From positions 96,001 to 160,000 of the forward strand of contig CAWDOD010000007.1 in the NCBI GenBank assembly GCA_963803805.1: DNA of 64,000 nt. Direction: 5' to 3'. Positions 1-64,000 of the stretch are shown piece by piece. The DNA is from an uncultured cyanobacterium. GTDB taxonomy: Bacteria > Cyanobacteriota > Cyanobacteriia > Cyanobacteriales > CAWCAG01. The notes under the pieces are model-generated. The model was not told the origin of the DNA, searched no databases, and saw only the letters and a list, made by a program, of their open reading frames with translations. Both the position numbers and the translations under genes were made by a program. The number at the start of each line of letters is the position of its first letter. Positions within the stretch are counted from its first letter, which is position 1.

Positions 1-2
1 GA

Positions 3-2393
3 AGTAACTTATTCCATAGTTTTACTCAACTAGGGCTACAACAAAATGAAATAGTTAACTTTCTCTCCCAACCTCACATCAATAATATTCTGGGCAGGGT
101 AACTGGCGGTAATATTTCTGTAATTGAAGGATTAATTCAGGTTAGTGGTAGTAACGCTAACCTCTTTTTAATGAATCCGGCTGGCATTATCTTTGGTAGC
201 AATGCCAGATTAGATGTACCAGGGAGTTTCACTGCCACAACAGCCAATGCTATTGGTTTTGAGGGGGGTTGGTTTCAATCTTTGGGGGAGAATGAGTATC
301 AAAGCTTAATAGGTTCACCTACCAGCTTTGCTTTCGGTAATGGGCAAACGGGAGGAATAGTTAACCAAGGAGATTTAACGGCTGCTAACCTCAGCCTAAT
401 TGGTGGGACAGTAATTAATACAGGCAACCTCAATGCCCCAGGAGGAAATATTACTATAACCGCAGTGCCTGGGGGCAAAATGGTACGACTTTCTCAACAG
501 GGAATGATTTTAGGATTAGAAGTACCAGAAGATGCGATCGCCAATGGTATAACTCCCTTAGATTTACCAAAACTATTAACCACACCCGTAGAAGGAATAA
601 CCGAAATAGCTAAAGGGGATACAGTTGTTAGTGGTAGTGTAGTTGCAGATACCGTTAACCTTGGTGCAGTGAACCCTATTAAGTTGGGAAGCAATGGTCA
701 AATAATTACGGGGAATAGTAAGTTTAGCACTCCTACAGTAACCATATTCCCAGCAAGTGAAACAGATCCTCTTGCTTACATCTTCCTAGATGCCACAGTA
801 CCAGATTATCAAAGCTTTCTCTACAACGGCAAACCAGGTTCAACTACGGTGGTGGTAACGCCCGAAGAAAGGGGGATTTCAGTTGTTAGTGATAAGTTAG
901 CAACTAGTCAACAGGTTGATGAGATACATATTGTTTCTGAGGGGAATCAGGGGAACTTTTGGTTAGGTAGGGACTTTGTAAGTAGTGAGAATGTTGGGCA
1001 GTATGAGACTCAGTTGCAGGGTTGGCAAGACGCTTTGAGTGTGGGGGCAGATATTTTAATTTATGCTTGTTTAGCTGCTTTGGGAGAAGCTGGGGACAGT
1101 TTGTTAAATCAGGTTGCTGATTATACTGGGGCGGATGTGGCCGGTTCGACGAATATTACCGGGGCAACGAGTTTAGAGGGAGATTGGCAGTTAGAGAAGA
1201 GTTTGGGGCCGATTGAGGCAGACTTAGCTTGGCAGCAAGAGATAGTTGAGAGTTACAACCATAAGTTGCAGTTATTTACTGTCACTAATGCTAATGATGC
1301 GGGTGGGGGTTCGTTGCGTGAAGCTATTAATAGTACAGCAGCTTTAGCGGGTGCTGATGAAATTCGCTTTAGTAATAATTTTACCATTAACCTGGCTTCT
1401 GGGGAATTAGCGATCGCAGGGCAGGAGTTAACTATTGATGGAGGAGTTAATAGCATTGTTGTTGATGGAGGTAAGCAATTGCGTATATTTAATATTAGCA
1501 ACGGTGCAGAGGTTACTCTCAACAATTTAACTATTCAGAATGGTAACGCGGCTGATTCTGGGGGCGGTATACGCAACCAAGATAGTAGTTTGAGGATAAC
1601 TAATAGCAACATTACTAATAATTTTTCTGCTGATGACGGTGGGGGAATTTTTAGTGTAGGGCAAAACGGTAATATAGCCACGTTAGAAGTTGTTAATAGT
1701 ACGATTTCTAGTAATCGGGCTGATGGTAGTGGTGGCGGTATTTCCAGTTTGGCTTTGAATGGTGGCACGGCGATCGCGACAGTAAGCAATGCTGGGATTT
1801 TTAGAAATACTTCTTTAGAAATTGGCCTTGGTGGTGGTGGTGTTGCGGCTGAAGCAATAGGAGGAGGTTCGACTTCTACATTCAACTTAACTAATACTAC
1901 TATCTCCGGTAATAGTAGCGTAGACAATGGTGGTGGTGTTTCTAATCGAGGGACTGAATCGGGGCAATCTACAATGGCAATTAGTAACAGTACTATATCC
2001 AATAACCAAGGAACAGGAAGTAGCTTTGATGGCGGTGGTGGGGTTGCTAATGAGTCTTTTCTTAATGGTAATGCAGTACTAACTATAACCAATAGTGAAA
2101 TTTCTAATAATACTAGCGATAGTCAAGGTGGTGGTGGTGTAATTAATTGGGGAAACCTTACTGGTAGCACAACAGTAGATATTACCAACACTACTATCTC
2201 TGGAAACTCTACTAATAATAGAGGCGGTGGTATTTTCAACTTAGTGCAAGGTGATGCTACTAGTAGTTTGAATGTTTCTGATGTCACTATTAATAACAAC
2301 ACTGCTGCTAGCGATGGTGGGGGAATTTTGAGTTTAGTTTTGGATGGTGGTACTACTGTTGTAACAGTAAGCAATGCTGGAATGTCTGACTAA
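3..2393 (+). CDS. Filamentous haemagglutinin/TPS-domain exoprotein, N-terminal part (TPS domain, DUF4347-like, GGG[IV] beta-helix repeats); begins before the window and is frameshifted into the next ORF
   Basis: Frame is open from position 3 (SNLFHSF...GRVTGG...NLFLMNPAGIIFG, a cyanobacterial TPS motif). It has a DUF4347-like segment (IHIVSEGNQG...GDWQLE) and many GGGI/V..N.TIS.N repeats. Confidence 0.85.
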   Translation, partial: SNLFHSFTQLGLQQNEIVNFLSQPHINNILGRVTGGNISVIEGLIQVSGSNANLFLMNPAGIIFGSNARLDVPGSFTATTANAIGFEGGWFQSLGENEYQSLIGSPTSFAFGNGQTGGIVNQGDLTAANLSLIGGTVINTGNLNAPGGNITITAVPGGKMVRLSQQGMILGLEVPEDAIANGITPLDLPKLLTTPVEGITEIAKGDTVVSGSVVADTVNLGAVNPIKLGSNGQIITGNSKFSTPTVTIFPASETDPLAYIFLDATVPDYQSFLYNGKPGSTTVVVTPEERGISVVSDKLATSQQVDEIHIVSEGNQGNFWLGRDFVSSENVGQYETQLQGWQDALSVGADILIYACLAALGEAGDSLLNQVADYTGADVAGSTNITGATSLEGDWQLEKSLGPIEADLAWQQEIVESYNHKLQLFTVTNANDAGGGSLREAINSTAALAGADEIRFSNNFTINLASGELAIAGQELTIDGGVNSIVVDGGKQLRIFNISNGAEVTLNNLTIQNGNAADSGGGIRNQDSSLRITNSNITNNFSADDGGGIFSVGQNGNIATLEVVNSTISSNRADGSGGGISSLALNGGTAIATVSNAGIFRNTSLEIGLGGGGVAAEAIGGGSTSTFNLTNTTISGNSSVDNGGGVSNRGTESGQSTMAISNSTISNNQGTGSSFDGGGGVANESFLNGNAVLTITNSEISNNTSDSQGGGGVINWGNLTGSTTVDITNTTISGNSTNNRGGGIFNLVQGDATSSLNVSDVTINNNTAASDGGGILSLVLDGGTTVVTVSNAGMSD

Positions 2394-2416
2394 TACTTCT
2401 TCTGGTGGTGTAGCTG

Positions 2417-5098
2417 GTGGTGGTGCGATCGCAGCCGAAGGAAATGGACATAAATTCTACTTCTACATTCACTTTAACCAATAGTACTATTTCTGGTAAT
2501 AGTACCACAGACAATGGTGGTGGTGTTTCTAATGTTGCTACAAATTCTGGTAATTCTACAATGGAAATTATTAGTAGCACTATCTCTAATAATCAAGCAA
2601 CAAATAATGGTGGCGGAGGGGTCGCTAATGAGTCATTCAATGATGGCAATGCCGTACTAAACATAACAGACAGCGATATTTCTAATAATACTAGCAATAG
2701 TCAAGGTGGCGGTGGGGTAATCAATTGGGGAAACTTGACTGGTAGCGCTACAACAACAATTATCAACAGTAATATCTCTGGAAACTCTACTACTGGTGAG
2801 CAAGGTGGTGGAATTTTTAATCAAGTGCAAGGTAATGCTACTAGTAACTTAGACATCTTCGATAGTACAGTGACCAACAACACTGCCGCAAATGGTGCAA
2901 GTGGCGGCGGTATTACTAATAGTAGTAATGGCAATATGACCATCAACAATAGTACAATTACAGGAAACCGTGCTACTGCTGGTGATGGTGGTGGGGTTAA
3001 CAGTGGTGGCAATTTAACAATTAACAATAGTACTATTTCTAATAATACTGCTGGAAATAATGGCGGTGGAGTTGATAATCTTAGTACTCTGGTCATTAAC
3101 AACAGTACCATCTCCGGTAACACTGCTGGAAATAATGGTGGCGGTATCTACAATGGCTATTTCCAACCTCCTTCTCTAGTTGGTAATACAACCCTCAACA
3201 GCACTACGATTACCAACAACGATGCTACTAGTGACGGTGGCGGTGTTTTCAATGCTTCAGGGGGGACTGTAAACACTTTTAACACCATCATCGCTGATAA
3301 TAACGCAACTAACCCCGACGTATCAGGAAGCTTTAACGATCAAGGCAATAACCTCATCGGCAGTAGCAACGGTAGTACAGGCTTTACTACCAGTGATTTA
3401 GTAGGAACTTCTACAAACCCTATTGATCCAAAACTTGCCCCCCTGGGAGACTATGGGGGAACAACCCAAACCCATACCCTACTTCCTGGTAGCCCTGCTA
3501 TTAACGCTGGTAGCAACAACAACGCCCCCGCCACAGATCAAAGGGGAGTAACGAGGGGAACCGTTGATATTGGGGCAGTGGAAGTTAGTACAGACTTAGC
3601 TGTGAACAAAACCGTAGACAACCCCGTCACCTTTCCCGGTGACCAAATCACCTATACCATCACCATCACCAACAATGGTACAGATGCAGTCGGTGGCATT
3701 TCCCTCACCGATATTTTACCCGACGGCATCACCTTTACCTCTGCTGCTGCTAGCCAGGGTAACTATGATGTAGCTACGGGCATTTGGACTGTGGGAGACT
3801 TAGGTAGTAACTTAAATCCCCTTAATGGTACTACTGCCACCCTCGATATTACTGCCACAGTTAACTTAACTAGCCAAAACGTAACTATCAATAGTATCGG
3901 CGACCTTAGTTATATTGGGGAAGAAACCAACCCTGATAATAATCAAAGTAGTATTGCGATCGCCACTTTCCCCAATAACCTCCTCATCCCTCCACAAGAA
4001 AAAGACTTTAACCTAGAAGAACAAATCAAGCAATTAAATATCTCTCTCAACAAAAAGCAACCTTCTCCTCTCACCATTGATTTACCAGAAACAGAACAAC
4101 TGATTCAACAACTAGAGGCAAACATCACCAAAGCCTTTCAAGAGTACCTAGACTTACCAAACTATCTCCTCACTGACCTACAACAAGCCCGATCCATTCT
4201 CCAAAGGATAGAAAAAGCCACCAACATCAAGCCTGCCATCATCTACGCAAGATTTTTACCCGCCACCACTGATGCTTCGGTTGAAGGACAAAAGCTACCC
4301 CCTAACCAGCAACTCTCCTCAGAAAACAATTACCAACTAGAACTAATTCTCGTCACCGCCTCCGGAGAGGTAATCCGTCGCCCCCTTCCCAATACCACCA
4401 AAGCAGAGGTGATCCGCCAAGCTAAACACTTCCGCCGTACCATCACCAATCCTTTCCGGGAAGCAGCTTATATCAAACCCGGCCAACAATTTTATCAATG
4501 GTTAGTTGCCCCGTTAGAAGCAGATTTACAAGAGAGAGAAATTGATAACCTTGTTTTCATTCTTGATGAGGGTTTGCGTGGTGTTCCCCTGGCTGCAATG
4601 CTAGATGGCAACCAATTTGTCATCGAAAAATATAGCGTTGGTTTGATGCCCAGCCTCAGTTTAACTGATACCAACTATGTAGATGTCAAAAAACTTAAAG
4701 TACTAGCAATGGGTGCTGACACCTTCACTGAACAAAATCCTCTCCCGGCTGTCCCCAAAGAGCTATCCTTAATCACCAAGCAATTATGGTCTGGGAAGTC
4801 CTACCTCAATGAAAACTTCACCTTAAAAAATCTCAAACAAGCTAGAAATCAAGACCCCTTTGGTATCATTCACCTAGCTACCCATGGTGAATTCAAACCC
4901 GGTGAACCTAGTAACTCTTATATTCAACTTTGGGAACAAAAGCTATCTTTAGATAGTTTGCGAACTCTGGATTGGAATAATCCCTCTGTAGAATTATTAG
5001 TTTTGTCTGCTTGTCGCACCGCCTTGGGAAGTCGGGAAGCAGAATTAGGTTTTGCTGGCCTTGCGGTGCAAGCTGGGGTAAAATCTGCCCTTGGGTAG
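2417..5098 (+). CDS. Middle part of the same exoprotein: beta-helix repeats, choice-of-anchor-Q-like segment, DUF11-like domain, CHAT domain
   Basis: DPKLAPLGDYGGTTQTHTLLPGSPAINAG, DLAVNKTVD...ITYTITITNNG, and CHAT motifs IHLATHG and LVLSACRTALG. It continues the repeats of the upstream ORF. Confidence 0.85.
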   Translation: MVVRSQPKEMDINSTSTFTLTNSTISGNSTTDNGGGVSNVATNSGNSTMEIISSTISNNQATNNGGGGVANESFNDGNAVLNITDSDISNNTSNSQGGGGVINWGNLTGSATTTIINSNISGNSTTGEQGGGIFNQVQGNATSNLDIFDSTVTNNTAANGASGGGITNSSNGNMTINNSTITGNRATAGDGGGVNSGGNLTINNSTISNNTAGNNGGGVDNLSTLVINNSTISGNTAGNNGGGIYNGYFQPPSLVGNTTLNSTTITNNDATSDGGGVFNASGGTVNTFNTIIADNNATNPDVSGSFNDQGNNLIGSSNGSTGFTTSDLVGTSTNPIDPKLAPLGDYGGTTQTHTLLPGSPAINAGSNNNAPATDQRGVTRGTVDIGAVEVSTDLAVNKTVDNPVTFPGDQITYTITITNNGTDAVGGISLTDILPDGITFTSAAASQGNYDVATGIWTVGDLGSNLNPLNGTTATLDITATVNLTSQNVTINSIGDLSYIGEETNPDNNQSSIAIATFPNNLLIPPQEKDFNLEEQIKQLNISLNKKQPSPLTIDLPETEQLIQQLEANITKAFQEYLDLPNYLLTDLQQARSILQRIEKATNIKPAIIYARFLPATTDASVEGQKLPPNQQLSSENNYQLELILVTASGEVIRRPLPNTTKAEVIRQAKHFRRTITNPFREAAYIKPGQQFYQWLVAPLEADLQEREIDNLVFILDEGLRGVPLAAMLDGNQFVIEKYSVGLMPSLSLTDTNYVDVKKLKVLAMGADTFTEQNPLPAVPKELSLITKQLWSGKSYLNENFTLKNLKQARNQDPFGIIHLATHGEFKPGEPSNSYIQLWEQKLSLDSLRTLDWNNPSVELLVLSACRTALGSREAELGFAGLAVQAGVKSALG

Positions 5099-5360
5099 CC
5101 TTTGGACAGTTAGTGATGAGGGTACTTTAGGGGTAATGAGTAGTTTTTATCAACAACTCAAAACAGCCCCCATTAAAGCTGAGGCTTTGCGGCAGGCACA
5201 ACTAAAAATGTTACGGGGAGAAGTATATTTAGAAGATGGGCAGCTTGTTAGTGGCGATCGCCAAATAGCTTTACCTAATGCTTTGGCAGCTTTAGGAAAT
5301 CAAGACTTAACCCATCCCTACTACTGGAGTGGTTTCACTATGATTGGCAATCCTTGGTAA
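5091..5360 (+). CDS. C-terminal end of the CHAT domain, split off by a +1 frameshift
   Basis: SLWTVSDEGT...KAEALRQAQ...HPYYWSGFTMIGNPW. Removing one base in ctt ggg tag restores KSALGSLW. Confidence 0.85.
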   Translation: MGSLWTVSDEGTLGVMSSFYQQLKTAPIKAEALRQAQLKMLRGEVYLEDGQLVSGDRQIALPNALAALGNQDLTHPYYWSGFTMIGNPW

Positions 5361-5546
5361 CGAGTAATAAGGTGAATGAGGTTTATGGGTTTAGTTTGCG
5401 ATCCCAGGTAGCAACAATTACCAAGCAATTTATGTCCTACGGGTGCAGCGAAGCGATCGCAAAAGTAGTGGCTTAATCAAATAAACGTCTAGTTGCCCAC
5501 TTTGATTTAGAAACCCTCTCTAACTGAAAACACCATTATAAAAAAA

Positions 5547-6671
5547 TCAATCCTTCATTACTGACAATACATACTCTCCTTGATTAACTGACTGATTTGT
5601 AGATAAGTCAAAAACCAAACCGTTATCTTCAGAAGAAATACTAACTTTATGGGGTGATTTATGAGAACTTGAAAAGCATAAAACTTGGTAGAGCAACTCT
5701 CCTTTTTGAATTTGAGTGCCTAAAGCTACTCTATTTTGTATCATCCCACCAACTGAAGCGTAATACTTTTTAATAGCACTTTTAAGAACTAATTTAATCT
5801 CTGTTTTTTGTAACTGATTCAAAGACAAAACTTGTTTGTAAGTGAGATAATTAATAATACCGCGAACTCCTCTTTTAACAGAATCAGGCTCAATTACCAA
5901 ACCTGAACCTAATTCTAAAGTCCATGATTCTATATCAAAAGCAACACTTTGACCAACTTGAGCAAATTGCTTTTCTACTGCTAACCAAGGCTTTAAGAAT
6001 GCTTCATCAAAAGCATCACCATCATAGTCATTCATTAAAATACCACGTTCTAAAAGAAAGTATCTAGCACTTTCTTCTCTTCCAGAGAAACAATATAAAT
6101 AATCAATAGCTTGGTTACTAGAACTATGAATATCAATTACATAGTTAGCATCTAGACACAAAGATTGTAAATGATAGCGATAGCGTTCACGATAAGGAAC
6201 ACTACTAGGAGCGTTTATTCTCTGCCATTGCTGTTGAAATGCTGTTAATATCTTCTCCAGAAAGTTCTTTTGAATTAACTCGGTTTCCAAGGTTACTTGA
6301 CTAGCCACAAAATTGCCTAAATCACCACACTCTTTTTCATAATCCCAAAATATACGATTCCAATCTTTGCCATCATAGGGATTAAATCTTCCTGTAGAAA
6401 AGAAGTGGGTTCGTTCATTAGTAGCAAGGGGATTACAAACAGGAACCAACCAAATTTGACCTCTAAGTTGCTTTATATCTAAACCAGAAAAGAAATTTAT
6501 TAGTTCATAAATAACCTGATTACCAACAATTTCGCAGCCGTGAAGATTGGCTTGAATATAAGTTTTACTGCCTGGTTTAGAACCAATAAATTTATAGACT
6601 TGAATAGATAAATTGTCCCCCGAAGCAAGTTGCAGGACATCAATAGTAGCAATCTGCGGTTCCATTATCAA
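5547..6671 (-). CDS. Succinylglutamate desuccinylase/aspartoacylase (M14-like) family protein; likely start ATG 6665
   Basis: QANLHGCE, DWNRIF, IDIHSS and TLELG motifs, with a C-terminal biotinyl-like module. Confidence 0.85.
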   Translation of the reverse strand: MIMEPQIATIDVLQLASGDNLSIQVYKFIGSKPGSKTYIQANLHGCEIVGNQVIYELINFFSGLDIKQLRGQIWLVPVCNPLATNERTHFFSTGRFNPYDGKDWNRIFWDYEKECGDLGNFVASQVTLETELIQKNFLEKILTAFQQQWQRINAPSSVPYRERYRYHLQSLCLDANYVIDIHSSSNQAIDYLYCFSGREESARYFLLERGILMNDYDGDAFDEAFLKPWLAVEKQFAQVGQSVAFDIESWTLELGSGLVIEPDSVKRGVRGIINYLTYKQVLSLNQLQKTEIKLVLKSAIKKYYASVGGMIQNRVALGTQIQKGELLYQVLCFSSSHKSPHKVSISSEDNGLVFDLSTNQSVNQGEYVLSVMKD

Positions 6672-6685
6672 TTATCACTTATTAA

Positions 6686-6715
6686 TGATGCCTAATGGCA
6701 ACGGCAAGCCAAACA
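6686..6715 (+). repeat. SDR5-like 24-nt insertion in TGAT^CA
   Basis: tgat[gcctaatggcaacggcaagccaaa]ca. Confidence 0.8.
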
Positions 6716-6723
6716 ACTAGCAA

Positions 6724-7236
6724 CTAGCCATTATTAACTATCAATTGTAATTTGTAAATATGATTAAACAATTGCCAATAATATTGTTCTGGTAAACCAC
6801 AAGTTACAGCCCCTCGCAATACCACGTTAGAATACCAATCATTAGGAGCAATTTCTGCTGTGAGCTTATCAACAACTACATAGGTACGCACGTTTTGATA
6901 AACAGCCTGTTTAGTTTCTACTGTCACCATTTCTTGACGATAGCCGTTGTTCGGAACTTCTTCCCGTTTATCAAGAAGATTACTTAAACGCCAAGGCAAA
7001 CGGTAAAGCACTCCTTCCACAGAAGAGTTAGGATCGCAAACTACATCCAAGACCCCACAATTGCGACGGACTGAACGGCGATAAAATCCTAAACGATAAC
7101 CTTTAAGGGTTGCAGTGCCAATAATGTAGTGATGAGTATTTTCTTGCAGCGATCGCTTTAAATCGACTGGACACATACAAGAGCCATAGGCAAAGTAATC
7201 AAAATAATTAGGGTCGGATTTTGCTAGAGACTGCAT
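6724..7236 (-). CDS. Gamma-glutamylcyclotransferase family protein
   Basis: YFAYGSCM, VEGVLYRL, LDKRE motifs. Confidence 0.85.
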   Translation of the reverse strand: MQSLAKSDPNYFDYFAYGSCMCPVDLKRSLQENTHHYIIGTATLKGYRLGFYRRSVRRNCGVLDVVCDPNSSVEGVLYRLPWRLSNLLDKREEVPNNGYRQEMVTVETKQAVYQNVRTYVVVDKLTAEIAPNDWYSNVVLRGAVTCGLPEQYYWQLFNHIYKLQLIVNNG

Positions 7237-7402
7237 AAAAAAGTCAAAAGTAGATTAATCTCAGACAGAAAGTCTTTTGTTAGCTTTAAGGACTTTCTAC
7301 CTACAATCAAGCTAGGATACCAACTCTTTTCTGACGAAGCCAAGGGTAAATGGTTATCGTTACAAAGTCTTTACAAAAAGAGTAATATTTACCTTAGATT
7401 TC

Positions 7403-8614
7403 TTATTCCTCAACCGGAAACGCCCCCGGACGTACTTTTATCGCTTTAACAACTCCTTGACGTTTTACCTTAACTTCTAAGAGTTTACCAATTTCGCTTA
7501 CTTCCACCTGGGTTTGGACTTCTGCTGCGGTTGTTACAGATTCTTGCCCCACTTCTTGAATTACATCTCCTTCTTGAAAACCAGCTTGAGCTGCTGGAGA
7601 TTTAGGAAGAACACGAACAATGAGAACACCTTTTTCTTCTTCTATTTGTAAATTGAGTTCTTTATCTTGATTAATTTCTGCTTTAACATCGGGATCTAAA
7701 GTAACCATTTGAATGCCTAAGTAAGGATGCTCAACTTGTCCTTTACGAAATAGCTCTTCAGCAATACGTCGGGCAGTTTCTATGGGAATCGCAAAACCTA
7801 AACCTTGGGCTTCTGCCCTAATCGCTGTATTGATACCAATCACCTCTCCTTTGGCATTGAGGGAGGGGCCACCGGAGTTACCAGGGTTAATAGCAGCATC
7901 AGTTTGAATAAAACTAACTCTTTTATGGGGAACTCCTACTTGGGCGCTAGAACGACCTAAAGCACTAACAATACCTACAGTAACTGTATTATCTAATCCT
8001 AAAGGATTGCCGATGGCGATCGCCCATTCTCCAGGAGTTAAATCTGTGGTTTGACCTAATTTAACAGTGGGTAAGTTTTTTTGATCGATCTTAACCACGG
8101 CTACATCAGTCATAGGATCACTACCAATTACCTTACCTTCATAGGTTTGACCATTTTTTAGGGTTACTTCAACCAAATCTGAACCTTCTACCACATGGGC
8201 ATTGGTGATAATACGGCCGTTACCACTAAGAATAAATCCTGATCCTGTACCCCTCTCCACCCTGGGGTGAGATTCAGGAAGTTCTTCTGCACCAAAGAAG
8301 CGTTTGAAGAAAGGATGTTCCAAGGGTTTGATGTTTTGAGAAGAAAAATTACGGGCAGAATCAATACGAACTACCGCAGGGCCAACTTTTTTCACCGCAT
8401 CGGCAATAAAGTTGACATTACTTTGAGACACTGGGGCCGGAGGGAGTGAGGTAGATTGCAAAGAGGCAGGTATAACAGCAGGAGATTGCTTATTTTGCTC
8501 ATCCTGGGCTATTAAATAGAAACTGCCTAAGAAACCTGTACCACTGCCAAAAGCTAACAAACCTAGATAAATAAATAGCTGCTTGAAGGACATATTCATG
8601 CTTTTCCAGAGCAA
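7403..8614 (-). CDS. HtrA/HhoA/HhoB family serine endopeptidase with PDZ domain
   Basis: GTGSGFI, TNAHVV, IQTDAAINPGNSGG, C-terminal PDZ, N-terminal hydrophobic anchor. Confidence 0.95.
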   Translation of the reverse strand: MLWKSMNMSFKQLFIYLGLLAFGSGTGFLGSFYLIAQDEQNKQSPAVIPASLQSTSLPPAPVSQSNVNFIADAVKKVGPAVVRIDSARNFSSQNIKPLEHPFFKRFFGAEELPESHPRVERGTGSGFILSGNGRIITNAHVVEGSDLVEVTLKNGQTYEGKVIGSDPMTDVAVVKIDQKNLPTVKLGQTTDLTPGEWAIAIGNPLGLDNTVTVGIVSALGRSSAQVGVPHKRVSFIQTDAAINPGNSGGPSLNAKGEVIGINTAIRAEAQGLGFAIPIETARRIAEELFRKGQVEHPYLGIQMVTLDPDVKAEINQDKELNLQIEEEKGVLIVRVLPKSPAAQAGFQEGDVIQEVGQESVTTAAEVQTQVEVSEIGKLLEVKVKRQGVVKAIKVRPGAFPVEE

Positions 8615-8803
8615 AAATGATCGTTAAAAGTAGTAGACAAAATAAAATTCAGACCAAAATCAAGCTGCATCCCAGAAAATGGGATTGAGTTTTACTATAT
8701 AACTACTAGCCTAATAATTGTGTTCAATTCTATACCCCCTTTCACCAAAATAGTAGGGGGCTTATTCCCTCACAACACCTTATTAATATACAGTTGTCGC
8801 AAA

Positions 8804-9763
8804 TTATGTTTGTAAAGTTCCTTTACCGAAGAATTTAGGGGGTTCTTTGAGACTATAAATCTGGGTTTGTTGGGCAACAGCAGCGCGAATATACATTGGA
8901 GTTTGGAGCATTCCTAATAGGGTTATACCATCAATTAAGCGCAATCCTCCCTTAGTTTTTTCTTTTAATAGTTGATCCACAGCTTCGGGATCAGGGCGAG
9001 TGGCTATTTCAGTTTCTGAACAAAGGGCAAAACCCCAAGGAGAGGCATAGGTAGGGACATGGGAAGCATAGGAATGTACATGGGGAAATACAGCTTGTAA
9101 AGTCTTTACTAACCGGGCATGGAGGGTTATTTCTGCTGGGGCAACTGGTCCTGCTTGAATTACGGCGTAGCCTCCGGGGTTTAAAACTTGTTTGATTTTA
9201 CTGAAGTATTCTTTGGTAAATAGTGGAAAAGAAGGTCCTTCTTCAATGGGATCAGAAAGATCAGAGATGATGATGTCCCATTTTTCTGCGGTATTATCAA
9301 GTACTTCTAACGCATCAGCAATTAACAATTCTACACGGGGATCATCTAAGGAGTTTTGGTGCATTTCCGGTAAATGTTCCTGGCAAGCTGCTACCACCTC
9401 CCCATCAATATCAATCATCAATACCCGTTCAATACTTTGCCAACGTAAAACCTCCCTTACCGTTGCCCCTTCTCCACCACCGAGGACAAGAACTTTTTTT
9501 GGTGATTCGTGGGCGATCGCAGCAGGATGTACCAAGGCTTCATGATAAAGAAATTCGTCTCCAGTACAAGACTGCCATTTACCGTCAAGAACTAAAGCTT
9601 TACCATAGGCTCCAGTTTCCACAATATACATTTCTTGATAGGCAGTTTTCTGATAGGCAAGAATTTTAGTAATACCATGTTCGTAAACATCCCAAGGTGT
9701 GATGTATTCTTTAATCCACAAATCCGCTTTAAGTTCGCTACCAGCCATATTTTCAATGCTCAC
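8804..9763 (-). CDS. speE: Spermidine synthase / polyamine aminopropyltransferase; likely start ATG 9748
   Basis: LVLDG, YHEALVH, VLVLGGGEG, IISDLSDP motifs. Confidence 0.9.
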   Translation of the reverse strand: MSIENMAGSELKADLWIKEYITPWDVYEHGITKILAYQKTAYQEMYIVETGAYGKALVLDGKWQSCTGDEFLYHEALVHPAAIAHESPKKVLVLGGGEGATVREVLRWQSIERVLMIDIDGEVVAACQEHLPEMHQNSLDDPRVELLIADALEVLDNTAEKWDIIISDLSDPIEEGPSFPLFTKEYFSKIKQVLNPGGYAVIQAGPVAPAEITLHARLVKTLQAVFPHVHSYASHVPTYASPWGFALCSETEIATRPDPEAVDQLLKEKTKGGLRLIDGITLLGMLQTPMYIRAAVAQQTQIYSLKEPPKFFGKGTLQT

Positions 9764-9770
9764 TTATCAA

Positions 9771-9837
9771 TGTACGGCTTGCCGTTGCCGTTAGGCATCA
9801 ATGATCAATGATGTCTTCGACAAGGGCAAGCCCTACA
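9771..9837. repeat. Two divergent SDR5-like insertions (24 and 23 nt) in TGAT^CA, flanking an empty TGATCA
   Basis: tg[tacggcttgccgttgccgttaggc]atca-a-tgatca-a-tgat[gtcttcgacaagggcaagcccta]ca. Confidence 0.85.
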
Positions 9838-9907
9838 GTTATTAATTTACAGTTTGTCCCTTGTTATGGGGGGTTAGTTTCTAGTTTTTAGTTTTTTTAG
9901 CTTTGAC

Positions 9908-10879
9908 TTAAATAATGGTGTGGCCTAATGCTAAACCGGTTACTAACATTCCTAAAACCAGAAAAGGTTGAGCGCTAGCTTGGTATTTCACATCGTTTTT
10001 GAGAGGATCGCGGAGGAAATACATATCTTGGAAGGTGATCTGGGGAATGATTAAAAGTATTAGTAATACTGCATAAAAATTTTGGTGTATGGCAACTAAA
10101 TAGCCAGCAATGCCGGCTTGGAATAAATCAATCATTAACACGCAAATCCAAGCTGCTGTACCAATGCCAAACATCACTGGTAAAGATTTTAAACCTAACT
10201 CTTCGTCTCCTTCTACACTCTTAAAATCATTCACCACCGCAATGCCCAATCCTGCGAGGCTATAAATTAGGGTGAGGATAGCAATTTTCCAGTTAAGTTC
10301 CCCAAATAAAGCATGACCGGCCCACCAAGGCAGGGCAATATAACTTGCACCTAAAGCATAGTTACCTAACCAGCCATTTTTTTTCAATTTTAAAGGTGGT
10401 GCCGAATAAATGTAGGCAAGGAATGCACCCCCAAGGGTTAAACAGGTTAGCACAGGGAAATCATGACCTGCCCAAATATCTAAACCAAAGGCTAAACCTA
10501 AACCAGCAACTAAGAGAATAACAATTTGGCTCATGACTTGAGGGACAGAAATTGCTCCTGAAGGAATGGGGCGATAAGGCTCATTAATAGCATCAATTTC
10601 TCTGTCATAAAAGTCATTTAAGGTTTGGGTATAACCTGTCATTAATGGCCCTGAGAGCAACATACAAGCAGCCGCTTTGAGAATATCTTCTAATGTCCAA
10701 CTATAGCCCCCAGAAGAAGCTGCACCGCAGACTACACCCCAGATTAAAGGAATCCAGGTAATTGGTTTCATCAACTGTAAGCGGATTTTCCAAATGGAAC
10801 TTTCCCCCGGTGCAGCACCTTTCATCCCTAACATTTGGCGGGTTTTGGCACTGCGATCGCTGCTACTTTCCGTTGTCAT
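9908..10879 (-). CDS. chlG: Chlorophyll synthase
   Basis: IRLQLMKPITWIPLIWG, NDFYDREIDAINEPYRPIPSG, NDVKYQASAQPF. Confidence 0.97.
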   Translation of the reverse strand: MTTESSSDRSAKTRQMLGMKGAAPGESSIWKIRLQLMKPITWIPLIWGVVCGAASSGGYSWTLEDILKAAACMLLSGPLMTGYTQTLNDFYDREIDAINEPYRPIPSGAISVPQVMSQIVILLVAGLGLAFGLDIWAGHDFPVLTCLTLGGAFLAYIYSAPPLKLKKNGWLGNYALGASYIALPWWAGHALFGELNWKIAILTLIYSLAGLGIAVVNDFKSVEGDEELGLKSLPVMFGIGTAAWICVLMIDLFQAGIAGYLVAIHQNFYAVLLILLIIPQITFQDMYFLRDPLKNDVKYQASAQPFLVLGMLVTGLALGHTII

Positions 10880-10948
10880 TACTTAATTCTTCCTTGGCAA
10901 ATCTCATCTAAGATTTTACCTTAGATGTAAAATTGCTATGTTTTAGTC

Positions 10949-12637
10949 TCAATTATTCTCTAGGTTTAAAGAATCTAGCAAAATCAAAGGTAAAGCTTCT
11001 TTACTAATACTTAAACCATAACTGGAAGTTAAATAATCTTGGTACTCAGGCAACTGAGCAATGTAAGTACTGAAGAAAGCCAAGCTTAATGCTTTAACAT
11101 ACTCTTGAGCTATTTTCGGGTCAGGACCAACAGCTTCCGAAGGTATAGGAATGCTACCTTGTTCTTCGGCGATGGTTGAAAAGTGAGTGCCTCCTTTTAA
11201 AAGAGCTAAATATTTCTGGGGAGATGTTAACCAAGTAAAAGGCCTAATTTGCTCAATTAAAACTGGAGTAACTGTATCATCGCTACTACCCCAAATCATA
11301 ATTGGTTGCTCAATTTTACCTATTTCACTTTCTCCGAAAATAGTACTATCTAGAGGATTGATGGCTATTACTGCGGCAATACGGTCATCTTTCAACTCGT
11401 AATCAGCATTTCCTAAGTAAATAGCTTGACACTGAAGCAATAAAGAGAGATTAAGGAAGTTAGCATCGCTCTCTGGTTGACAATCTGTTTGGACTTGTTC
11501 ACTGTTGATGCCTGCACCAGCTAAAGCCAAGCTGGTGTAAGCGCCGTAGGATTGTCCTAAAATCCCGACTCGTTCAACATTAATTTTGTTGCTGTAGGAT
11601 TGTGCTAAAACATCTAATAAATATTTAATATCTAAGGGTCGGTCAATTAATTCTTGGGGGGGAGAAACTTCATTAGCTAGCCCAGCTAACAAAGCACCAA
11701 CTTGAGCAGAATTACTACCAGGATGTTCTAATACAGCTACAGCAAAGCCGTGGGATGCTAAATGAAGGGCAACATATTGAAAGGATTTAAGATTAGAACC
11801 AAGTCCGTGGGAGATGACAACTAAAGGAGAAGTCACGCCCTCCCCATTTTGGGGTAAATATAAATCAACAGGAAAGCTTCTTAGGCGCTGATCATCTTGG
11901 AGATTTAACCTTTCTACGGTAAATTTAGTTGCCCCAGAAGCTCTTAATTCTAGTAAGTTTGGTAGGTTGGTAATGGGATTATTAAAAGCTGCTTCGGTGG
12001 CTTGAACTTCAATATCGGTTACAGCTTGTTGAGTAAGCCTAATGGTACTACTTAGTTGATCGATAATTTGAAAACCGCTTCGGGAATTGATGCGTATCCC
12101 CACGGTGGGAAATTTCTTTAAGACATTTAAAGGGGTTAGCCCCTCTTCATCAGCAGCCGCTAAAATCAAAGCAGAACGCAAAGCATAAAAACCCGATTGG
12201 CGGGCTTGGGTTTGAATCACTTCCCCAAGCCGTTGTAGAATAGTTTCTCCTTGGGGGGTATAGAAAAATTGGGCTACAGCTACCGCATCTAAGTCAGCAC
12301 GAGTTAGTAAGATTTCTCTGAGTTGAGTTAACTGTTCTTCATTCAAATAACCTGCATAGTTAGTTAATTCTTGCTCAATTTTCCCTTCCCTAGCGTAGGT
12401 TTCCAAAGCTTCTACGGAGATAGAGAAATCCAAAATACCATAGGAAACATAAAGATGTTCTGCACTTAGAGCGCGATCAGCAAGTAAGTTGGGAGTCGTT
12501 AGCAAAAAGCCTATATTAAACAGGGCAATTCCCCATTTAGTCCAAGCTCGAGAAGTGAACTTTGGTAAGGCTATGTTTGGCTGAGTTAGCTTAGAGTTCT
12601 GGGGCGAAGGAGCAAGTTTAGCGATCAAAAAATTCAT
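10949..12637 (-). CDS. Alpha/beta hydrolase with N-terminal DUF1400-like domain
   Basis: VISHGLGS, EHPGS, GQSYGA nucleophile elbow, GGTHFS. Confidence 0.85.
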   Translation of the reverse strand: MNFLIAKLAPSPQNSKLTQPNIALPKFTSRAWTKWGIALFNIGFLLTTPNLLADRALSAEHLYVSYGILDFSISVEALETYAREGKIEQELTNYAGYLNEEQLTQLREILLTRADLDAVAVAQFFYTPQGETILQRLGEVIQTQARQSGFYALRSALILAAADEEGLTPLNVLKKFPTVGIRINSRSGFQIIDQLSSTIRLTQQAVTDIEVQATEAAFNNPITNLPNLLELRASGATKFTVERLNLQDDQRLRSFPVDLYLPQNGEGVTSPLVVISHGLGSNLKSFQYVALHLASHGFAVAVLEHPGSNSAQVGALLAGLANEVSPPQELIDRPLDIKYLLDVLAQSYSNKINVERVGILGQSYGAYTSLALAGAGINSEQVQTDCQPESDANFLNLSLLLQCQAIYLGNADYELKDDRIAAVIAINPLDSTIFGESEIGKIEQPIMIWGSSDDTVTPVLIEQIRPFTWLTSPQKYLALLKGGTHFSTIAEEQGSIPIPSEAVGPDPKIAQEYVKALSLAFFSTYIAQLPEYQDYLTSSYGLSISKEALPLILLDSLNLENN

Positions 12638-12741
12638 AAGGTGATTTGTGCTGTCAAATATAGATTACTTGGTAAGAACTACAAACTTTCCTATTTCTCT
12701 GCCCTGCTTAACAATTAGATTAACACCAATTCAATTGTCAT

Positions 12742-12790
12742 GGCATTCATCCCACCCTGAATTAAAATTATAGACGTGGGGATGAATGCC
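12742..12790. repeat. Long inverted repeat (REP/IS-end-like hairpin) between divergent genes
   Basis: ggcattcatcccac ... gtggggatgaatgcc pair almost perfectly. Confidence 0.7.
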
Positions 12791-12832
12791 TAGCTAGCTA
12801 AAATATAAAACGTTCAACACTGAATCATTTGT

Positions 12833-12866
12833 CCCTAACGGCAACAGCAAAGCCGTACATTGATCA
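12833..12866 (+). repeat. SDR5-like element with degenerate left flank, next to an empty TGATCA
   Basis: ccctaacggcaacagcaaagccgta-ca-t-tgatca. Confidence 0.7.
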
Positions 12867-12888
12867 CTGAATAACTGAATAACTAAAT

Positions 12889-14133
12889 ATGTTGCCTGTT
12901 AAAGAAGCCGAAGCTATTATTTTAAAATTATTTCAACCCCTAGATCCCCAACAAGATTTTGAGATTGTGGGTTTAAAAGAAGGGAGGGGACGTATTTTAG
13001 CTGAACCTGTCACTAGTAAGCTGGATTTTCCCCATTGGGATAACTCGGCTATGGATGGTTATGGGGTAAGGTTTGCTGATGTGGAAGATTGTTCTCCAGA
13101 CAAGCCAGTTAGTTTGTCAATTGTGGAAGAGATTCCGGCGGGTTACCAACCCCAGAGATCAGTACAGTCAGGGCAAGCAGCGCGGATCTTTACTGGTGCG
13201 GTGATGCCAGAGGGAGCAGATACAATTGTGATGCAGGAGAATACCCAGCGTGAGGGTAATGTCGTTAAAATTTTGGCTTCTCCCCAAGCAGGAGAATTTG
13301 TGCGCCGCCGTGGGGATTTTTACCAAGCAGGCAAGCCTTTATTGAATCCAGGAACTCGCCTCAATGCCCCAGAAATTGCAGTCTTAGCGGCGGCACAATG
13401 TAACCAGTTTAAAGTTTATCGCCGTTTGCGGGTTGCTATTTTTGCGACAGGGAATGAATTGATTAGTCCTGTAGAAACTTTGCAACCAGGACAAATTGTT
13501 GATTCTAATCAATATGCTTTAGCTGCATTTGTGGCTGACAATGGTTGCACTCCCATACCCATGGGCATTGTTAAGGATAAACCAGAACTATTAAAAAAGG
13601 CGATCGCCCTTGCCCTTGCTAGTGCAGATGTGGTGCTTTCTACTGGGGGGGTATCCGTGGGAGATTATGATTTAGTTGACCAAATTTTACAGGAGTTGGG
13701 GGGCAAAATTCATTTGCGTAAGGTGAAAATAAAACCGGGCAAACCCTTGACAGTGGCGACATTTAATGTAGATAGATCAGGGCAAGCATCTTTATATTTT
13801 GGCATTCCTGGCAACCCGGTTTCTGCTTTGGTAAGTTGCTGGCGTTTTGTGCAGCCAGTATTACAGAAAATGTCTGGGTTAAAAGATTGGCAACCAACTT
13901 TTATTAAAGCGCGAACTCAAAGTAAATTACGTTCTGGTGGTCAAAGAGAAACCTATCTTTGGGGAACAATGAAGGTTGTTAATGGGGCTTGGGAGTTTTG
14001 CCTCGCCCCAGGAACACATAACTCTGCTAATTTGGTGAATCTAGCTGGTACTACAGCCCTTGCGGTTGTACCTTTAGGAACAAAAACTATTGAACCAGGG
14101 GAAGAAGTAGAAGTTTTAATCAATGATGCCTAG
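12889..14133 (+). CDS. moeA: Molybdopterin molybdotransferase (gephyrin-like)
   Basis: SAMDGY, RIFTGA, TGNEL, STGGVSVG, KPGKP, GIPGNPVS. Confidence 0.95.
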   Translation: MLPVKEAEAIILKLFQPLDPQQDFEIVGLKEGRGRILAEPVTSKLDFPHWDNSAMDGYGVRFADVEDCSPDKPVSLSIVEEIPAGYQPQRSVQSGQAARIFTGAVMPEGADTIVMQENTQREGNVVKILASPQAGEFVRRRGDFYQAGKPLLNPGTRLNAPEIAVLAAAQCNQFKVYRRLRVAIFATGNELISPVETLQPGQIVDSNQYALAAFVADNGCTPIPMGIVKDKPELLKKAIALALASADVVLSTGGVSVGDYDLVDQILQELGGKIHLRKVKIKPGKPLTVATFNVDRSGQASLYFGIPGNPVSALVSCWRFVQPVLQKMSGLKDWQPTFIKARTQSKLRSGGQRETYLWGTMKVVNGAWEFCLAPGTHNSANLVNLAGTTALAVVPLGTKTIEPGEEVEVLINDA

Positions 14134-14153
14134 GGGCAAGGGCAAGCCCTACA
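14124..14153 (+). repeat. SDR5-like 24-nt insertion in TGAT^CA that supplies the moeA stop codon
   Basis: tgat[gcctaggggcaagggcaagcccta]ca. Confidence 0.8.
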
Positions 14154-14179
14154 AAGATTCAACTAGCCATTAGCCATTA

Positions 14180-15960
<1,781 letters not shown>

Positions 15961-16070
15961 TTTACAGTTTTAGGAGAAAGGTTAAGGGTCAAAGGCAATG
16001 AGAACAGTATATTCAAAACTTATTACTTATTTACTTATTACTTTTCCCCTACTCCCTGCTCCCTGCTCAA

Positions 16071-16934
16071 TTAAACCATCATCAAGTCTAGTTCTTCTTC
16101 TGAGGTTTTTTGAGGTTGAGCATCGTTGAGATAGAAATCTGATAGGAGGGTAAATAAGTCACGATCTTGGGATTCGTTGGGTACTACACCTTCGGGTAAA
16201 GCTAAAACTTGGTCAGCAATATTAAGGTAGTAGTCGCAGACGTAACTTAAGGAAGGATCAGTTTCTGCCATTTCAAATAGAGTCTTACCCTTAACGCGAG
16301 AAACGCGGATATCTTCAATTAAAGGTAGGATTTCTAACACTGGCATTGGTACTGATTCGATGTATTTGTCGATTAAGTCACGCTTGGAGGTACGGTTGCC
16401 AATTAAACCTGCTAAGCGGAGGGGGTGGGTGCGGGCTTTTTCTCTTACCGAGGCAGCGATACGATTAGCAGCGAATAAAGCATCAAAACCATTGTCGGTG
16501 ACAATCATGCAATAGTCAGAGTAGTTTAAAGGTGCAGCAAAACCACCACAAACTACGTCACCTAAGACATCAAAGAGGATGACATCATACTCATCAAAAG
16601 CATTGAGTTCTTTAAGGAGTTTAACGGTTTCCCCAACTACATAACCACCACAACCTGCACCAGCCGGGGGACCTCCTGCTTCTACACAATCCACTCCGCC
16701 ATAACCTTTATAAATGACATCTTCTGGCCAAATATCTTCGTAATGGAAATCTTTTTCTTGTAAGGTGTCGATGATAGTAGGAATAAGGAAGCCTGTCAGA
16801 GTAAAAGTGCTGTCATGCTTAGGGTCACAACCAATTTGCAAGACTTTTTTACCTCTTTTAGCTAAAGCAACAGAGATATTACAGCTTGTTGTAGATTTAC
16901 CGATTCCACCCTTTCCATAAACTGACAGTTTCAT
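16071..16934 (-). CDS. chlL: Light-independent protochlorophyllide reductase Fe-S ATP-binding subunit L
   Basis: [36 protein letters not shown]. Confidence 0.97.
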
Positions 16935-17468
16935 ATTGGTTGTCTCCTAGTTTTAATTGAATATATGGTGATGTGTTTATTTAAGCTACGGACGTTAGAA
17001 ACAGAAGATATAAGCTTTTTGTCTTCATTAGGCATTATTGTCGAACTTCTCCATAAAGGAAAGGGGGTTTATAAATGAAGATGGCAGCTATAGCTAGAAA
17101 TAAGCATCAAATAAACTTATGAATGGTTCATTGCTGTATAAATCTTTTTTTAAACCATAAAAGCTTTTTAAAACTATTTTTAGTCTCTTATTTAAGTAAA
17201 TAGTAACAAAAGACAAAAAGCCAACTTTCAAACCAAAACTGTTCTAAGCAACTATATTTCCTAGTAATACGGAGAAAGCTGTATAAAAGAGAACGGGTTT
17301 ATCTGTCGCCAACCCGTAGATTTATCCTTTTAACTAGGCTAAGGATAATTTGAATAAATCTGGAACAGCAAAATTGAACAACTTTATAAACAATCATTAA
17401 TTTTCCAAATTCTCTTAACTGTTCATTGATAATTGAATAATTGATAACTGTATTAAGGGTTAAATTGT

Positions 17469-17666
17469 GTGAGTTCATCCCCTCGTCCAGACAAGTCTAT
17501 TTTTGCTTATCCTTTTGCGATTATCTCTGCGATCGCTTTAGCTATGTATATTTTGAGGGGGTTTGGACTTTTGGGCTTCCTTCCCGGTGGTATTTTGATG
17601 TCACTGTTCCTAATCAGCTTAGGATTAGGCATCGCCTACGGTATTGACCAAACCTTGCGTTATTGA
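17469..17666 (+). CDS. Small two-TM hypothetical membrane protein
   Basis: 65-aa ORF with two hydrophobic segments around YILRGFGLLGFLPGG. Confidence 0.7.
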   Translation: MSSSPRPDKSIFAYPFAIISAIALAMYILRGFGLLGFLPGGILMSLFLISLGLGIAYGIDQTLRY

Positions 17667-17772
17667 GTCGCCCGTTGTCTAATAAAAAAAATGTGTTATC
17701 TTAATTGAAGGGAAAGAGAAATCCCAGTCATTTTGAAACTAAAACCGTTCAGGTAGAAAGGAGGTGATGCCC

Positions 17773-17844
17773 ATGATTGAAAGTAGTATAACCATGGGTC
17801 GTTTAGTTAGAGTTTATCGGCTGCGTGCCGGGGCTGTTCTTTAA
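17773..17844 (+). CDS. Candidate micro-protein MIESSITMGRLVRVYRLRAGAVL
   Basis: Preceded by AGAAAGGAGGTGAT (17755-17768), an extended Shine-Dalgarno sequence; in-frame alternative ATG at 17767. Confidence 0.45.
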   Translation: MIESSITMGRLVRVYRLRAGAVL

Positions 17845-17939
17845 AGAACCCAGCTTAACTCGTTTTATCTTAAAGCGCTGGAGAGCTGAACTTTATAGTT
17901 CCTTCCGGCAGCCAGATACTAACTAGAAGACCCGCTACA

Positions 17940-17991
17940 CCGCTCCCATATCAAGTGCTTAATTGTACTGAGTGGGAGCGGATAGTTTTTT
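17940..17991 (+). terminator. Rho-independent terminator-like hairpin
   Basis: ccgctccca / tgggagcgg stem followed by atagtttttt. Confidence 0.65.
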
Positions 17992-18054
17992 GGGGACAAT
18001 TTTTTTTGGCATTGCTGGGTTTAAAGTTATGAATTGCTTTTGTCGACAATAAAT

Positions 18055-18172
18055 CCCCTGCCCCCTAAATCCCCCAAATTGGGGGACTTTGAGTTTTGGG
18101 AGACTTCAAATTCTTTTCTCTACCCCAGAATTAGGGGGCAGGGGGGCGAAATCAGAGCCACGAAGCAACACC
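18055..18172. repeat. ~120-bp G/C-tract palindromic REP/MITE-like element, copy 1
   Basis: cccctgccccctaaatcccccaaattgggggac...; its reverse complement matches 20633-20751. Confidence 0.8.
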
Positions 18173-18183
18173 TTTTTTTGAAT

Positions 18184-18209
18184 TGTACGGCTTTGCCGTT
18201 GTCGTAGAC
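18184..18209 (-). repeat. SDR5-like 24-nt element with one degenerate flank
   Basis: Minus strand reads gtctacgacaacggcaaagccgta-ca. Confidence 0.7.
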
Positions 18210-18223
18210 TAAATTTGGATAAA

Positions 18224-18508
18224 ATGCAACTACTTAGTGATCAAGAAATTCAACAGCATCTTAGTCAATTATCTGGCTGGGAATTAGAAGGTAAGAAGAT
18301 TAAGTATCTTTTCAAATTTAAAGATTTTGTCGCAGCGATTGATTTTGTGAATAAACTAGTAGAACCAGCAGAATCTGCCGGACATCATCCTGATTTGGAA
18401 ATTTCTTATAACAAAGTTACTGTGAGCTTAACTAGCCATGATGCAGGGGGCTTAACTGAAGCAGACTTTGAAATGGCCAAGAAGATTTCCCTAATAGCTA
18501 GTCACTAG
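18224..18508 (+). CDS. phhB: Pterin-4-alpha-carbinolamine dehydratase
   Basis: FKDF...AESAGHHPDL...SHDAGGLTEADF. Confidence 0.92.
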   Translation: MQLLSDQEIQQHLSQLSGWELEGKKIKYLFKFKDFVAAIDFVNKLVEPAESAGHHPDLEISYNKVTVSLTSHDAGGLTEADFEMAKKISLIASH

Positions 18509-18832
18509 TTGCTAATTTTGTTTACTTGTCCTAGTTCCTGAACTGCCGAGCAAAATAACTCTAACTTTTGGCAGTACAAATCAAACTAGTGGTATAAGTA
18601 TACTTGCCTGTAGCTTAATTTAGCTTCCTCATAAAAACTTTCCAAAAGTTTTTATGATCATGGGAACTCCATAAGTAAACGGGTTGTCTAAAAGAATCTA
18701 GGGCTGGTTTATACACCAACTAAAAAACCTAGCATAAACTACTTGAGTTACTGTTTAACATTAGCGGTGTATCATATGTTTAAGAGTGAGGATGTAACTC
18801 TACAAGTCAAGAGGTGTGAGGAAAAGTTAACT

Positions 18833-20611
18833 ATGTCGAAATTACTCTGGAAATCATTGCTGGTCAGCCCAGCTATCTTAGGCGTTGTCTTAGCTTCTTC
18901 TGCTAACGCCGCAGGTACTCAAGTTCCTGCAAATCAATTGGATGTTGCTGAAGCGGAAGTCTCTTTAGAAGAGTCTGCTAACTTAGAAGCTTCTGCAACC
19001 ACAGAAGTAGCCCCTGAATTAAATTTTGAAGTTCCCCAAGAAACTCCTGTTGCCCAGGCTGACAACAGCGAAATTATCAACCAAATCAACGAATACAGCG
19101 GCGACAGCAATGCTCTTGACCAAGTAACCAGCGTCAATCAGCTTTCTGATATTGATCCTTTCTGGTTCAGTGCTGTACAAAAAATGGTTGACAAATACGG
19201 TTGTATTGTTGGCTATCCTGATGGAACCTTCAAAGGGCAAAGAAATATTACCCGCTACGAATTTGCAGCAGCAGTTAGCCGTTGTATGGAGTGGGTAGAG
19301 GAAAATATCGGCAGTGTAGATGGTACAGATTTAGCCACTCTACGCCGCTTAGTACAAGAATTTGAAGCTGAACTTGCTGTATTAGGTGCAAGAGTTGATG
19401 ACCTCGAAGGTCGTGTTGCTTTTGTTGAAGACCATCAATTCTCTACCACTACCAAGTTAGACGGTGAAGTTATCTTCGCTCTTACCGATGAGTTTGGTAC
19501 TAGCAATGATAACAATACGATTTTTGTAGATAGGGGTCGTTTAGCTTTAAATACTAGCTTCACTGGAAGTGACAACCTAGTTACCCGTCTTGCTTTTGGT
19601 AACTCTACTGTATTTGACACTGGTACTGGCAGCGCTGAAGCTACCCAAAGCTTTGACCTCCGTCCTGTTGATGGTGGTAACAACGTAGTAATAGACTGGT
19701 TAGCTTACTACTTCCCATTCGGCGCTTCTCAAGTTTATGTAGCAGCTTGGGGTGGTATTTGGAGTGATATTGCTCCTACCTTAAACCCTTATTTTGAAGA
19801 CTACGACGGCGGTAATGGTGCTTTAACAGCTTTCGCTTCTGAAAGCCCCATCTACCGTATTGGTGGTGGTACTGGTGGTGCTGTTAGCCTTGGCGTTGGT
19901 CTTTTAGAAAGTGTTTTAGGCCCAAGTACTGTTACTTTTGGATACCTAACTGGTAACGGAAGTGTTCCTGGTGACGGCTTTACCAATGTTGCTGGTGATC
20001 AAGGGAGTGGCTTATTTAGTGGTGACTATGCTGCCTTGGGTCAAATCAACTTTAACTTGGGAGATCGTATTGGCTTAGGTGCTACCTACGTGCATGGTTA
20101 TCACAACGGTGGCAGCGCTATTTATGACCTTGGCGGGCTTTCTAGTGGTGTTGTTGGTACAGGCCCAGCAAACTTCCCTCATATTAATTCAGGTACTGCT
20201 GTAACTAACTCCTACGGCCTTGAAGCTGCTTTCCGCTTAACTGAGAATATCTCTATCAGCGGATTTGGCGTTTACACAGACGTTATTTCCATCCAAGAAG
20301 GAGATACAGAAAGCTGGAGTTATGGCGCTGGTGTTGCCTTCAATGACTTAGGTAAAGAAGGTAGCGTTTTAGGTATCTTCGGTGGCGCACAACCTTACAG
20401 TATCTTAGATCCAACTGGTGCTGTTGCTACAGACTCAGTTACTGGTAACGTGCTAAATGATATTCCTTATACTGTTGAAGCCTTCTACAAGTATCAACTT
20501 AGCGATAACATCTCTGTTACTCCTGGTTTAATCTGGATCACCAATCCTAACCAAGACGAAACAGCAGAAGATGCTTGGATCGGTACTTTGAGAACCACCT
20601 TCAGTTTCTAA
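18833..20611 (+). CDS. Cyanobacterial outer-membrane porin (SLH domain + OprB-like barrel)
   Basis: MSKLLWKSLL signal, YGCIVGYPDGTFKG..TRYEFAA, QFSTTTKL, C-terminal LRTTFSF; start moved to ATG 18833. Confidence 0.93.
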   Translation: MSKLLWKSLLVSPAILGVVLASSANAAGTQVPANQLDVAEAEVSLEESANLEASATTEVAPELNFEVPQETPVAQADNSEIINQINEYSGDSNALDQVTSVNQLSDIDPFWFSAVQKMVDKYGCIVGYPDGTFKGQRNITRYEFAAAVSRCMEWVEENIGSVDGTDLATLRRLVQEFEAELAVLGARVDDLEGRVAFVEDHQFSTTTKLDGEVIFALTDEFGTSNDNNTIFVDRGRLALNTSFTGSDNLVTRLAFGNSTVFDTGTGSAEATQSFDLRPVDGGNNVVIDWLAYYFPFGASQVYVAAWGGIWSDIAPTLNPYFEDYDGGNGALTAFASESPIYRIGGGTGGAVSLGVGLLESVLGPSTVTFGYLTGNGSVPGDGFTNVAGDQGSGLFSGDYAALGQINFNLGDRIGLGATYVHGYHNGGSAIYDLGGLSSGVVGTGPANFPHINSGTAVTNSYGLEAAFRLTENISISGFGVYTDVISIQEGDTESWSYGAGVAFNDLGKEGSVLGIFGGAQPYSILDPTGAVATDSVTGNVLNDIPYTVEAFYKYQLSDNISVTPGLIWITNPNQDETAEDAWIGTLRTTFSF

Positions 20612-20632
20612 GCAAGTCAAATCTTTGATTTC

Positions 20633-20751
20633 GGCGTTGCTGATCGTCAATCTGATTCCGCCCCTCTGCCCCCCATAAATGGGGGGAGAAAAGAACTCAA
20701 AGCCCCCTAAAACTCAAAGTCCCCCAATTTGGGGGATTTGGGGGGCAGGAG
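20633..20751. repeat. ~120-bp G/C-tract palindromic REP/MITE-like element, copy 2 (inverted relative to copy 1)
   Basis: ...aaaactcaaagtcccccaatttgggggatttggggggcagg matches the reverse complement of 18055-18172. Confidence 0.8.
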
Positions 20752-20783
20752 ATCGAGGGAGTCTTAATTTCTGTTAGTCAAAC

Positions 20784-20811
20784 AAAGCCCTGCTTGTAAG
20801 CGGGGCTTTTT
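20784..20811. terminator. Bidirectional terminator between convergent genes
   Basis: aaagccctgcttgtaagcggggcttttt hairpin with A/T tails. Confidence 0.75.
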
Positions 20812-20856
20812 CATAAAAAAGCGCCCCAAAAAAGATTTTTTTATCCATAGCCACTA

Positions 20857-23274
20857 TTACTCCTGACAATATTCAGGGCGAAAATTGGGTTGTTCCTGGT
20901 AAAACTCGAAACAGTAGGGTGTAACTAAATTGCTTACTTCTGGCAAGCTAGGTAAAGAATTAGGTAAGTTGAGTAAAGAGTTTCCGACAGGAATTGTCGG
21001 CATAATGGAAACACTCACAACACCATCATTAGTATCAGCAATAGTATTAAAGTTAAGAAATTGTCCCAATTCCCCGGTTAAAACTGCCCCAAGAGGTGGA
21101 GTCACCACATTCTTACTGAAACCTTGCCCATAAACTCCTGTTTTGCTACCATCTTGTCCCTCACTCGCCCAAACTACCACCAAGCCACCGTTAGCTAAAC
21201 CAATTAGGGAAGGGTTGGTTTGGGCATCATTAGTAGTGGTGTTGATAGCAAACTCACTACCAACTTTATCACCTTGGGGATTGTAACGTTGCCCATAAAC
21301 CCCATCGCTACTACCATCCTGCCCTAAACTTTCCCAAGCTATAATAAACCCCCCATCTGCTAAGGCTGTAGCTTTGGGGTTTTCTTGAGTCCTATTGGTG
21401 AAAGTATTAATTTGCATTTCCTTGTTGATGGTATTGCCGTTGGCATCATAAAGTTGGGCATAAACCCCTTTACCGCTACCGTCTTGATCATTACTTTCCC
21501 AAGTAACCACAAAGCCACCATCACTTAAACCAGTAAGGTGAGAATCTCTTTGGGGCTTGATGGTTTCTGTGTTAACCTGCAACTCATTTCCCACAGGATT
21601 ACTATTCATATCAAAACGTTGGCGATAAATACCTTCTTCACTACCATCTTGATTCTTACTAACCCAAACTGCTACAAAACCGCCATCAGCTAAACCAACT
21701 ATGGTAGGGACAGTTTGATCATTGTTAGTAGTAGTATTAATCAGAAATTCCGTGGCGATGGCATTGCCACTAAAATCATAGCGTTGTCCATAAATGCCGT
21801 CGCCGCTACCATCTTGTTCCCTACTTTCCCAAGTAACTATAAATCCCCCATCAGCTAAATTCGTGATATTAGGGTTTTCCTGGGAGTTGGTAGTAGTGGT
21901 GTTGATCTGAAACTCTCCTGCTACCGGGCTACCTTGGTTATTATAAATCTGCCCATAGACCCCTTGACTATTGCCATCTTGCCCCTCACTTTCCCAAACC
22001 ACTACAAAACCACCGTTTGCTAAGGCAACAACTTTAGGATCTTCCTGGGAGTTAGTAGTAGTGGTATTAACAAGAAACTCGCCCCCCAACTTACTACCTT
22101 GGTTATCATAAATCTGACTATAAACCCCTTGATCATCCCCATCTTGCCCCTCACTCTCCCAAACCACTACAAAACCACCATCCCTTAAAGCCGTGACATC
22201 AGCAGTATCCTGCCCTTCATTGGTAAAAGTATTGATAGCAAACTCATTACCTCTGGGGGTTAAGTTATGGCTTCCCGTCTCCGTTAAAGTTACCGTACCA
22301 TTCACCCCGCTATTATGGCGACGGCTGGCACGAACATTACTATAACTGTTAGCAACAGGAGATACTTGTAAATCATAGGCGGTTAAAGCAACTGTGCCGC
22401 CATCACCACTACTTAAGCCACCATCGGCAGAAACTTCTGCAAGCCCTGCAATGGTTAACTTATTCCCTGCTTGCATAATCACCTGCCCACCATCGCTATT
22501 ACCCGTACCATCAGCACTAATTCTCGCGTTATCTTCTATCGCAATATGATCAGCAAATAGTGCCACAACTCCCTGTTGTGCCGCGATTTCTCCCAACTGT
22601 TCAATGCTATTGTTACCATCAGTGGTAAGGTTAAAAACCATTCTCCCTAAAGCAGACTCCGATACTTTTACCTGAGTACCTGCGGCTAAAATAGTTTGTC
22701 CGGTGGGTGTGATAATCTGTCCTTGATGATTAATGGTTTTCGCTAGTAACCAAACTTGCCCGCCATTAACCGTAGTAATTTGCGCCCACTTTTCTACTAC
22801 AATCGGGCTACCATTACCAATTTGGTTAAACTGGTAATTACCATTCAGAAAATCTTGATCACTGATATCTAAGGTAGAAAGGATTAAACTTTGGAGGTCA
22901 ATAACTGCCCCATTTCCCACCAAAATACCGTTACCATTAATTAAGAATACTGCCCCATTAGATTGTAAAGTACCAAAAATCTGAGAAGGATTAACCCCAG
23001 TAACGCGGTTAAGGATAGCACTTTGAGAGTTTTCTTGTAAAAAGCGAGTTATTTCTCCGTTATTAATGGAAAACTCTTGCCAATTAATAATTGCCCCAGG
23101 AGAATTGGTAATCTGTAAATTTCGAGTCCCCAAACCCTGAAATTCAACCCTACCATTAACTACTGTAGGATTAAGAGGATTGGCGATCGCCGAATAGCCA
23201 ATACTAGCTAAACCTAAACTTAGCAAAAAAGTAGATATTTTACGAAACACGATGCACCCAGTATCAGTTATCAT
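20857..23274 (-). CDS. Filamentous haemagglutinin N-terminal (TPS) domain exoprotein with seven ~55-aa C-terminal repeats
   Basis: Signal peptide, INWQEFSI...ILNRVTG...VFLINGNGI, and repeats EF.INT.T...Q..P....L.DGGFVV.W.S..QDG. Confidence 0.85.
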   Translation of the reverse strand: MITDTGCIVFRKISTFLLSLGLASIGYSAIANPLNPTVVNGRVEFQGLGTRNLQITNSPGAIINWQEFSINNGEITRFLQENSQSAILNRVTGVNPSQIFGTLQSNGAVFLINGNGILVGNGAVIDLQSLILSTLDISDQDFLNGNYQFNQIGNGSPIVVEKWAQITTVNGGQVWLLAKTINHQGQIITPTGQTILAAGTQVKVSESALGRMVFNLTTDGNNSIEQLGEIAAQQGVVALFADHIAIEDNARISADGTGNSDGGQVIMQAGNKLTIAGLAEVSADGGLSSGDGGTVALTAYDLQVSPVANSYSNVRASRRHNSGVNGTVTLTETGSHNLTPRGNEFAINTFTNEGQDTADVTALRDGGFVVVWESEGQDGDDQGVYSQIYDNQGSKLGGEFLVNTTTTNSQEDPKVVALANGGFVVVWESEGQDGNSQGVYGQIYNNQGSPVAGEFQINTTTTNSQENPNITNLADGGFIVTWESREQDGSGDGIYGQRYDFSGNAIATEFLINTTTNNDQTVPTIVGLADGGFVAVWVSKNQDGSEEGIYRQRFDMNSNPVGNELQVNTETIKPQRDSHLTGLSDGGFVVTWESNDQDGSGKGVYAQLYDANGNTINKEMQINTFTNRTQENPKATALADGGFIIAWESLGQDGSSDGVYGQRYNPQGDKVGSEFAINTTTNDAQTNPSLIGLANGGLVVVWASEGQDGSKTGVYGQGFSKNVVTPPLGAVLTGELGQFLNFNTIADTNDGVVSVSIMPTIPVGNSLLNLPNSLPSLPEVSNLVTPYCFEFYQEQPNFRPEYCQE

Positions 23275-23405
23275 TCATCAATAAATAATTATTATATGCA
23301 GTGGCGACCCGTTTTTTTGAACATATTAGACAAGTCAAAGTTTAAATTGGGTTGCTTTGATTAATTATTAATTGGCGGCTGATACGATGTCTGATTTTGC
23401 ACCCC

Positions 23406-23447
23406 TAGCAACTAGCCATTAGCAACTAGCTATTAGCCATTAGCAAT
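23406..23447. repeat. STRR-type heptamer tandem repeat TAGC(A/C/T)A(C/T) x6
   Basis: tagcaac tagccat tagcaac tagctat tagccat tagcaat; similar tracts near 6716, 14163, 25480 and 63300. Confidence 0.75.
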
Positions 23448-23451
23448 TGAT

Positions 23452-25065
23452 ATGCCCCTGTCTCGCTTACTTACTTTAATTATTGGCCTCAGTCTTATTT
23501 TAGGACTGGTTATTTGGCTGATTATTGCCCTACATCGACTCTATTGGCAAGCTTCTTTTACCTCACCGTTTCTTGCTTTTTTGCTGTTGTTGCTAATTAT
23601 CACTTTATTGGGGTTGTTAGTTGGGGTATTTATTTATTATTTCTATTCTTCTTCCTCCCAACGTTCTCGTAAAAATCAGCAGAAGCGACGTATAATCGCC
23701 AGACTACCGGAACAAAAAACTGAAGCAGCAGAAGAAAATTTAAAAGCGATTCAACAACAAGTAACCCAAGTTCAAGATGAAGTAACCCGCCAAGCTTTAT
23801 TAACTCGTTCACGAGAAATTGAAGCAAACTTAGCTAGGGGAGAATTGCGAGTTGTCGTCTTTGGGACAGGTTCGGCGGGTAAAACTTCTGTGGTAAATAG
23901 TTTAATTGGTAGGGTTGTTGGCGAAGTTAATGCACCCATGGGAACTACCCAAGTAGGAGAAACCTACTGTATGAAAATGCGGGGCTTAAGTCGAGATATT
24001 TTAGTTACTGATACACCAGGAATATTAGAAGCAGGTATTGCCGGAACAGAAAGAGAAGAGTTAGCCAGACAGTTAGCCACAGAAGCAGATTTACTCTTAT
24101 TTATTGTTGATAATGACCTGCGGCAATCAGAATATCAACCCTTAAAAGCTTTAGCCGAAATTGGTAAGCGATCGCTACTCGTTTTAAATAAAACTGATCT
24201 TTATTCCGAGCAAGATCAAGAGATTATTTTAGCAAGATTGAGGGAAAGAATCAAAGGTTTTATTGCCGCTTCGGATCTAGTTGCGATCGCTGCTAACCCC
24301 CAACCTATTCCTTTAGAAACCGGGGAAATAGTTAAACCAGAATCTGAGGTGATGCCCTTAATCAAACGCCTCGCCGCCGTCTTACGGGCAGAAGGAGAAG
24401 ACTTAGTTGCAGATAATATTCTCCTGCAATCTCAGCGTTTAGGAGAAGAAGCCCGGAAACTTATTGATCAACAGCGTCGTAAGCAAGCCGATAAAATCAT
24501 TGAACGCTTTCAATGGATTGGGGCAGGGGTTATTGCCGTTACCCCTTTACCCGTAATTGATATGTTAGCCACCGCCGCCGTTAATGCCCAAATGGTAGTA
24601 GAAATTGGCCGCATTTATGGTTGCGAATTAAACGTAGAAAGGGGCAGAGAATTAGCCCTTTCTTTAGGCAAAACTTTAGTTAGTTTGGGGGTGGTGAAAG
24701 GGGCAACGGAATTAATTGCTAGGGTTTTACAATTAAACGTAGCCACCTACTTAATTGGCAAAGCCATTCAAGGAGTAACTGCAGCTTATTTAACTCGTAT
24801 TGCCGGCAAAAGTTTCATTGAATATTTCCGCCATGATCAAGATTGGGGAGATGGGGGCATTACAGAGGTAGTACAAAGACAATTTCAACTTTCCCGCAAG
24901 GATGAATTTCTTAAATCTTTTGTGCAAGATGCGATCGTTAAGGTAGTTAAACCCCTCAAAGATCATCTTCCCGTTGAAAATGAATTAGAAGCCGAAATTG
25001 AAGTTGAATTAGAAAGAGTAGAAGATGATTGGGAGAAAAGAAACTCCTCTTACGGCGAATGGTGA
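23452..25065 (+). CDS. Membrane-anchored GTP-binding protein with DUF697/YcjF-like C-terminus
   Basis: GTGSAGKTS (G1), DTPG (G3), NKTD (G4), two N-terminal TMs, TPLPVID, HDQDWGDGG. Confidence 0.88.
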   Translation: MPLSRLLTLIIGLSLILGLVIWLIIALHRLYWQASFTSPFLAFLLLLLIITLLGLLVGVFIYYFYSSSSQRSRKNQQKRRIIARLPEQKTEAAEENLKAIQQQVTQVQDEVTRQALLTRSREIEANLARGELRVVVFGTGSAGKTSVVNSLIGRVVGEVNAPMGTTQVGETYCMKMRGLSRDILVTDTPGILEAGIAGTEREELARQLATEADLLLFIVDNDLRQSEYQPLKALAEIGKRSLLVLNKTDLYSEQDQEIILARLRERIKGFIAASDLVAIAANPQPIPLETGEIVKPESEVMPLIKRLAAVLRAEGEDLVADNILLQSQRLGEEARKLIDQQRRKQADKIIERFQWIGAGVIAVTPLPVIDMLATAAVNAQMVVEIGRIYGCELNVERGRELALSLGKTLVSLGVVKGATELIARVLQLNVATYLIGKAIQGVTAAYLTRIAGKSFIEYFRHDQDWGDGGITEVVQRQFQLSRKDEFLKSFVQDAIVKVVKPLKDHLPVENELEAEIEVELERVEDDWEKRNSSYGEW

Positions 25066-25194
25066 AATCCTGATTGACTGACCAAAAAGAAAAGGAAAAA
25101 GCAGAAAAGAGTAATGAGGAGAGGGATAGAAAGGACACCTAACCACCTGTAAGTAAATATGCCCTACTAAAAAATGAATTAGACTTAAGCGAAT

Positions 25195-25354
25195 AAGACT
25201 AGCCATATTGAGCGACTCAACTGCACATTAAGGCAGCGAATTTCGCGATTGGTTAGAAAAGCTCTTTCTTTTTCCAAGAAACTGGAAAATCATATTGAAG
25301 CTATCTGGAATTTTGTCCATCACTACAATAAATCATTACCTGTTTAGGACTACC
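25195..25354 (+). mobile_element. IS1-family remnant (InsB C-terminus + terminal end)
   Basis: Translates to TSHIERLNCTLRQRISRLVRKALSFSKKLENHIEAIWNFVHHYNKSLPV*, followed by gactacc (GGTAGTC on the minus strand). Confidence 0.85.
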
Positions 25355-25421
25355 AATATCTCTAAAAGTAGGAGCGATCGCGTACTATTATTAAATTAGG
25401 TCTAAAGTTTTGAGTCGTGTG

Positions 25422-25453
25422 GCGATACTCTACGGGTGCGGCGAAGCGATCGC
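25422..25453 (+). repeat. 24-nt insertion in HIP1 (GCGAT^CGC); near-identical copy at 5434-5460
   Basis: gcgat[actctacgggtgcggcgaagcgat]cgc versus [gtcctacgggtgcagcgaagcgat]cgc. Confidence 0.75.
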
Positions 25454-25595
25454 ATCCTGATAACTATAGGGTAGATTGATAGCTAAAAAGCTAATAGCCA
25501 TTAGTGACAAGTTAAGCTGTTAGCTATCCTAGATTTTATACTCTCCGGGATAAATCTACGGAGTTTTCAGTTTTGATTTTTACAAAATTAGTGAA

Positions 25596-25976
25596 ATGCC
25601 AGTCAATCATTCCCTAACATCAGCGCAAATCGCTATTTATCGCCAAACTTCTCAAAAACGCTGGCGTAAAAGTGAACCGCTACGCAAAAAAAGACGACAG
25701 AAAGCCTGGCAGTTAGCCCAGCAAGCTGCTACTATCCTAAAAGATAAATTTGGCGCTACTAAGGTAATGGTATTCGGCTCTTTGGTAGATGAAGAACGTT
25801 TTACCCTTTGGTCTGATGTAGATATTGCTGCTTGGGGAATATCTCCTCAAGATACATTCACAGCAATGGGAACCTTATGGGATTTGGATGAGGAAATTGA
25901 AGTTAATTTAGTGGATGTAGGGGTTTGTCGCTCTCATATCCTCAAAGCTATCCTCGAAGAAGGAATAAATCTGTGA
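25596..25976 (+). CDS. Minimal nucleotidyltransferase (MNT/MntA-like antitoxin)
   Basis: VMVFGSL...SDVDIA pol-beta motif, VNLVD; 126 aa. Confidence 0.9.
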   Translation: MPVNHSLTSAQIAIYRQTSQKRWRKSEPLRKKRRQKAWQLAQQAATILKDKFGATKVMVFGSLVDEERFTLWSDVDIAAWGISPQDTFTAMGTLWDLDEEIEVNLVDVGVCRSHILKAILEEGINL

Positions 25977-26467
25977 CCAAAGCAAGATATCAAACTCTTG
26001 CAGCACGCATTGAGTCTGAGGTTGCAGATTTGGCAAGAGTAGCTGAACGGAGTCAAAGGGCAATGCAGGCTTATCATCAAAGCAGATCAGAAAATCAAGA
26101 CCTGTTTTTAGATTCAGTAGCTCTTAGTCTCCACGACTTTTATACAGGTTGGGAACGTATTTTTTGCCAAATTGCTACTGTTGTAGACGAAGATTTACCT
26201 TCAGGAAGTCAATGGCATCAAGCACTGTTAACTCAGATGGGTCAAAACTTATCAGAGATTCGCCCAGCAGTAATCTCCGAAGAGACAATTCAAAGTTTAG
26301 ATGAATATAGGCGTTTTCGCCATGTGGTGAGAAATGTCTATGGTTTTGATTTGGACTGGCAAAGGATTGAACCCTTAATTACTAACTTAGTTGAGGTATT
26401 TACCCAACTAGAGAGTGAATTATTAGCTTTTAGCGGTTTGCTGGAGAAAATAGCAAGTGATGAGTAG
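25973..26467 (+). CDS. HEPN (HepT-like) ribonuclease toxin-family protein
   Basis: GTG start overlaps the MNT stop (GTGA); LHDFYTGWERIF, WHQALL, EYRRFRHVVRNVYG. Confidence 0.85.
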   Translation: MTKARYQTLAARIESEVADLARVAERSQRAMQAYHQSRSENQDLFLDSVALSLHDFYTGWERIFCQIATVVDEDLPSGSQWHQALLTQMGQNLSEIRPAVISEETIQSLDEYRRFRHVVRNVYGFDLDWQRIEPLITNLVEVFTQLESELLAFSGLLEKIASDE

Positions 26468-26494
26468 AATGAGAAAAATACCAGGGATAGTACC

Positions 26495-28153
26495 ATGGAA
26501 CTACTATACCAACCGGGGGCAATCATTGAGCAGCGCTATCGCCTTAAAGAGGTATTAGGGCAAGGTGGTAGCGGTACAACCTACAAAGCCCAGAATTTAG
26601 TAACTAACCAACTAGTAGCTATTAAAATTCTTTCCTTTCGCCATCTGAAAGACTGGAAACAACTGGAACTATTTGAAAGGGAAGCACAAGTTTTAGCCCA
26701 ACTAAATCATCCCCACATTCCCCGCTATCTGGACTACTTTGCTGTTGATGACTCCTTTTGCATCGTACAGGAGTTAGCACCGGGTAAATCATTAGCTGAG
26801 TTAATAGCTGAAGGGAAACGTTTTAGTGAAGCAGAAGTTAAAGACATTGCGATACAAATACTGGAAACATTAGTTTATCTACATTCTCAGAAACCACCTG
26901 TTATTCATCGGGATATTAAACCGGAAAATATTATTGTCGGGAATAGGGAAAAGGAAAGGCAAGAGGCAATAGGCAATAGGCAAGAGAAACAAGCGGAAGA
27001 TTTTGGTGAAATACTTACGGTTAGTACTTCCAAGCAAAGCAAAGATAACCATGTTTCTAATTCCTCACATCTGAAAAAGTGGAGGAAAGGCAAAAATCAG
27101 GTGTTTCTGGTAGACTTTGGTGCAGTGCAGAACACCTACCACAGCACTCTAGCACGAGGAAGTACAGTAGTAGGAACCTTTGGTTATATGGCCCCGGAAC
27201 AGTTTATTGGGCAAGCAGTGCCAGCTAGTGATTTGTACGGTTTGGGAACAACATTACTATTTTTGTTAACCCACCGTTCCCCAGCAGAGTTACCAACTCA
27301 GGAGTTAAGTATTGATGTAAGGGTCTGCACACAGGTTTCTGAGCATTTAACAGCATGGCTAGAGAAGACAGTGGAAGCCGATGTAGCAGATAGGTTTGGT
27401 TCAGCGAAGCAAGCTTTAGCTCAGTTAATGAAAAAGAATCAGCAAAAGTTAGTTCTTAGCTCAGGGATAAAGTGGCAAGGTTTAGTTGTGGTGGCGATAG
27501 GAACAATTGCTGCAAGTTGGTTAATTATGCAACTACCCTTTTATTTAACTGCTAAGTTAGGCTTGTTTCCTCAAGGAGTGTATGACGCAATCGAAGAGGG
27601 GAATGTGGAGCGAGTTGAGGAGTATTTAGAAACTGGTGTTGATCCTGATTTGAAAACAGAAAAAGGTGAGTTTAAGCATTTAAGTCTTTTATATTATGCA
27701 GTCGAGCAAAACCAGAAAGAAATAGCTGAGGTATTAATTTCGAGGGGGGCGGATGTTAATCTTACTGGTCGATACCAAACACCACTGCATATAGCTGCTA
27801 CAAGAGGTTACGAGGAAATCGCTCAGTTACTGGTTACTCACGGGGCTGATGTTAATTTTGTGGAGAAACAAAATGGCTATACACCATTGCATTATGCAGC
27901 ATGGCATGGGCATCGTGAAATAGCTGAGTTGCTAATTAATCAGGGGAGTGACGTTAACGCTGCTACATATTCTGGTTTCACGCCACTGCATTTAGCAGCA
28001 GGACGAGATTATCATCAAACAGTTGAGTTACTTATCAATCAAGGCTCTGAGCTTAGTCCTGTTGACCAGTGGGGAGAAACCCCTCTAGGCAGGGTAGCGA
28101 AGCGAGGTCATCAGACAACAACCGAATTACTTAAAAGTCACGGTGCAAGATGA
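26495..28153 (+). CDS. Ser/Thr protein kinase with TM segment and C-terminal ankyrin repeats
   Basis: GQGGSG, AIK, HRDIKPEN, DFG, GTFGYMAPE, one hydrophobic segment, then 5-6 TPLH-type ankyrin repeats. Confidence 0.92.
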   Translation: MELLYQPGAIIEQRYRLKEVLGQGGSGTTYKAQNLVTNQLVAIKILSFRHLKDWKQLELFEREAQVLAQLNHPHIPRYLDYFAVDDSFCIVQELAPGKSLAELIAEGKRFSEAEVKDIAIQILETLVYLHSQKPPVIHRDIKPENIIVGNREKERQEAIGNRQEKQAEDFGEILTVSTSKQSKDNHVSNSSHLKKWRKGKNQVFLVDFGAVQNTYHSTLARGSTVVGTFGYMAPEQFIGQAVPASDLYGLGTTLLFLLTHRSPAELPTQELSIDVRVCTQVSEHLTAWLEKTVEADVADRFGSAKQALAQLMKKNQQKLVLSSGIKWQGLVVVAIGTIAASWLIMQLPFYLTAKLGLFPQGVYDAIEEGNVERVEEYLETGVDPDLKTEKGEFKHLSLLYYAVEQNQKEIAEVLISRGADVNLTGRYQTPLHIAATRGYEEIAQLLVTHGADVNFVEKQNGYTPLHYAAWHGHREIAELLINQGSDVNAATYSGFTPLHLAAGRDYHQTVELLINQGSELSPVDQWGETPLGRVAKRGHQTTTELLKSHGAR

Positions 28154-29322
28154 TGAGCAAAAATAATCGGCAACCAACCCCACCTTATCATCCCATAATA
28201 CCAATTATTGAAAGTCTTCAACGCCACCCAGGAATAGGCTGCATACTCTTAGTAACAGTATTACCAATCTCAATAACAGCAAGGGTACTGGGCTTAATTC
28301 TTCAGCCATTATGTTACTTAGCTACAAAGTTAGGATTATTCCCTAGAAATAAGAAGACACCACTACATGAAGCATCTAAGCAAGGTGACGAAGAAGAAGT
28401 TGAGAGATTGATTGCTCAAGGTAGTAATGTTAATGTCGTTGATCAAACTAGAAATACGCCACTACACTATGCAGCATTTGGAAATCATTTAGAGATAGTT
28501 ACTATATTAGTTGAGCAAGGTGCGGATGTGAATGCTGTTGATAAAAAGGGGCATATCCCACTGCATTATGCCGCAACGAGAGGTTATGAGGAAATAGTTA
28601 CTATATTAGTTAATCATGGGGCTGATATTGATGCTGTTACTGAATCTGGGAATACGCTACTACAAGAAGCGGTAGCAAAAGGTAAGCATGAAATAGTTAC
28701 TATGTTAGTTAATTACGGGGCTAATGTGAATGCTGTTGATAAAAAGGGAAATACACCGCTATATCATGCAATACGGAGAGGTGAGCAAGAAATAATCACT
28801 ACATTAATTGACCACGGAGCTGATATTGATGTTATCACTGAATCTGGGAATACACTACTACAAGAAGCAGTAGAGAGAGGTAATCAGGGAATCGTTAATA
28901 TGTTAGTTAGTCATGGGGCTAATGTTAATGCTGTCAGTAAATATGGACTTACGCTACTACATTATGCAGCACGGGGATCTAACCAGAAAATGGTCACTAT
29001 GTTAGTTAATCATGGGGCTAATGTCAACGCTGTTGCTGACGATGGAAGTATACCACTACATCATGCAGCAGAGAGAGGTAATCAGAGGATAGTCACTATG
29101 TTAGTTGATCATGGGAGCAACGTTAATGCTGTTGATCATCTTGGAGATACGCCGCTACATGATGCAGCATGGAAAGGTCATCGAAAAATAATCACTATGT
29201 TGATTAATCAAGGTGCTGATGTCAATGCTGCTAATGAAAAGGGGCATACACCACTATATGGCGCAGAAGTGAGAAGTCATAAAACAACAATCAAATTACT
29301 TAAAAGCAAAGGTGCAAGATAA
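28150..29322 (+). CDS. Membrane-anchored ankyrin-repeat protein (~10 repeats)
   Basis: Hydrophobic N-terminus followed by repeated TPLH.AA..G...IV..L...GA.VN units. Confidence 0.92.
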   Translation: MMSKNNRQPTPPYHPIIPIIESLQRHPGIGCILLVTVLPISITARVLGLILQPLCYLATKLGLFPRNKKTPLHEASKQGDEEEVERLIAQGSNVNVVDQTRNTPLHYAAFGNHLEIVTILVEQGADVNAVDKKGHIPLHYAATRGYEEIVTILVNHGADIDAVTESGNTLLQEAVAKGKHEIVTMLVNYGANVNAVDKKGNTPLYHAIRRGEQEIITTLIDHGADIDVITESGNTLLQEAVERGNQGIVNMLVSHGANVNAVSKYGLTLLHYAARGSNQKMVTMLVNHGANVNAVADDGSIPLHHAAERGNQRIVTMLVDHGSNVNAVDHLGDTPLHDAAWKGHRKIITMLINQGADVNAANEKGHTPLYGAEVRSHKTTIKLLKSKGAR

Positions 29323-30779
29323 TGAGTGATAAACCTACAGTAAAGTCCCGCGATCGCAAATTACAACAACTACATCAACCAGGAACAATCCTTAACCAAC
29401 GCTATCGCCTTAGCAATGTCATAGGAGAAGGTGGTATCGGCATCACCTACGCAGCACAAGACTTAGAAACAAACCAACCAGTCGCCCTAAAAACTTTATC
29501 CCTAGAACGCTTAACAAATTGGAAAGTACTAGAACTTTTTGAAAGAGAAGCCCGCATCCTCGCAACCTTAAACCATCCCTCTATCCCTGATTACATCGAC
29601 TACTTCCACGTTGATGAACCTGAAAACAAAAACTTCTACCTTGTACAGCAACTAGTTACAGGAGAATCTCTTGCTGAGTTGGTAGAAAAAGGCTGGAAAG
29701 CAACCGAAACAGAAGTTAAACAGTTGGCAACCCAAGTATTAAATATTCTCACCTATCTACACTCCTTAATTCCCCCAGTTATTCACCGGGACATCAAACC
29801 TCAAAACATTATTCGCACCAAAGAAGGAAAAATCTTCTTGGTGGATTTTGGTGCAGTGCAAGATACCTATCGCCATACTGTTGCTAAAGGAAGTACGGTA
29901 GTAGGAACCTTCGGTTACATGGCCCCGGAACAGTTTCGGGGACAGGCAACTCCAGCTACTGATTTTTATGGTTTAGCAACCACTTTACTCTTTGTCTTGA
30001 CAGGAAAATCCCCTGCCGACTTGCCCCAACAACAACTGAAAATCAACTTCCGCCCCACAGTGCCACTCTCCCCTAACTTTGCTAACTGGTTAGACAGAAT
30101 GCTCGAACCAGCCAAGGAACGACGCTTTCCTGATACAAAAGCTGCCCTGGCCGTGTTGTCAGGGGAAAAACGATTAGCTGACTATCCTCTATGGCAACGC
30201 AAACGCCCTAAGCAAAATTCCCTTAAGGTGACTAAAACTGAAGAGCAATTAACGATTCAAATTGCCCCTGTTTGGTTAAAGAGTAATCAAGCACTTAGAC
30301 TAACTTTTTCAACCATTGTCAATGGTATCTTTTTAATAATTATGTTGCTTTGGTTTCGGAATATATGGATACAACTATCCTTAGAAGATGTTTTTTATCA
30401 AGATTTCAGTGCTAACAGCATATACTTAATGTTCTTTTCTATATTGATTTTATTAGTAATAATTGCTAGTGGTTGGTTAGAGAAGCATCTTTTATCTTCT
30501 TGTTTAGAAACGATGTTTCCTCTCCATCTTGAGGTTAATCGAAATGTTTTTTTGCTTAAGCGTGAGTATTTTGGGAGTTATCCTAGTTGGTTGAAGAAGC
30601 GCTTTAGGATTAAGAATTTCCCTAAAATAGAATTAAAAAATAGAGCTTTTAGAGGGAGATGTATTAATGTTTATCCTGATACTAAAAGTAAACACTTCTC
30701 TTTTGGCGCTTTTATAAAAGAATCAGAACAAGAATGGTTAGTAGAAGAAATCGAGACATTTTTTAAAAGATTTATTTAG
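29322..30779 (+). CDS. Ser/Thr protein kinase with two C-terminal TM segments
   Basis: GEGGIG, ALK, HRDIKPQN, DFG, GTFGYMAPE, two hydrophobic helices, EQEWLVEEI tail. Confidence 0.92.
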   Translation: MSDKPTVKSRDRKLQQLHQPGTILNQRYRLSNVIGEGGIGITYAAQDLETNQPVALKTLSLERLTNWKVLELFEREARILATLNHPSIPDYIDYFHVDEPENKNFYLVQQLVTGESLAELVEKGWKATETEVKQLATQVLNILTYLHSLIPPVIHRDIKPQNIIRTKEGKIFLVDFGAVQDTYRHTVAKGSTVVGTFGYMAPEQFRGQATPATDFYGLATTLLFVLTGKSPADLPQQQLKINFRPTVPLSPNFANWLDRMLEPAKERRFPDTKAALAVLSGEKRLADYPLWQRKRPKQNSLKVTKTEEQLTIQIAPVWLKSNQALRLTFSTIVNGIFLIIMLLWFRNIWIQLSLEDVFYQDFSANSIYLMFFSILILLVIIASGWLEKHLLSSCLETMFPLHLEVNRNVFLLKREYFGSYPSWLKKRFRIKNFPKIELKNRAFRGRCINVYPDTKSKHFSFGAFIKESEQEWLVEEIETFFKRFI

Positions 30780-31152
30780 GAATAGCAAGTCGCACCAAGA
30801 GACTATAATAAGCGCAGTCCAGTTCTTTTGCAAACTAGTAAAAAGAGGATGCGATCGCAGGGTAATCGAACTTACCTTCTTATTCGATTTCATTAGTCGG
30901 AAAAATCTCAAACTTGGAGAGTAAAAATTTTAATCTATTCTTTAATCTTTCATCTTTTCTTGAACTAATATTAAGTACTTATTGACAAAACACAGTCTTT
31001 CAAGCTCCACAAGCAGCTCATTTTTGTAGTATAAATATTGTTTCTTGTTGTTAAATTGGCTACAAAAAGTCAATTTTGTATAACATGATGCAAAGATTTC
31101 GTTAAATCCAGGTTAAAATCATTTACATTAAGACAAACTTCGGTTAGAAAAA

Positions 31153-32463
31153 TTGCAGACACTAACTTCGCAAGTTAAGCAAACAGATTTTCCTGCCAGT
31201 ATCTTCCACTTAGATAATGGTTTAACAATTATTCATCAGCACATCGCCGCAACCCCTGTGGTAGTAGCAGATGTTTGGGTAAAGGCTGGGGCGATGAGAG
31301 AACCCCAGGAATGGTCAGGAATGGCTCATTTCCTAGAGCATATGGTCTTCAAAGGGACAAAACGTGTTGCTCCGGGAATATTTGACCAAGTAATTGAAAG
31401 TCGCGGTGGCACTACAAACGCTGCAACAGGTCATGACTACGCCCATTTCTATTTAACCACAGCATCTACTTACCTAGCTGATACATTACCTCACTTAGGG
31501 GAAATTCTTCTTCAAGCAGAAATTGCCGAGGTCGAATTTATTCGGGAACGAGAGGTGGTAATAGAAGAAATGTACTCTTGTTACGATGATCCAGATTGGT
31601 TGGGTTTCCAAGCTTTATGCAACACCCTTTACCAATGCCATCCCTACGGACGTTCTATTTTAGGGGAAGAAGAACAGTTAAAAGGTTATACCCCAAACCA
31701 AATGCGCTGTTTCCATGCTTCCCACTATCAACCGGAGAATATAACAGTCTCCATTGTGGGGGGAGTCTGCCAAGAAGAAGCTTTATCTTTAGCTACAGAA
31801 GCTTTTAGCAACTTTAAACCCCGTTCAGAATGTCCTCCCTCCTTAGTAGAAGCAGAACCCCCCTTAACAGGAAATCGCCGTAGAGAACTGCATTTACCTC
31901 GCTTAGAACAAGCAAGGTTGTTAATGGGCTGGATGGGACCAGGAGTAGGGGAAACGATTGGTAGCTTAATAGATATTAAGTCTAAATCTCCCCTTAAAGA
32001 TGCTTACGGTTTAGACCTTTTGGCTGCTATCTTAGCTAGCGGTCGTTCCTCAAGATTAGTACGGGAGTTGCGGGAAGAAAAACGCCTCATCCAAGATATT
32101 AGCTGTGATTTTTCTCTCCAGCAAGATTCCAGCCTCTTCACCATCAGCGCTTGGCTAGATCCAGAAAATTTAGAAGAAGTAGAAACTATTATCTGCGATC
32201 GCTTGCACCAACTGCAAATAACTCCTGTTCAACCAGAAGAATTAAATCGCAGCAAGCGCCTACTATGCAATGATTTTGCCTTTTCCACGGAAACCCCAAG
32301 TCAATTAGCGGGTTTATACGGTTACTACAACACTGTAGCCACAGCCGAGTTAGCCCTGATCTATCCCTTTGGTATCCAAAAAACAACTGAGTTAGATTTA
32401 CTACGTATCGCCAATCAATATCTTTCACCAGAACGATATGCAGTTACAGTAGTAAATAATTGA
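31153..32463 (+). CDS. M16 (pitrilysin) family metallopeptidase, catalytic subunit
   Basis: GMAHFLEHMVFKG (HXXEH), HPYGRSILG. Confidence 0.92.
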   Translation: MQTLTSQVKQTDFPASIFHLDNGLTIIHQHIAATPVVVADVWVKAGAMREPQEWSGMAHFLEHMVFKGTKRVAPGIFDQVIESRGGTTNAATGHDYAHFYLTTASTYLADTLPHLGEILLQAEIAEVEFIREREVVIEEMYSCYDDPDWLGFQALCNTLYQCHPYGRSILGEEEQLKGYTPNQMRCFHASHYQPENITVSIVGGVCQEEALSLATEAFSNFKPRSECPPSLVEAEPPLTGNRRRELHLPRLEQARLLMGWMGPGVGETIGSLIDIKSKSPLKDAYGLDLLAAILASGRSSRLVRELREEKRLIQDISCDFSLQQDSSLFTISAWLDPENLEEVETIICDRLHQLQITPVQPEELNRSKRLLCNDFAFSTETPSQLAGLYGYYNTVATAELALIYPFGIQKTTELDLLRIANQYLSPERYAVTVVNN

Positions 32464-32481
32464 TAAAATTAATAATTGATC

Positions 32482-33741
32482 ATGGCCGTGGAGCAAACTC
32501 AGAAAATTCATAGTAAAGTTTTAGCTAACGGTATCAAAATACTATTTGTCGAAAACCCTGCTGCGGATATTATTTCTGGCCGTATTTTTTTTAAAGATGC
32601 TGGCATGAGGGAGATGTCCCGCGAAAAGGCAGGGCTAACTCATTTATTGGCCTCTGTCATCACCAAAGGAACTCAGGGGTTATCCTCAGCCCAAATAGCT
32701 GAACGTATTGAATCTGTGGGGGCAAGTTTGGGCGCAGATGCAGCAGCAGATTACTTTTTAATCAGTCTTAAAACTGTTTCTCAAGACTTCCAGAATATTT
32801 TTCAACTCGCCGGGGAAATTCTGCGCTCACCAACTTTTCCTCAAGAAGAGTTTGAATTAGAACAACATTTAACGATACAAGACATTCGTTCCCAGCAAGA
32901 GCAACCTTTCAATGTCGCTTATAATCAACTACGGCAGTTGATGTATAAACAACATCCCTATGGAGTTTCTATCTTAGGTACACAAGAAACTGTTTCTAAA
33001 TTAACGCGCCAAGACTTGCAGGAATTTCACAAAACTTATTTCCACCCCAGTAAAATGGTAGTGAGTATTTCCGGTCGCTTGAAGCCGGAAGGGGCTTTCA
33101 AATTAGTGCAAGAAACCTTTGGAGATTGGCAACCTCCCTCAATTTCTGTTTCCAAGCAAGAAACCCCTAATATTAATTCCCAGCCAGAAGTTGGAACCAT
33201 AATCCAAGATACCCAACAAAGTATTGTTATCTTAGGCTATCTAGCTTCATCAGTTTATCAACCTGACTTTTTTGCCCTCAAACTTCTCAACACCTATTTA
33301 GGTAATGGTTTGTCAAGTCGTTTATTTGTAGAACTGCGAGAGAAGCGAGGCTTAGCCTATGATGTCTCTTCTTTCTATCCTACCAGAGTTGATAACTCTC
33401 AATTTGTAGTTTATATAGGAACAGCACCAGAAAATACGGAAATTGCCTTAACTGGCTTGCGCCAAGAAACAGAACGTTTATGCAACATTGAGTTAACACC
33501 AGAAGAATTACAAACAGCTAAAAATAAGCTTCTAGGTCAATATGCGTTAGGGAAACAAACCAACTCAGAAATAGCTCAAATTTATGGTTGGTATGAAACC
33601 CTCGATTTAGGAGTAGATTTTGATGTTCAGTTTCAAGAAGAAGTTTCTAGAGTAACACCTCAAGAAGCTCAAGAAGCTGCTTGTCGCTATTTCGGTGAAC
33701 CCTATGTATCTATAGTGGGGCCAGTGGGTGATCAGCAATAA
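32482..33741 (+). CDS. M16 family peptidase, non-catalytic partner subunit
   Basis: Degenerate HLLAS motif, HPYG, SSRLFVELREKRGLAY. Confidence 0.9.
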   Translation: MAVEQTQKIHSKVLANGIKILFVENPAADIISGRIFFKDAGMREMSREKAGLTHLLASVITKGTQGLSSAQIAERIESVGASLGADAAADYFLISLKTVSQDFQNIFQLAGEILRSPTFPQEEFELEQHLTIQDIRSQQEQPFNVAYNQLRQLMYKQHPYGVSILGTQETVSKLTRQDLQEFHKTYFHPSKMVVSISGRLKPEGAFKLVQETFGDWQPPSISVSKQETPNINSQPEVGTIIQDTQQSIVILGYLASSVYQPDFFALKLLNTYLGNGLSSRLFVELREKRGLAYDVSSFYPTRVDNSQFVVYIGTAPENTEIALTGLRQETERLCNIELTPEELQTAKNKLLGQYALGKQTNSEIAQIYGWYETLDLGVDFDVQFQEEVSRVTPQEAQEAACRYFGEPYVSIVGPVGDQQ

Positions 33742-33834
33742 TCGCTAATAACAGCTTATAACTACTTAAGCAAAATTAGAGTCAAGGGAACAGGGAAGGA
33801 ATTGATACCTTTGCCCTCTTCCCCTGTAACCTGA

Positions 33835-34152
33835 TTAGGTAGTTGCTTTTTGACTAACCCCCCCAGTAGATTTAGTTTGGGCAAATTTAGGAACCATCTC
33901 TTCTTCTTCTAAGGGTGCAAACTCAATATGATTGAGTAAGGTTGTCACAAAAGCAAAGACGAGGAAGGGTAGAGATAATACCAAAACAATTCCGACAGTG
34001 GCTAAGGCAAATATTTGGCGAGTGCTACTCCACAGGGCAAGAGTTGTTGCTAGGCTAATGAAAATGACGATTAACCAGACAATTATTTGTCCATAAACGT
34101 CGCCGAAGCTTAAGGTGCAGATCAAGCGGTACTTAGGAAATTCGTTGTCCAT
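33835..34152 (-). CDS. Small hypothetical membrane protein
   Basis: 105-aa ORF with CTLSFGDVYGQIIVWL and two TM segments. Confidence 0.75.
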   Translation of the reverse strand: MDNEFPKYRLICTLSFGDVYGQIIVWLIVIFISLATTLALWSSTRQIFALATVGIVLVLSLPFLVFAFVTTLLNHIEFAPLEEEEMVPKFAQTKSTGGVSQKATT

Positions 34153-34261
34153 AGCTTAATTACTTAACTTTCTCTCTAATTTTGACACTAAGTTATTGAA
34201 GAGGTTTCTTGAGAATATCTAAAGGTTTTTTCAAAAAGTTGCTATGACATGACCAAAAAAA

Positions 34262-34348
34262 CGGAGAGGGAGGGATTCGAACCCTCGACACCCTTGCAGG
34301 TGTAGCAGTTTTCGAGACTGCCGCATTCAACCGCTCTGCCACCTCTCC
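34262..34348 (-). tRNA. trnS: tRNA-Ser(CGA)
   Basis: Minus strand reads GGAGAGGTGGCAGAGCGGTTGAATGCGGCAGTCT-CGA-AAACTGC...GGTTCGAATCCCTCCCTCTCCG; long variable arm; CCA not encoded. Confidence 0.97.
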
Positions 34349-34387
34349 AAAGATGTTAGGTTATTAATATATTACCTTGTCTTTCAA

Positions 34388-36691
34388 CTATAATCCTGAA
34401 GCATCGGCATCAACAATATCTAAATTGCTTTGAAATCCATCTTCAGGTATCCATTGAACAGCACCGTTGCGACTTGTCCAATATAACTGAGTTTGTTTTT
34501 TCTTTAGTTCTTCGGTGATTTCCGCTTCCAAAGTACTGGCAGAGGCGATCGCTACTTTAGGTTTTAAAAAACTTAGCCAGGTTTTTCTAAAACTGTCCCC
34601 ATTCCAGATGATCACTTGGGGGGCAGATTCTGGGGTAGAGGTAAGTTTTTGTAAGTACTGATTGATGGCTTCAATTTGAGTATTGAGTTTACTTTGTCCG
34701 AAAATTAACCATGTCTGGTTACGGATCTTGAGTTGCAAGGCGGGGGGATCGGCACTAATTAATTGCATTACTACTGAGGCAACCGCCGTAGGTTGTTTGA
34801 GGGGGAGAGGTTGTGAGGATGTTGAGGAGAGGTTTTTGGTGGCAGCTTCGGTATAAAAGAAGTTTTGGATTGGCATCTGGGCAAATATTTCTTGCCAACC
34901 GCTAGTTAAATCTGGTTGAAATTCTAAAGCAACTGCCCAATCTATTTTATTTATGCCTTCTTGTTGCAGAAAGGGTATGACTGTAAATAAAGCTGTATTA
35001 TCATTGCCGCTATTAATGAGGGTGACTTTACCTTGATCTTGAATTACTAAAACCTGCTCTTCATCTGCTGCTAAGACGGTAACTTGGAATAAGCCTACTT
35101 GTTTTTGGACTATGGGGATGGTGATAATCAAAGCTGCAAATAAGGCCGCTAGCCACCAACGACGCTGAAGCCATTTGCTATAAAAGACGAAAATGATCAC
35201 ACCGTAAAGTAGTAGTACAGAAGCTAAGGAAATGCTCCCTACTGCACGGGTACTTCCTGGTAAGTTGGTGAAAAACTCTACTATGGCAATGAGGAAGTGG
35301 ATTGGGTAATAAAGTAGGGAGGCAGCATAGGTTCCGGCAGTAGGTACAATTAAAGCAATTAAGGCGCTTATCATGCCCCCCAAACTAACTAAGGCAACTA
35401 TTGGGGCAGTAATAATATTAACGGCGATACTATAGGTGGCAACAATGTTGAAGTAATAAAGTTGCAGGGGTAAAACCCAGGGGAAAATTGCCAGGGGAAC
35501 AGTGATGATTGAAGCGATGGTTGGGGGTAGCCAATCTAGCTTTTTCAGGAGGGGAGGGAGGGTGACAATTAAACCCAAGGTAGCTAGGAAGCTTAATTGG
35601 AAACCAATATCAACAATCCAAGTTGGTTGCCATAACAACAGGAATATAGCAGCTAATAATAAGGAACCTAATTGTCTGACTTTTCTTTGGGTTAATAGGG
35701 CGATTAAAGCCCCAATACCCATGATAAAAGCCCGCATTACCGAGGGCTGACATCCCGTCAAACCGACGTAAATAAATAAGGTGGCTAGGGCAATGATAAA
35801 TCGTGTTCGCACCTTGAAAGGGTGAGTTAAACCTAAAACCACCCCCAAGATTAAGGAGACATGGAAGCCAGAAGCAGCTAAGACATGGGCTAATCCGGCT
35901 TTGATAAACAAGTCACTAATATCTTTGGGTAAATCAATTGCCCGTCTCCCCAAAACAATGGAACTAAGTAATAAACCTTCCGGGCTACCTAATGAAGCTA
36001 CTTGCGATTTATTAATACGTTGGCGTAATTGCCACAAACCCCAATTCTTTTCTTGGTTTACTTCCGGGAAAATAACCTGCTTACCATTAAAACCAGCGAA
36101 TATACCTTGACGGGCTAAGTAAGCTTGAAAATCAAATGCCCCTGGATTTAAAGGAGGTTGAGGGGTGTATAAAGTTCCAGTTATGTATAAAATTTGCTGG
36201 GGATGTATCCCCGTACCTTGGAGTAAAGGAACTGTTACATACAATTTCCCTTCTACCCCTCGATTCACTGCCTTCTTACCTTCCTTGCCCTCTACTTCAT
36301 TAACCCTTTGGGCAGCTAATAAAAACTGCGATCGCTGACTGCGAGTAGTACGAGGGGAGGTTAAGACTCTGCCTTGCACTGTAACCAACTGTTCTTTTTG
36401 GGGAACTAATTTGCTAACATCATTATTTGCTGGTTGCGGGATTCTCAGTTGTAAATAAATCACAGCAACAGCCGCAATTAAACCGGCCACAAGCCAAACC
36501 CCTTTTTTGGGGCCAGTTTTCCAAACTTTGGGTACAAGGGCTGTCATGACAATACCTAGTACCACAAACCCTAAACCTGCACCTCCTACAGTTAACCAAG
36601 AGTTAAACTGAGGAGCAAAGTTGATAGCTGCACTGATGAGGAGTCCAGTTATGTAAGCAAGGCAAATAATGGTAGTGCTTTTACGATTCAT
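34388..36691 (-). CDS. comEC: ComEC/Rec2 competence protein
   Basis: NPGAFDFQAYL, GLAHVLAASGFHV, PSVMRA, GFQLSFLAT; start placed at ATG 36691. Confidence 0.93.
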   Translation of the reverse strand: MNRKSTTIICLAYITGLLISAAINFAPQFNSWLTVGGAGLGFVVLGIVMTALVPKVWKTGPKKGVWLVAGLIAAVAVIYLQLRIPQPANNDVSKLVPQKEQLVTVQGRVLTSPRTTRSQRSQFLLAAQRVNEVEGKEGKKAVNRGVEGKLYVTVPLLQGTGIHPQQILYITGTLYTPQPPLNPGAFDFQAYLARQGIFAGFNGKQVIFPEVNQEKNWGLWQLRQRINKSQVASLGSPEGLLLSSIVLGRRAIDLPKDISDLFIKAGLAHVLAASGFHVSLILGVVLGLTHPFKVRTRFIIALATLFIYVGLTGCQPSVMRAFIMGIGALIALLTQRKVRQLGSLLLAAIFLLLWQPTWIVDIGFQLSFLATLGLIVTLPPLLKKLDWLPPTIASIITVPLAIFPWVLPLQLYYFNIVATYSIAVNIITAPIVALVSLGGMISALIALIVPTAGTYAASLLYYPIHFLIAIVEFFTNLPGSTRAVGSISLASVLLLYGVIIFVFYSKWLQRRWWLAALFAALIITIPIVQKQVGLFQVTVLAADEEQVLVIQDQGKVTLINSGNDNTALFTVIPFLQQEGINKIDWAVALEFQPDLTSGWQEIFAQMPIQNFFYTEAATKNLSSTSSQPLPLKQPTAVASVVMQLISADPPALQLKIRNQTWLIFGQSKLNTQIEAINQYLQKLTSTPESAPQVIIWNGDSFRKTWLSFLKPKVAIASASTLEAEITEELKKKQTQLYWTSRNGAVQWIPEDGFQSNLDIVDADASGL

Positions 36692-36706
36692 TTCATCAAT
36701 GATCAA

Positions 36707-36773
36707 TGTACAGCTTGCTGTTGCCGTTAGGCATCAGTTTTTAATGATGTCTTCGGCAAGGGTAAACCATACA
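36707..36773. repeat. Two divergent SDR5-like insertions (24 and 23 nt) in TGAT^CA
   Basis: tg[tacagcttgctgttgccgttaggc]atca...tgat[gtcttcggcaagggtaaaccata]ca. Confidence 0.85.
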
Positions 36774-36782
36774 GTGTAAGGC

Positions 36783-36977
36783 TTGCTGTTAACAATTAGT
36801 GGTCAAATTTCACCTGTTATCTTTTACCAAGATCACCCTTTTCCCCTCCCTTCATTAATTTTTATCACCGCTTTTGGAGTAATGGGTTTAAGCTTACCTA
36901 AGTTTGGTCGAGTCAGCAAAATTCTTTATACAACAGTTGAATTTACACTAATTATTCTGGCAGGAAATTGCAGATGA
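36783..36977 (+). pseudogene. Probable fragment of the membrane N-terminus of a NarL-partner sensor histidine kinase
   Basis: FGVMGLSLP...KILYTTVEFTLI resembles, from memory, N-termini of cyanobacterial sensor kinases; no kinase core follows. Confidence 0.45.
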
Positions 36978-37126
36978 TTATGTTTCTCAAGCTTTGAAGT
37001 TAGGAGTGAGGGGCTATTTTCTCTAAAGATACTCCTTCTAAGGGATTAGCGATCGCCATTCGTTCTATTCAAAAACGAAAGGAAGCTGACCAAACCTGGA
37101 GAATCAACCTCCCCGCCACCCCAAAA

Positions 37127-37924
37127 TCAATAGGGCTTCTGACCTAAAAAATTACCAGGGGGATTGTAGTTGCAGACCCAAACTTCTCGACCATTACTCC
37201 TCGCCATAGCACAACCTACTTCCGTTGTTTTTGACCAAACAACTTGGGTATAGTGACCACAGACTTTACCAGAGGCGCAACTATTGGTGGCATAGTCATA
37301 ATCTTTAATTTCTTCTCCCCACATTTGTACTACTCTTTCAGGAGAGAGTTGCTGTCCCCAAGCAGAAGCAAGGTTTTCTCCGTAGGGAGAGTTGAAGCGA
37401 TGTTCTAAGTTATCTTGTTTAATTAGTTTATTGGCCCAAGCTTGGGCATAACCCGCTAGTTCATCAGACCAACTTAAAGGAGCAACGCCGTGATTTTGTC
37501 GCCATTGGTTGTGGGCATCTAACATTTGTTCAATACCTGCTGAAGAGGAAAGATCGTAGACATTGGTAGCAATACCTTCTGCTTGAGCTTCTTCTAAAGA
37601 TTTGATGCGATCTAATGTAACTCCTTGTTCTGTAATGCCGCTATCTAAATAGGCAACGGTATACTTCCAACCTCCTCTGGTATTGTACCCATAACCCATT
37701 AACCGGGCTTCTTGCCAACTACCATTTTGTAAGACATAGACAGGCTTGCCATCAAGGGGATAGGGGGGTTGTTGGGCAAGTAACATGGGCTTTGATGTGG
37801 CAGGATTTTGATTAGAGTTTCGTTGTGGCGCTCGCCCTTGGGCGGATAAATTATTGTTAAAGAGAGTAGCAACAAAGGCGATGGTGGCGATGGTAATTTG
37901 GGAGAATTGTTTTTTTGTCAGCAT
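37127..37924 (-). CDS. Secreted CAP/SCP (PR-1-like) domain protein
   Basis: MLDAHNQWR, GENLA, CGHYTQVVW, VWVCNYNPPGNF; signal peptide. Confidence 0.92.
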   Translation of the reverse strand: MLTKKQFSQITIATIAFVATLFNNNLSAQGRAPQRNSNQNPATSKPMLLAQQPPYPLDGKPVYVLQNGSWQEARLMGYGYNTRGGWKYTVAYLDSGITEQGVTLDRIKSLEEAQAEGIATNVYDLSSSAGIEQMLDAHNQWRQNHGVAPLSWSDELAGYAQAWANKLIKQDNLEHRFNSPYGENLASAWGQQLSPERVVQMWGEEIKDYDYATNSCASGKVCGHYTQVVWSKTTEVGCAMARSNGREVWVCNYNPPGNFLGQKPY

Positions 37925-38042
37925 CTAGGATTCTTTAGTAATAATTTTTCCCTATTCAGTACAGATTAAATTTTAGGAACCTAGGTTCCTAAAATTTTTC
38001 TTATTGCTACTTTGTGGTTTTCTATAGAGTTTATTACTCCTT

Positions 38043-38162
38043 TATTAGTCGTATAGTAATAGTCCTTAACTTCTTCTCCCCACATTTGTACCACTCTTTC
38101 CAGGGAGATTTGCTGCCCCAAAACTGAAGCGAGATTTTCTCCGTAGGGAGAGTCAAAGCGAT
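38043..38162 (-). pseudogene. Diverged partial duplicate of the CAP domain
   Basis: About 20 mismatches in ~120 nt versus 37282-37401; RFDSPYGENLASVLGQQISLERVVQMWGEEVKDYYYTTN. Confidence 0.8.
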
Positions 38163-38398
38163 AAAGAGTAAGCAATGCTGCTGCTTAACTTAAAGCTACC
38201 AACTTTGTCGAAATACCTTAACTCCCTTAGCTACAGAAGTTTGCAGATTATAAATTGCTATGAGTATGGCACAATAAGATACGTTAATTAAATATCACTT
38301 GTAACGAAATTTCATTAAATAACGAGCTTTCTAATCACTCACAACCTGGAAAGCCTAGCTTAAATTTTGTTTTTTGATGGGATAATACTATAACTAAT

Positions 38399-39481
38399 AT
38401 GACTGTAACTGCTCCAGCACCGCCAAAAACTCGTCGCGTCGTCTTCCCTTTCACAGCTATTGTTGGCCAAGAAGAAATGAAATTGGCTTTGTTATTGAAT
38501 GTGATTGACCCTAAAATTGGTGGGGTAATGATCATGGGCGATCGCGGCACAGGTAAATCCACTACCATTCGAGCCTTAGCAGATCTTTTACCAGAAATTG
38601 AGGTAGTAGCAGGAGATCCTTTTGGTAGTGACCCTCAAGATCCCGAATTAATGAGTGACCAAGTTAGGGAACAGGTAGAAAAACAACTTCCCTTAACCAC
38701 CGAAAGGAAGAAAGTGCAAATGATTGACCTTCCTTTAGGTGCTACCGAAGATTGAGTTTGCGGCACTATTGATATTGAAAAAGCTCTTTCAGAAGGGGTC
38801 AAAGCTTTTGAACCAGGACTTTTAGCTAAAGCAAATCGAGGTATACTTTATGTTGATGAAGTTAACCTCCTTGATGACCACTTAGTTGATGTACTTTTAG
38901 ACTCAGCCGCTAGTGGTTGGAATACCGTAGAAAGAGAAGGTATTTCGATTCGTCACCCAGCACGTTTTGTTCTGGTCGGTTCAGGCAACCCGGAAGAAGG
39001 AGAATTGCGTCCTCAATTACTTGATCGTTTTGGGATGCACGCCGAGATTCGTACAGTTAAAGAACCAGCCTTACGGGTACAAATTGTTGAACAAAGAGCA
39101 GAATTTGACCAAAACCCCCAAGAGTTTCTTATAAAATATCAAAATGACCAAGAAGAATTACAAACTAAACTAGTCCAAGCTAGGGAAAGTTTATCGCAAG
39201 TAGAAATGGACTACGAAATGCGAGTAAATATTTCCGAAGTTTGTTCAGAGTTAGATGTAGATGGACTACGAGGAGATATTGTTACCAACCGGGCAGCAAA
39301 AGCCCTCACCGCATATGAAGGACGTAAGCAAGTAACCGTTGACGATATTCGTAGAGTTATGACCCTTTGTCTACGCCATCGCTTACGTAAAGATCCCCTA
39401 GAATCTATTGATTCGGGTTATAAAGTACAGAAGGCCTTGAGTAGAGTCTTTGGTTTAGCTGAAGAATCAATAGATCAATGA
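38399..39481 (+). pseudogene. chlI: Magnesium chelatase subunit I with one in-frame TGA at 38753-38755 (real lesion or sequencing error)
   Basis: [62 protein letters not shown], all in one frame. Confidence 0.9.
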
Positions 39482-39521
39482 TTAATGATCAATGGAGTTC
39501 TTGGTTTAGCTGGAGAATCAA

Positions 39522-39551
39522 TGATGCCTAACAGCAACGACAAGCTGAACA
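39522..39551 (+). repeat. SDR5-like 24-nt insertion in TGAT^CA
   Basis: tgat[gcctaacagcaacgacaagctgaa]ca. Confidence 0.8.
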
Positions 39552-39568
39552 ACGCTCAATTATGAGTT

Positions 39569-39630
39569 GTAGGGGCGACCAGTTTTCCAAGTATGCTTAA
39601 CAAACCAGAGTTAAAATTGGGTCGCCTGTC
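39569..39630. repeat. Degenerate GTAG-type REP-like hairpin
   Basis: gtaggggcgaccagtttt ... aaaattgggtcgcc. Confidence 0.5.
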
Positions 39631-39649
39631 AGTTATTAATGATGAACCA

Positions 39650-40432
39650 ATGGCTGAACCGCTAATAGAATTAAAGGGAATTAGTAAATCTTTTGGCAGT
39701 AATGTCATTCTTGACAATATTGATTTGACTATTAATAGAGGAGAGGCACTGGTTATTATTGGTCCTTCTGGTACGGGTAAATCAACAATATTGAGAATAA
39801 TTGCTGGTTTGATGGCTCCCGATAGCGGTGAGATTTATGTTAAGGGTAAGCTTAGAAGAGGGTTAATTGAAGATAATCAAGATCCTCTTGGTATTAGTAT
39901 GGTTTTTCAGCAAGCAGCCTTATTTGACTCCTTAACTGTAGGGGAAAATGTTGGTTTCTTGCTTTACCAGCACTCTAATCTTCCTAAAGCCAAAATTCAG
40001 GATTTAGTAGAAGAAAAGCTTGAAATGGTAGGTCTAACGGGAATTAGCGATACTTTCCCCGCACAGCTTTCTGGAGGAATGCGTAAGCGAGTCAGCTTTG
40101 CTAGGGCAATTATGGCCAACCCAGAAGATGTCAATAGCAATCCTGAAATTATCCTCTATGATGAGCCTACAGCAGGTCTAGACCCCATTGCTTCTACTGT
40201 AATTGAAGATTTAGTACGTCAGCTTCAAGCTGTCTCTCAAGGGTGCGGTACTTATGTTATGGTGAGCCATCAACAAAGTACTATTCGCCGTACTGCTGAC
40301 CGGATTATCCTTTTGTTTCAAGGCAGTATCCAGTGGCAAGGAGAAGTGGAAGATATTGATAATACAGAGCATCCTGCCATTAGACAATTTTTTAGTGGTA
40401 GTCTCGATGGCCCGATCAAGGTAATTGATTAA
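39650..40432 (+). CDS. ABC transporter ATP-binding protein, MlaF/TGD3 type
   Basis: GPSGTGKS, FQQAALFDSL, LSGGMRKRV, YDEPTAGLDP; lies upstream of the MlaD gene. Confidence 0.9.
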   Translation: MAEPLIELKGISKSFGSNVILDNIDLTINRGEALVIIGPSGTGKSTILRIIAGLMAPDSGEIYVKGKLRRGLIEDNQDPLGISMVFQQAALFDSLTVGENVGFLLYQHSNLPKAKIQDLVEEKLEMVGLTGISDTFPAQLSGGMRKRVSFARAIMANPEDVNSNPEIILYDEPTAGLDPIASTVIEDLVRQLQAVSQGCGTYVMVSHQQSTIRRTADRIILLFQGSIQWQGEVEDIDNTEHPAIRQFFSGSLDGPIKVID

Positions 40433-40462
40433 TTACAATAATCCTAAAGTTGAGGAGAAAAA

Positions 40463-41890
40463 ATGCGCTCTCGAACTATGCGGGAAGGTTCTGTTGGTTT
40501 ATTAATCTTGGTAGCACTAGCTTTATTTGGTGGTCTGATTGTTTGGTTACGTGGTGTGGACTTTGGTAAAAGTAGCTATGATGTAACCATCAAATTTAAT
40601 GATGCTAATCGTTTAAAAGTAGGGGCCCCAGTACGTTATTTAGGAGTAGATATTGGTACAATCACCAGCATAGTACCCGTTAGTGATGGGGTTAATGCCA
40701 CGGTGGAGGTTACGGATGCTGATCTGAGAATTCCTACAGATGTAATTATTCTTGCTAATCAATCGGGGTTTATTGGTGAAACCTCTGTGGATATTAAACC
40801 CCTTAAGGATGACCTATCGTTACCTTTAAATAAGTCTACTCAGCCGACTAGCAAACAATGTGATTCTACTTTAATTATTTGTGAAGGCGATCGCATCCCT
40901 GGACAGATTGGTTCTAGTTTTGATGAATTGCTTTTAGCTAGTTTGCGTTTTGCAGAAATTTATAGTAGTGAAGAGTTTGTTGCTAACATTAATAACCTGA
41001 CCAAAAATGCTAATGCTGCTGCTTCTCAAGCTGCGGTTTTGAGTAAGGAATTAGCTTTACTTTCTCGCCAAGTACGTCAAGAATTAGGTGCTTTTACCGG
41101 GACTGCTAAATCTATTACCAGAGCAACAGACCAAACTTCTGCTCGTTTAGGAATTGCTATCGATAAACTATCTTTAAATGCTGATGTTACTAGTGCTGAA
41201 CTTGGTAATACTGCTCGTCAATACGGTTCAACGGCTGTGCGTCTTAATGAATTAGCAACTAATGTTAATAGTTTAGTAGTAGATAATCGTGGCAGCTTGG
41301 TAACAACCCTCAATAGTCTTGGTACAGTTAGCAATGAAATGCGTGGCTTAGTCGCTAACTTAAATTCTTCTTTGGATGCTAATAGTAGTAGAAGATTAAT
41401 TAACAACCTAGAAACTCTCACTGCTAATGCGGCTCAAGCATCAAATAATTTAGAAGCTTTGACAGCTAATGCAAGCAATTTAACAGCTAATTTAGAAAAT
41501 ATTACCAGTACTTTTAGCGAAGAAGAAAATTTACTTTTATTGCAACAAACCCTTGACTCCGCCAGGGTGACTTTTGAAAATGTCCAAAAGATTACTTCAG
41601 ATGTAGACGAACTTACTGGTGATCCTGAATTTCGTAATAACTTATTAAAGTTAGTCAATGGCTTAAGTAATTTAGTCTCTTCTACAGAAATATTAGAGCA
41701 ACAAATTGAAACAGCTAAAGTCTTAGATTCAGTTAATGTTGCCATTGAAAATTCAGAAGCAACTTTGGTGGATTTATCGGCTATTCCTCAAACCGATACT
41801 CAAACCTTCCCCCTCTACACTTCGAGGATTTCACGTTTTTTAACCAGTCAACAACAAGAAACTTTAAATAAAAGAACAATCAAAAAATAA
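40463..41890 (+). CDS. MlaD/MCE (TGD2/Ycf22-like) family protein
   Basis: MRSRTMREGSVGL, GAPVRYLGVDIG, coiled-coil tail, ELTGDPEFR. Confidence 0.9.
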   Translation: MRSRTMREGSVGLLILVALALFGGLIVWLRGVDFGKSSYDVTIKFNDANRLKVGAPVRYLGVDIGTITSIVPVSDGVNATVEVTDADLRIPTDVIILANQSGFIGETSVDIKPLKDDLSLPLNKSTQPTSKQCDSTLIICEGDRIPGQIGSSFDELLLASLRFAEIYSSEEFVANINNLTKNANAAASQAAVLSKELALLSRQVRQELGAFTGTAKSITRATDQTSARLGIAIDKLSLNADVTSAELGNTARQYGSTAVRLNELATNVNSLVVDNRGSLVTTLNSLGTVSNEMRGLVANLNSSLDANSSRRLINNLETLTANAAQASNNLEALTANASNLTANLENITSTFSEEENLLLLQQTLDSARVTFENVQKITSDVDELTGDPEFRNNLLKLVNGLSNLVSSTEILEQQIETAKVLDSVNVAIENSEATLVDLSAIPQTDTQTFPLYTSRISRFLTSQQQETLNKRTIKK

Positions 41891-41896
41891 GAGTAA

Positions 41897-42082
41897 TTAG
41901 ACTCCTACGGTTTCTAACCACTCAAAAATCATGTCTAATTGATTTAAACTAACCAATCCATACTGCCAAAGCACCATGGGTAAAGAGTCGGTACTTTGAT
42001 TGCTATGGCGTAAAGCAACATCAATAGAAGGTTCAGGAAGTGCTAGGTCATGGCGAAGGAAATCAATTAATTGGTTCAACAT
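41897..42082 (-). CDS. DUF2949-like small protein
   Basis: LPMVLWQYGLVSLNQLDMIFEWL. Confidence 0.85.
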   Translation of the reverse strand: MLNQLIDFLRHDLALPEPSIDVALRHSNQSTDSLPMVLWQYGLVSLNQLDMIFEWLETVGV

Positions 42083-42241
42083 AAAAAATACTCTCTTTTT
42101 TGTCCCCTGGGTAAATTATTTTTCTAACCCAAACTGATTATGACAAGCCCATATATGCGTACCAGTTTGCGTAATGTATACGCAATGTATAAATTAAAGG
42201 GAAGATAATTATTATTGATTTATTTAAGCTACTAATTAAAC

Positions 42242-42739
42242 ATGAACTTAAATATTCGCATTGGGAACGGTTATGATATTCACCGTTTGATAGAAGGAAG
42301 ACCTTTAATTTTAGGTGGTGTAGAGATTCCCCATAGTTTAGGATTGCTAGGTCATAGTGATGCTGATGCCCTTACCCATGCCATTATGGACGCAATGTTA
42401 GGGGCTTTAAGCCTGGGAGATATTGGTCATTATTTTCCCCCTAGTGACCCTAAATGGTCTGGGGCTAACAGTTTGATGTTGCTCAAACAAGTTAATCAAT
42501 TAATTACTGCCCAAGGTTGGCAAATTGGTAATATTGATTCTGTGATTGTGGCGGAACGTCCTAAACTCAAACCCCATATTAAAACTATGGGCGATCGCCT
42601 AGCCCAAACCTTAAATTTAGAACCTTCCCAAGTTGGCATTAAAGCGACAACAAACGAAAAGTTAGGCCCTGTGGGCAGGGAAGAAGGTATTTCTGCTTAT
42701 GCTGTGGTGTTGTTGGTAAAGGAGAACAACCCCAACTAA
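42242..42739 (+). CDS. ispF: 2-C-methyl-D-erythritol 2,4-cyclodiphosphate synthase
   Basis: [32 protein letters not shown]. Confidence 0.97.
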
Positions 42740-42896
42740 TTAAGTAATTCTATTGTAGAAACTTTGTCCAAAATTACACTCAACAGAATTCCGAATCTTA
42801 CTGCGTTTTTGGTAGTAATGATCCTAATGCTTCTCCGGATCGATTTTATGCTCAGTAACATTAATCATCAACACAACATTTTCTAGGAGTTAGCTT

Positions 42897-43451
42897 ATGT
42901 TTAATCCCAAAAAACAAGTTGTAATTCCCCTACTTATGCTTGCCGCAACACAACTTCTATCGACTTTACCAACTAATGCTCAAACTCCCTTAACTGCACA
43001 ATCTAAACTAGCAATCAATGGCATTAATTCTGTTAGGGTAGGAATGACCATTACAGAGGCTGAAAAAGCTACTGGACAAAGGCTTTTGTCTCCTTATAAT
43101 TATGAAGATGACTTTTGTTATTACCGACAAGCAAGAGGTGGGCCTCAAGGGCTAAATTTCATGATTATTGAAGGACAAATCGCTAGGATAGATGTTTTTG
43201 GTCAAAGCGAGATAACTACTATTAGTGGCGCTAAAATAGGAGATACAGAAGAGAAAATCAAGTCTCTTTATGGCGACAAAATTAAAGTTAGTCCTCACCC
43301 ATATATAAAAGGACATTACTTAACTTATGTCCCACGTAGTGTAGAAGATAGCAACTATCGAGTCATTTTTGAAACTAATGAAAGAGGACGAGTAATTTCA
43401 TTTCGTTCAGGAAGACTACCTGAAGTTAGCTGGATTGAAGGTTGTTCTTAA
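42897..43451 (+). CDS. Secreted hypothetical protein
   Basis: Signal peptide, VRVGMT, GAKIGD, C-terminal EGCS. Confidence 0.75.
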   Translation: MFNPKKQVVIPLLMLAATQLLSTLPTNAQTPLTAQSKLAINGINSVRVGMTITEAEKATGQRLLSPYNYEDDFCYYRQARGGPQGLNFMIIEGQIARIDVFGQSEITTISGAKIGDTEEKIKSLYGDKIKVSPHPYIKGHYLTYVPRSVEDSNYRVIFETNERGRVISFRSGRLPEVSWIEGCS

Positions 43452-43523
43452 CCTTAAGTGATCAGAAAGAGTTAGCCCACCATGGGTAGATGCTCTGATT
43501 AAATTTTAATTACTTATTGTCAA

Positions 43524-44348
43524 TTAACCAACGCCTTCAGATGCTTTTTTGATTTTCTCCACCAACTCAGAAACTTCCTCCGGAGTTAACACAGGGCTTT
43601 CTGGGGTATCTATAGAAGGCCAAGCTTTGGTTAACTCACTGAGGGATTCTTGAACTGTTTCGGCTGCTTCAGGGGCAAGCCCTGAAAGTTGCTCATCTAC
43701 TGTTGCGAACAGTTGCTGGCTATAAAGTACAAATCCCCTAGAATCTTGATACTCAATTAGTTCAACAAATTTGCCATCAGCTAAGGAAGCTTCGTATTCT
43801 TCTGCGGCAACCGCTAGCATCCCGTTAATAGAATCTAAAACAAATTGAGGAGAACTTAATTGTTCTTGTGGAATAGCAGAGATTGCACCATTGATGGCCA
43901 TCATAGCAGCTTGGTATTTTTCCTCTAGTTCAGGGGCTTGGGGTGTTGTCTTAACCAAGTCATGAAGTTCATCTAGAGTTCCTTTAAATTCCTCAACCTT
44001 ACGTTCTTCTAATTCCCCTTCAATATCACCATAAATTTCTTCAACTGGATGCCCAATATGAGGTTCAGCCTCTTCAGGTTTATCTGCATCTAGTAACTCT
44101 TTAGCTACCATCATATGACCCTTCATCAACCCCAAAGAAATCATATAATTTACATCAGGGTTACTACTTGCAGCAGAGTCTTCTGAGCGTCCCTCTTCGC
44201 CTCCTTCACCTCCTTCACTAACAGTTTCTTCTATTTCCTCTGTTACTCCCCCATCTTCATCTCCTGGGGTATCAGCACCACCGCAAGCCGTTAAACCGAC
44301 AGCTAAGGTTGCAGCTAAGAACAGTTCTAAGGGTTTAAGTTGTTTCAT
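43524..44348 (-). CDS. Acidic lipoprotein with putative metal-binding motifs
   Basis: Lipobox LTAC, KGHM, HIGHPVEEIY, EYQDSRGF; lies downstream of the multicopper oxidase. Confidence 0.75.
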   Translation of the reverse strand: MKQLKPLELFLAATLAVGLTACGGADTPGDEDGGVTEEIEETVSEGGEGGEEGRSEDSAASSNPDVNYMISLGLMKGHMMVAKELLDADKPEEAEPHIGHPVEEIYGDIEGELEERKVEEFKGTLDELHDLVKTTPQAPELEEKYQAAMMAINGAISAIPQEQLSSPQFVLDSINGMLAVAAEEYEASLADGKFVELIEYQDSRGFVLYSQQLFATVDEQLSGLAPEAAETVQESLSELTKAWPSIDTPESPVLTPEEVSELVEKIKKASEGVG

Positions 44349-44460
44349 AAATTTGAGATTCAAAAAATTTCAACAGGACTAATAATTAAATTATGATTAA
44401 TAGAATATATTGTCAATAAGATATTTTTTTTATTGCTTACTTACTGTTCCCCCTCAACAA

Positions 44461-45471
44461 TCAGCCATCCCGACTAATCACTTTAAACATCCCCATGCAA
44501 CCATGTTCTGCAATAACATCTTGATGGGGATGAAACATATATTTTCCTGGATAAGGATAGCTGAATTCTAGTATGTGTCGTTCTGCGGTTCCCATTGTAA
44601 TCACATCGGTTTCTTCATTGGGAATTAGGGATCGCCCTGTACGATAAACCTGAAAGAAATTAGCATGAATATGAAAAGTCACAGCAGGGTCAAACTCAAT
44701 CATATTTAGCACATAGAGACGCACAAGCTGGTTTTGGTAAATAGGAATAGGGTGGTCACGAAAATAGTTAGGAATGCCGTTGAAGGCATAAAGTTCATTC
44801 TTTTCATCATTATTAATATCGTATCCTCCCATAATCATCACCATTTCATCAGCCGGAGGACGACCTTCAGGAGGATCAATAATGAACATACCATAGAGTC
44901 CCTTAGCAATGTGGCGTGTCACCGGGGCTATGTGGCAGTGGTAAAGCTGTACACCGTAGGGTTCAGCCTCAAACTCATAAATAGCTGTTTTGCCATGACG
45001 AACAGGTTCAACCCCATCAGATTCTGCTGGGTGAATGCCGTGAAAGTGCATGGTATGAGAATGACCATCCTGGTTATTGAAAATTACCCGTATCCTTTCT
45101 CCAGCTTTAGCCCGAAAGGTTGGTCCTGGTACTCTACCATTAATATTCCAGCTTTTAAAAGGCAAAGCACTATTGAGATAAATGGTGCTATTGTTAGCAA
45201 CAGCTTGGAATTCTCTAATAGTTCGTCCTTTTTCTCGTTTTAAAGTCCCCCAATCAAACTCTCTGAGGATTTGGATAGGATTGACTCCGTTGCCAGCGCT
45301 GGATAACTTTTCAGGGATAGGGGGAATTCTGACACCAGAAGAACTAACACCGGAACTACGAAGATAGTTAAAAGCAGCTATTGTTCCCAATCCCCCAGCC
45401 CCTAACAGAGTCCATTGCAAAACCTGTCGGCGACTAAAGGGCTTTAACGACCAATGCTTGTCTAAGGTCAT
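44461..45471 (-). CDS. Tat-exported two-domain multicopper oxidase
   Basis: SRRQVL twin-arginine signal, HTMHFHG, YHCH, FHIH, FHPH. Confidence 0.9.
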   Translation of the reverse strand: MTLDKHWSLKPFSRRQVLQWTLLGAGGLGTIAAFNYLRSSGVSSSGVRIPPIPEKLSSAGNGVNPIQILREFDWGTLKREKGRTIREFQAVANNSTIYLNSALPFKSWNINGRVPGPTFRAKAGERIRVIFNNQDGHSHTMHFHGIHPAESDGVEPVRHGKTAIYEFEAEPYGVQLYHCHIAPVTRHIAKGLYGMFIIDPPEGRPPADEMVMIMGGYDINNDEKNELYAFNGIPNYFRDHPIPIYQNQLVRLYVLNMIEFDPAVTFHIHANFFQVYRTGRSLIPNEETDVITMGTAERHILEFSYPYPGKYMFHPHQDVIAEHGCMGMFKVISRDG

Positions 45472-45667
45472 AATTGTTAGGGAAAGTTCTCAATAAGCTA
45501 GTTCTAAAATGGAGTCTATACTTATTGAACATTAATGTCAAGAACTTCAACAATAACTCTAGGACTTACGTCGTGAAATGATAAATCATACCAAATCCGG
45601 TTAACAAAATGCCTCTATAACACTGAGAAAAAAGTCATTAAGAGAGAGCCAAGAAAAGACTTATCCA

Positions 45668-45799
45668 ACGTGAGTTCGACGAAAGCCGAAAATCAGTAAA
45701 CTCATTAAAGACTCAGAAGCTGTAAAGCCTATTGTTACGTGAGAAAAATCAGTCTCCAATCCAAAATCTAAAATCTAAAATCCAAAATCGAACTCACGT
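45668..45799. mobile_element. 132-bp MITE with 12-bp TIRs and 7-bp TSD
   Basis: TTATCCA-ACGTGAGTTCGA...TCGAACTCACGT-TTATCCA. Confidence 0.85.
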
Positions 45800-45900
45800 T
45801 TATCCAAAAGCGATAAGCTAGTCGCTAGTGGCTAGTTGCTAAAATCTTATACTTGGTGAGAATATTTTATTTATTAGGAGTTCTCTAAAGCCTAATGATT

Positions 45901-47352
45901 TTAGCTTTGCTTTTCTTGCCAACTTCCCTCTTGAAAGCGAAAATAACTTCCTAAAGTTTGCTTCAAAACGCGGATGGCTAAGGCTGGTTCTAACAAACTA
46001 TTAGGAGACTTAAGCATATGCATTACCTCAAATAACTTCAGACAAATATCAGGATTGGTCGTTGCTAACTCATCTACACCATCCATATAACCTTGCATTA
46101 AACAATCTTTGAAACTCTGGGACTTACCCTCCACCCCTGAATAACGGGCATCTTGAGTTATTGCCGTTAGCCAAGGCACAGCTACGACTTTACTTAGTTC
46201 TTTTTGGAAGCGGCGCTCTACCCCCATTAGCCCATCTTGTAAGCACTGGTCTAATGTTACAGCCCCCAGAGCAGAGACGGTTAAACCTTGGCCATAAATA
46301 GGACTGAAGGTACAAACAGCATCCCCAGTAACAATAAACCCTTCTGGTTGCTTAGGAAGTTGTTCATAGTAACGCCAACGGTTTCCAGAGGGGCGGTAAG
46401 TATAAATAGGAGAAAGGGGGTGGGCATTTTTCAATGTGTCGTAAATTATCGGGCTAGCTAGGTTCCTCAGAAACTCTAGAAAACCAACTTCATCTCCGGG
46501 GGGATAATCAGGAGCGATACTAAAAGTGCCAACTGTCCAGCGATCGCCTTCAATGGGATAAACGATACCTGCACGGTTGCGTTTTGGGGGAGAAGCTTGT
46601 AAATATAGGGCTTTCCAATCGGCTTGAAACTCAGCAGGAATTTGATAAATACGGCTAGCATAACCGGGATGAGCATTAACTATAGTTTCTTTAGGGGCTT
46701 GATAACCTAACGCTTCTAGCCACTGGGGGGCTTGGGAATTTCTGCCGCTAGCATCAACTACTAAATCAGCCTGGATTTCTTTTTGGTAGCTATTTTTTGA
46801 GGAGGTATGATTCTCTTTTTTGGAGACGCATTCGCGATCACGAATGCGGACTGACACCCCTGTTACTTTGCCATCATTTTGGGATAGTAAACCTGTAACA
46901 TAACCCCCTTCTACGAAGTTAACTAGCTTCAAAGCTAACAGACGTTTATGGAGATACCAATCTAATAAATCTCTACTTAAGGTGAGAATCTTGAAATCCG
47001 ACGGAAAGCGTACTGCCCAGCCAAAAGGCTTTAACCAAGCAATATCTGCTGTCATATCTAAAAGCTGAGCATCAGCAGCCATTAAATCCTCAGTAAAGCC
47101 ACCAAAAAGCTCTTCGAGAATAAGACGACCCCGCATTAGTAGAAAGTGGAGATGGGGTGATTGAGGTACTCCTGGCCGAAAAGCTGGTTTCTCCGGAAAG
47201 TAATCTTTTTCAATGATAGTTACTCTATCAAAGTGGTCAGCTAGTACTCGACCAGCTAGTAAGCCAGTAATACTGCCACCGATGACTAGGGCATGACTAC
47301 CAGTTGGAGAGTCCTGAAGCTGATCTGCAAAAGCTGAGTTTGAGGGCTGCAT
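45901..47352 (-). CDS. FAD-dependent oxidoreductase/monooxygenase
   Basis: VIGGSITG, RPGVPQ, DLVVDASGR, GDAVCTFSPIYGQG. Confidence 0.88.
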   Translation of the reverse strand: MQPSNSAFADQLQDSPTGSHALVIGGSITGLLAGRVLADHFDRVTIIEKDYFPEKPAFRPGVPQSPHLHFLLMRGRLILEELFGGFTEDLMAADAQLLDMTADIAWLKPFGWAVRFPSDFKILTLSRDLLDWYLHKRLLALKLVNFVEGGYVTGLLSQNDGKVTGVSVRIRDRECVSKKENHTSSKNSYQKEIQADLVVDASGRNSQAPQWLEALGYQAPKETIVNAHPGYASRIYQIPAEFQADWKALYLQASPPKRNRAGIVYPIEGDRWTVGTFSIAPDYPPGDEVGFLEFLRNLASPIIYDTLKNAHPLSPIYTYRPSGNRWRYYEQLPKQPEGFIVTGDAVCTFSPIYGQGLTVSALGAVTLDQCLQDGLMGVERRFQKELSKVVAVPWLTAITQDARYSGVEGKSQSFKDCLMQGYMDGVDELATTNPDICLKLFEVMHMLKSPNSLLEPALAIRVLKQTLGSYFRFQEGSWQEKQS

Positions 47353-47634
47353 TGTTTGAAAAAATCCCTACTATAATGCTCCACCATCATAGTCAATTAG
47401 CTGGTTTATTTAGTACCCTAACTCTTAAATTTATTTTAAAACATATTGCTCTGTTGCTATAGCGATGTTGGCATTTCCATTTTCCTGTGGCTAATATAAA
47501 AGATATAGATATATTTTCTCTTGAAAGATAATTTTAAGTTATACATAAAATGGACGTTTAGCAAACGCGATCACAAATCTCCACCTTCGATAATAGATTT
47601 CTAGACAAATAACTAAAACTCCGAGCATAGCCTT

Positions 47635-48174
47635 ATGATGGCCATAGAAAAAAGCATTACTAATCAATCTCTTCAAGTTGTTTCCAGACAACTGCTGAAA
47701 AGATATGTAGCAGGAGAAAGGGATTTTCGCCAAGTGAACCTCAGCGGAGAAACCATGAGTTGGGCTTGTTTAAAAAATGCTGATTTACAGGAAGCTAATT
47801 TGGATGGGACAATTTTACAAGGGGCTAGTTTAAGCAAGGCTAACTTAAGAAGCACTAGTTTAAGGGGCATTAACTTAATGACTGCTGATTTAGCAGGTGC
47901 TAATTTAACCGATGCTAATTTAACTGATGCTAATTTACGAGAAGCCGATCTTCAAGGTGCTGATTTGACAGGGGCGAATATAACTGATGCAGATTTAACC
48001 GATGCTAATTTGAGAGGAACAAAAATGCCGGATGGTACAGTTATGTCTGCTGAACAATTAGTCAGTTTAAGTGGAGAAAGAAATAGGCAGTATGCAAAAT
48101 TTATGGTTTTGTTATTAAAACCCTTGAAAAAAGCGATCAAGAAAAAACCTAGAGAAAGTAAAACTGACAACTAG
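47635..48174 (+). CDS. Pentapeptide repeat protein
   Basis: RYVAGERDF, A(N/D)LxG repeats, MPDG. Confidence 0.9.
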   Translation: MMAIEKSITNQSLQVVSRQLLKRYVAGERDFRQVNLSGETMSWACLKNADLQEANLDGTILQGASLSKANLRSTSLRGINLMTADLAGANLTDANLTDANLREADLQGADLTGANITDADLTDANLRGTKMPDGTVMSAEQLVSLSGERNRQYAKFMVLLLKPLKKAIKKKPRESKTDN

Positions 48175-49641
48175 CTATTTTTTACCAATAAGCCAATAAG
48201 TAAACATTTCCCCTTTACCTTTAACTTTAATAAGTCCTCGTTTTTCAAAAAGATATTGCTCTTGCAAGCATTGATAAATAGTAGTAGTAACTTGAATTCG
48301 GTCAGGAAGTCCTTGAGATTCCATGCGACTAGCTACGTTGACAGTATCCCCCAAAGAATCGTAAATAAATTTGTTTTTACCAATTACTCCTGCTACTACA
48401 GGCCCTGTGTGAATACCAATACGAATTTTTAATTCTTGTCCTAATTGATTAGCTAAATACTTTATGGCAGTTTGCATCTCTAAGGCCAAATTAGCTATAG
48501 CTTCGACGCGATCGCTACGGTGCATAGGAACTCCTCCTACCACCATATAAGCATCACCAATGGTTTTAATTTTTTCTAAGCCGTGGCGATCACAAATAGT
48601 ATCAAATTCTGAGAAAATTACATTAAGCAACTCAACAAGTTTTCGAGGAGATACAGTTGCAGATAACTCGGTAAAACCAACCAAATCAGCGAAAAGAATT
48701 GTCCCATCCGCGAAGCCATCAGCAATATTAGTTTTACCTTCTTTTAATTGTTCAGCAATGGGTTTGGGTAAAATATTTAATAACAATCTTTCTGACTTTT
48801 CTTGTTCAACACGCAAAACAGCTTCAGTTTTTTTACGTTCAGCAATTTCTTGGGAAATACGCTCATACATTTGCTTAAATGCGCTGATAACTTCCCCCAA
48901 TTCATCGTTGCGTTGACAAGAAAGGGAAGAAAATTCTTGTTGAGAGTTTTGGCTAACTGTTTCTCCTAACTTTACTAAGTCATTACGGAGTTGCACAACC
49001 GGAGCAATTACTCTATCTCCTAAAACTATCATCGTAACAAGGGTAACAAAGCCAGAAATTAGTAAAACTAAGCCTGCTATGCGTAGAGTAAAAGCAGACA
49101 AATTGCTCTTAATAAAAGAAGTATCGTAGCGAATAATAACGGTATATTCTTGTTCTTGGTAAGGAGCATACCAAACCATATCATAACGATTACCGTCATT
49201 ACTACGGCGCTTTTTGACCATAGCCTGTTGTAATTCTTGATAGGTTAATTGAGGTGGTTCACCAAATACCTCAACTAATTGTCCTTGTTTATCATAAACA
49301 GCCACTCCTAAAAATAGAGAGTCTTGGGTAAAGTTTTCGAGTAACTTCAGAAAAGTTTCTTTATTCCCATCTACTTGGTAGGAATTGGTAATAGAGGTCA
49401 TTACCGCTTCAGAAATTGCTGATTGTTGGGCAAGTAAATCCTGTTCGCGCTTTTGATAGGAAGGAACAAGAATGATCGCCTCAATCACCACAATACTGGC
49501 AAATATCCAAAGAGAAACACGCCTTGATAACCTTGCTTTAAAAGAATTAAACAGCACTAGCAGCCTGGTTGACATGACCTTAATCCTTGATGTTTCGTGG
49601 GCAAGTTTCCAAGCAGTTAGATGGAGGGTGTCACCCCTCAT
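48175..49641 (-). CDS. Membrane class III adenylate/guanylate cyclase (2 TM, HAMP)
   Basis: ILFADLVGFT, KIKTIGDAY, RIGIHTGPVVAG, GDTVNVASRMES; DELG HAMP motif. Confidence 0.92.
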   Translation of the reverse strand: MRGDTLHLTAWKLAHETSRIKVMSTRLLVLFNSFKARLSRRVSLWIFASIVVIEAIILVPSYQKREQDLLAQQSAISEAVMTSITNSYQVDGNKETFLKLLENFTQDSLFLGVAVYDKQGQLVEVFGEPPQLTYQELQQAMVKKRRSNDGNRYDMVWYAPYQEQEYTVIIRYDTSFIKSNLSAFTLRIAGLVLLISGFVTLVTMIVLGDRVIAPVVQLRNDLVKLGETVSQNSQQEFSSLSCQRNDELGEVISAFKQMYERISQEIAERKKTEAVLRVEQEKSERLLLNILPKPIAEQLKEGKTNIADGFADGTILFADLVGFTELSATVSPRKLVELLNVIFSEFDTICDRHGLEKIKTIGDAYMVVGGVPMHRSDRVEAIANLALEMQTAIKYLANQLGQELKIRIGIHTGPVVAGVIGKNKFIYDSLGDTVNVASRMESQGLPDRIQVTTTIYQCLQEQYLFEKRGLIKVKGKGEMFTYWLIGKK

Positions 49642-50165
49642 TATAGATTAACTAACACTGGGGCTTGCAAATAAGGATTTAGCAACAGATCCCTATAGTC
49701 TTAATTTCCTATTTATTGGCGATTACATCCGGATATTTTAGTTATAGGGTGTGTTCTTTTAGATAATTCTTCATCTTGAGCTAAACTTTTTGATAGGAAC
49801 GTACTATTATCATGAATAATATGCTGCTAATAAATTTCTATTTGCCAATTTTAAAAATAGCAGCCGGTTTATTATTACTGGTGAAGGTGATTTTGTGACA
49901 AATGGTACGTTAAGTACTGAATAAATAGTTTAGGTAGCTTCTTTATGGTTTTCACCATGACAAAAGCAGCGATCGCGCAATTTAGTTTTTAACAAAAGTG
50001 AGGATTTTCTCCACAAGTCTATATTTTTCTTTTTTATTAGAGATGTCATAAGTATAGCTAAAAGGGATAGTTTTGCCATTTATCAATTTAATCATAACTC
50101 TATGACTATTTTTAGCAGTGATCCTAGAATATAACTCTACTTCAGCCATTTTAATATCTTGAAGG

Positions 50166-53100
50166 CTATGTTGTTCTTAATTGTTGCTGACAACGTTCGA
50201 GATAAATTTGTGTCACTTTATCCCCAGGATTTTTGACTAAACAGTCTCTAAACGTAGCAGCAGCTTCAGAAAACTTTTTAGCATTATAAAGAAAAATTCC
50301 CCTTTCAAAAGCAGATTTAGTAACTAGTTTTGCTTCTTTTATTTCTAAAGGTTCAGCATCAAATACTTCATAGACAGTAACAGCTTCTGTTTTACCTTTA
50401 ACTGTTACTTTATCTATAATACGAATGCTATAGTGATGGTGATTATTTAAAGCTTCAAAAGTATGCTGGGTAATCAATAAGGTTACTTGATAATCTTTAG
50501 TTAAAGCTTCTATACGAGATGCTAAATTAACTGCGTCACTAATCACCGTTCCTTCCATACGATTAGTTCCCCCCACAGTACCTAGCATTAATAAACCTGT
50601 ATTAATCCCAATGCCAATTTTGATAGGAGGGCGCTTGCCACCGCCACGAGTTTTGTTATATTCAGCGATAGTTTGTAACATAGCAATACCGGCTTTCACC
50701 GCATCATCAGCCGAACCGTCAAATAAGGCCATAATGGCATCGCCAATAAACTTATCAATGAAGCCATTATTATCAGCAATTACAGGTTCCATACGGCTGA
50801 GAAAAGCATTGATAAATCGAAAATTATCTTGAGGATTCATTATTTCTGAAAGAGAAGTAAAGGAACGAAGATCAGAAAATAAAACCGACATTTTCCTTTG
50901 TACGGCATCCCCTAACTTGACATCAGCGATACTTTTTTTATTTAATAATTGGAGAAATTGGCGAGGTACAAACCTTTCATTAGCTTTGTTTAATTGAGAG
51001 AGTTCTGCTGTAAATCTTTCTCTTTCTGCTTCAGCTTTCTTGCGTTCTGTGATATCTTGAAAAGCAGAAATTCCGTAAGCAATTTGTCCTGTTTCATCAA
51101 AAATGGGCGTACCCCAAGCTTCTAAGGGTATGGCTTTATTACCGCGGCGAACTTCAATATTATCGACGGTTTTGCTTTCACCTTTCAAAGCCCGTCTACT
51201 AGGTAAATTTTCTTGAGGATATAGCTCATCAGTACCAGTAGTATAAATTTTATAAGCATTGCTTTGCCGAGGGTTACTCTCATTAGGAACTACCCCTTGA
51301 CCTAATAACTCTTTAGCCCGATGATTACTATAATAAGGATTTCCTTTAGTATCAAATACTGCTACCCCCACAGGCATAGCTTCTAGGAATTGAGTTAAAC
51401 GGCTTTCGCTTTCTCTTACTTCTGAATAAAGTTTGGCATTGGTAATAGAAATTGCGGCTTGGGAAGATAAGAGTTTAATAATTTCTAAGCGATTAGCTGT
51501 AAAAGCTCCTGTGGTTAGATTATTTTCCAAATAAATAATACTAACTAATCTACTTTGATTAATTAAAGGAACACAAAGAATTGATTGGGGTTGATAATCT
51601 CTAATATAGGCATCATGAGTGAATTTCCCTTCGTAAGCAGGATCGTTTAAGACTAAATTTTCATGGGTACGGGCAACATAGTTGATAATTGAAACAGGAA
51701 CTTCTTGGGTTGTATTTTTAATTAAAACTGATTGCCATCTTTGCACTTTAGCAGACTCTATTGTCCCTACAGCTTCAATAAAAAGTTGACCTTTATTTTG
51801 TAAAATAAGAACCCCAACCTCTGCTCCAGCATTTTCTAGTAACATAGTCATAAGATTGGCAAGAAGCTTATCTAAAATAATTTCTCCAGCAATAGCTTGA
51901 GAGGATTTAATAACAGTTGCCAAATCTAAATACTGCCCATATTGATTACCGGTTTTTGAGTTGGTAAACTGAGTTGATTCTAGGGAATAATTTAGAGGTG
52001 TATAATTGCCTTGAAAAAGCTGAGGATATTGATTCTCTAGCTGATTTGCCTTAGCTTTTGCTCCCCAGCGAAGATAACAATAATGAGCATCTAATAAATA
52101 GGCACGGGCGATTTTCTTCTTTCCTCTACTTAAATAGAATTTCGCTGCCAACTCATTAGCAAGGGCTTCTTCATTAACATACTGAGTCTCTCTAGCTAAG
52201 GCGATCGCATTATCATAACTATCCATCGCTTCGGTAAAGTCACCAAGAAAACGATGTTTTTCAGCTTCAATGAGATAAAATTTATGTAAAAAATTAACCG
52301 GAGCGCAGTCAGCTAAAAATTTAATTACTTGCTGGTGATTTGCTATCTGATCAAGGACTTTTTCTTGTTCTTTTCCATCGCTAGCATTGGCAATAGCTAA
52401 CTTGATCAAAGCTGCATAAAAGTGAAAAATTGGTGTTAGCAAAGAGCCAACAGCTACATCTAAATCCTGTGTCGCAGCTTCTATATTATCCAGGGCTTTA
52501 GGTAGTTCTCCAAAGAGATAACAAAGTATACTGGTTTGTAAGTTAACTAAATAAACTGAACTTCTACTATTGACTTTGATATACCAGGGGAACCAAACCT
52601 CAACATCATAAGCTTCTCCAACCAGATAGCAAGGATTTTCTGCGTTTCCTGTTAAGTTAAGTGCTACTTGATAAAAAATAGAAATAGTTTGCCAATCTGA
52701 TTGTTGTTTGAGTTGGCTAATCATGTCGCGATAGGCAACTATTTCTGCTTGGAATTTAACTAAATCTTGTCCTAGAAAATAGTAATGTAAAGCGTAACTA
52801 CTTGCTCCGTGAGCAGCATACTCTATATCCCCAATTTCTAAACCTATTTGATAGGCATCCACAGAAAAATGTAAAGTTTCTCTTACAGAAGCACGAAAAT
52901 GTTTAACTAAGCTATTAACGATGTGAAAAGTTTTGGCTTGGACTTCTTTTGTCTCTAAGAAATCTAATAGATCTAAAGCAAGTTCTCCAAAGCGGTAACC
53001 ATTATCTACATCGTGAAAAATCGCACAAAGTATGCTGCCATAATAAGCATAAGCAGGGGCCGAAAGTGAAGTATTACCATACTCTAAAGAAAGCTTAACT

Positions 53101-55916
53101 TGCTCAAAAACGAACAAGGGTATCATAGCAGGAAAAGCAGAATAACTAGCAGTTATAGCACCAGAAATAATTCCCATAGCTGCTAACTTGTCATTAGCAT
53201 CCATGATAGGTAAATCAACTAATTCTTCAATGGCTTTTGTACCTAAAGCGATTTGAACTTCTCTTTGTCCTCTTTTAATATCTTCTTGAGTGGGCTGTTG
53301 AGGAAATTGTATACCTAGTTTTTCAAGGACAGATATAGCACTACCTAAAGCTTCTAAAGGTCGATTTTGAGCTATATAAGTTTGAATATCGCTCTCATAA
53401 ACTTTAATCTTGTCGAGTATATTTTTAGCTTCTTGAATAACTATATTGCCTAACTCCAGCCTTTGTTCAAAGTTGCCATTAAGATAAGCAACCTCTACTG
53501 CTATTTCATAAAGTGCTAAACTCAGGTCATATTCTTCTTGCCAACTATCTTGACTTAAAAGCCTAATACCAACTTCAAGATAGTCGAGAGCTAATTTGTA
53601 ATCAGCAGAAGCCTTAGCTTTACGCCCAGCTAGTAAATTAAGCTTAGCCAGCTCATTTTTTTGTTTTCTATCTTCAATAATAGCAACGCTAAAATTAAGC
53701 TGATTAACAATCTCAAAAATCTTTTCTTCTTGTTGTTGCCAAGATTTATTTTCTAGTAGTAGCTGTCCAATTTGCTTGTGTAGTTTCTGTTTTTCTAATT
53801 TAGAAGTTAAAGAATAAGCCGCTTGCTGAATTCTATCATGGATAAATTTGTAGTAAACTTTTTGTGTTAATTCTTCAACAATGTTCAATTCAATAGATTT
53901 GTAGTGATTATCTAAAGGGACAATCAAGTTTTCTACTAAGGCTTCGTGGAGTAAAGAAACTACTTTTTTGATAGATTGCCCTGATACTATAACTAAAGTT
54001 TCTACATCAAACTGATTACCAATACAAGCAGCTAACTTTAGCAGATACTGAGTTTCACTAGCGAGGTTTTGAATCTTATCTGCCATTAAATCAATAACGT
54101 TATCTGTGAAATTGCACTCTTGAATTTCTCTTAAACTCCAGTACCATTTACTTTGTTGATAGTCAAAGTAAAGCAAATTTTTGCTATAGAGAGATTGCAA
54201 AAATTCGTTCAAGAAGAAAGGATTACCATCAGTCTTGCGATGAATTAATTGGGCTAGAGGTTCTGCTGTAGAAAAATCACATTGAAGGGTGTCAGCAACT
54301 AACTGTTGGACATTATTTAAAGCTAAAGGTGCTAAGGTAAGATGATTAGTTTTAGCTCCCTCTTGAATAATTTCTTCTACTGTTAAAATTAAAGGGTGAG
54401 TCAAGTCAGTTTGGTTATCTCGGTAAGCTCCAATGAGTAAAAAGCCCCCTTTGTTCTCCTCTATAATAAGAGATTTAAGAAGCTTTAGCGAAGCGGGATC
54501 TGCCCAGTGTAAATTGTCTAAAAATAATACTAAAGGATGTTTAGGAGAAATAAAAACTCTGATAAACTTTTGAAAAATAATGTCGAAGCGTTGTTTTATT
54601 ACTTTAGGACTTAACTCGGTTTCAGACTGTTCTTGTCCCAAAATCAAATTTATTTCAGGAACAAATTGAGCCATAGCTGTAATAGCATTTCCTAAAACAT
54701 TACGTAACTTAGAGCGCCATCTACTTAAGCTTTCTTCGCTTTCAGTTAATATCTGTTCAATCAAACCCTTAAAAGCCTGGATTATGCCTGAATAGGGAAC
54801 ATTACTTTTTAACTTGTCAAACTTACCTCTCAAAAAATAACCGCGCTGACGAGTAATTGGTTTGTATATTTCTTGAACTAAAACTGATTTACCAATACCA
54901 GGATATCCTGAAACCAAAACCATCTCTGAAGAAGGGAAGGTACTAATTTCATTTCCTACTTTTCCTGAGACACGGTCAAATATAGTTAATAAAGTTTTGA
55001 TTTCTTCTTCTCGACCATAAAGTTTTTGTGAAATTTGGAATTTATCAGCAATATCTTGACTTGCCAATTCAAAATCTTCTACATCTCCTCTGGACTTGAA
55101 TTGTTGTAAACATTTTTCTAAGTCTGCTTTGATTCCCCTAGCACTTTGATAGCGATCTTCAGCATTTTTTTCCAAAAGTTTCATGACAATTCGAGAAACT
55201 ACTTGGGGAATCTTATTATTAACTTGATGGGGAGTTAGAGGTTTTTTGGCAATGTGAGCATGAACTAATTCTAGAGGATCTTCACTCTCAAAAGGTAGCT
55301 GATTAGTAAGTAATTTATAAAAGGCAACTCCCAAAGAATAAAAATCCGTTCTATAATCTAGGGAACGGTTCATGCGACCAGTTTGCTCTGGTGACATATA
55401 GGGTAGTGTACCTTCAAGAATTTGAGCATTTTTGATTGAAGCATTTTCTTTGGTAAGGATGGTAGAAATGCCAAAATCTATAAGCTTAACTTGACCAGTT
55501 TGATGATTAAAAACTATATTAGCTAAATTAATATCTTTATGAATAATATGGGCTGCATGAACTAAACTCAAAGCGTTGGTGACTGCAATTCCTAAAGAGA
55601 AAAACTCTTCTAGTCTAACTAGACATTCTTCTAGATATCTTTTTAAAGAAATACCACCAAAATCTTCAAACACAATCATGAGATATTGGTCACTACTTTC
55701 AAAGCTCAAAGCTTTAATTATTGCTGCTGATTTTAAAGAGCTACTAATTTTGTATTCTTGCTTATATCTGGCAATTTCTTCGATACTAGGATTGCTTTTA
55801 TTTAATACTTTGAGAACTACTTTCTGTCCATCTTGATCACGTTGTCCACGATAAACAAAAGACCTTTCAGATGAATATATTTCTTCAGTTATGTTATACC
55901 CTGGAATAGTAATCAT
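50166..55916 (-). CDS. Multidomain Ser/Thr kinase - AAA ATPase - GAF - PAS - class III adenylate cyclase
   Basis: HKDIN, DFG, YMSPEQTGRMNR, GYPGIGKS, TDGNPFF, GAF YLENN, FQDITERK, FSDLRSFT, DKFIGDA, DAVNLASRIE. Confidence 0.92.
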   Translation of the reverse strand: MITIPGYNITEEIYSSERSFVYRGQRDQDGQKVVLKVLNKSNPSIEEIARYKQEYKISSSLKSAAIIKALSFESSDQYLMIVFEDFGGISLKRYLEECLVRLEEFFSLGIAVTNALSLVHAAHIIHKDINLANIVFNHQTGQVKLIDFGISTILTKENASIKNAQILEGTLPYMSPEQTGRMNRSLDYRTDFYSLGVAFYKLLTNQLPFESEDPLELVHAHIAKKPLTPHQVNNKIPQVVSRIVMKLLEKNAEDRYQSARGIKADLEKCLQQFKSRGDVEDFELASQDIADKFQISQKLYGREEEIKTLLTIFDRVSGKVGNEISTFPSSEMVLVSGYPGIGKSVLVQEIYKPITRQRGYFLRGKFDKLKSNVPYSGIIQAFKGLIEQILTESEESLSRWRSKLRNVLGNAITAMAQFVPEINLILGQEQSETELSPKVIKQRFDIIFQKFIRVFISPKHPLVLFLDNLHWADPASLKLLKSLIIEENKGGFLLIGAYRDNQTDLTHPLILTVEEIIQEGAKTNHLTLAPLALNNVQQLVADTLQCDFSTAEPLAQLIHRKTDGNPFFLNEFLQSLYSKNLLYFDYQQSKWYWSLREIQECNFTDNVIDLMADKIQNLASETQYLLKLAACIGNQFDVETLVIVSGQSIKKVVSLLHEALVENLIVPLDNHYKSIELNIVEELTQKVYYKFIHDRIQQAAYSLTSKLEKQKLHKQIGQLLLENKSWQQQEEKIFEIVNQLNFSVAIIEDRKQKNELAKLNLLAGRKAKASADYKLALDYLEVGIRLLSQDSWQEEYDLSLALYEIAVEVAYLNGNFEQRLELGNIVIQEAKNILDKIKVYESDIQTYIAQNRPLEALGSAISVLEKLGIQFPQQPTQEDIKRGQREVQIALGTKAIEELVDLPIMDANDKLAAMGIISGAITASYSAFPAMIPLFVFEQVKLSLEYGNTSLSAPAYAYYGSILCAIFHDVDNGYRFGELALDLLDFLETKEVQAKTFHIVNSLVKHFRASVRETLHFSVDAYQIGLEIGDIEYAAHGASSYALHYYFLGQDLVKFQAEIVAYRDMISQLKQQSDWQTISIFYQVALNLTGNAENPCYLVGEAYDVEVWFPWYIKVNSRSSVYLVNLQTSILCYLFGELPKALDNIEAATQDLDVAVGSLLTPIFHFYAALIKLAIANASDGKEQEKVLDQIANHQQVIKFLADCAPVNFLHKFYLIEAEKHRFLGDFTEAMDSYDNAIALARETQYVNEEALANELAAKFYLSRGKKKIARAYLLDAHYCYLRWGAKAKANQLENQYPQLFQGNYTPLNYSLESTQFTNSKTGNQYGQYLDLATVIKSSQAIAGEIILDKLLANLMTMLLENAGAEVGVLILQNKGQLFIEAVGTIESAKVQRWQSVLIKNTTQEVPVSIINYVARTHENLVLNDPAYEGKFTHDAYIRDYQPQSILCVPLINQSRLVSIIYLENNLTTGAFTANRLEIIKLLSSQAAISITNAKLYSEVRESESRLTQFLEAMPVGVAVFDTKGNPYYSNHRAKELLGQGVVPNESNPRQSNAYKIYTTGTDELYPQENLPSRRALKGESKTVDNIEVRRGNKAIPLEAWGTPIFDETGQIAYGISAFQDITERKKAEAERERFTAELSQLNKANERFVPRQFLQLLNKKSIADVKLGDAVQRKMSVLFSDLRSFTSLSEIMNPQDNFRFINAFLSRMEPVIADNNGFIDKFIGDAIMALFDGSADDAVKAGIAMLQTIAEYNKTRGGGKRPPIKIGIGINTGLLMLGTVGGTNRMEGTVISDAVNLASRIEALTKDYQVTLLITQHTFEALNNHHHYSIRIIDKVTVKGKTEAVTVYEVFDAEPLEIKEAKLVTKSAFERGIFLYNAKKFSEAAATFRDCLVKNPGDKVTQIYLERCQQQLRTT

Positions 55917-56353
55917 TGGTTTAACGAATCTACATTTTGCTCAGTGAATCTAACGGAAAGAAATGGAATTTTGAAGCGCTGTAGACTGTGGGGCTTGCGG
56001 TAGGTTATAGTTAAGTGAATATTCTTCATTATGTGCAAATTCTAGGCTCTGTGGCAAATTAGCGACCCTAAAACTTACTTAGAAACATCCTTAAGGTATA
56101 ACTGTAGGGGAAAAACCTAAGCAAAAATGAAATTATTGTGATTCTCTCATACTATGAATATGAAGTTAAGCTACCTTAGCTAGCTAGTAAAGTTAGCATC
56201 ATAACGCACATTAGCGAACAAATTCCAACAACAAAATTACTCTTACCTAAAAAAATTTGTTCAGTTTTGAGGCTGATATTTTCCACTTTAATTGAGATTT
56301 CAGTATAGCTTTATACCCAAAGACTAGTTTTAAACCAGCAATAATGAAAATGA

Positions 56354-56392
56354 AGAAGCTGTCCTAATCACCGATTAGTTAGGACAGCTTCT
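56354..56392 (-). terminator. 14-bp perfect stem downstream of the DUF3536 gene
   Basis: agaagctgtcctaa ... ttaggacagcttct. Confidence 0.65.
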
Positions 56393-56434
56393 AACTGGAA
56401 ATAGATTAAATTAAGTTCACACCGTAAACTCAAT

Positions 56435-59005
56435 CTACTTTAACCAAGCGCTCATATCTACTTCTAGTCTTTGTCCTAAATTAAACACCCAAGGGAGTTG
56501 GCGAGGATGCCAACGACAAATATCTTCGCCATTTGCTTCTAGGCAGCTAGGAATAATTTGCTGATGCAAACAACTAAAATATAGCTCTTGGACACGACTG
56601 ATATCCAAACCAAGATTAAGCTTTTTGCCTACCTCAATACTAAGTTCTAGAATTTGGATATCGTCTTTTAAACCAGTTGGCTGACGATTATACAAAATTT
56701 GCCAGAGCAAGCGTAGAATTAACTTCTCCAAAGTCTTTTTCGCTTCAGGAATTTGTAACTTACAACGCAGGCGCTTAGCTTCTGTGGCAATCACCTCTAA
56801 CTTGGTCAAATATTTTTGCCACTGCTGAGGTTCATCGGCACATTGTTCTAAGTTTCTCACTTCTAGTAAACAACGGTGAGAAAGAGCAATTTCTGCTGCT
56901 ACTTGCAACTCCTGGGGGACAGGTAAATCATCCCGTTGAAAGGCCATCAATATACCATAATTGTTGCGATAAACTTGGGTATAAAGCTGATCGAGACGGT
57001 TTTTGGTATCCTCTGTTAGCTGTTGCATAATCCGCTGTCTTTCTTCAGCGAACAACTCATCTAAACCAAAACATTTTTCCCCAAAAGCCCGGTTGAGAGT
57101 CAAAATTGTTTTAGCGGTACTTCCTTGCTCAAGGGTTTCCCAGAGTTCTTCTTTTAACTTACTATAGTTTCTTCTACCGCCAAAAGGTTGAATACAGCAA
57201 TGAAAATCCCAACCCCCTAAATGGAGGACAGCAAAAACTAAATGAACACTTTCCCAAGTGATTTGGGAAGTCAAACGTATTTGCCCCAAAGCGAGGGTAA
57301 GAGAGCCAATTTGCTGACGCTGATAATCGAGTTGCTGGGCATCATAACAGTAGATGTGGTGTTGCTGGGGATAGTCAGTAAATAGAGAACTAATAGCATA
57401 ATGTGCTGCAACCTGTTCAAATCCCACCTGGGCAGACACTACTAACTGGCGGTAAACCTCAGCACCATTACCAAACCCTTCTACATTACTTGGTGCTTTG
57501 GCTAAATGAGAGAGGAATTGCTTTTCTAACTGCACCCCCGTCACATCTCCTGCTAGCTCTATAGCGCGGGAAGCATAGCGCAGAATTTGTACCCCTTCAG
57601 GTCGGGATATCTCCTCAAAAAACCAACCACAACTAGTAAACATTAACAAAGAATGACGCTGCATTTCCAACAAGCGCAGGGCATCTATTTTTTCTGTAGC
57701 AGTAAGTTGATGAAGTTGATGGCGAGTAAAGAAATGGTTAACTTTCTCTGGGGAACGATCCAAAATAACTTGAATATATTCGTCCCTTGCTTGCCAGGGA
57801 TCAAGGAAAATTTCTCGTCCAGCATCACCATAAATCTTAACCAAGCGATCCCGTAACCAATTAAGGGCTTCTCTAAGGGGTCTACGCCACTGCTGATGCC
57901 AAACACCACCACCACCACAACCGCAGTCATTTTGCCAACGTTCAACCCCGTGGGAGCAACTCCAAGCCGTCACAGGCTTAAGTTCAACTTCCCAAGTTGG
58001 GGGAGCAATACTTAAATAGTGGGCAAAATTAGTTACTTGCCAATCTCGGTTAGGAAATTCCTGGGTAAAGGCGTAGGCAAGACATTTTTCTGTCCCTCCT
58101 TTGTGATGACCAAAAGTTTCCCCATCAGTAGCAACACTAATTAACTGTGAGGAGCGATGATCCCCACGCACTGCTTGCCCTAACCTTCTGGCTAAATGCT
58201 GGGAACTATTAAGCACTTCACTAAAACCCATATCCCCTGAGATGGGGCCATCGTAGAAGAAAATATCAATATATCTACCATCTTCAACAAAGCAGCGATA
58301 GGGACGGGTGGGATCAACTTGTCCTCCTCCTACCTCATGCCATCCTGTCTCAGGTTGCTCTGGGGTGGGGATCGTGCGGCAACGCTCTGCTTGGGTAGGA
58401 GCTAAAACAATAAACTCGATCCCCTCATCAATTAGCACCTCTAAGGTGGGATAATCTATTGCGGTTTCTGCTAGCCACATACCTTGGGGATCACGCTGGA
58501 AACGAGCGCGGAAGTCCTCTTTCCCCCAACGAATTTGGGTATATTTATCCTTTTCATTAGCTAAAGGCAGAATAATATGGTTATAAGCTTGGGCGATCGC
58601 ATTACCATAACCCAGGCGATCGCAACTTTTCCTGTCTGCATCCAGGATACGTTGATAAACTTCTAGGTCATAACGTTCTAACCACGACATCAAAGTAGGG
58701 CCAACATTAAAGCTCAAATACTCAAAGTTATTAACGATCTCAACAACTTCTCCCTGACTATTTAAAACCCTAGCAAAAGCATTGGGACGATAGCACTCAT
58801 GATAGATGCGTTCGTTCCAGTCATGGCAAGGATGGGCGCTAGCTTGCCTTTCAATGGCATCCAGATAAGGATTTTCGCGGGGAGGTTGATAAAAATGTCC
58901 GTGAACTGCGACATAAACTCCAGTGGCAGTTTTTTGGGGATCGCTAACGGCTTGGTTAGGCTCGGAAGGTTGCTCTGAACTGCTTTTAACAGCAAAAGAA
59001 GTCAT
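56435..59005 (-). CDS. GH57-family glycoside hydrolase with DUF3536
   Basis: HGHFYQPPRENP, GMWLAETA, ATDGETFGHH, WSCSHGVERW, MFTSCGWFF. Confidence 0.92.
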   Translation of the reverse strand: MTSFAVKSSSEQPSEPNQAVSDPQKTATGVYVAVHGHFYQPPRENPYLDAIERQASAHPCHDWNERIYHECYRPNAFARVLNSQGEVVEIVNNFEYLSFNVGPTLMSWLERYDLEVYQRILDADRKSCDRLGYGNAIAQAYNHIILPLANEKDKYTQIRWGKEDFRARFQRDPQGMWLAETAIDYPTLEVLIDEGIEFIVLAPTQAERCRTIPTPEQPETGWHEVGGGQVDPTRPYRCFVEDGRYIDIFFYDGPISGDMGFSEVLNSSQHLARRLGQAVRGDHRSSQLISVATDGETFGHHKGGTEKCLAYAFTQEFPNRDWQVTNFAHYLSIAPPTWEVELKPVTAWSCSHGVERWQNDCGCGGGGVWHQQWRRPLREALNWLRDRLVKIYGDAGREIFLDPWQARDEYIQVILDRSPEKVNHFFTRHQLHQLTATEKIDALRLLEMQRHSLLMFTSCGWFFEEISRPEGVQILRYASRAIELAGDVTGVQLEKQFLSHLAKAPSNVEGFGNGAEVYRQLVVSAQVGFEQVAAHYAISSLFTDYPQQHHIYCYDAQQLDYQRQQIGSLTLALGQIRLTSQITWESVHLVFAVLHLGGWDFHCCIQPFGGRRNYSKLKEELWETLEQGSTAKTILTLNRAFGEKCFGLDELFAEERQRIMQQLTEDTKNRLDQLYTQVYRNNYGILMAFQRDDLPVPQELQVAAEIALSHRCLLEVRNLEQCADEPQQWQKYLTKLEVIATEAKRLRCKLQIPEAKKTLEKLILRLLWQILYNRQPTGLKDDIQILELSIEVGKKLNLGLDISRVQELYFSCLHQQIIPSCLEANGEDICRWHPRQLPWVFNLGQRLEVDMSAWLK

Positions 59006-59326
59006 GAATTTACCAAATTAGGATAAATCGCTCATCTAAAATTCTCAGCCACTCCCAGGTCTGCAACTATTAAGAAGGGCTAGATAAATTTAAGATGTAG
59101 CGAAGAGGGAACGTACTGAAATCAACTTTTAACAACAGGACGCACAGCAAAATTCTTCGATGATGGAAAAACTTCAATAAAATACACAGTTTTTTCATTA
59201 AAACTTAATTTCAACTGAATGGGAAATTACCTTATGTTAATTTAATAATCTTTTTGCTTTTATTCTAGTTTTGTTAAAGATCACAAAGAACAATCTAAAA
59301 TAGGGTGACTCAATTTAGTTGTGCCA

Positions 59327-60421
59327 ATGTTCAACCAAAACACAATTTTTTTCCTTTTATTAGTCTTTATTCCTATCTCTATTGCTGCTCACTTTCAAGA
59401 TTGGGGGGCAGCAGTGGTTTTTATTACCGCAGGTATTGCCATCATTCCCCTAGCGGCTTTTATGGGGACAGCTACAGAAGAAATCGCTGTAGTAGTCGGT
59501 CCGAATTTAGGAGGACTATTAAATGCGACTTTTGGTAATGCTACAGAACTTATTTTGGCTTTTATTGCCCTCAATGCCGGACTAATTGAGGTAGTAAAAG
59601 CTACCATAACCGGCTCAATTATCAGTAACCTGTTATTGGTGATGGGTTTTTCTATGCTTTTAGGGGGTTTACGTTACAAAGAACAGAAGTTTGAACCTAC
59701 CACAGCCAGGTTAAATGCTTCAACTATGAACCTAGCAGTTATTGCCCTCCTTTTACCTACCGCAGTGCAGTATACATCCACCGGGATTGGGGAAGTAACC
59801 TTACAAAATCTCTCTATCGCAGTGGCAGTAGTCTTAATTGTGGTTTATGGCTTAACCCTCTTATTTTCTATGAAAACCCATTCCTACCTCTACGATGTTG
59901 GCGTAGCAGATTTCGAGGAAGAAGAGGGACAAGAAGAACATGAAGTTAATCTGGGATTGTGGATCGGGGTTCTTTTAGGAGTAACTCTTTTAGTTGCCGC
60001 AGAGTCTGAATTATTAGTAGAATCTTTAGAAGAAGCAACCTCGACATTAGGGTTAAGCGCCCTATTCACCGGCGTAATTGTCCTACCGATTATTGGTAAT
60101 GCCGCAGAACACGCCACTGCTGTCACCGTAGCTATTAAAAACAAAATGGATCTGTCTGTTTCGGTGGCAGTAGGTTCTAGTATGCAAATTGCCCTATTTG
60201 TGGCCCCGGTACTAGTAATTGCTGGTTGGTTTGTGGGACAACCAATGGATCTCGATTTTAATCCCTTTGAATTAGTCGCTGTAGCCGTATCTGTACTAAT
60301 TGCCAATTCTATTAGTTCTGACGGGGAATCTAATTGGTTAGAAGGAAGCTTACTTTTAGCTACCTATGCTGTAGTTGCCCTAGCCTTCTTCTTCCACCCA
60401 GTAGTTAAAGGACTAGGTTGA
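59327..60421 (+). CDS. cax: Calcium/proton exchanger
   Basis: LLNATFGNATE, GSIISNLLL, GNAAEH, GESNWLEG. Confidence 0.93.
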   Translation: MFNQNTIFFLLLVFIPISIAAHFQDWGAAVVFITAGIAIIPLAAFMGTATEEIAVVVGPNLGGLLNATFGNATELILAFIALNAGLIEVVKATITGSIISNLLLVMGFSMLLGGLRYKEQKFEPTTARLNASTMNLAVIALLLPTAVQYTSTGIGEVTLQNLSIAVAVVLIVVYGLTLLFSMKTHSYLYDVGVADFEEEEGQEEHEVNLGLWIGVLLGVTLLVAAESELLVESLEEATSTLGLSALFTGVIVLPIIGNAAEHATAVTVAIKNKMDLSVSVAVGSSMQIALFVAPVLVIAGWFVGQPMDLDFNPFELVAVAVSVLIANSISSDGESNWLEGSLLLATYAVVALAFFFHPVVKGLG

Positions 60422-60522
60422 ACTCATGACCCTTATTAACCAAACGACAAGGTACATTTATTTCAATTAGCGATTAGCAAAAACCCAAGTCTCAAATTTT
60501 CTAACAAGGACTGCTATACAAA

Positions 60523-61359
60523 CTACTGATGGGTCATACCATCAGGCATAATTGCTCCAGTTAACACAGCACCTGTAAAGTTAGTCTCATTTAAGTTGGC
60601 ATCAATCAAAACTGCTCTACTAAGAATAGCTCCTTGAAGATTAGCCCAACAGAGTTTAGCCCTAGTCAGTTTTGCTCCTGTCAAATCTGCCCTTGGTAAA
60701 GAAGCCCAACTGAGACTAACTTCTCTGAGGGTAGCTTCACATAAAATAGCCTTAGCTAAATTGGCACAGCTCATTTGCGCTCGGCTAAGGTTTGCCCTGG
60801 TGGCATTTATTCCAGAAGCATTAACGCTATTAAAAATGCCATCTTCTAAGTTAGCTCCTTGTAAATTAGCACCCATGAGAAAGGAATTAGTTAAGTTAAT
60901 CCCCTGTAAATTAGCTTCTGCTAAATTGGCATTCATCAACTTAGCCCTACTCATAGAAACCCCCGTTAGTTTTGCTCTTTTCAAGGTGGCATCAATTAAG
61001 ACAACTTCATTCAAGACAGCATAGCTCAAATCTGCTGAAGTCAGATTCGCTCTCCTAAGATTAGAAGCTCTTAAGCTAGCATCCACTAATTTGGCTGCCG
61101 TCAGATTAGCCTCCTCTAGGTTGCTACTAATTAAATTAGCTTCAGTTAAATTGGCTTGCAAGCTTGCACCAAAAAGATTAGCTTCTCTAAAATTAGTTCT
61201 TACTAAAGAAGCACCGATTAAGTTAGCTCGACTTAAATTACTCTCCTTTAAATTAGCGCCACTTAGATCTGCTCCACCGAGAAAGACTCCTTCGAGATTC
61301 GTTTTCTGGAAATCTCGCTCTCCGGCAGCATAGCGATTTAGGAGTTCCTCAGCATCCAT
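60523..61359 (-). CDS. Pentapeptide repeat protein
   Basis: MDAEELLNRYAAGERDF, continuous ANL repeats, MPDG. Confidence 0.92.
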   Translation of the reverse strand: MDAEELLNRYAAGERDFQKTNLEGVFLGGADLSGANLKESNLSRANLIGASLVRTNFREANLFGASLQANLTEANLISSNLEEANLTAAKLVDASLRASNLRRANLTSADLSYAVLNEVVLIDATLKRAKLTGVSMSRAKLMNANLAEANLQGINLTNSFLMGANLQGANLEDGIFNSVNASGINATRANLSRAQMSCANLAKAILCEATLREVSLSWASLPRADLTGAKLTRAKLCWANLQGAILSRAVLIDANLNETNFTGAVLTGAIMPDGMTHQ

Positions 61360-61621
61360 ACGATTTTATCCTTGGTTCTACTTATCTGGTGCAACATAAT
61401 AATCTGCATAAAAAATTAAGTTGAAAGTATATTATGTCTAATCCAAAAACGACCTTTGAGCAAGGGCGCAAAACTTAAGCTTGCTGAAAATCAGGCATTT
61501 TTCTAGGTAATTGCTCTTTTGTGAAGAAAAATGTCGTCAGAGAATCAACCATGGTAACTTACTATCTCCTTGAGACAATAAAGAAATAGCGGTAGTAATC
61601 TTAAGAAAAAGGATAAATTCA

Positions 61622-63295
61622 ATGCCAGAAAATACTAGAAGTCAAGCTATAACTAAAGGGGTTCAACGCACTCCTAATCGTGCCATGTTAAGAGCTGTGG
61701 GGTTTGGCGACAAGGATTTTATCAAGCCCATTGTGGGAGTTGCCAACGGTTACAGCACTTTGACTCCTTGTAACATTGGTTTGAACGATTTAGCTCTTAA
61801 GGTAGAGTCCGAACTTAAAAAGGTCGATGCTATGCCTTTAATGTTTGGCACTATTACAATCAGCGATGGCATTTCCATGGGGACTGAAGGGATGAAATAT
61901 TCCCTGGTTTCTCGTGAAGTGATTGCCGACTCCATTGAAACTGTTTGTCAAGGTCAAAGTATGGATGGGGTTTTGGCTATTGGCGGCTGTGATAAAAATA
62001 TGCCTGGGGCCACTATTGCGATCGCCAGAATGAACATTCCCGCTATTTTCGTTTATGGCGGTACGATTAAGCCCGGACACTACAACGGCAAGGATTTAAC
62101 CGTTGTAAGTGCTTTTGAAGCCGTAGGACAGTATAGTGCTGGGAAAATTGATGAAAAAGAGTTAACAGAGATTGAACGCAATGCCTGTCCTGGCGCAGGC
62201 TCCTGTGGTGGGATGTTTACTGCCAATACCATGTCCTCTGCTCTAGAAGCTATGGGTTTGAGCTTGCCCTACTCTTCAACTATGGCTGCTGAAGATGCAG
62301 AAAAGGCTGAAAGTGCAGAAAAATCAGCTTTTGTTTTAGTAGAAGCTATTCGTAAGCAAATCCTCCCAAGTCAACTTATGACTCGCAAGGGCTTTGAAAA
62401 TGCTATCTCAGTAATTATGGCGGTAGGAGGTTCTACCAATGCAGTACTTCATTTACTGGCGATTGCCCATAGCATTGGTGTAGAACTTTCCCTAGATGAT
62501 TTTGAAGTTATTCGCGCCCGTGTCCCAGTCCTTTGTGATCTCAAACCTTCCGGTCAGTATGTCACCACAAATTTACACGCTTCAGGGGGGATTCCCCAAG
62601 TAATGAAAATGTTGTTGGTTCATGATTTATTACACGGAGATGCTTTAACAATCACAGGAGAAACTGTTGCTGAAGTTTTAGCTGATGTACCTGACAATCC
62701 TCCTCAAAACCAAGATGTTATTCGTCAGTGGGATAACCCCCTTTATAACCAAGGACATTTAGCGATTTTAAAAGGTAATTTAGCTACAGAAGGTGCTGTG
62801 GCTAAAATTAGTGGTGTCAAGAAACCCCAAATTTCTGGCCCGGCGAGGGTTTTTGAATCGGAAGAAGAGTGTTTAGAGGCTATCTTGGCAGGAAAAATTC
62901 AGCCGGGAGATATTATTGTTGTCCGTTACGAAGGGCCTAAAGGTGGTCCGGGAATGCGAGAAATGCTGGCTCCCACCTCAGCAATTATTGGTGCTGGCTT
63001 AGGAGATTCTGTGGGCTTAATCACTGATGGTAGATTCTCCGGTGGAACCTATGGCTTGGTTGTTGGTCATGTAGCCCCAGAAGCGGCTGTGGGGGGTAAT
63101 ATTGCCTTGGTCAGGGAAGGAGACGAAATCACCATTGATGCCCCTTCTCGGTCACTAAAACTCAATATCCCAGAAGCAGAACTTACCCGTCGCCGTGGCG
63201 AATGGCAACCCCCCCAAGCCAAATATACAACTGGAGTTTTGGCTAAATATGCCAAATTAGTCTCTTCTAGCAGCATTGGGGCTGTCACAGATTAA
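61622..63295 (+). CDS. ilvD: Dihydroxy-acid dehydratase
   Basis: [45 protein letters not shown]. Confidence 0.97.
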
Positions 63296-63378
63296 GAATT
63301 GCTAACAGCTAACGGCTAATGGCTAATGGCTATTAGCCTTATTGAAGGAAAGTCTAGAGCCGATTTTTGATCTAAATT

Positions 63379-63834
63379 GTGAACGAAATATCTACAGAGC
63401 AAGGGGAGCAACAAAAAGCTTCACCCATTTCTTCTACTCAAAATTCTTTAGTTGAAGAAATAGAGGAGTTGGGACTAAATAAAATTGAGCGGCATATTTT
63501 TCTTTGTGCTGACCAAACTAAGCCTAAATGCTGCCCCAAAAAAAACAGCTTAGAAGCTTGGAATTATCTCAAAAAAAGATTAAAAGAATTAGGACTTGAG
63601 CAACCTACCGCAATCAAAAATCATTGTATTTTCCGTACTAAAGCTAATTGCTTGCGGGTATGCAGAGACGGACCAATTCTTTTAGTTTATCCTGATGGAG
63701 TTTGGTATCGTCATGCAACTCCAGAAGTCATAGAAAAAATCCTTCAAGAGCATATCCTTGGCAACACCATTGTTGAAGAATATGCCTTCTGTATTCATCC
63801 TTTAGAAGGTATCGCTAAAAAACGTAACATTTAG
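63379..63834 (+). CDS. Thioredoxin-like (2Fe-2S) ferredoxin
   Basis: RHIFLC...KCC, RTKANCLRVC, GPILLVYPDGVWY. Confidence 0.88.
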   Translation: MNEISTEQGEQQKASPISSTQNSLVEEIEELGLNKIERHIFLCADQTKPKCCPKKNSLEAWNYLKKRLKELGLEQPTAIKNHCIFRTKANCLRVCRDGPILLVYPDGVWYRHATPEVIEKILQEHILGNTIVEEYAFCIHPLEGIAKKRNI

Positions 63835-64000
63835 TCAGTAACTATTGCTATCTTAGGGCGAAATCACTTAGATACTTTATGCCTCTCTAGATTTTTTCAT
63901 GGTTGAAATTAGCTCCAAAAGAGGGAAAATTGACACACTAATCTACTCAGTCTCTATTCCCCCATAGCGAATGTAGCTATTTACTTTAAACTCTATAGTT

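Follow-up and report, generated by a model that had tools for sequence, protein, structure and literature searches.

The 64,000-nucleotide stretch of DNA from an uncultured filamentous cyanobacterium analysed here (the window) contains very short related elements that interrupt the palindrome TGATCA, raising the question of whether they belong to a mobile family and what determines where they sit. A first-pass annotation had listed nine of them, and on reading the window and its open reading frames (ORFs) we found all nine. Seven are flanked by TGAT on one side and CA on the other, such that deleting the element leaves TGATCA with no duplicated flank. These include a type A element of 24 nt at 6690-6713 (+), with minus-strand ORFs on either side; a type A variant at 14128-14151 (+) with G/C changes in both stem arms, which provides the last codon and TAG stop of the ORF at 12889..14133; and a type A element with 4 mismatches at 39526-39549 (+), lying downstream of a heptamer tract. 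The other four form two head-to-head pairs. The type A element at 9773-9796 (-), identical to the family consensus, lies 16 nt from a 23-nt type B element at 9813-9835 (+), and the pair is predicted to fold into a long hairpin (-19.5 kcal/mol, z -6.7). The intervening tract (9797-9812) contains two CAATGAT heptamers, and its 16 nt fit 7k+2, the spacing that a pair of insertions in the same phase but of opposite orientation should give. Likewise, a type A element with 2 mismatches at 36709-36732 (-) lies 16 nt from a type B variant of the GGGTAAACC form at 36749-36771 (+), with a doublet hairpin of -14 kcal/mol (z -4.5). Tail-to-tail with the latter, across the 5-nt spacer CAGTG, is a probable degenerate A-like remnant at 36777-36799 (-). 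Genome-wide, 4 of 5 copies of the GGGTAAACC-form variant are followed 5 nt on by an inverted A-like copy, and this layout recurs at three further loci. The two window exceptions are subtype C-like. One, at 18186-18209 (-), is identical to the subtype C consensus and has TTTA/CA flanks. The other had been correctly noted as present but placed at ~12833-12857; it is a diverged 27-nt copy spanning 12831-12857 (+), with an extra A as in subtype C and TTT/CA flanks. Empty TGATCA sites reported at 9802 (between the first pair), 12861 (just beyond the diverged copy), 36700 and 39486 (in the tract upstream of 39526-39549) are all present.

A genome-wide search with controls confirmed that the elements, which are related to one another and 23-24 nt long, form a genuine dispersed family whose copies show no target duplication. 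Three subtypes were counted at up to 4 mismatches: A (24 nt, n=54), B (23 nt, n=21) and C (24 nt, n=14), with the B and C lists partly overlapping. Subtype C has its 5' half in common with B and its stem in common with A. A loose union of the subtypes comprises 102 copies, deletion of which restores TGATCA exactly in 61. This abundance is far above chance. The 54 type A copies in 5.3 Mb compare with ~0.04 expected by simple arithmetic at the same tolerance; seeded alignments scoring at least 14 numbered 72, against 2 in a dinucleotide-preserving shuffled genome; and a 30-mer including the flanks occurred 42 times with up to 3 mismatches, against 0 for a backwards control. Only 3/102 copies fall inside ORFs, orientation relative to flanking genes is balanced (26:26), and the intergenic classes (52 tandem, 25 divergent and 18 convergent) match background shares of 0.56, 0.27 and 0.17. 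Orientation, spacer class and ORF overlap thus give no sign of a transcription-linked role, and element orientation shows no bias relative to GC skew.

Among 401 genomes of the order, the family is confined to one genus. Elements are present in the source genome (G000) and its sister species (G001) and absent from G002, and none of the 399 genomes other than the first two contains more than one match to the element pattern. Both a pattern specifying 19 bases and a looser one gave only single chance matches in other species. The family was not found in two large public collections, where the contig pattern search returned seven single matches in unrelated MAGs.

The sister species carries the same element families, with no difference in the consensus or in the GTA and GAA variants, and provides a comparison of individual sites. 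Of its copies, 33 have syntenic flanks in the source genome; the orthologous site has no element in 24 cases and has one in nine, indicating a high turnover. Boundaries are clean at only four of the absent-copy comparisons, the others being blurred by changes in heptamer number or type. At these four loci exactly 24 nt, or a B/A doublet, is present in one species and absent from the other, the remainder reading T(G/T/A)AT/CA. Precisely 24 nt corresponding to 6690-6713 are missing in the sister species, leaving TTAT/CA; the heptamer on the right differs at this site (CAACTAG) and does not change between the filled and empty alleles. Conversely, the source genome lacks 24 nt at locus L030, leaving TGAT/CA with an ungapped junction identity of 33/40, 24 nt at L036, leaving TAAT/CA, and 55 nt at L001 (B, 8 nt and A), leaving TTAT/CA. 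Empty alleles thus exist in both species, and the exact 24-nt difference indicates that TGAT and CA are flank and not element. Insertion and excision are indistinguishable between two species without an outgroup; nevertheless, the element ends at these four loci show no microhomology, which makes spontaneous exact deletion unlikely.

The remaining window sites are less simple. The copy at 9773-9796 has an identical counterpart (24/24) in the sister species, and in the reverse direction this site and L079 are common to both. The adjacent 9813-9835 corresponds to a 37-nt gap comprising the element and two CAATGAT heptamers on its 5' side. The copy at 18186-18209 lies within a ~230-nt stretch absent from the sister species, the spacer orthologous to that of 39526-39549 has two other diverged SDR-like (small dispersed repeat-like) pieces, and synteny breaks at 12831-12857, 14128-14151 and 36709-36732. 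At L051 and L021 the filled allele has one additional heptamer unit, and at L036 and L030 the neighbouring units differ. Several filled alleles are bordered by heptamers of another type than in the empty allele, or by more of them, so the comparison is also compatible with co-transfer of flanking sequence.

The flanks bear on where the elements sit. The first-pass annotation had taken the TGATCA palindrome, within ATCAATG-like heptamer tracts, as the target, and the hexamer is indeed well conserved around the 54 type A copies (T51 G47 A53 T52 / C47 A50). However, conservation extends beyond it, to -6 on one side and +4 to +9 on the other, and sequence variants correlate with particular flanking heptamers: position -5 is A in 35/36 copies of the GAA variant, and the context of subtype C is TTTA plus CAATTATCAATT, with a 5' flank ending in TTTA or CTTA in 10/14. 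When the flanks are joined, mean identity at a lag of 7 is 0.55, versus 0.18-0.25 at lags 5, 6, 8 and 9. By a lag-7 identity of at least 0.6, 46/102 elements are in array-like sequence, compared with only 42/315 empty TGATCA sites outside long ORFs. Arrays of the TCAWTGA type generate TGATCA at each unit junction, and the elements are specific to a single phase of such arrays rather than to the palindrome. Array matches number 60 and 89 per strand in the source genome and sister species, and 1 in G002. Two further ideas bear on target choice. The suggestion that insertion may depend on GATC methylation is weakened by subtype C, the TTTA/CA flanks of which contain no GATC. In addition, subtype C has a flank of its own despite combining the 5' half of B with the stem of A, leaving an element-borne guide that picks the target unsupported. 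Short tandem heptamer repeats of the STRR type are a feature of filamentous cyanobacteria, and the TCAWTGA, TCAGTTA and ATCAATT tracts flanking the elements resemble them as short heptamer arrays in spacers; they differ in being the context of the elements, and in that their units are AT-rich and genus-restricted.

Closely spaced copies follow the same phase. Approximately 20/102 copies are in doublets, and 10/11 close pairs join A with B while 9/11 are inverted. The spacing of 8/9 inverted pairs fits 7k-2 (tail-to-tail, 5, 5, 5, 12 and 19) or 7k+2 (head-to-head, 16, 16 and 23), the distances predicted if copies insert asymmetrically and in phase within a heptamer array. Folding depends on the arrangement: single elements are weak (-2.5 to -5 kcal/mol, z -0.1 to -1.6), head-to-head doublets are strong (z -3.9 to -6.7), and tail-to-tail doublets with 5-nt spacers have no significant structure (z -0.5 to -1.7). 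Covariation gives a modest signal for two alternative stems of 4-5 bp, with 4-5 doubly changed cells; the observed scores were matched by 25/500 and 5/500 shuffles, respectively.

In agreement with the first-pass annotation, no mobilising enzyme is encoded in the window, and no cognate enzyme was found in the genome, nor any full-length transposable element or TnpA whose ends match. The genome does encode a bona fide RAYT transposase at G000:C10:342765-343133 (NF047646, score 186 bits, cut-off 80). A single IS200-type tnpA has unrelated flanks and no SDR nearby. Y1-transposase loci were inspected more widely, 10 in all from three genomes, and no SDR lies within ~1.5 kb of any of them.

Taken together, we consider with moderate confidence that the elements are non-autonomous SDR-type micro-repeats that have been gained and lost since the species split, having inserted at one heptamer phase. 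Each copy sits at one point of a TCAWTGA-type unit, after its first T and before CA (TGAT^CA), without target duplication, and the side is fixed by the orientation of the copy. A trans-acting, orientation-aware reaction may attach the element on the 3' side of the flanking tetranucleotide. In formal terms this would be like the strand-specific insertion without duplication carried out by HUH (Y1) transposases that act on single strands, as in the IS200/IS605 and RAYT types. IS200/IS605 elements insert in a fixed orientation 3' of a set tetranucleotide, without duplication, and have an internal hairpin and no terminal inverted repeats. The elements here are likewise strand-specific, 3' of a fixed tetranucleotide, duplication-free, without terminal inverted repeats and with a hairpin inside; in contrast, they are at least 10 times smaller, have one short stem in 24 nt where IS200/IS605 elements have distinct hairpins at the left and right ends, and also conserve CA in the 3' flank. 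Alternatively, the step could follow an RNA route, as has reportedly been proposed for SDRs.

A dedicated enzyme may not be needed at all if copies spread between dispersed heptamer arrays by homology, through ectopic gene conversion or break repair, with the constant TGAT...CA flanks inherited from a founder locus and not selected as a target. We regard this as doubtful but worth weighing, given the flank conservation over one to two heptamers per side with its lag-7 periodicity, the tracking of flanks by variants, and the equally restricted distribution of the arrays. Moreover, consensus-type CAATGAT can lie beside an element where the empty allele has CAGTTAT/CAGTAAT or fewer units, as in the additional units at 9813-9835, L051 and L021 and the altered neighbours at L036 and L030; one orthologous site has A in the sister species and B in the source genome, and at another the copy is inverted. 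However, the right flank of 6690-6713 shares CA alone with other copies, leaving conversion without homology to act on at that site, and the 56/102 elements below the lag-7 threshold show that it is common for the array to be scant or missing on at least one side. Arrays also change fast by themselves, and differences in neighbouring units need not mean co-transfer, while the maintenance of the same consensus and variants in both species suggests constraint on the sequence.

It is less probable still that the elements are REP-like, with the inverted A/B doublets as REPIN-like units moved by the RAYT, even though the predominance of inverted A/B pairs and the strong head-to-head folds are in keeping with it. 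Weak RAYT-type Y1 matches occur in both element-bearing genomes, with none listed for element-free G002, but three genomes are far too small a sample for co-occurrence. The reverse complement of B plus its flank begins GTAGGG and in this resembles the repeat next to the RAYT, and GTAG is the conserved 5' end of REP sequences. That neighbouring repeat is nevertheless a different family, starting GTAGGGTGTGTTAG and counting 54 copies when 1 mismatch is allowed, and the SDR closest to the RAYT is 24 kb away. Furthermore, lone elements and tail-to-tail doublets lack the strong fold, and the doublet at 9773-9835 is a singlet in the sister species, making the doublet not the sole unit of change. Compared with the REP/REPIN system as presented by Bertels and Rainey 2011 (PMC3116915), the elements are similarly short, extragenic and high-copy, with inverted doublets forming long hairpins and a RAYT in the genome; they differ in not flanking that gene, in a single unit that is a weak hairpin of 23-24 nt, in doublets that join two different subtypes, and in a fixed position in heptamer arrays. 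Least probable, to the point of being very hard to sustain, is an immobile cis-acting signal, such as an operator, terminator or small RNA motif, that selection maintains in many spacers. Some shared copies (9773-9796, L031 and L047) are identical despite flanks that differ between species, and a partial look-alike at G000:C10:374741 lies in a convergent spacer before a T-run, like an intrinsic terminator. The 24/33 orthologous sites without a copy, the absence of orientation or spacer-class preference, the weak single hairpins without T-runs, the absence of an Rfam match and the ORF that 14128-14151 overlaps and terminates all argue against it.

The insertion reading, as originally put forward, is therefore partly supported, and the kind of element is not new: SDRs within heptamer repeats are said to have been described already. 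SDR1-8 of Nostoc punctiforme and relatives reportedly often lie within tandem heptameric repeats, and a common hairpin with compensatory changes is reported for SDR4-6. The present elements fall in the SDR size class (21-27 nt), and are similarly dispersed, mostly intergenic, inside tandem heptamers and without target duplication, with a short predicted hairpin and exact presence or absence between relatives. According to a later paper, the insertion point of SDR5 in HIP1 is asymmetric, in agreement with the asymmetric position of the window elements within a GATC-containing palindrome. The flanks here are TGAT/CA (TTTA/CA in C) and not HIP1, and no HIP1-splitting (GCGATCGC) family was detected: of the 20-28 nt sequences that separate GCGAT from CGC, none is recurrent (top count 3). 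SDRs have been reported as not found outside heterocystous Nostocaceae, whereas the host here, in which hetR is present, belongs to a GTDB family of three species in the genome collection and not to the large Nostocaceae. Indirectly, the absence of their pattern from other species beyond single matches suggests a sequence distinct from SDR1-8, and the elements appear to form a new SDR family, of a kind already described.

Inspection of the sequence confirmed all nine of the related elements that the first-pass annotation had reported in the window. In seven of them, as had been claimed, an insert of 23-24 nt lies exactly between TGAT and CA: sites 1 (6690-6713, plus strand), 2 (9773-9796, minus), 3 (9813-9835, plus), 5 (14128-14151, plus), 7 (36709-36732, minus), 8 (36749-36771, plus) and 9 (39526-39549, plus). 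The flanks of site 4 (12831-12857) are TTT^CA and those of site 6 (18186-18209, minus) TTTA^CA, the caret marking the insertion point. Empty TGATCA sites had been described beside filled ones, and every one named was found. Site 2 corresponds to the consensus of type A (24 nt), and sites 3 and 6 represent types B (23 nt) and C (24 nt), respectively. The copy at 14128 contributes the final codon and TAG stop (14128-14133) of a 414-aa ORF at 12889..14133, the orthologue of which has a different end in G001, the sister species of the same genus.

The window spans C7:96001-160000 of the source genome, G000 (5.31 Mb, 40% G+C, 11 contigs), which contains 54 copies of type A at up to four mismatches, 21 of type B and 14 of type C. 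A reversed genome is unsuitable as a null because the element core reads identically backwards, so a dinucleotide-preserving shuffle was used instead; a seeded alignment search gave 72 matches scoring at least 14 in the genome versus two in the shuffle. The 30-mer that includes the flanks occurs 42 times at up to three mismatches, and its backwards control does not occur. Among the 54 type A copies, the insertion point is preceded by T (51), G (47), A (53) and T (52) and followed by C (47) and A (50), with conservation extending beyond the hexamer to A at -6 (50/54) and T at +4 (48/54). The 5' flank of type C ends in TTTA or CTTA in 10 of 14 copies, and CA follows in 13. In a looser union of 102 copies, TGAT is present at 73, CA at 78 and both at 61. 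HIP1 occurs 2646 times in G000 and TGATCA 1317 times, and no recurrent insert splitting HIP1 was found across the genome.

Only 3 of the 102 copies lie inside ORFs. Orientation shows no bias relative to flanking genes (26:26) or GC skew, and tandem, divergent and convergent spacers are occupied without preference. No Rfam family matches the elements, the sole match in window 5000-41000 being a tRNA. When the two flanks are joined, mean identity at a lag of 7 nt is 0.55, versus 0.18-0.25 at lags of 5, 6, 8 and 9, and therefore the elements reside inside arrays whose heptamers are of TCAWTGA, TCAGTTA or ATCAATT type. Tandem TCAWTGA yields TGATCA at each unit junction. An array-like setting is seen for 46 of 102 elements versus 42 of the 315 TGATCA sites that lie outside long ORFs and carry no element.

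Eleven pairs of elements lie less than 60 nt apart, of which 10 combine types A and B and nine are inverted. Eight of the nine inverted pairs are spaced by 7k-2 (tail-to-tail: 5, 5, 5, 12 and 19 nt) or 7k+2 (head-to-head: 16, 16 and 23 nt), the spacings expected when elements enter in phase at a point placed asymmetrically in a palindromic junction. Folding gives long hairpins for head-to-head doublets (z -3.9 to -6.7), none for tail-to-tail doublets whose spacer is 5 nt (z -0.5 to -1.7), and weak hairpins for single elements (z -0.1 to -1.6). Covariation, put forward earlier as a check on the stem, is modest for either of two alternative stems.

Comparison with G001, whose genes are 79-93% identical in the regions compared, allowed filled and empty alleles to be examined. 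At window site 1, exactly 24 nt are missing from G001, leaving TTAT^CA; the right flank, a heptamer of a different kind, is the same in both alleles. Site 2 is common to both species and identical at 24/24 positions, whereas site 3 is missing from G001 together with two CAATGAT units. Site 6 falls within a larger indel, the G001 counterpart of site 9 holds other diverged SDR-like pieces, and sites 4, 5, 7 and 8 are at synteny breaks. Four further comparisons in this direction gave one shared diverged copy, three uninterpretable arrays and no clean case. In the opposite direction, 40 regions around G001 copies plus earlier G001 loci gave 49 distinct A-type sites, 16 of them without a syntenic flank pair in G000. 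An SDR-like copy is present in the G000 interval at nine of the 33 syntenic sites (one of type B and one inverted) and absent at 24. Three of these absences have clean boundaries: at locus L030, 24 nt are absent and G000 has an empty TGAT^CA, with 33/40 ungapped identity across the junction; at L036, 24 nt are absent, leaving TAAT^CA; and at L001, a type B element, 8 nt and a type A element are absent together, leaving TTAT^CA. The alleles at L021 and L051 differ by one heptamer besides the element, and the other absent-copy sites are not alignable or show one-heptamer differences. Within G000 no paralogous empty site was found: the search returned only self-matches and two duplicates, local or at a contig end, each of them filled. 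Of the six synteny breaks in the 23 kb examined, three coincide with spacers that contain SDRs or heptamer arrays (window 12711-12888, 14114-14188 and 36698-37118), and a 15-kb stretch of the window maps to at least six separate places in G001. As breaks can occur only in spacers, this overlap could have arisen by chance.

These comparisons establish that TGAT and CA are flank and not part of the element, and that copies have been gained and lost since the divergence of the two species, both of which retain the consensus and the GTA and GAA sequence variants. The element has exact ends without shared microhomology, and the evidence as a whole supports a non-autonomous micro-element that is mobile. 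The first-pass annotation had described site-specific inserts that split TGAT^CA. Targeting of the palindrome as such is not demonstrated: the specificity is for one phase of heptamer arrays, 35 of the 36 GAA-variant copies have A at -5, type C has its own flank without GATC, and consensus-type or extra heptamers often adjoin the element in filled alleles. By the same evidence, spread through homology-driven copying between heptamer arrays stays a serious rival to movement of the element itself. As the sole mechanism, however, such copying is at odds with window site 1, the right side of which shares only CA. The idea that a guide sequence within the element picks the subtype-specific flank gained no support.

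Three species of the host GTDB family were in the set compared. G001 has 50 A-type and 9 B-type matches, and G002, from another genus of the family, has none of either type. A pattern search of 401 genomes, drawn from 38 families and 142 genera of the order, gave more than one match only in G000 (22) and G001 (31), with one match in each of two further genomes. TCAWTGA arrays are equally confined (60, 89 and 1 per-strand matches in G000, G001 and G002), and hetR is present in all three genomes. The genome_contigs collection gave just seven single matches, all in unrelated MAGs, and PLSDB plasmids gave none. In metagenome_contigs there was one exact 24-mer, of the GAA form of type A (L086:401-424, an unrelated contig), in a coding-like context without the TGAT and CA flanks; its core is a low-complexity hexamer repeat. 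Among sequencing runs, no RNA run was listed with a match and one DNA run, which may be that of the source sample, matched, its Logan contigs spanning window site 1 unchanged and offering no informative joints. Within G000, a sequence at C10:374741-374775 that partly resembles the 3' two-thirds of type A lacks TGAT and CA flanks. It has a T-run behind it, in a convergent spacer, and looks like an intrinsic terminator; the similarity could reflect a relic, a source or mere chance.

Candidate enzymes in G000 are few, with only two Y1-transposase genes, one RAYT and one IS200-type TnpA. The RAYT gene (C10:342765-343133; L067:1357-1908, minus strand) encodes 183 aa and matches NF047646 at 186 bits. 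Its flanking repeats differ from the SDRs in that their units begin GTAGGGTGTGTTAG and contain long inverted repeats; this motif has 54 copies in G000 at up to one mismatch, often in tandem runs, and is probably the RAYT's own REPIN-like family. None of the 10 Y1 loci examined in G000, G001 and G002 has an SDR within ~1.5 kb. IS200/IS605 elements insert 3' of a fixed tetranucleotide, strand-specifically and without duplication, and the SDR family resembles them in these respects by analogy, not membership. Other repeats in G000 include one at 33 places (e.g., C2:78036 and C2:439404) with a conserved end AAGC TGATGTGCATTTAAAC followed by ~80 nt of similar sequence, which looks like a MITE or IS end unrelated to the SDRs; a 12-copy element, found for example at C2:205022 and C3:164478, whose copies are all identical across 120 nt or more and which is presumably an insertion sequence that is still active; and a tandem ~210-nt unit (L064:1860-2290, contig C6) directly beside the solitary IS200-type tnpA.

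The 2008 work of Elhai et al. reportedly describes eight families of small dispersed repeats (SDRs), 21-27 nt long and frequently located in heptamer repeats, with SDR5 confined to HIP1 and RNA intermediates proposed. The present elements are real and restricted to one genus, and they appear to be a new family of this established SDR kind, with a well-defined junction. In a literature search covering few subscription papers, no family specific for TGATCA or for a heptamer phase turned up. Excerpts of published work place SDR5 in HIP1 and state that no SDRs were found outside Nostocaceae (PMC5861425), name SDRs as a possible REPIN-like case (PMC3116915), and give SDR5 as 21 nt with no function known (PMC13756078). 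The host of the new family stands outside GTDB's large Nostocaceae family.

It seems quite unlikely that the TGAT^CA family and SDR5 in HIP1 reflect one reaction, in which hairpin DNA of ~21-24 nt would enter the same asymmetric GAT^C bond of short palindromes without duplication. If they did, cyanobacteria would possess a novel type of site-specific micro-transposition, whose enzyme might be tied to GATC or CGATCG methylation or repair. Heptamer arrays can by themselves give the appearance of palindrome targeting, which calls for caution with similar finds. SDR-type elements are among the smallest proposed mobile DNAs. The question of how they move dates back to 2008, and the present genus is a compact system for it: its three subtypes are related and have a defined junction each, most copies are not shared with the sister species, and in-phase sites that are empty are numerous. 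For the host, the elements change spacers beside start codons, and one copy provides a stop codon.
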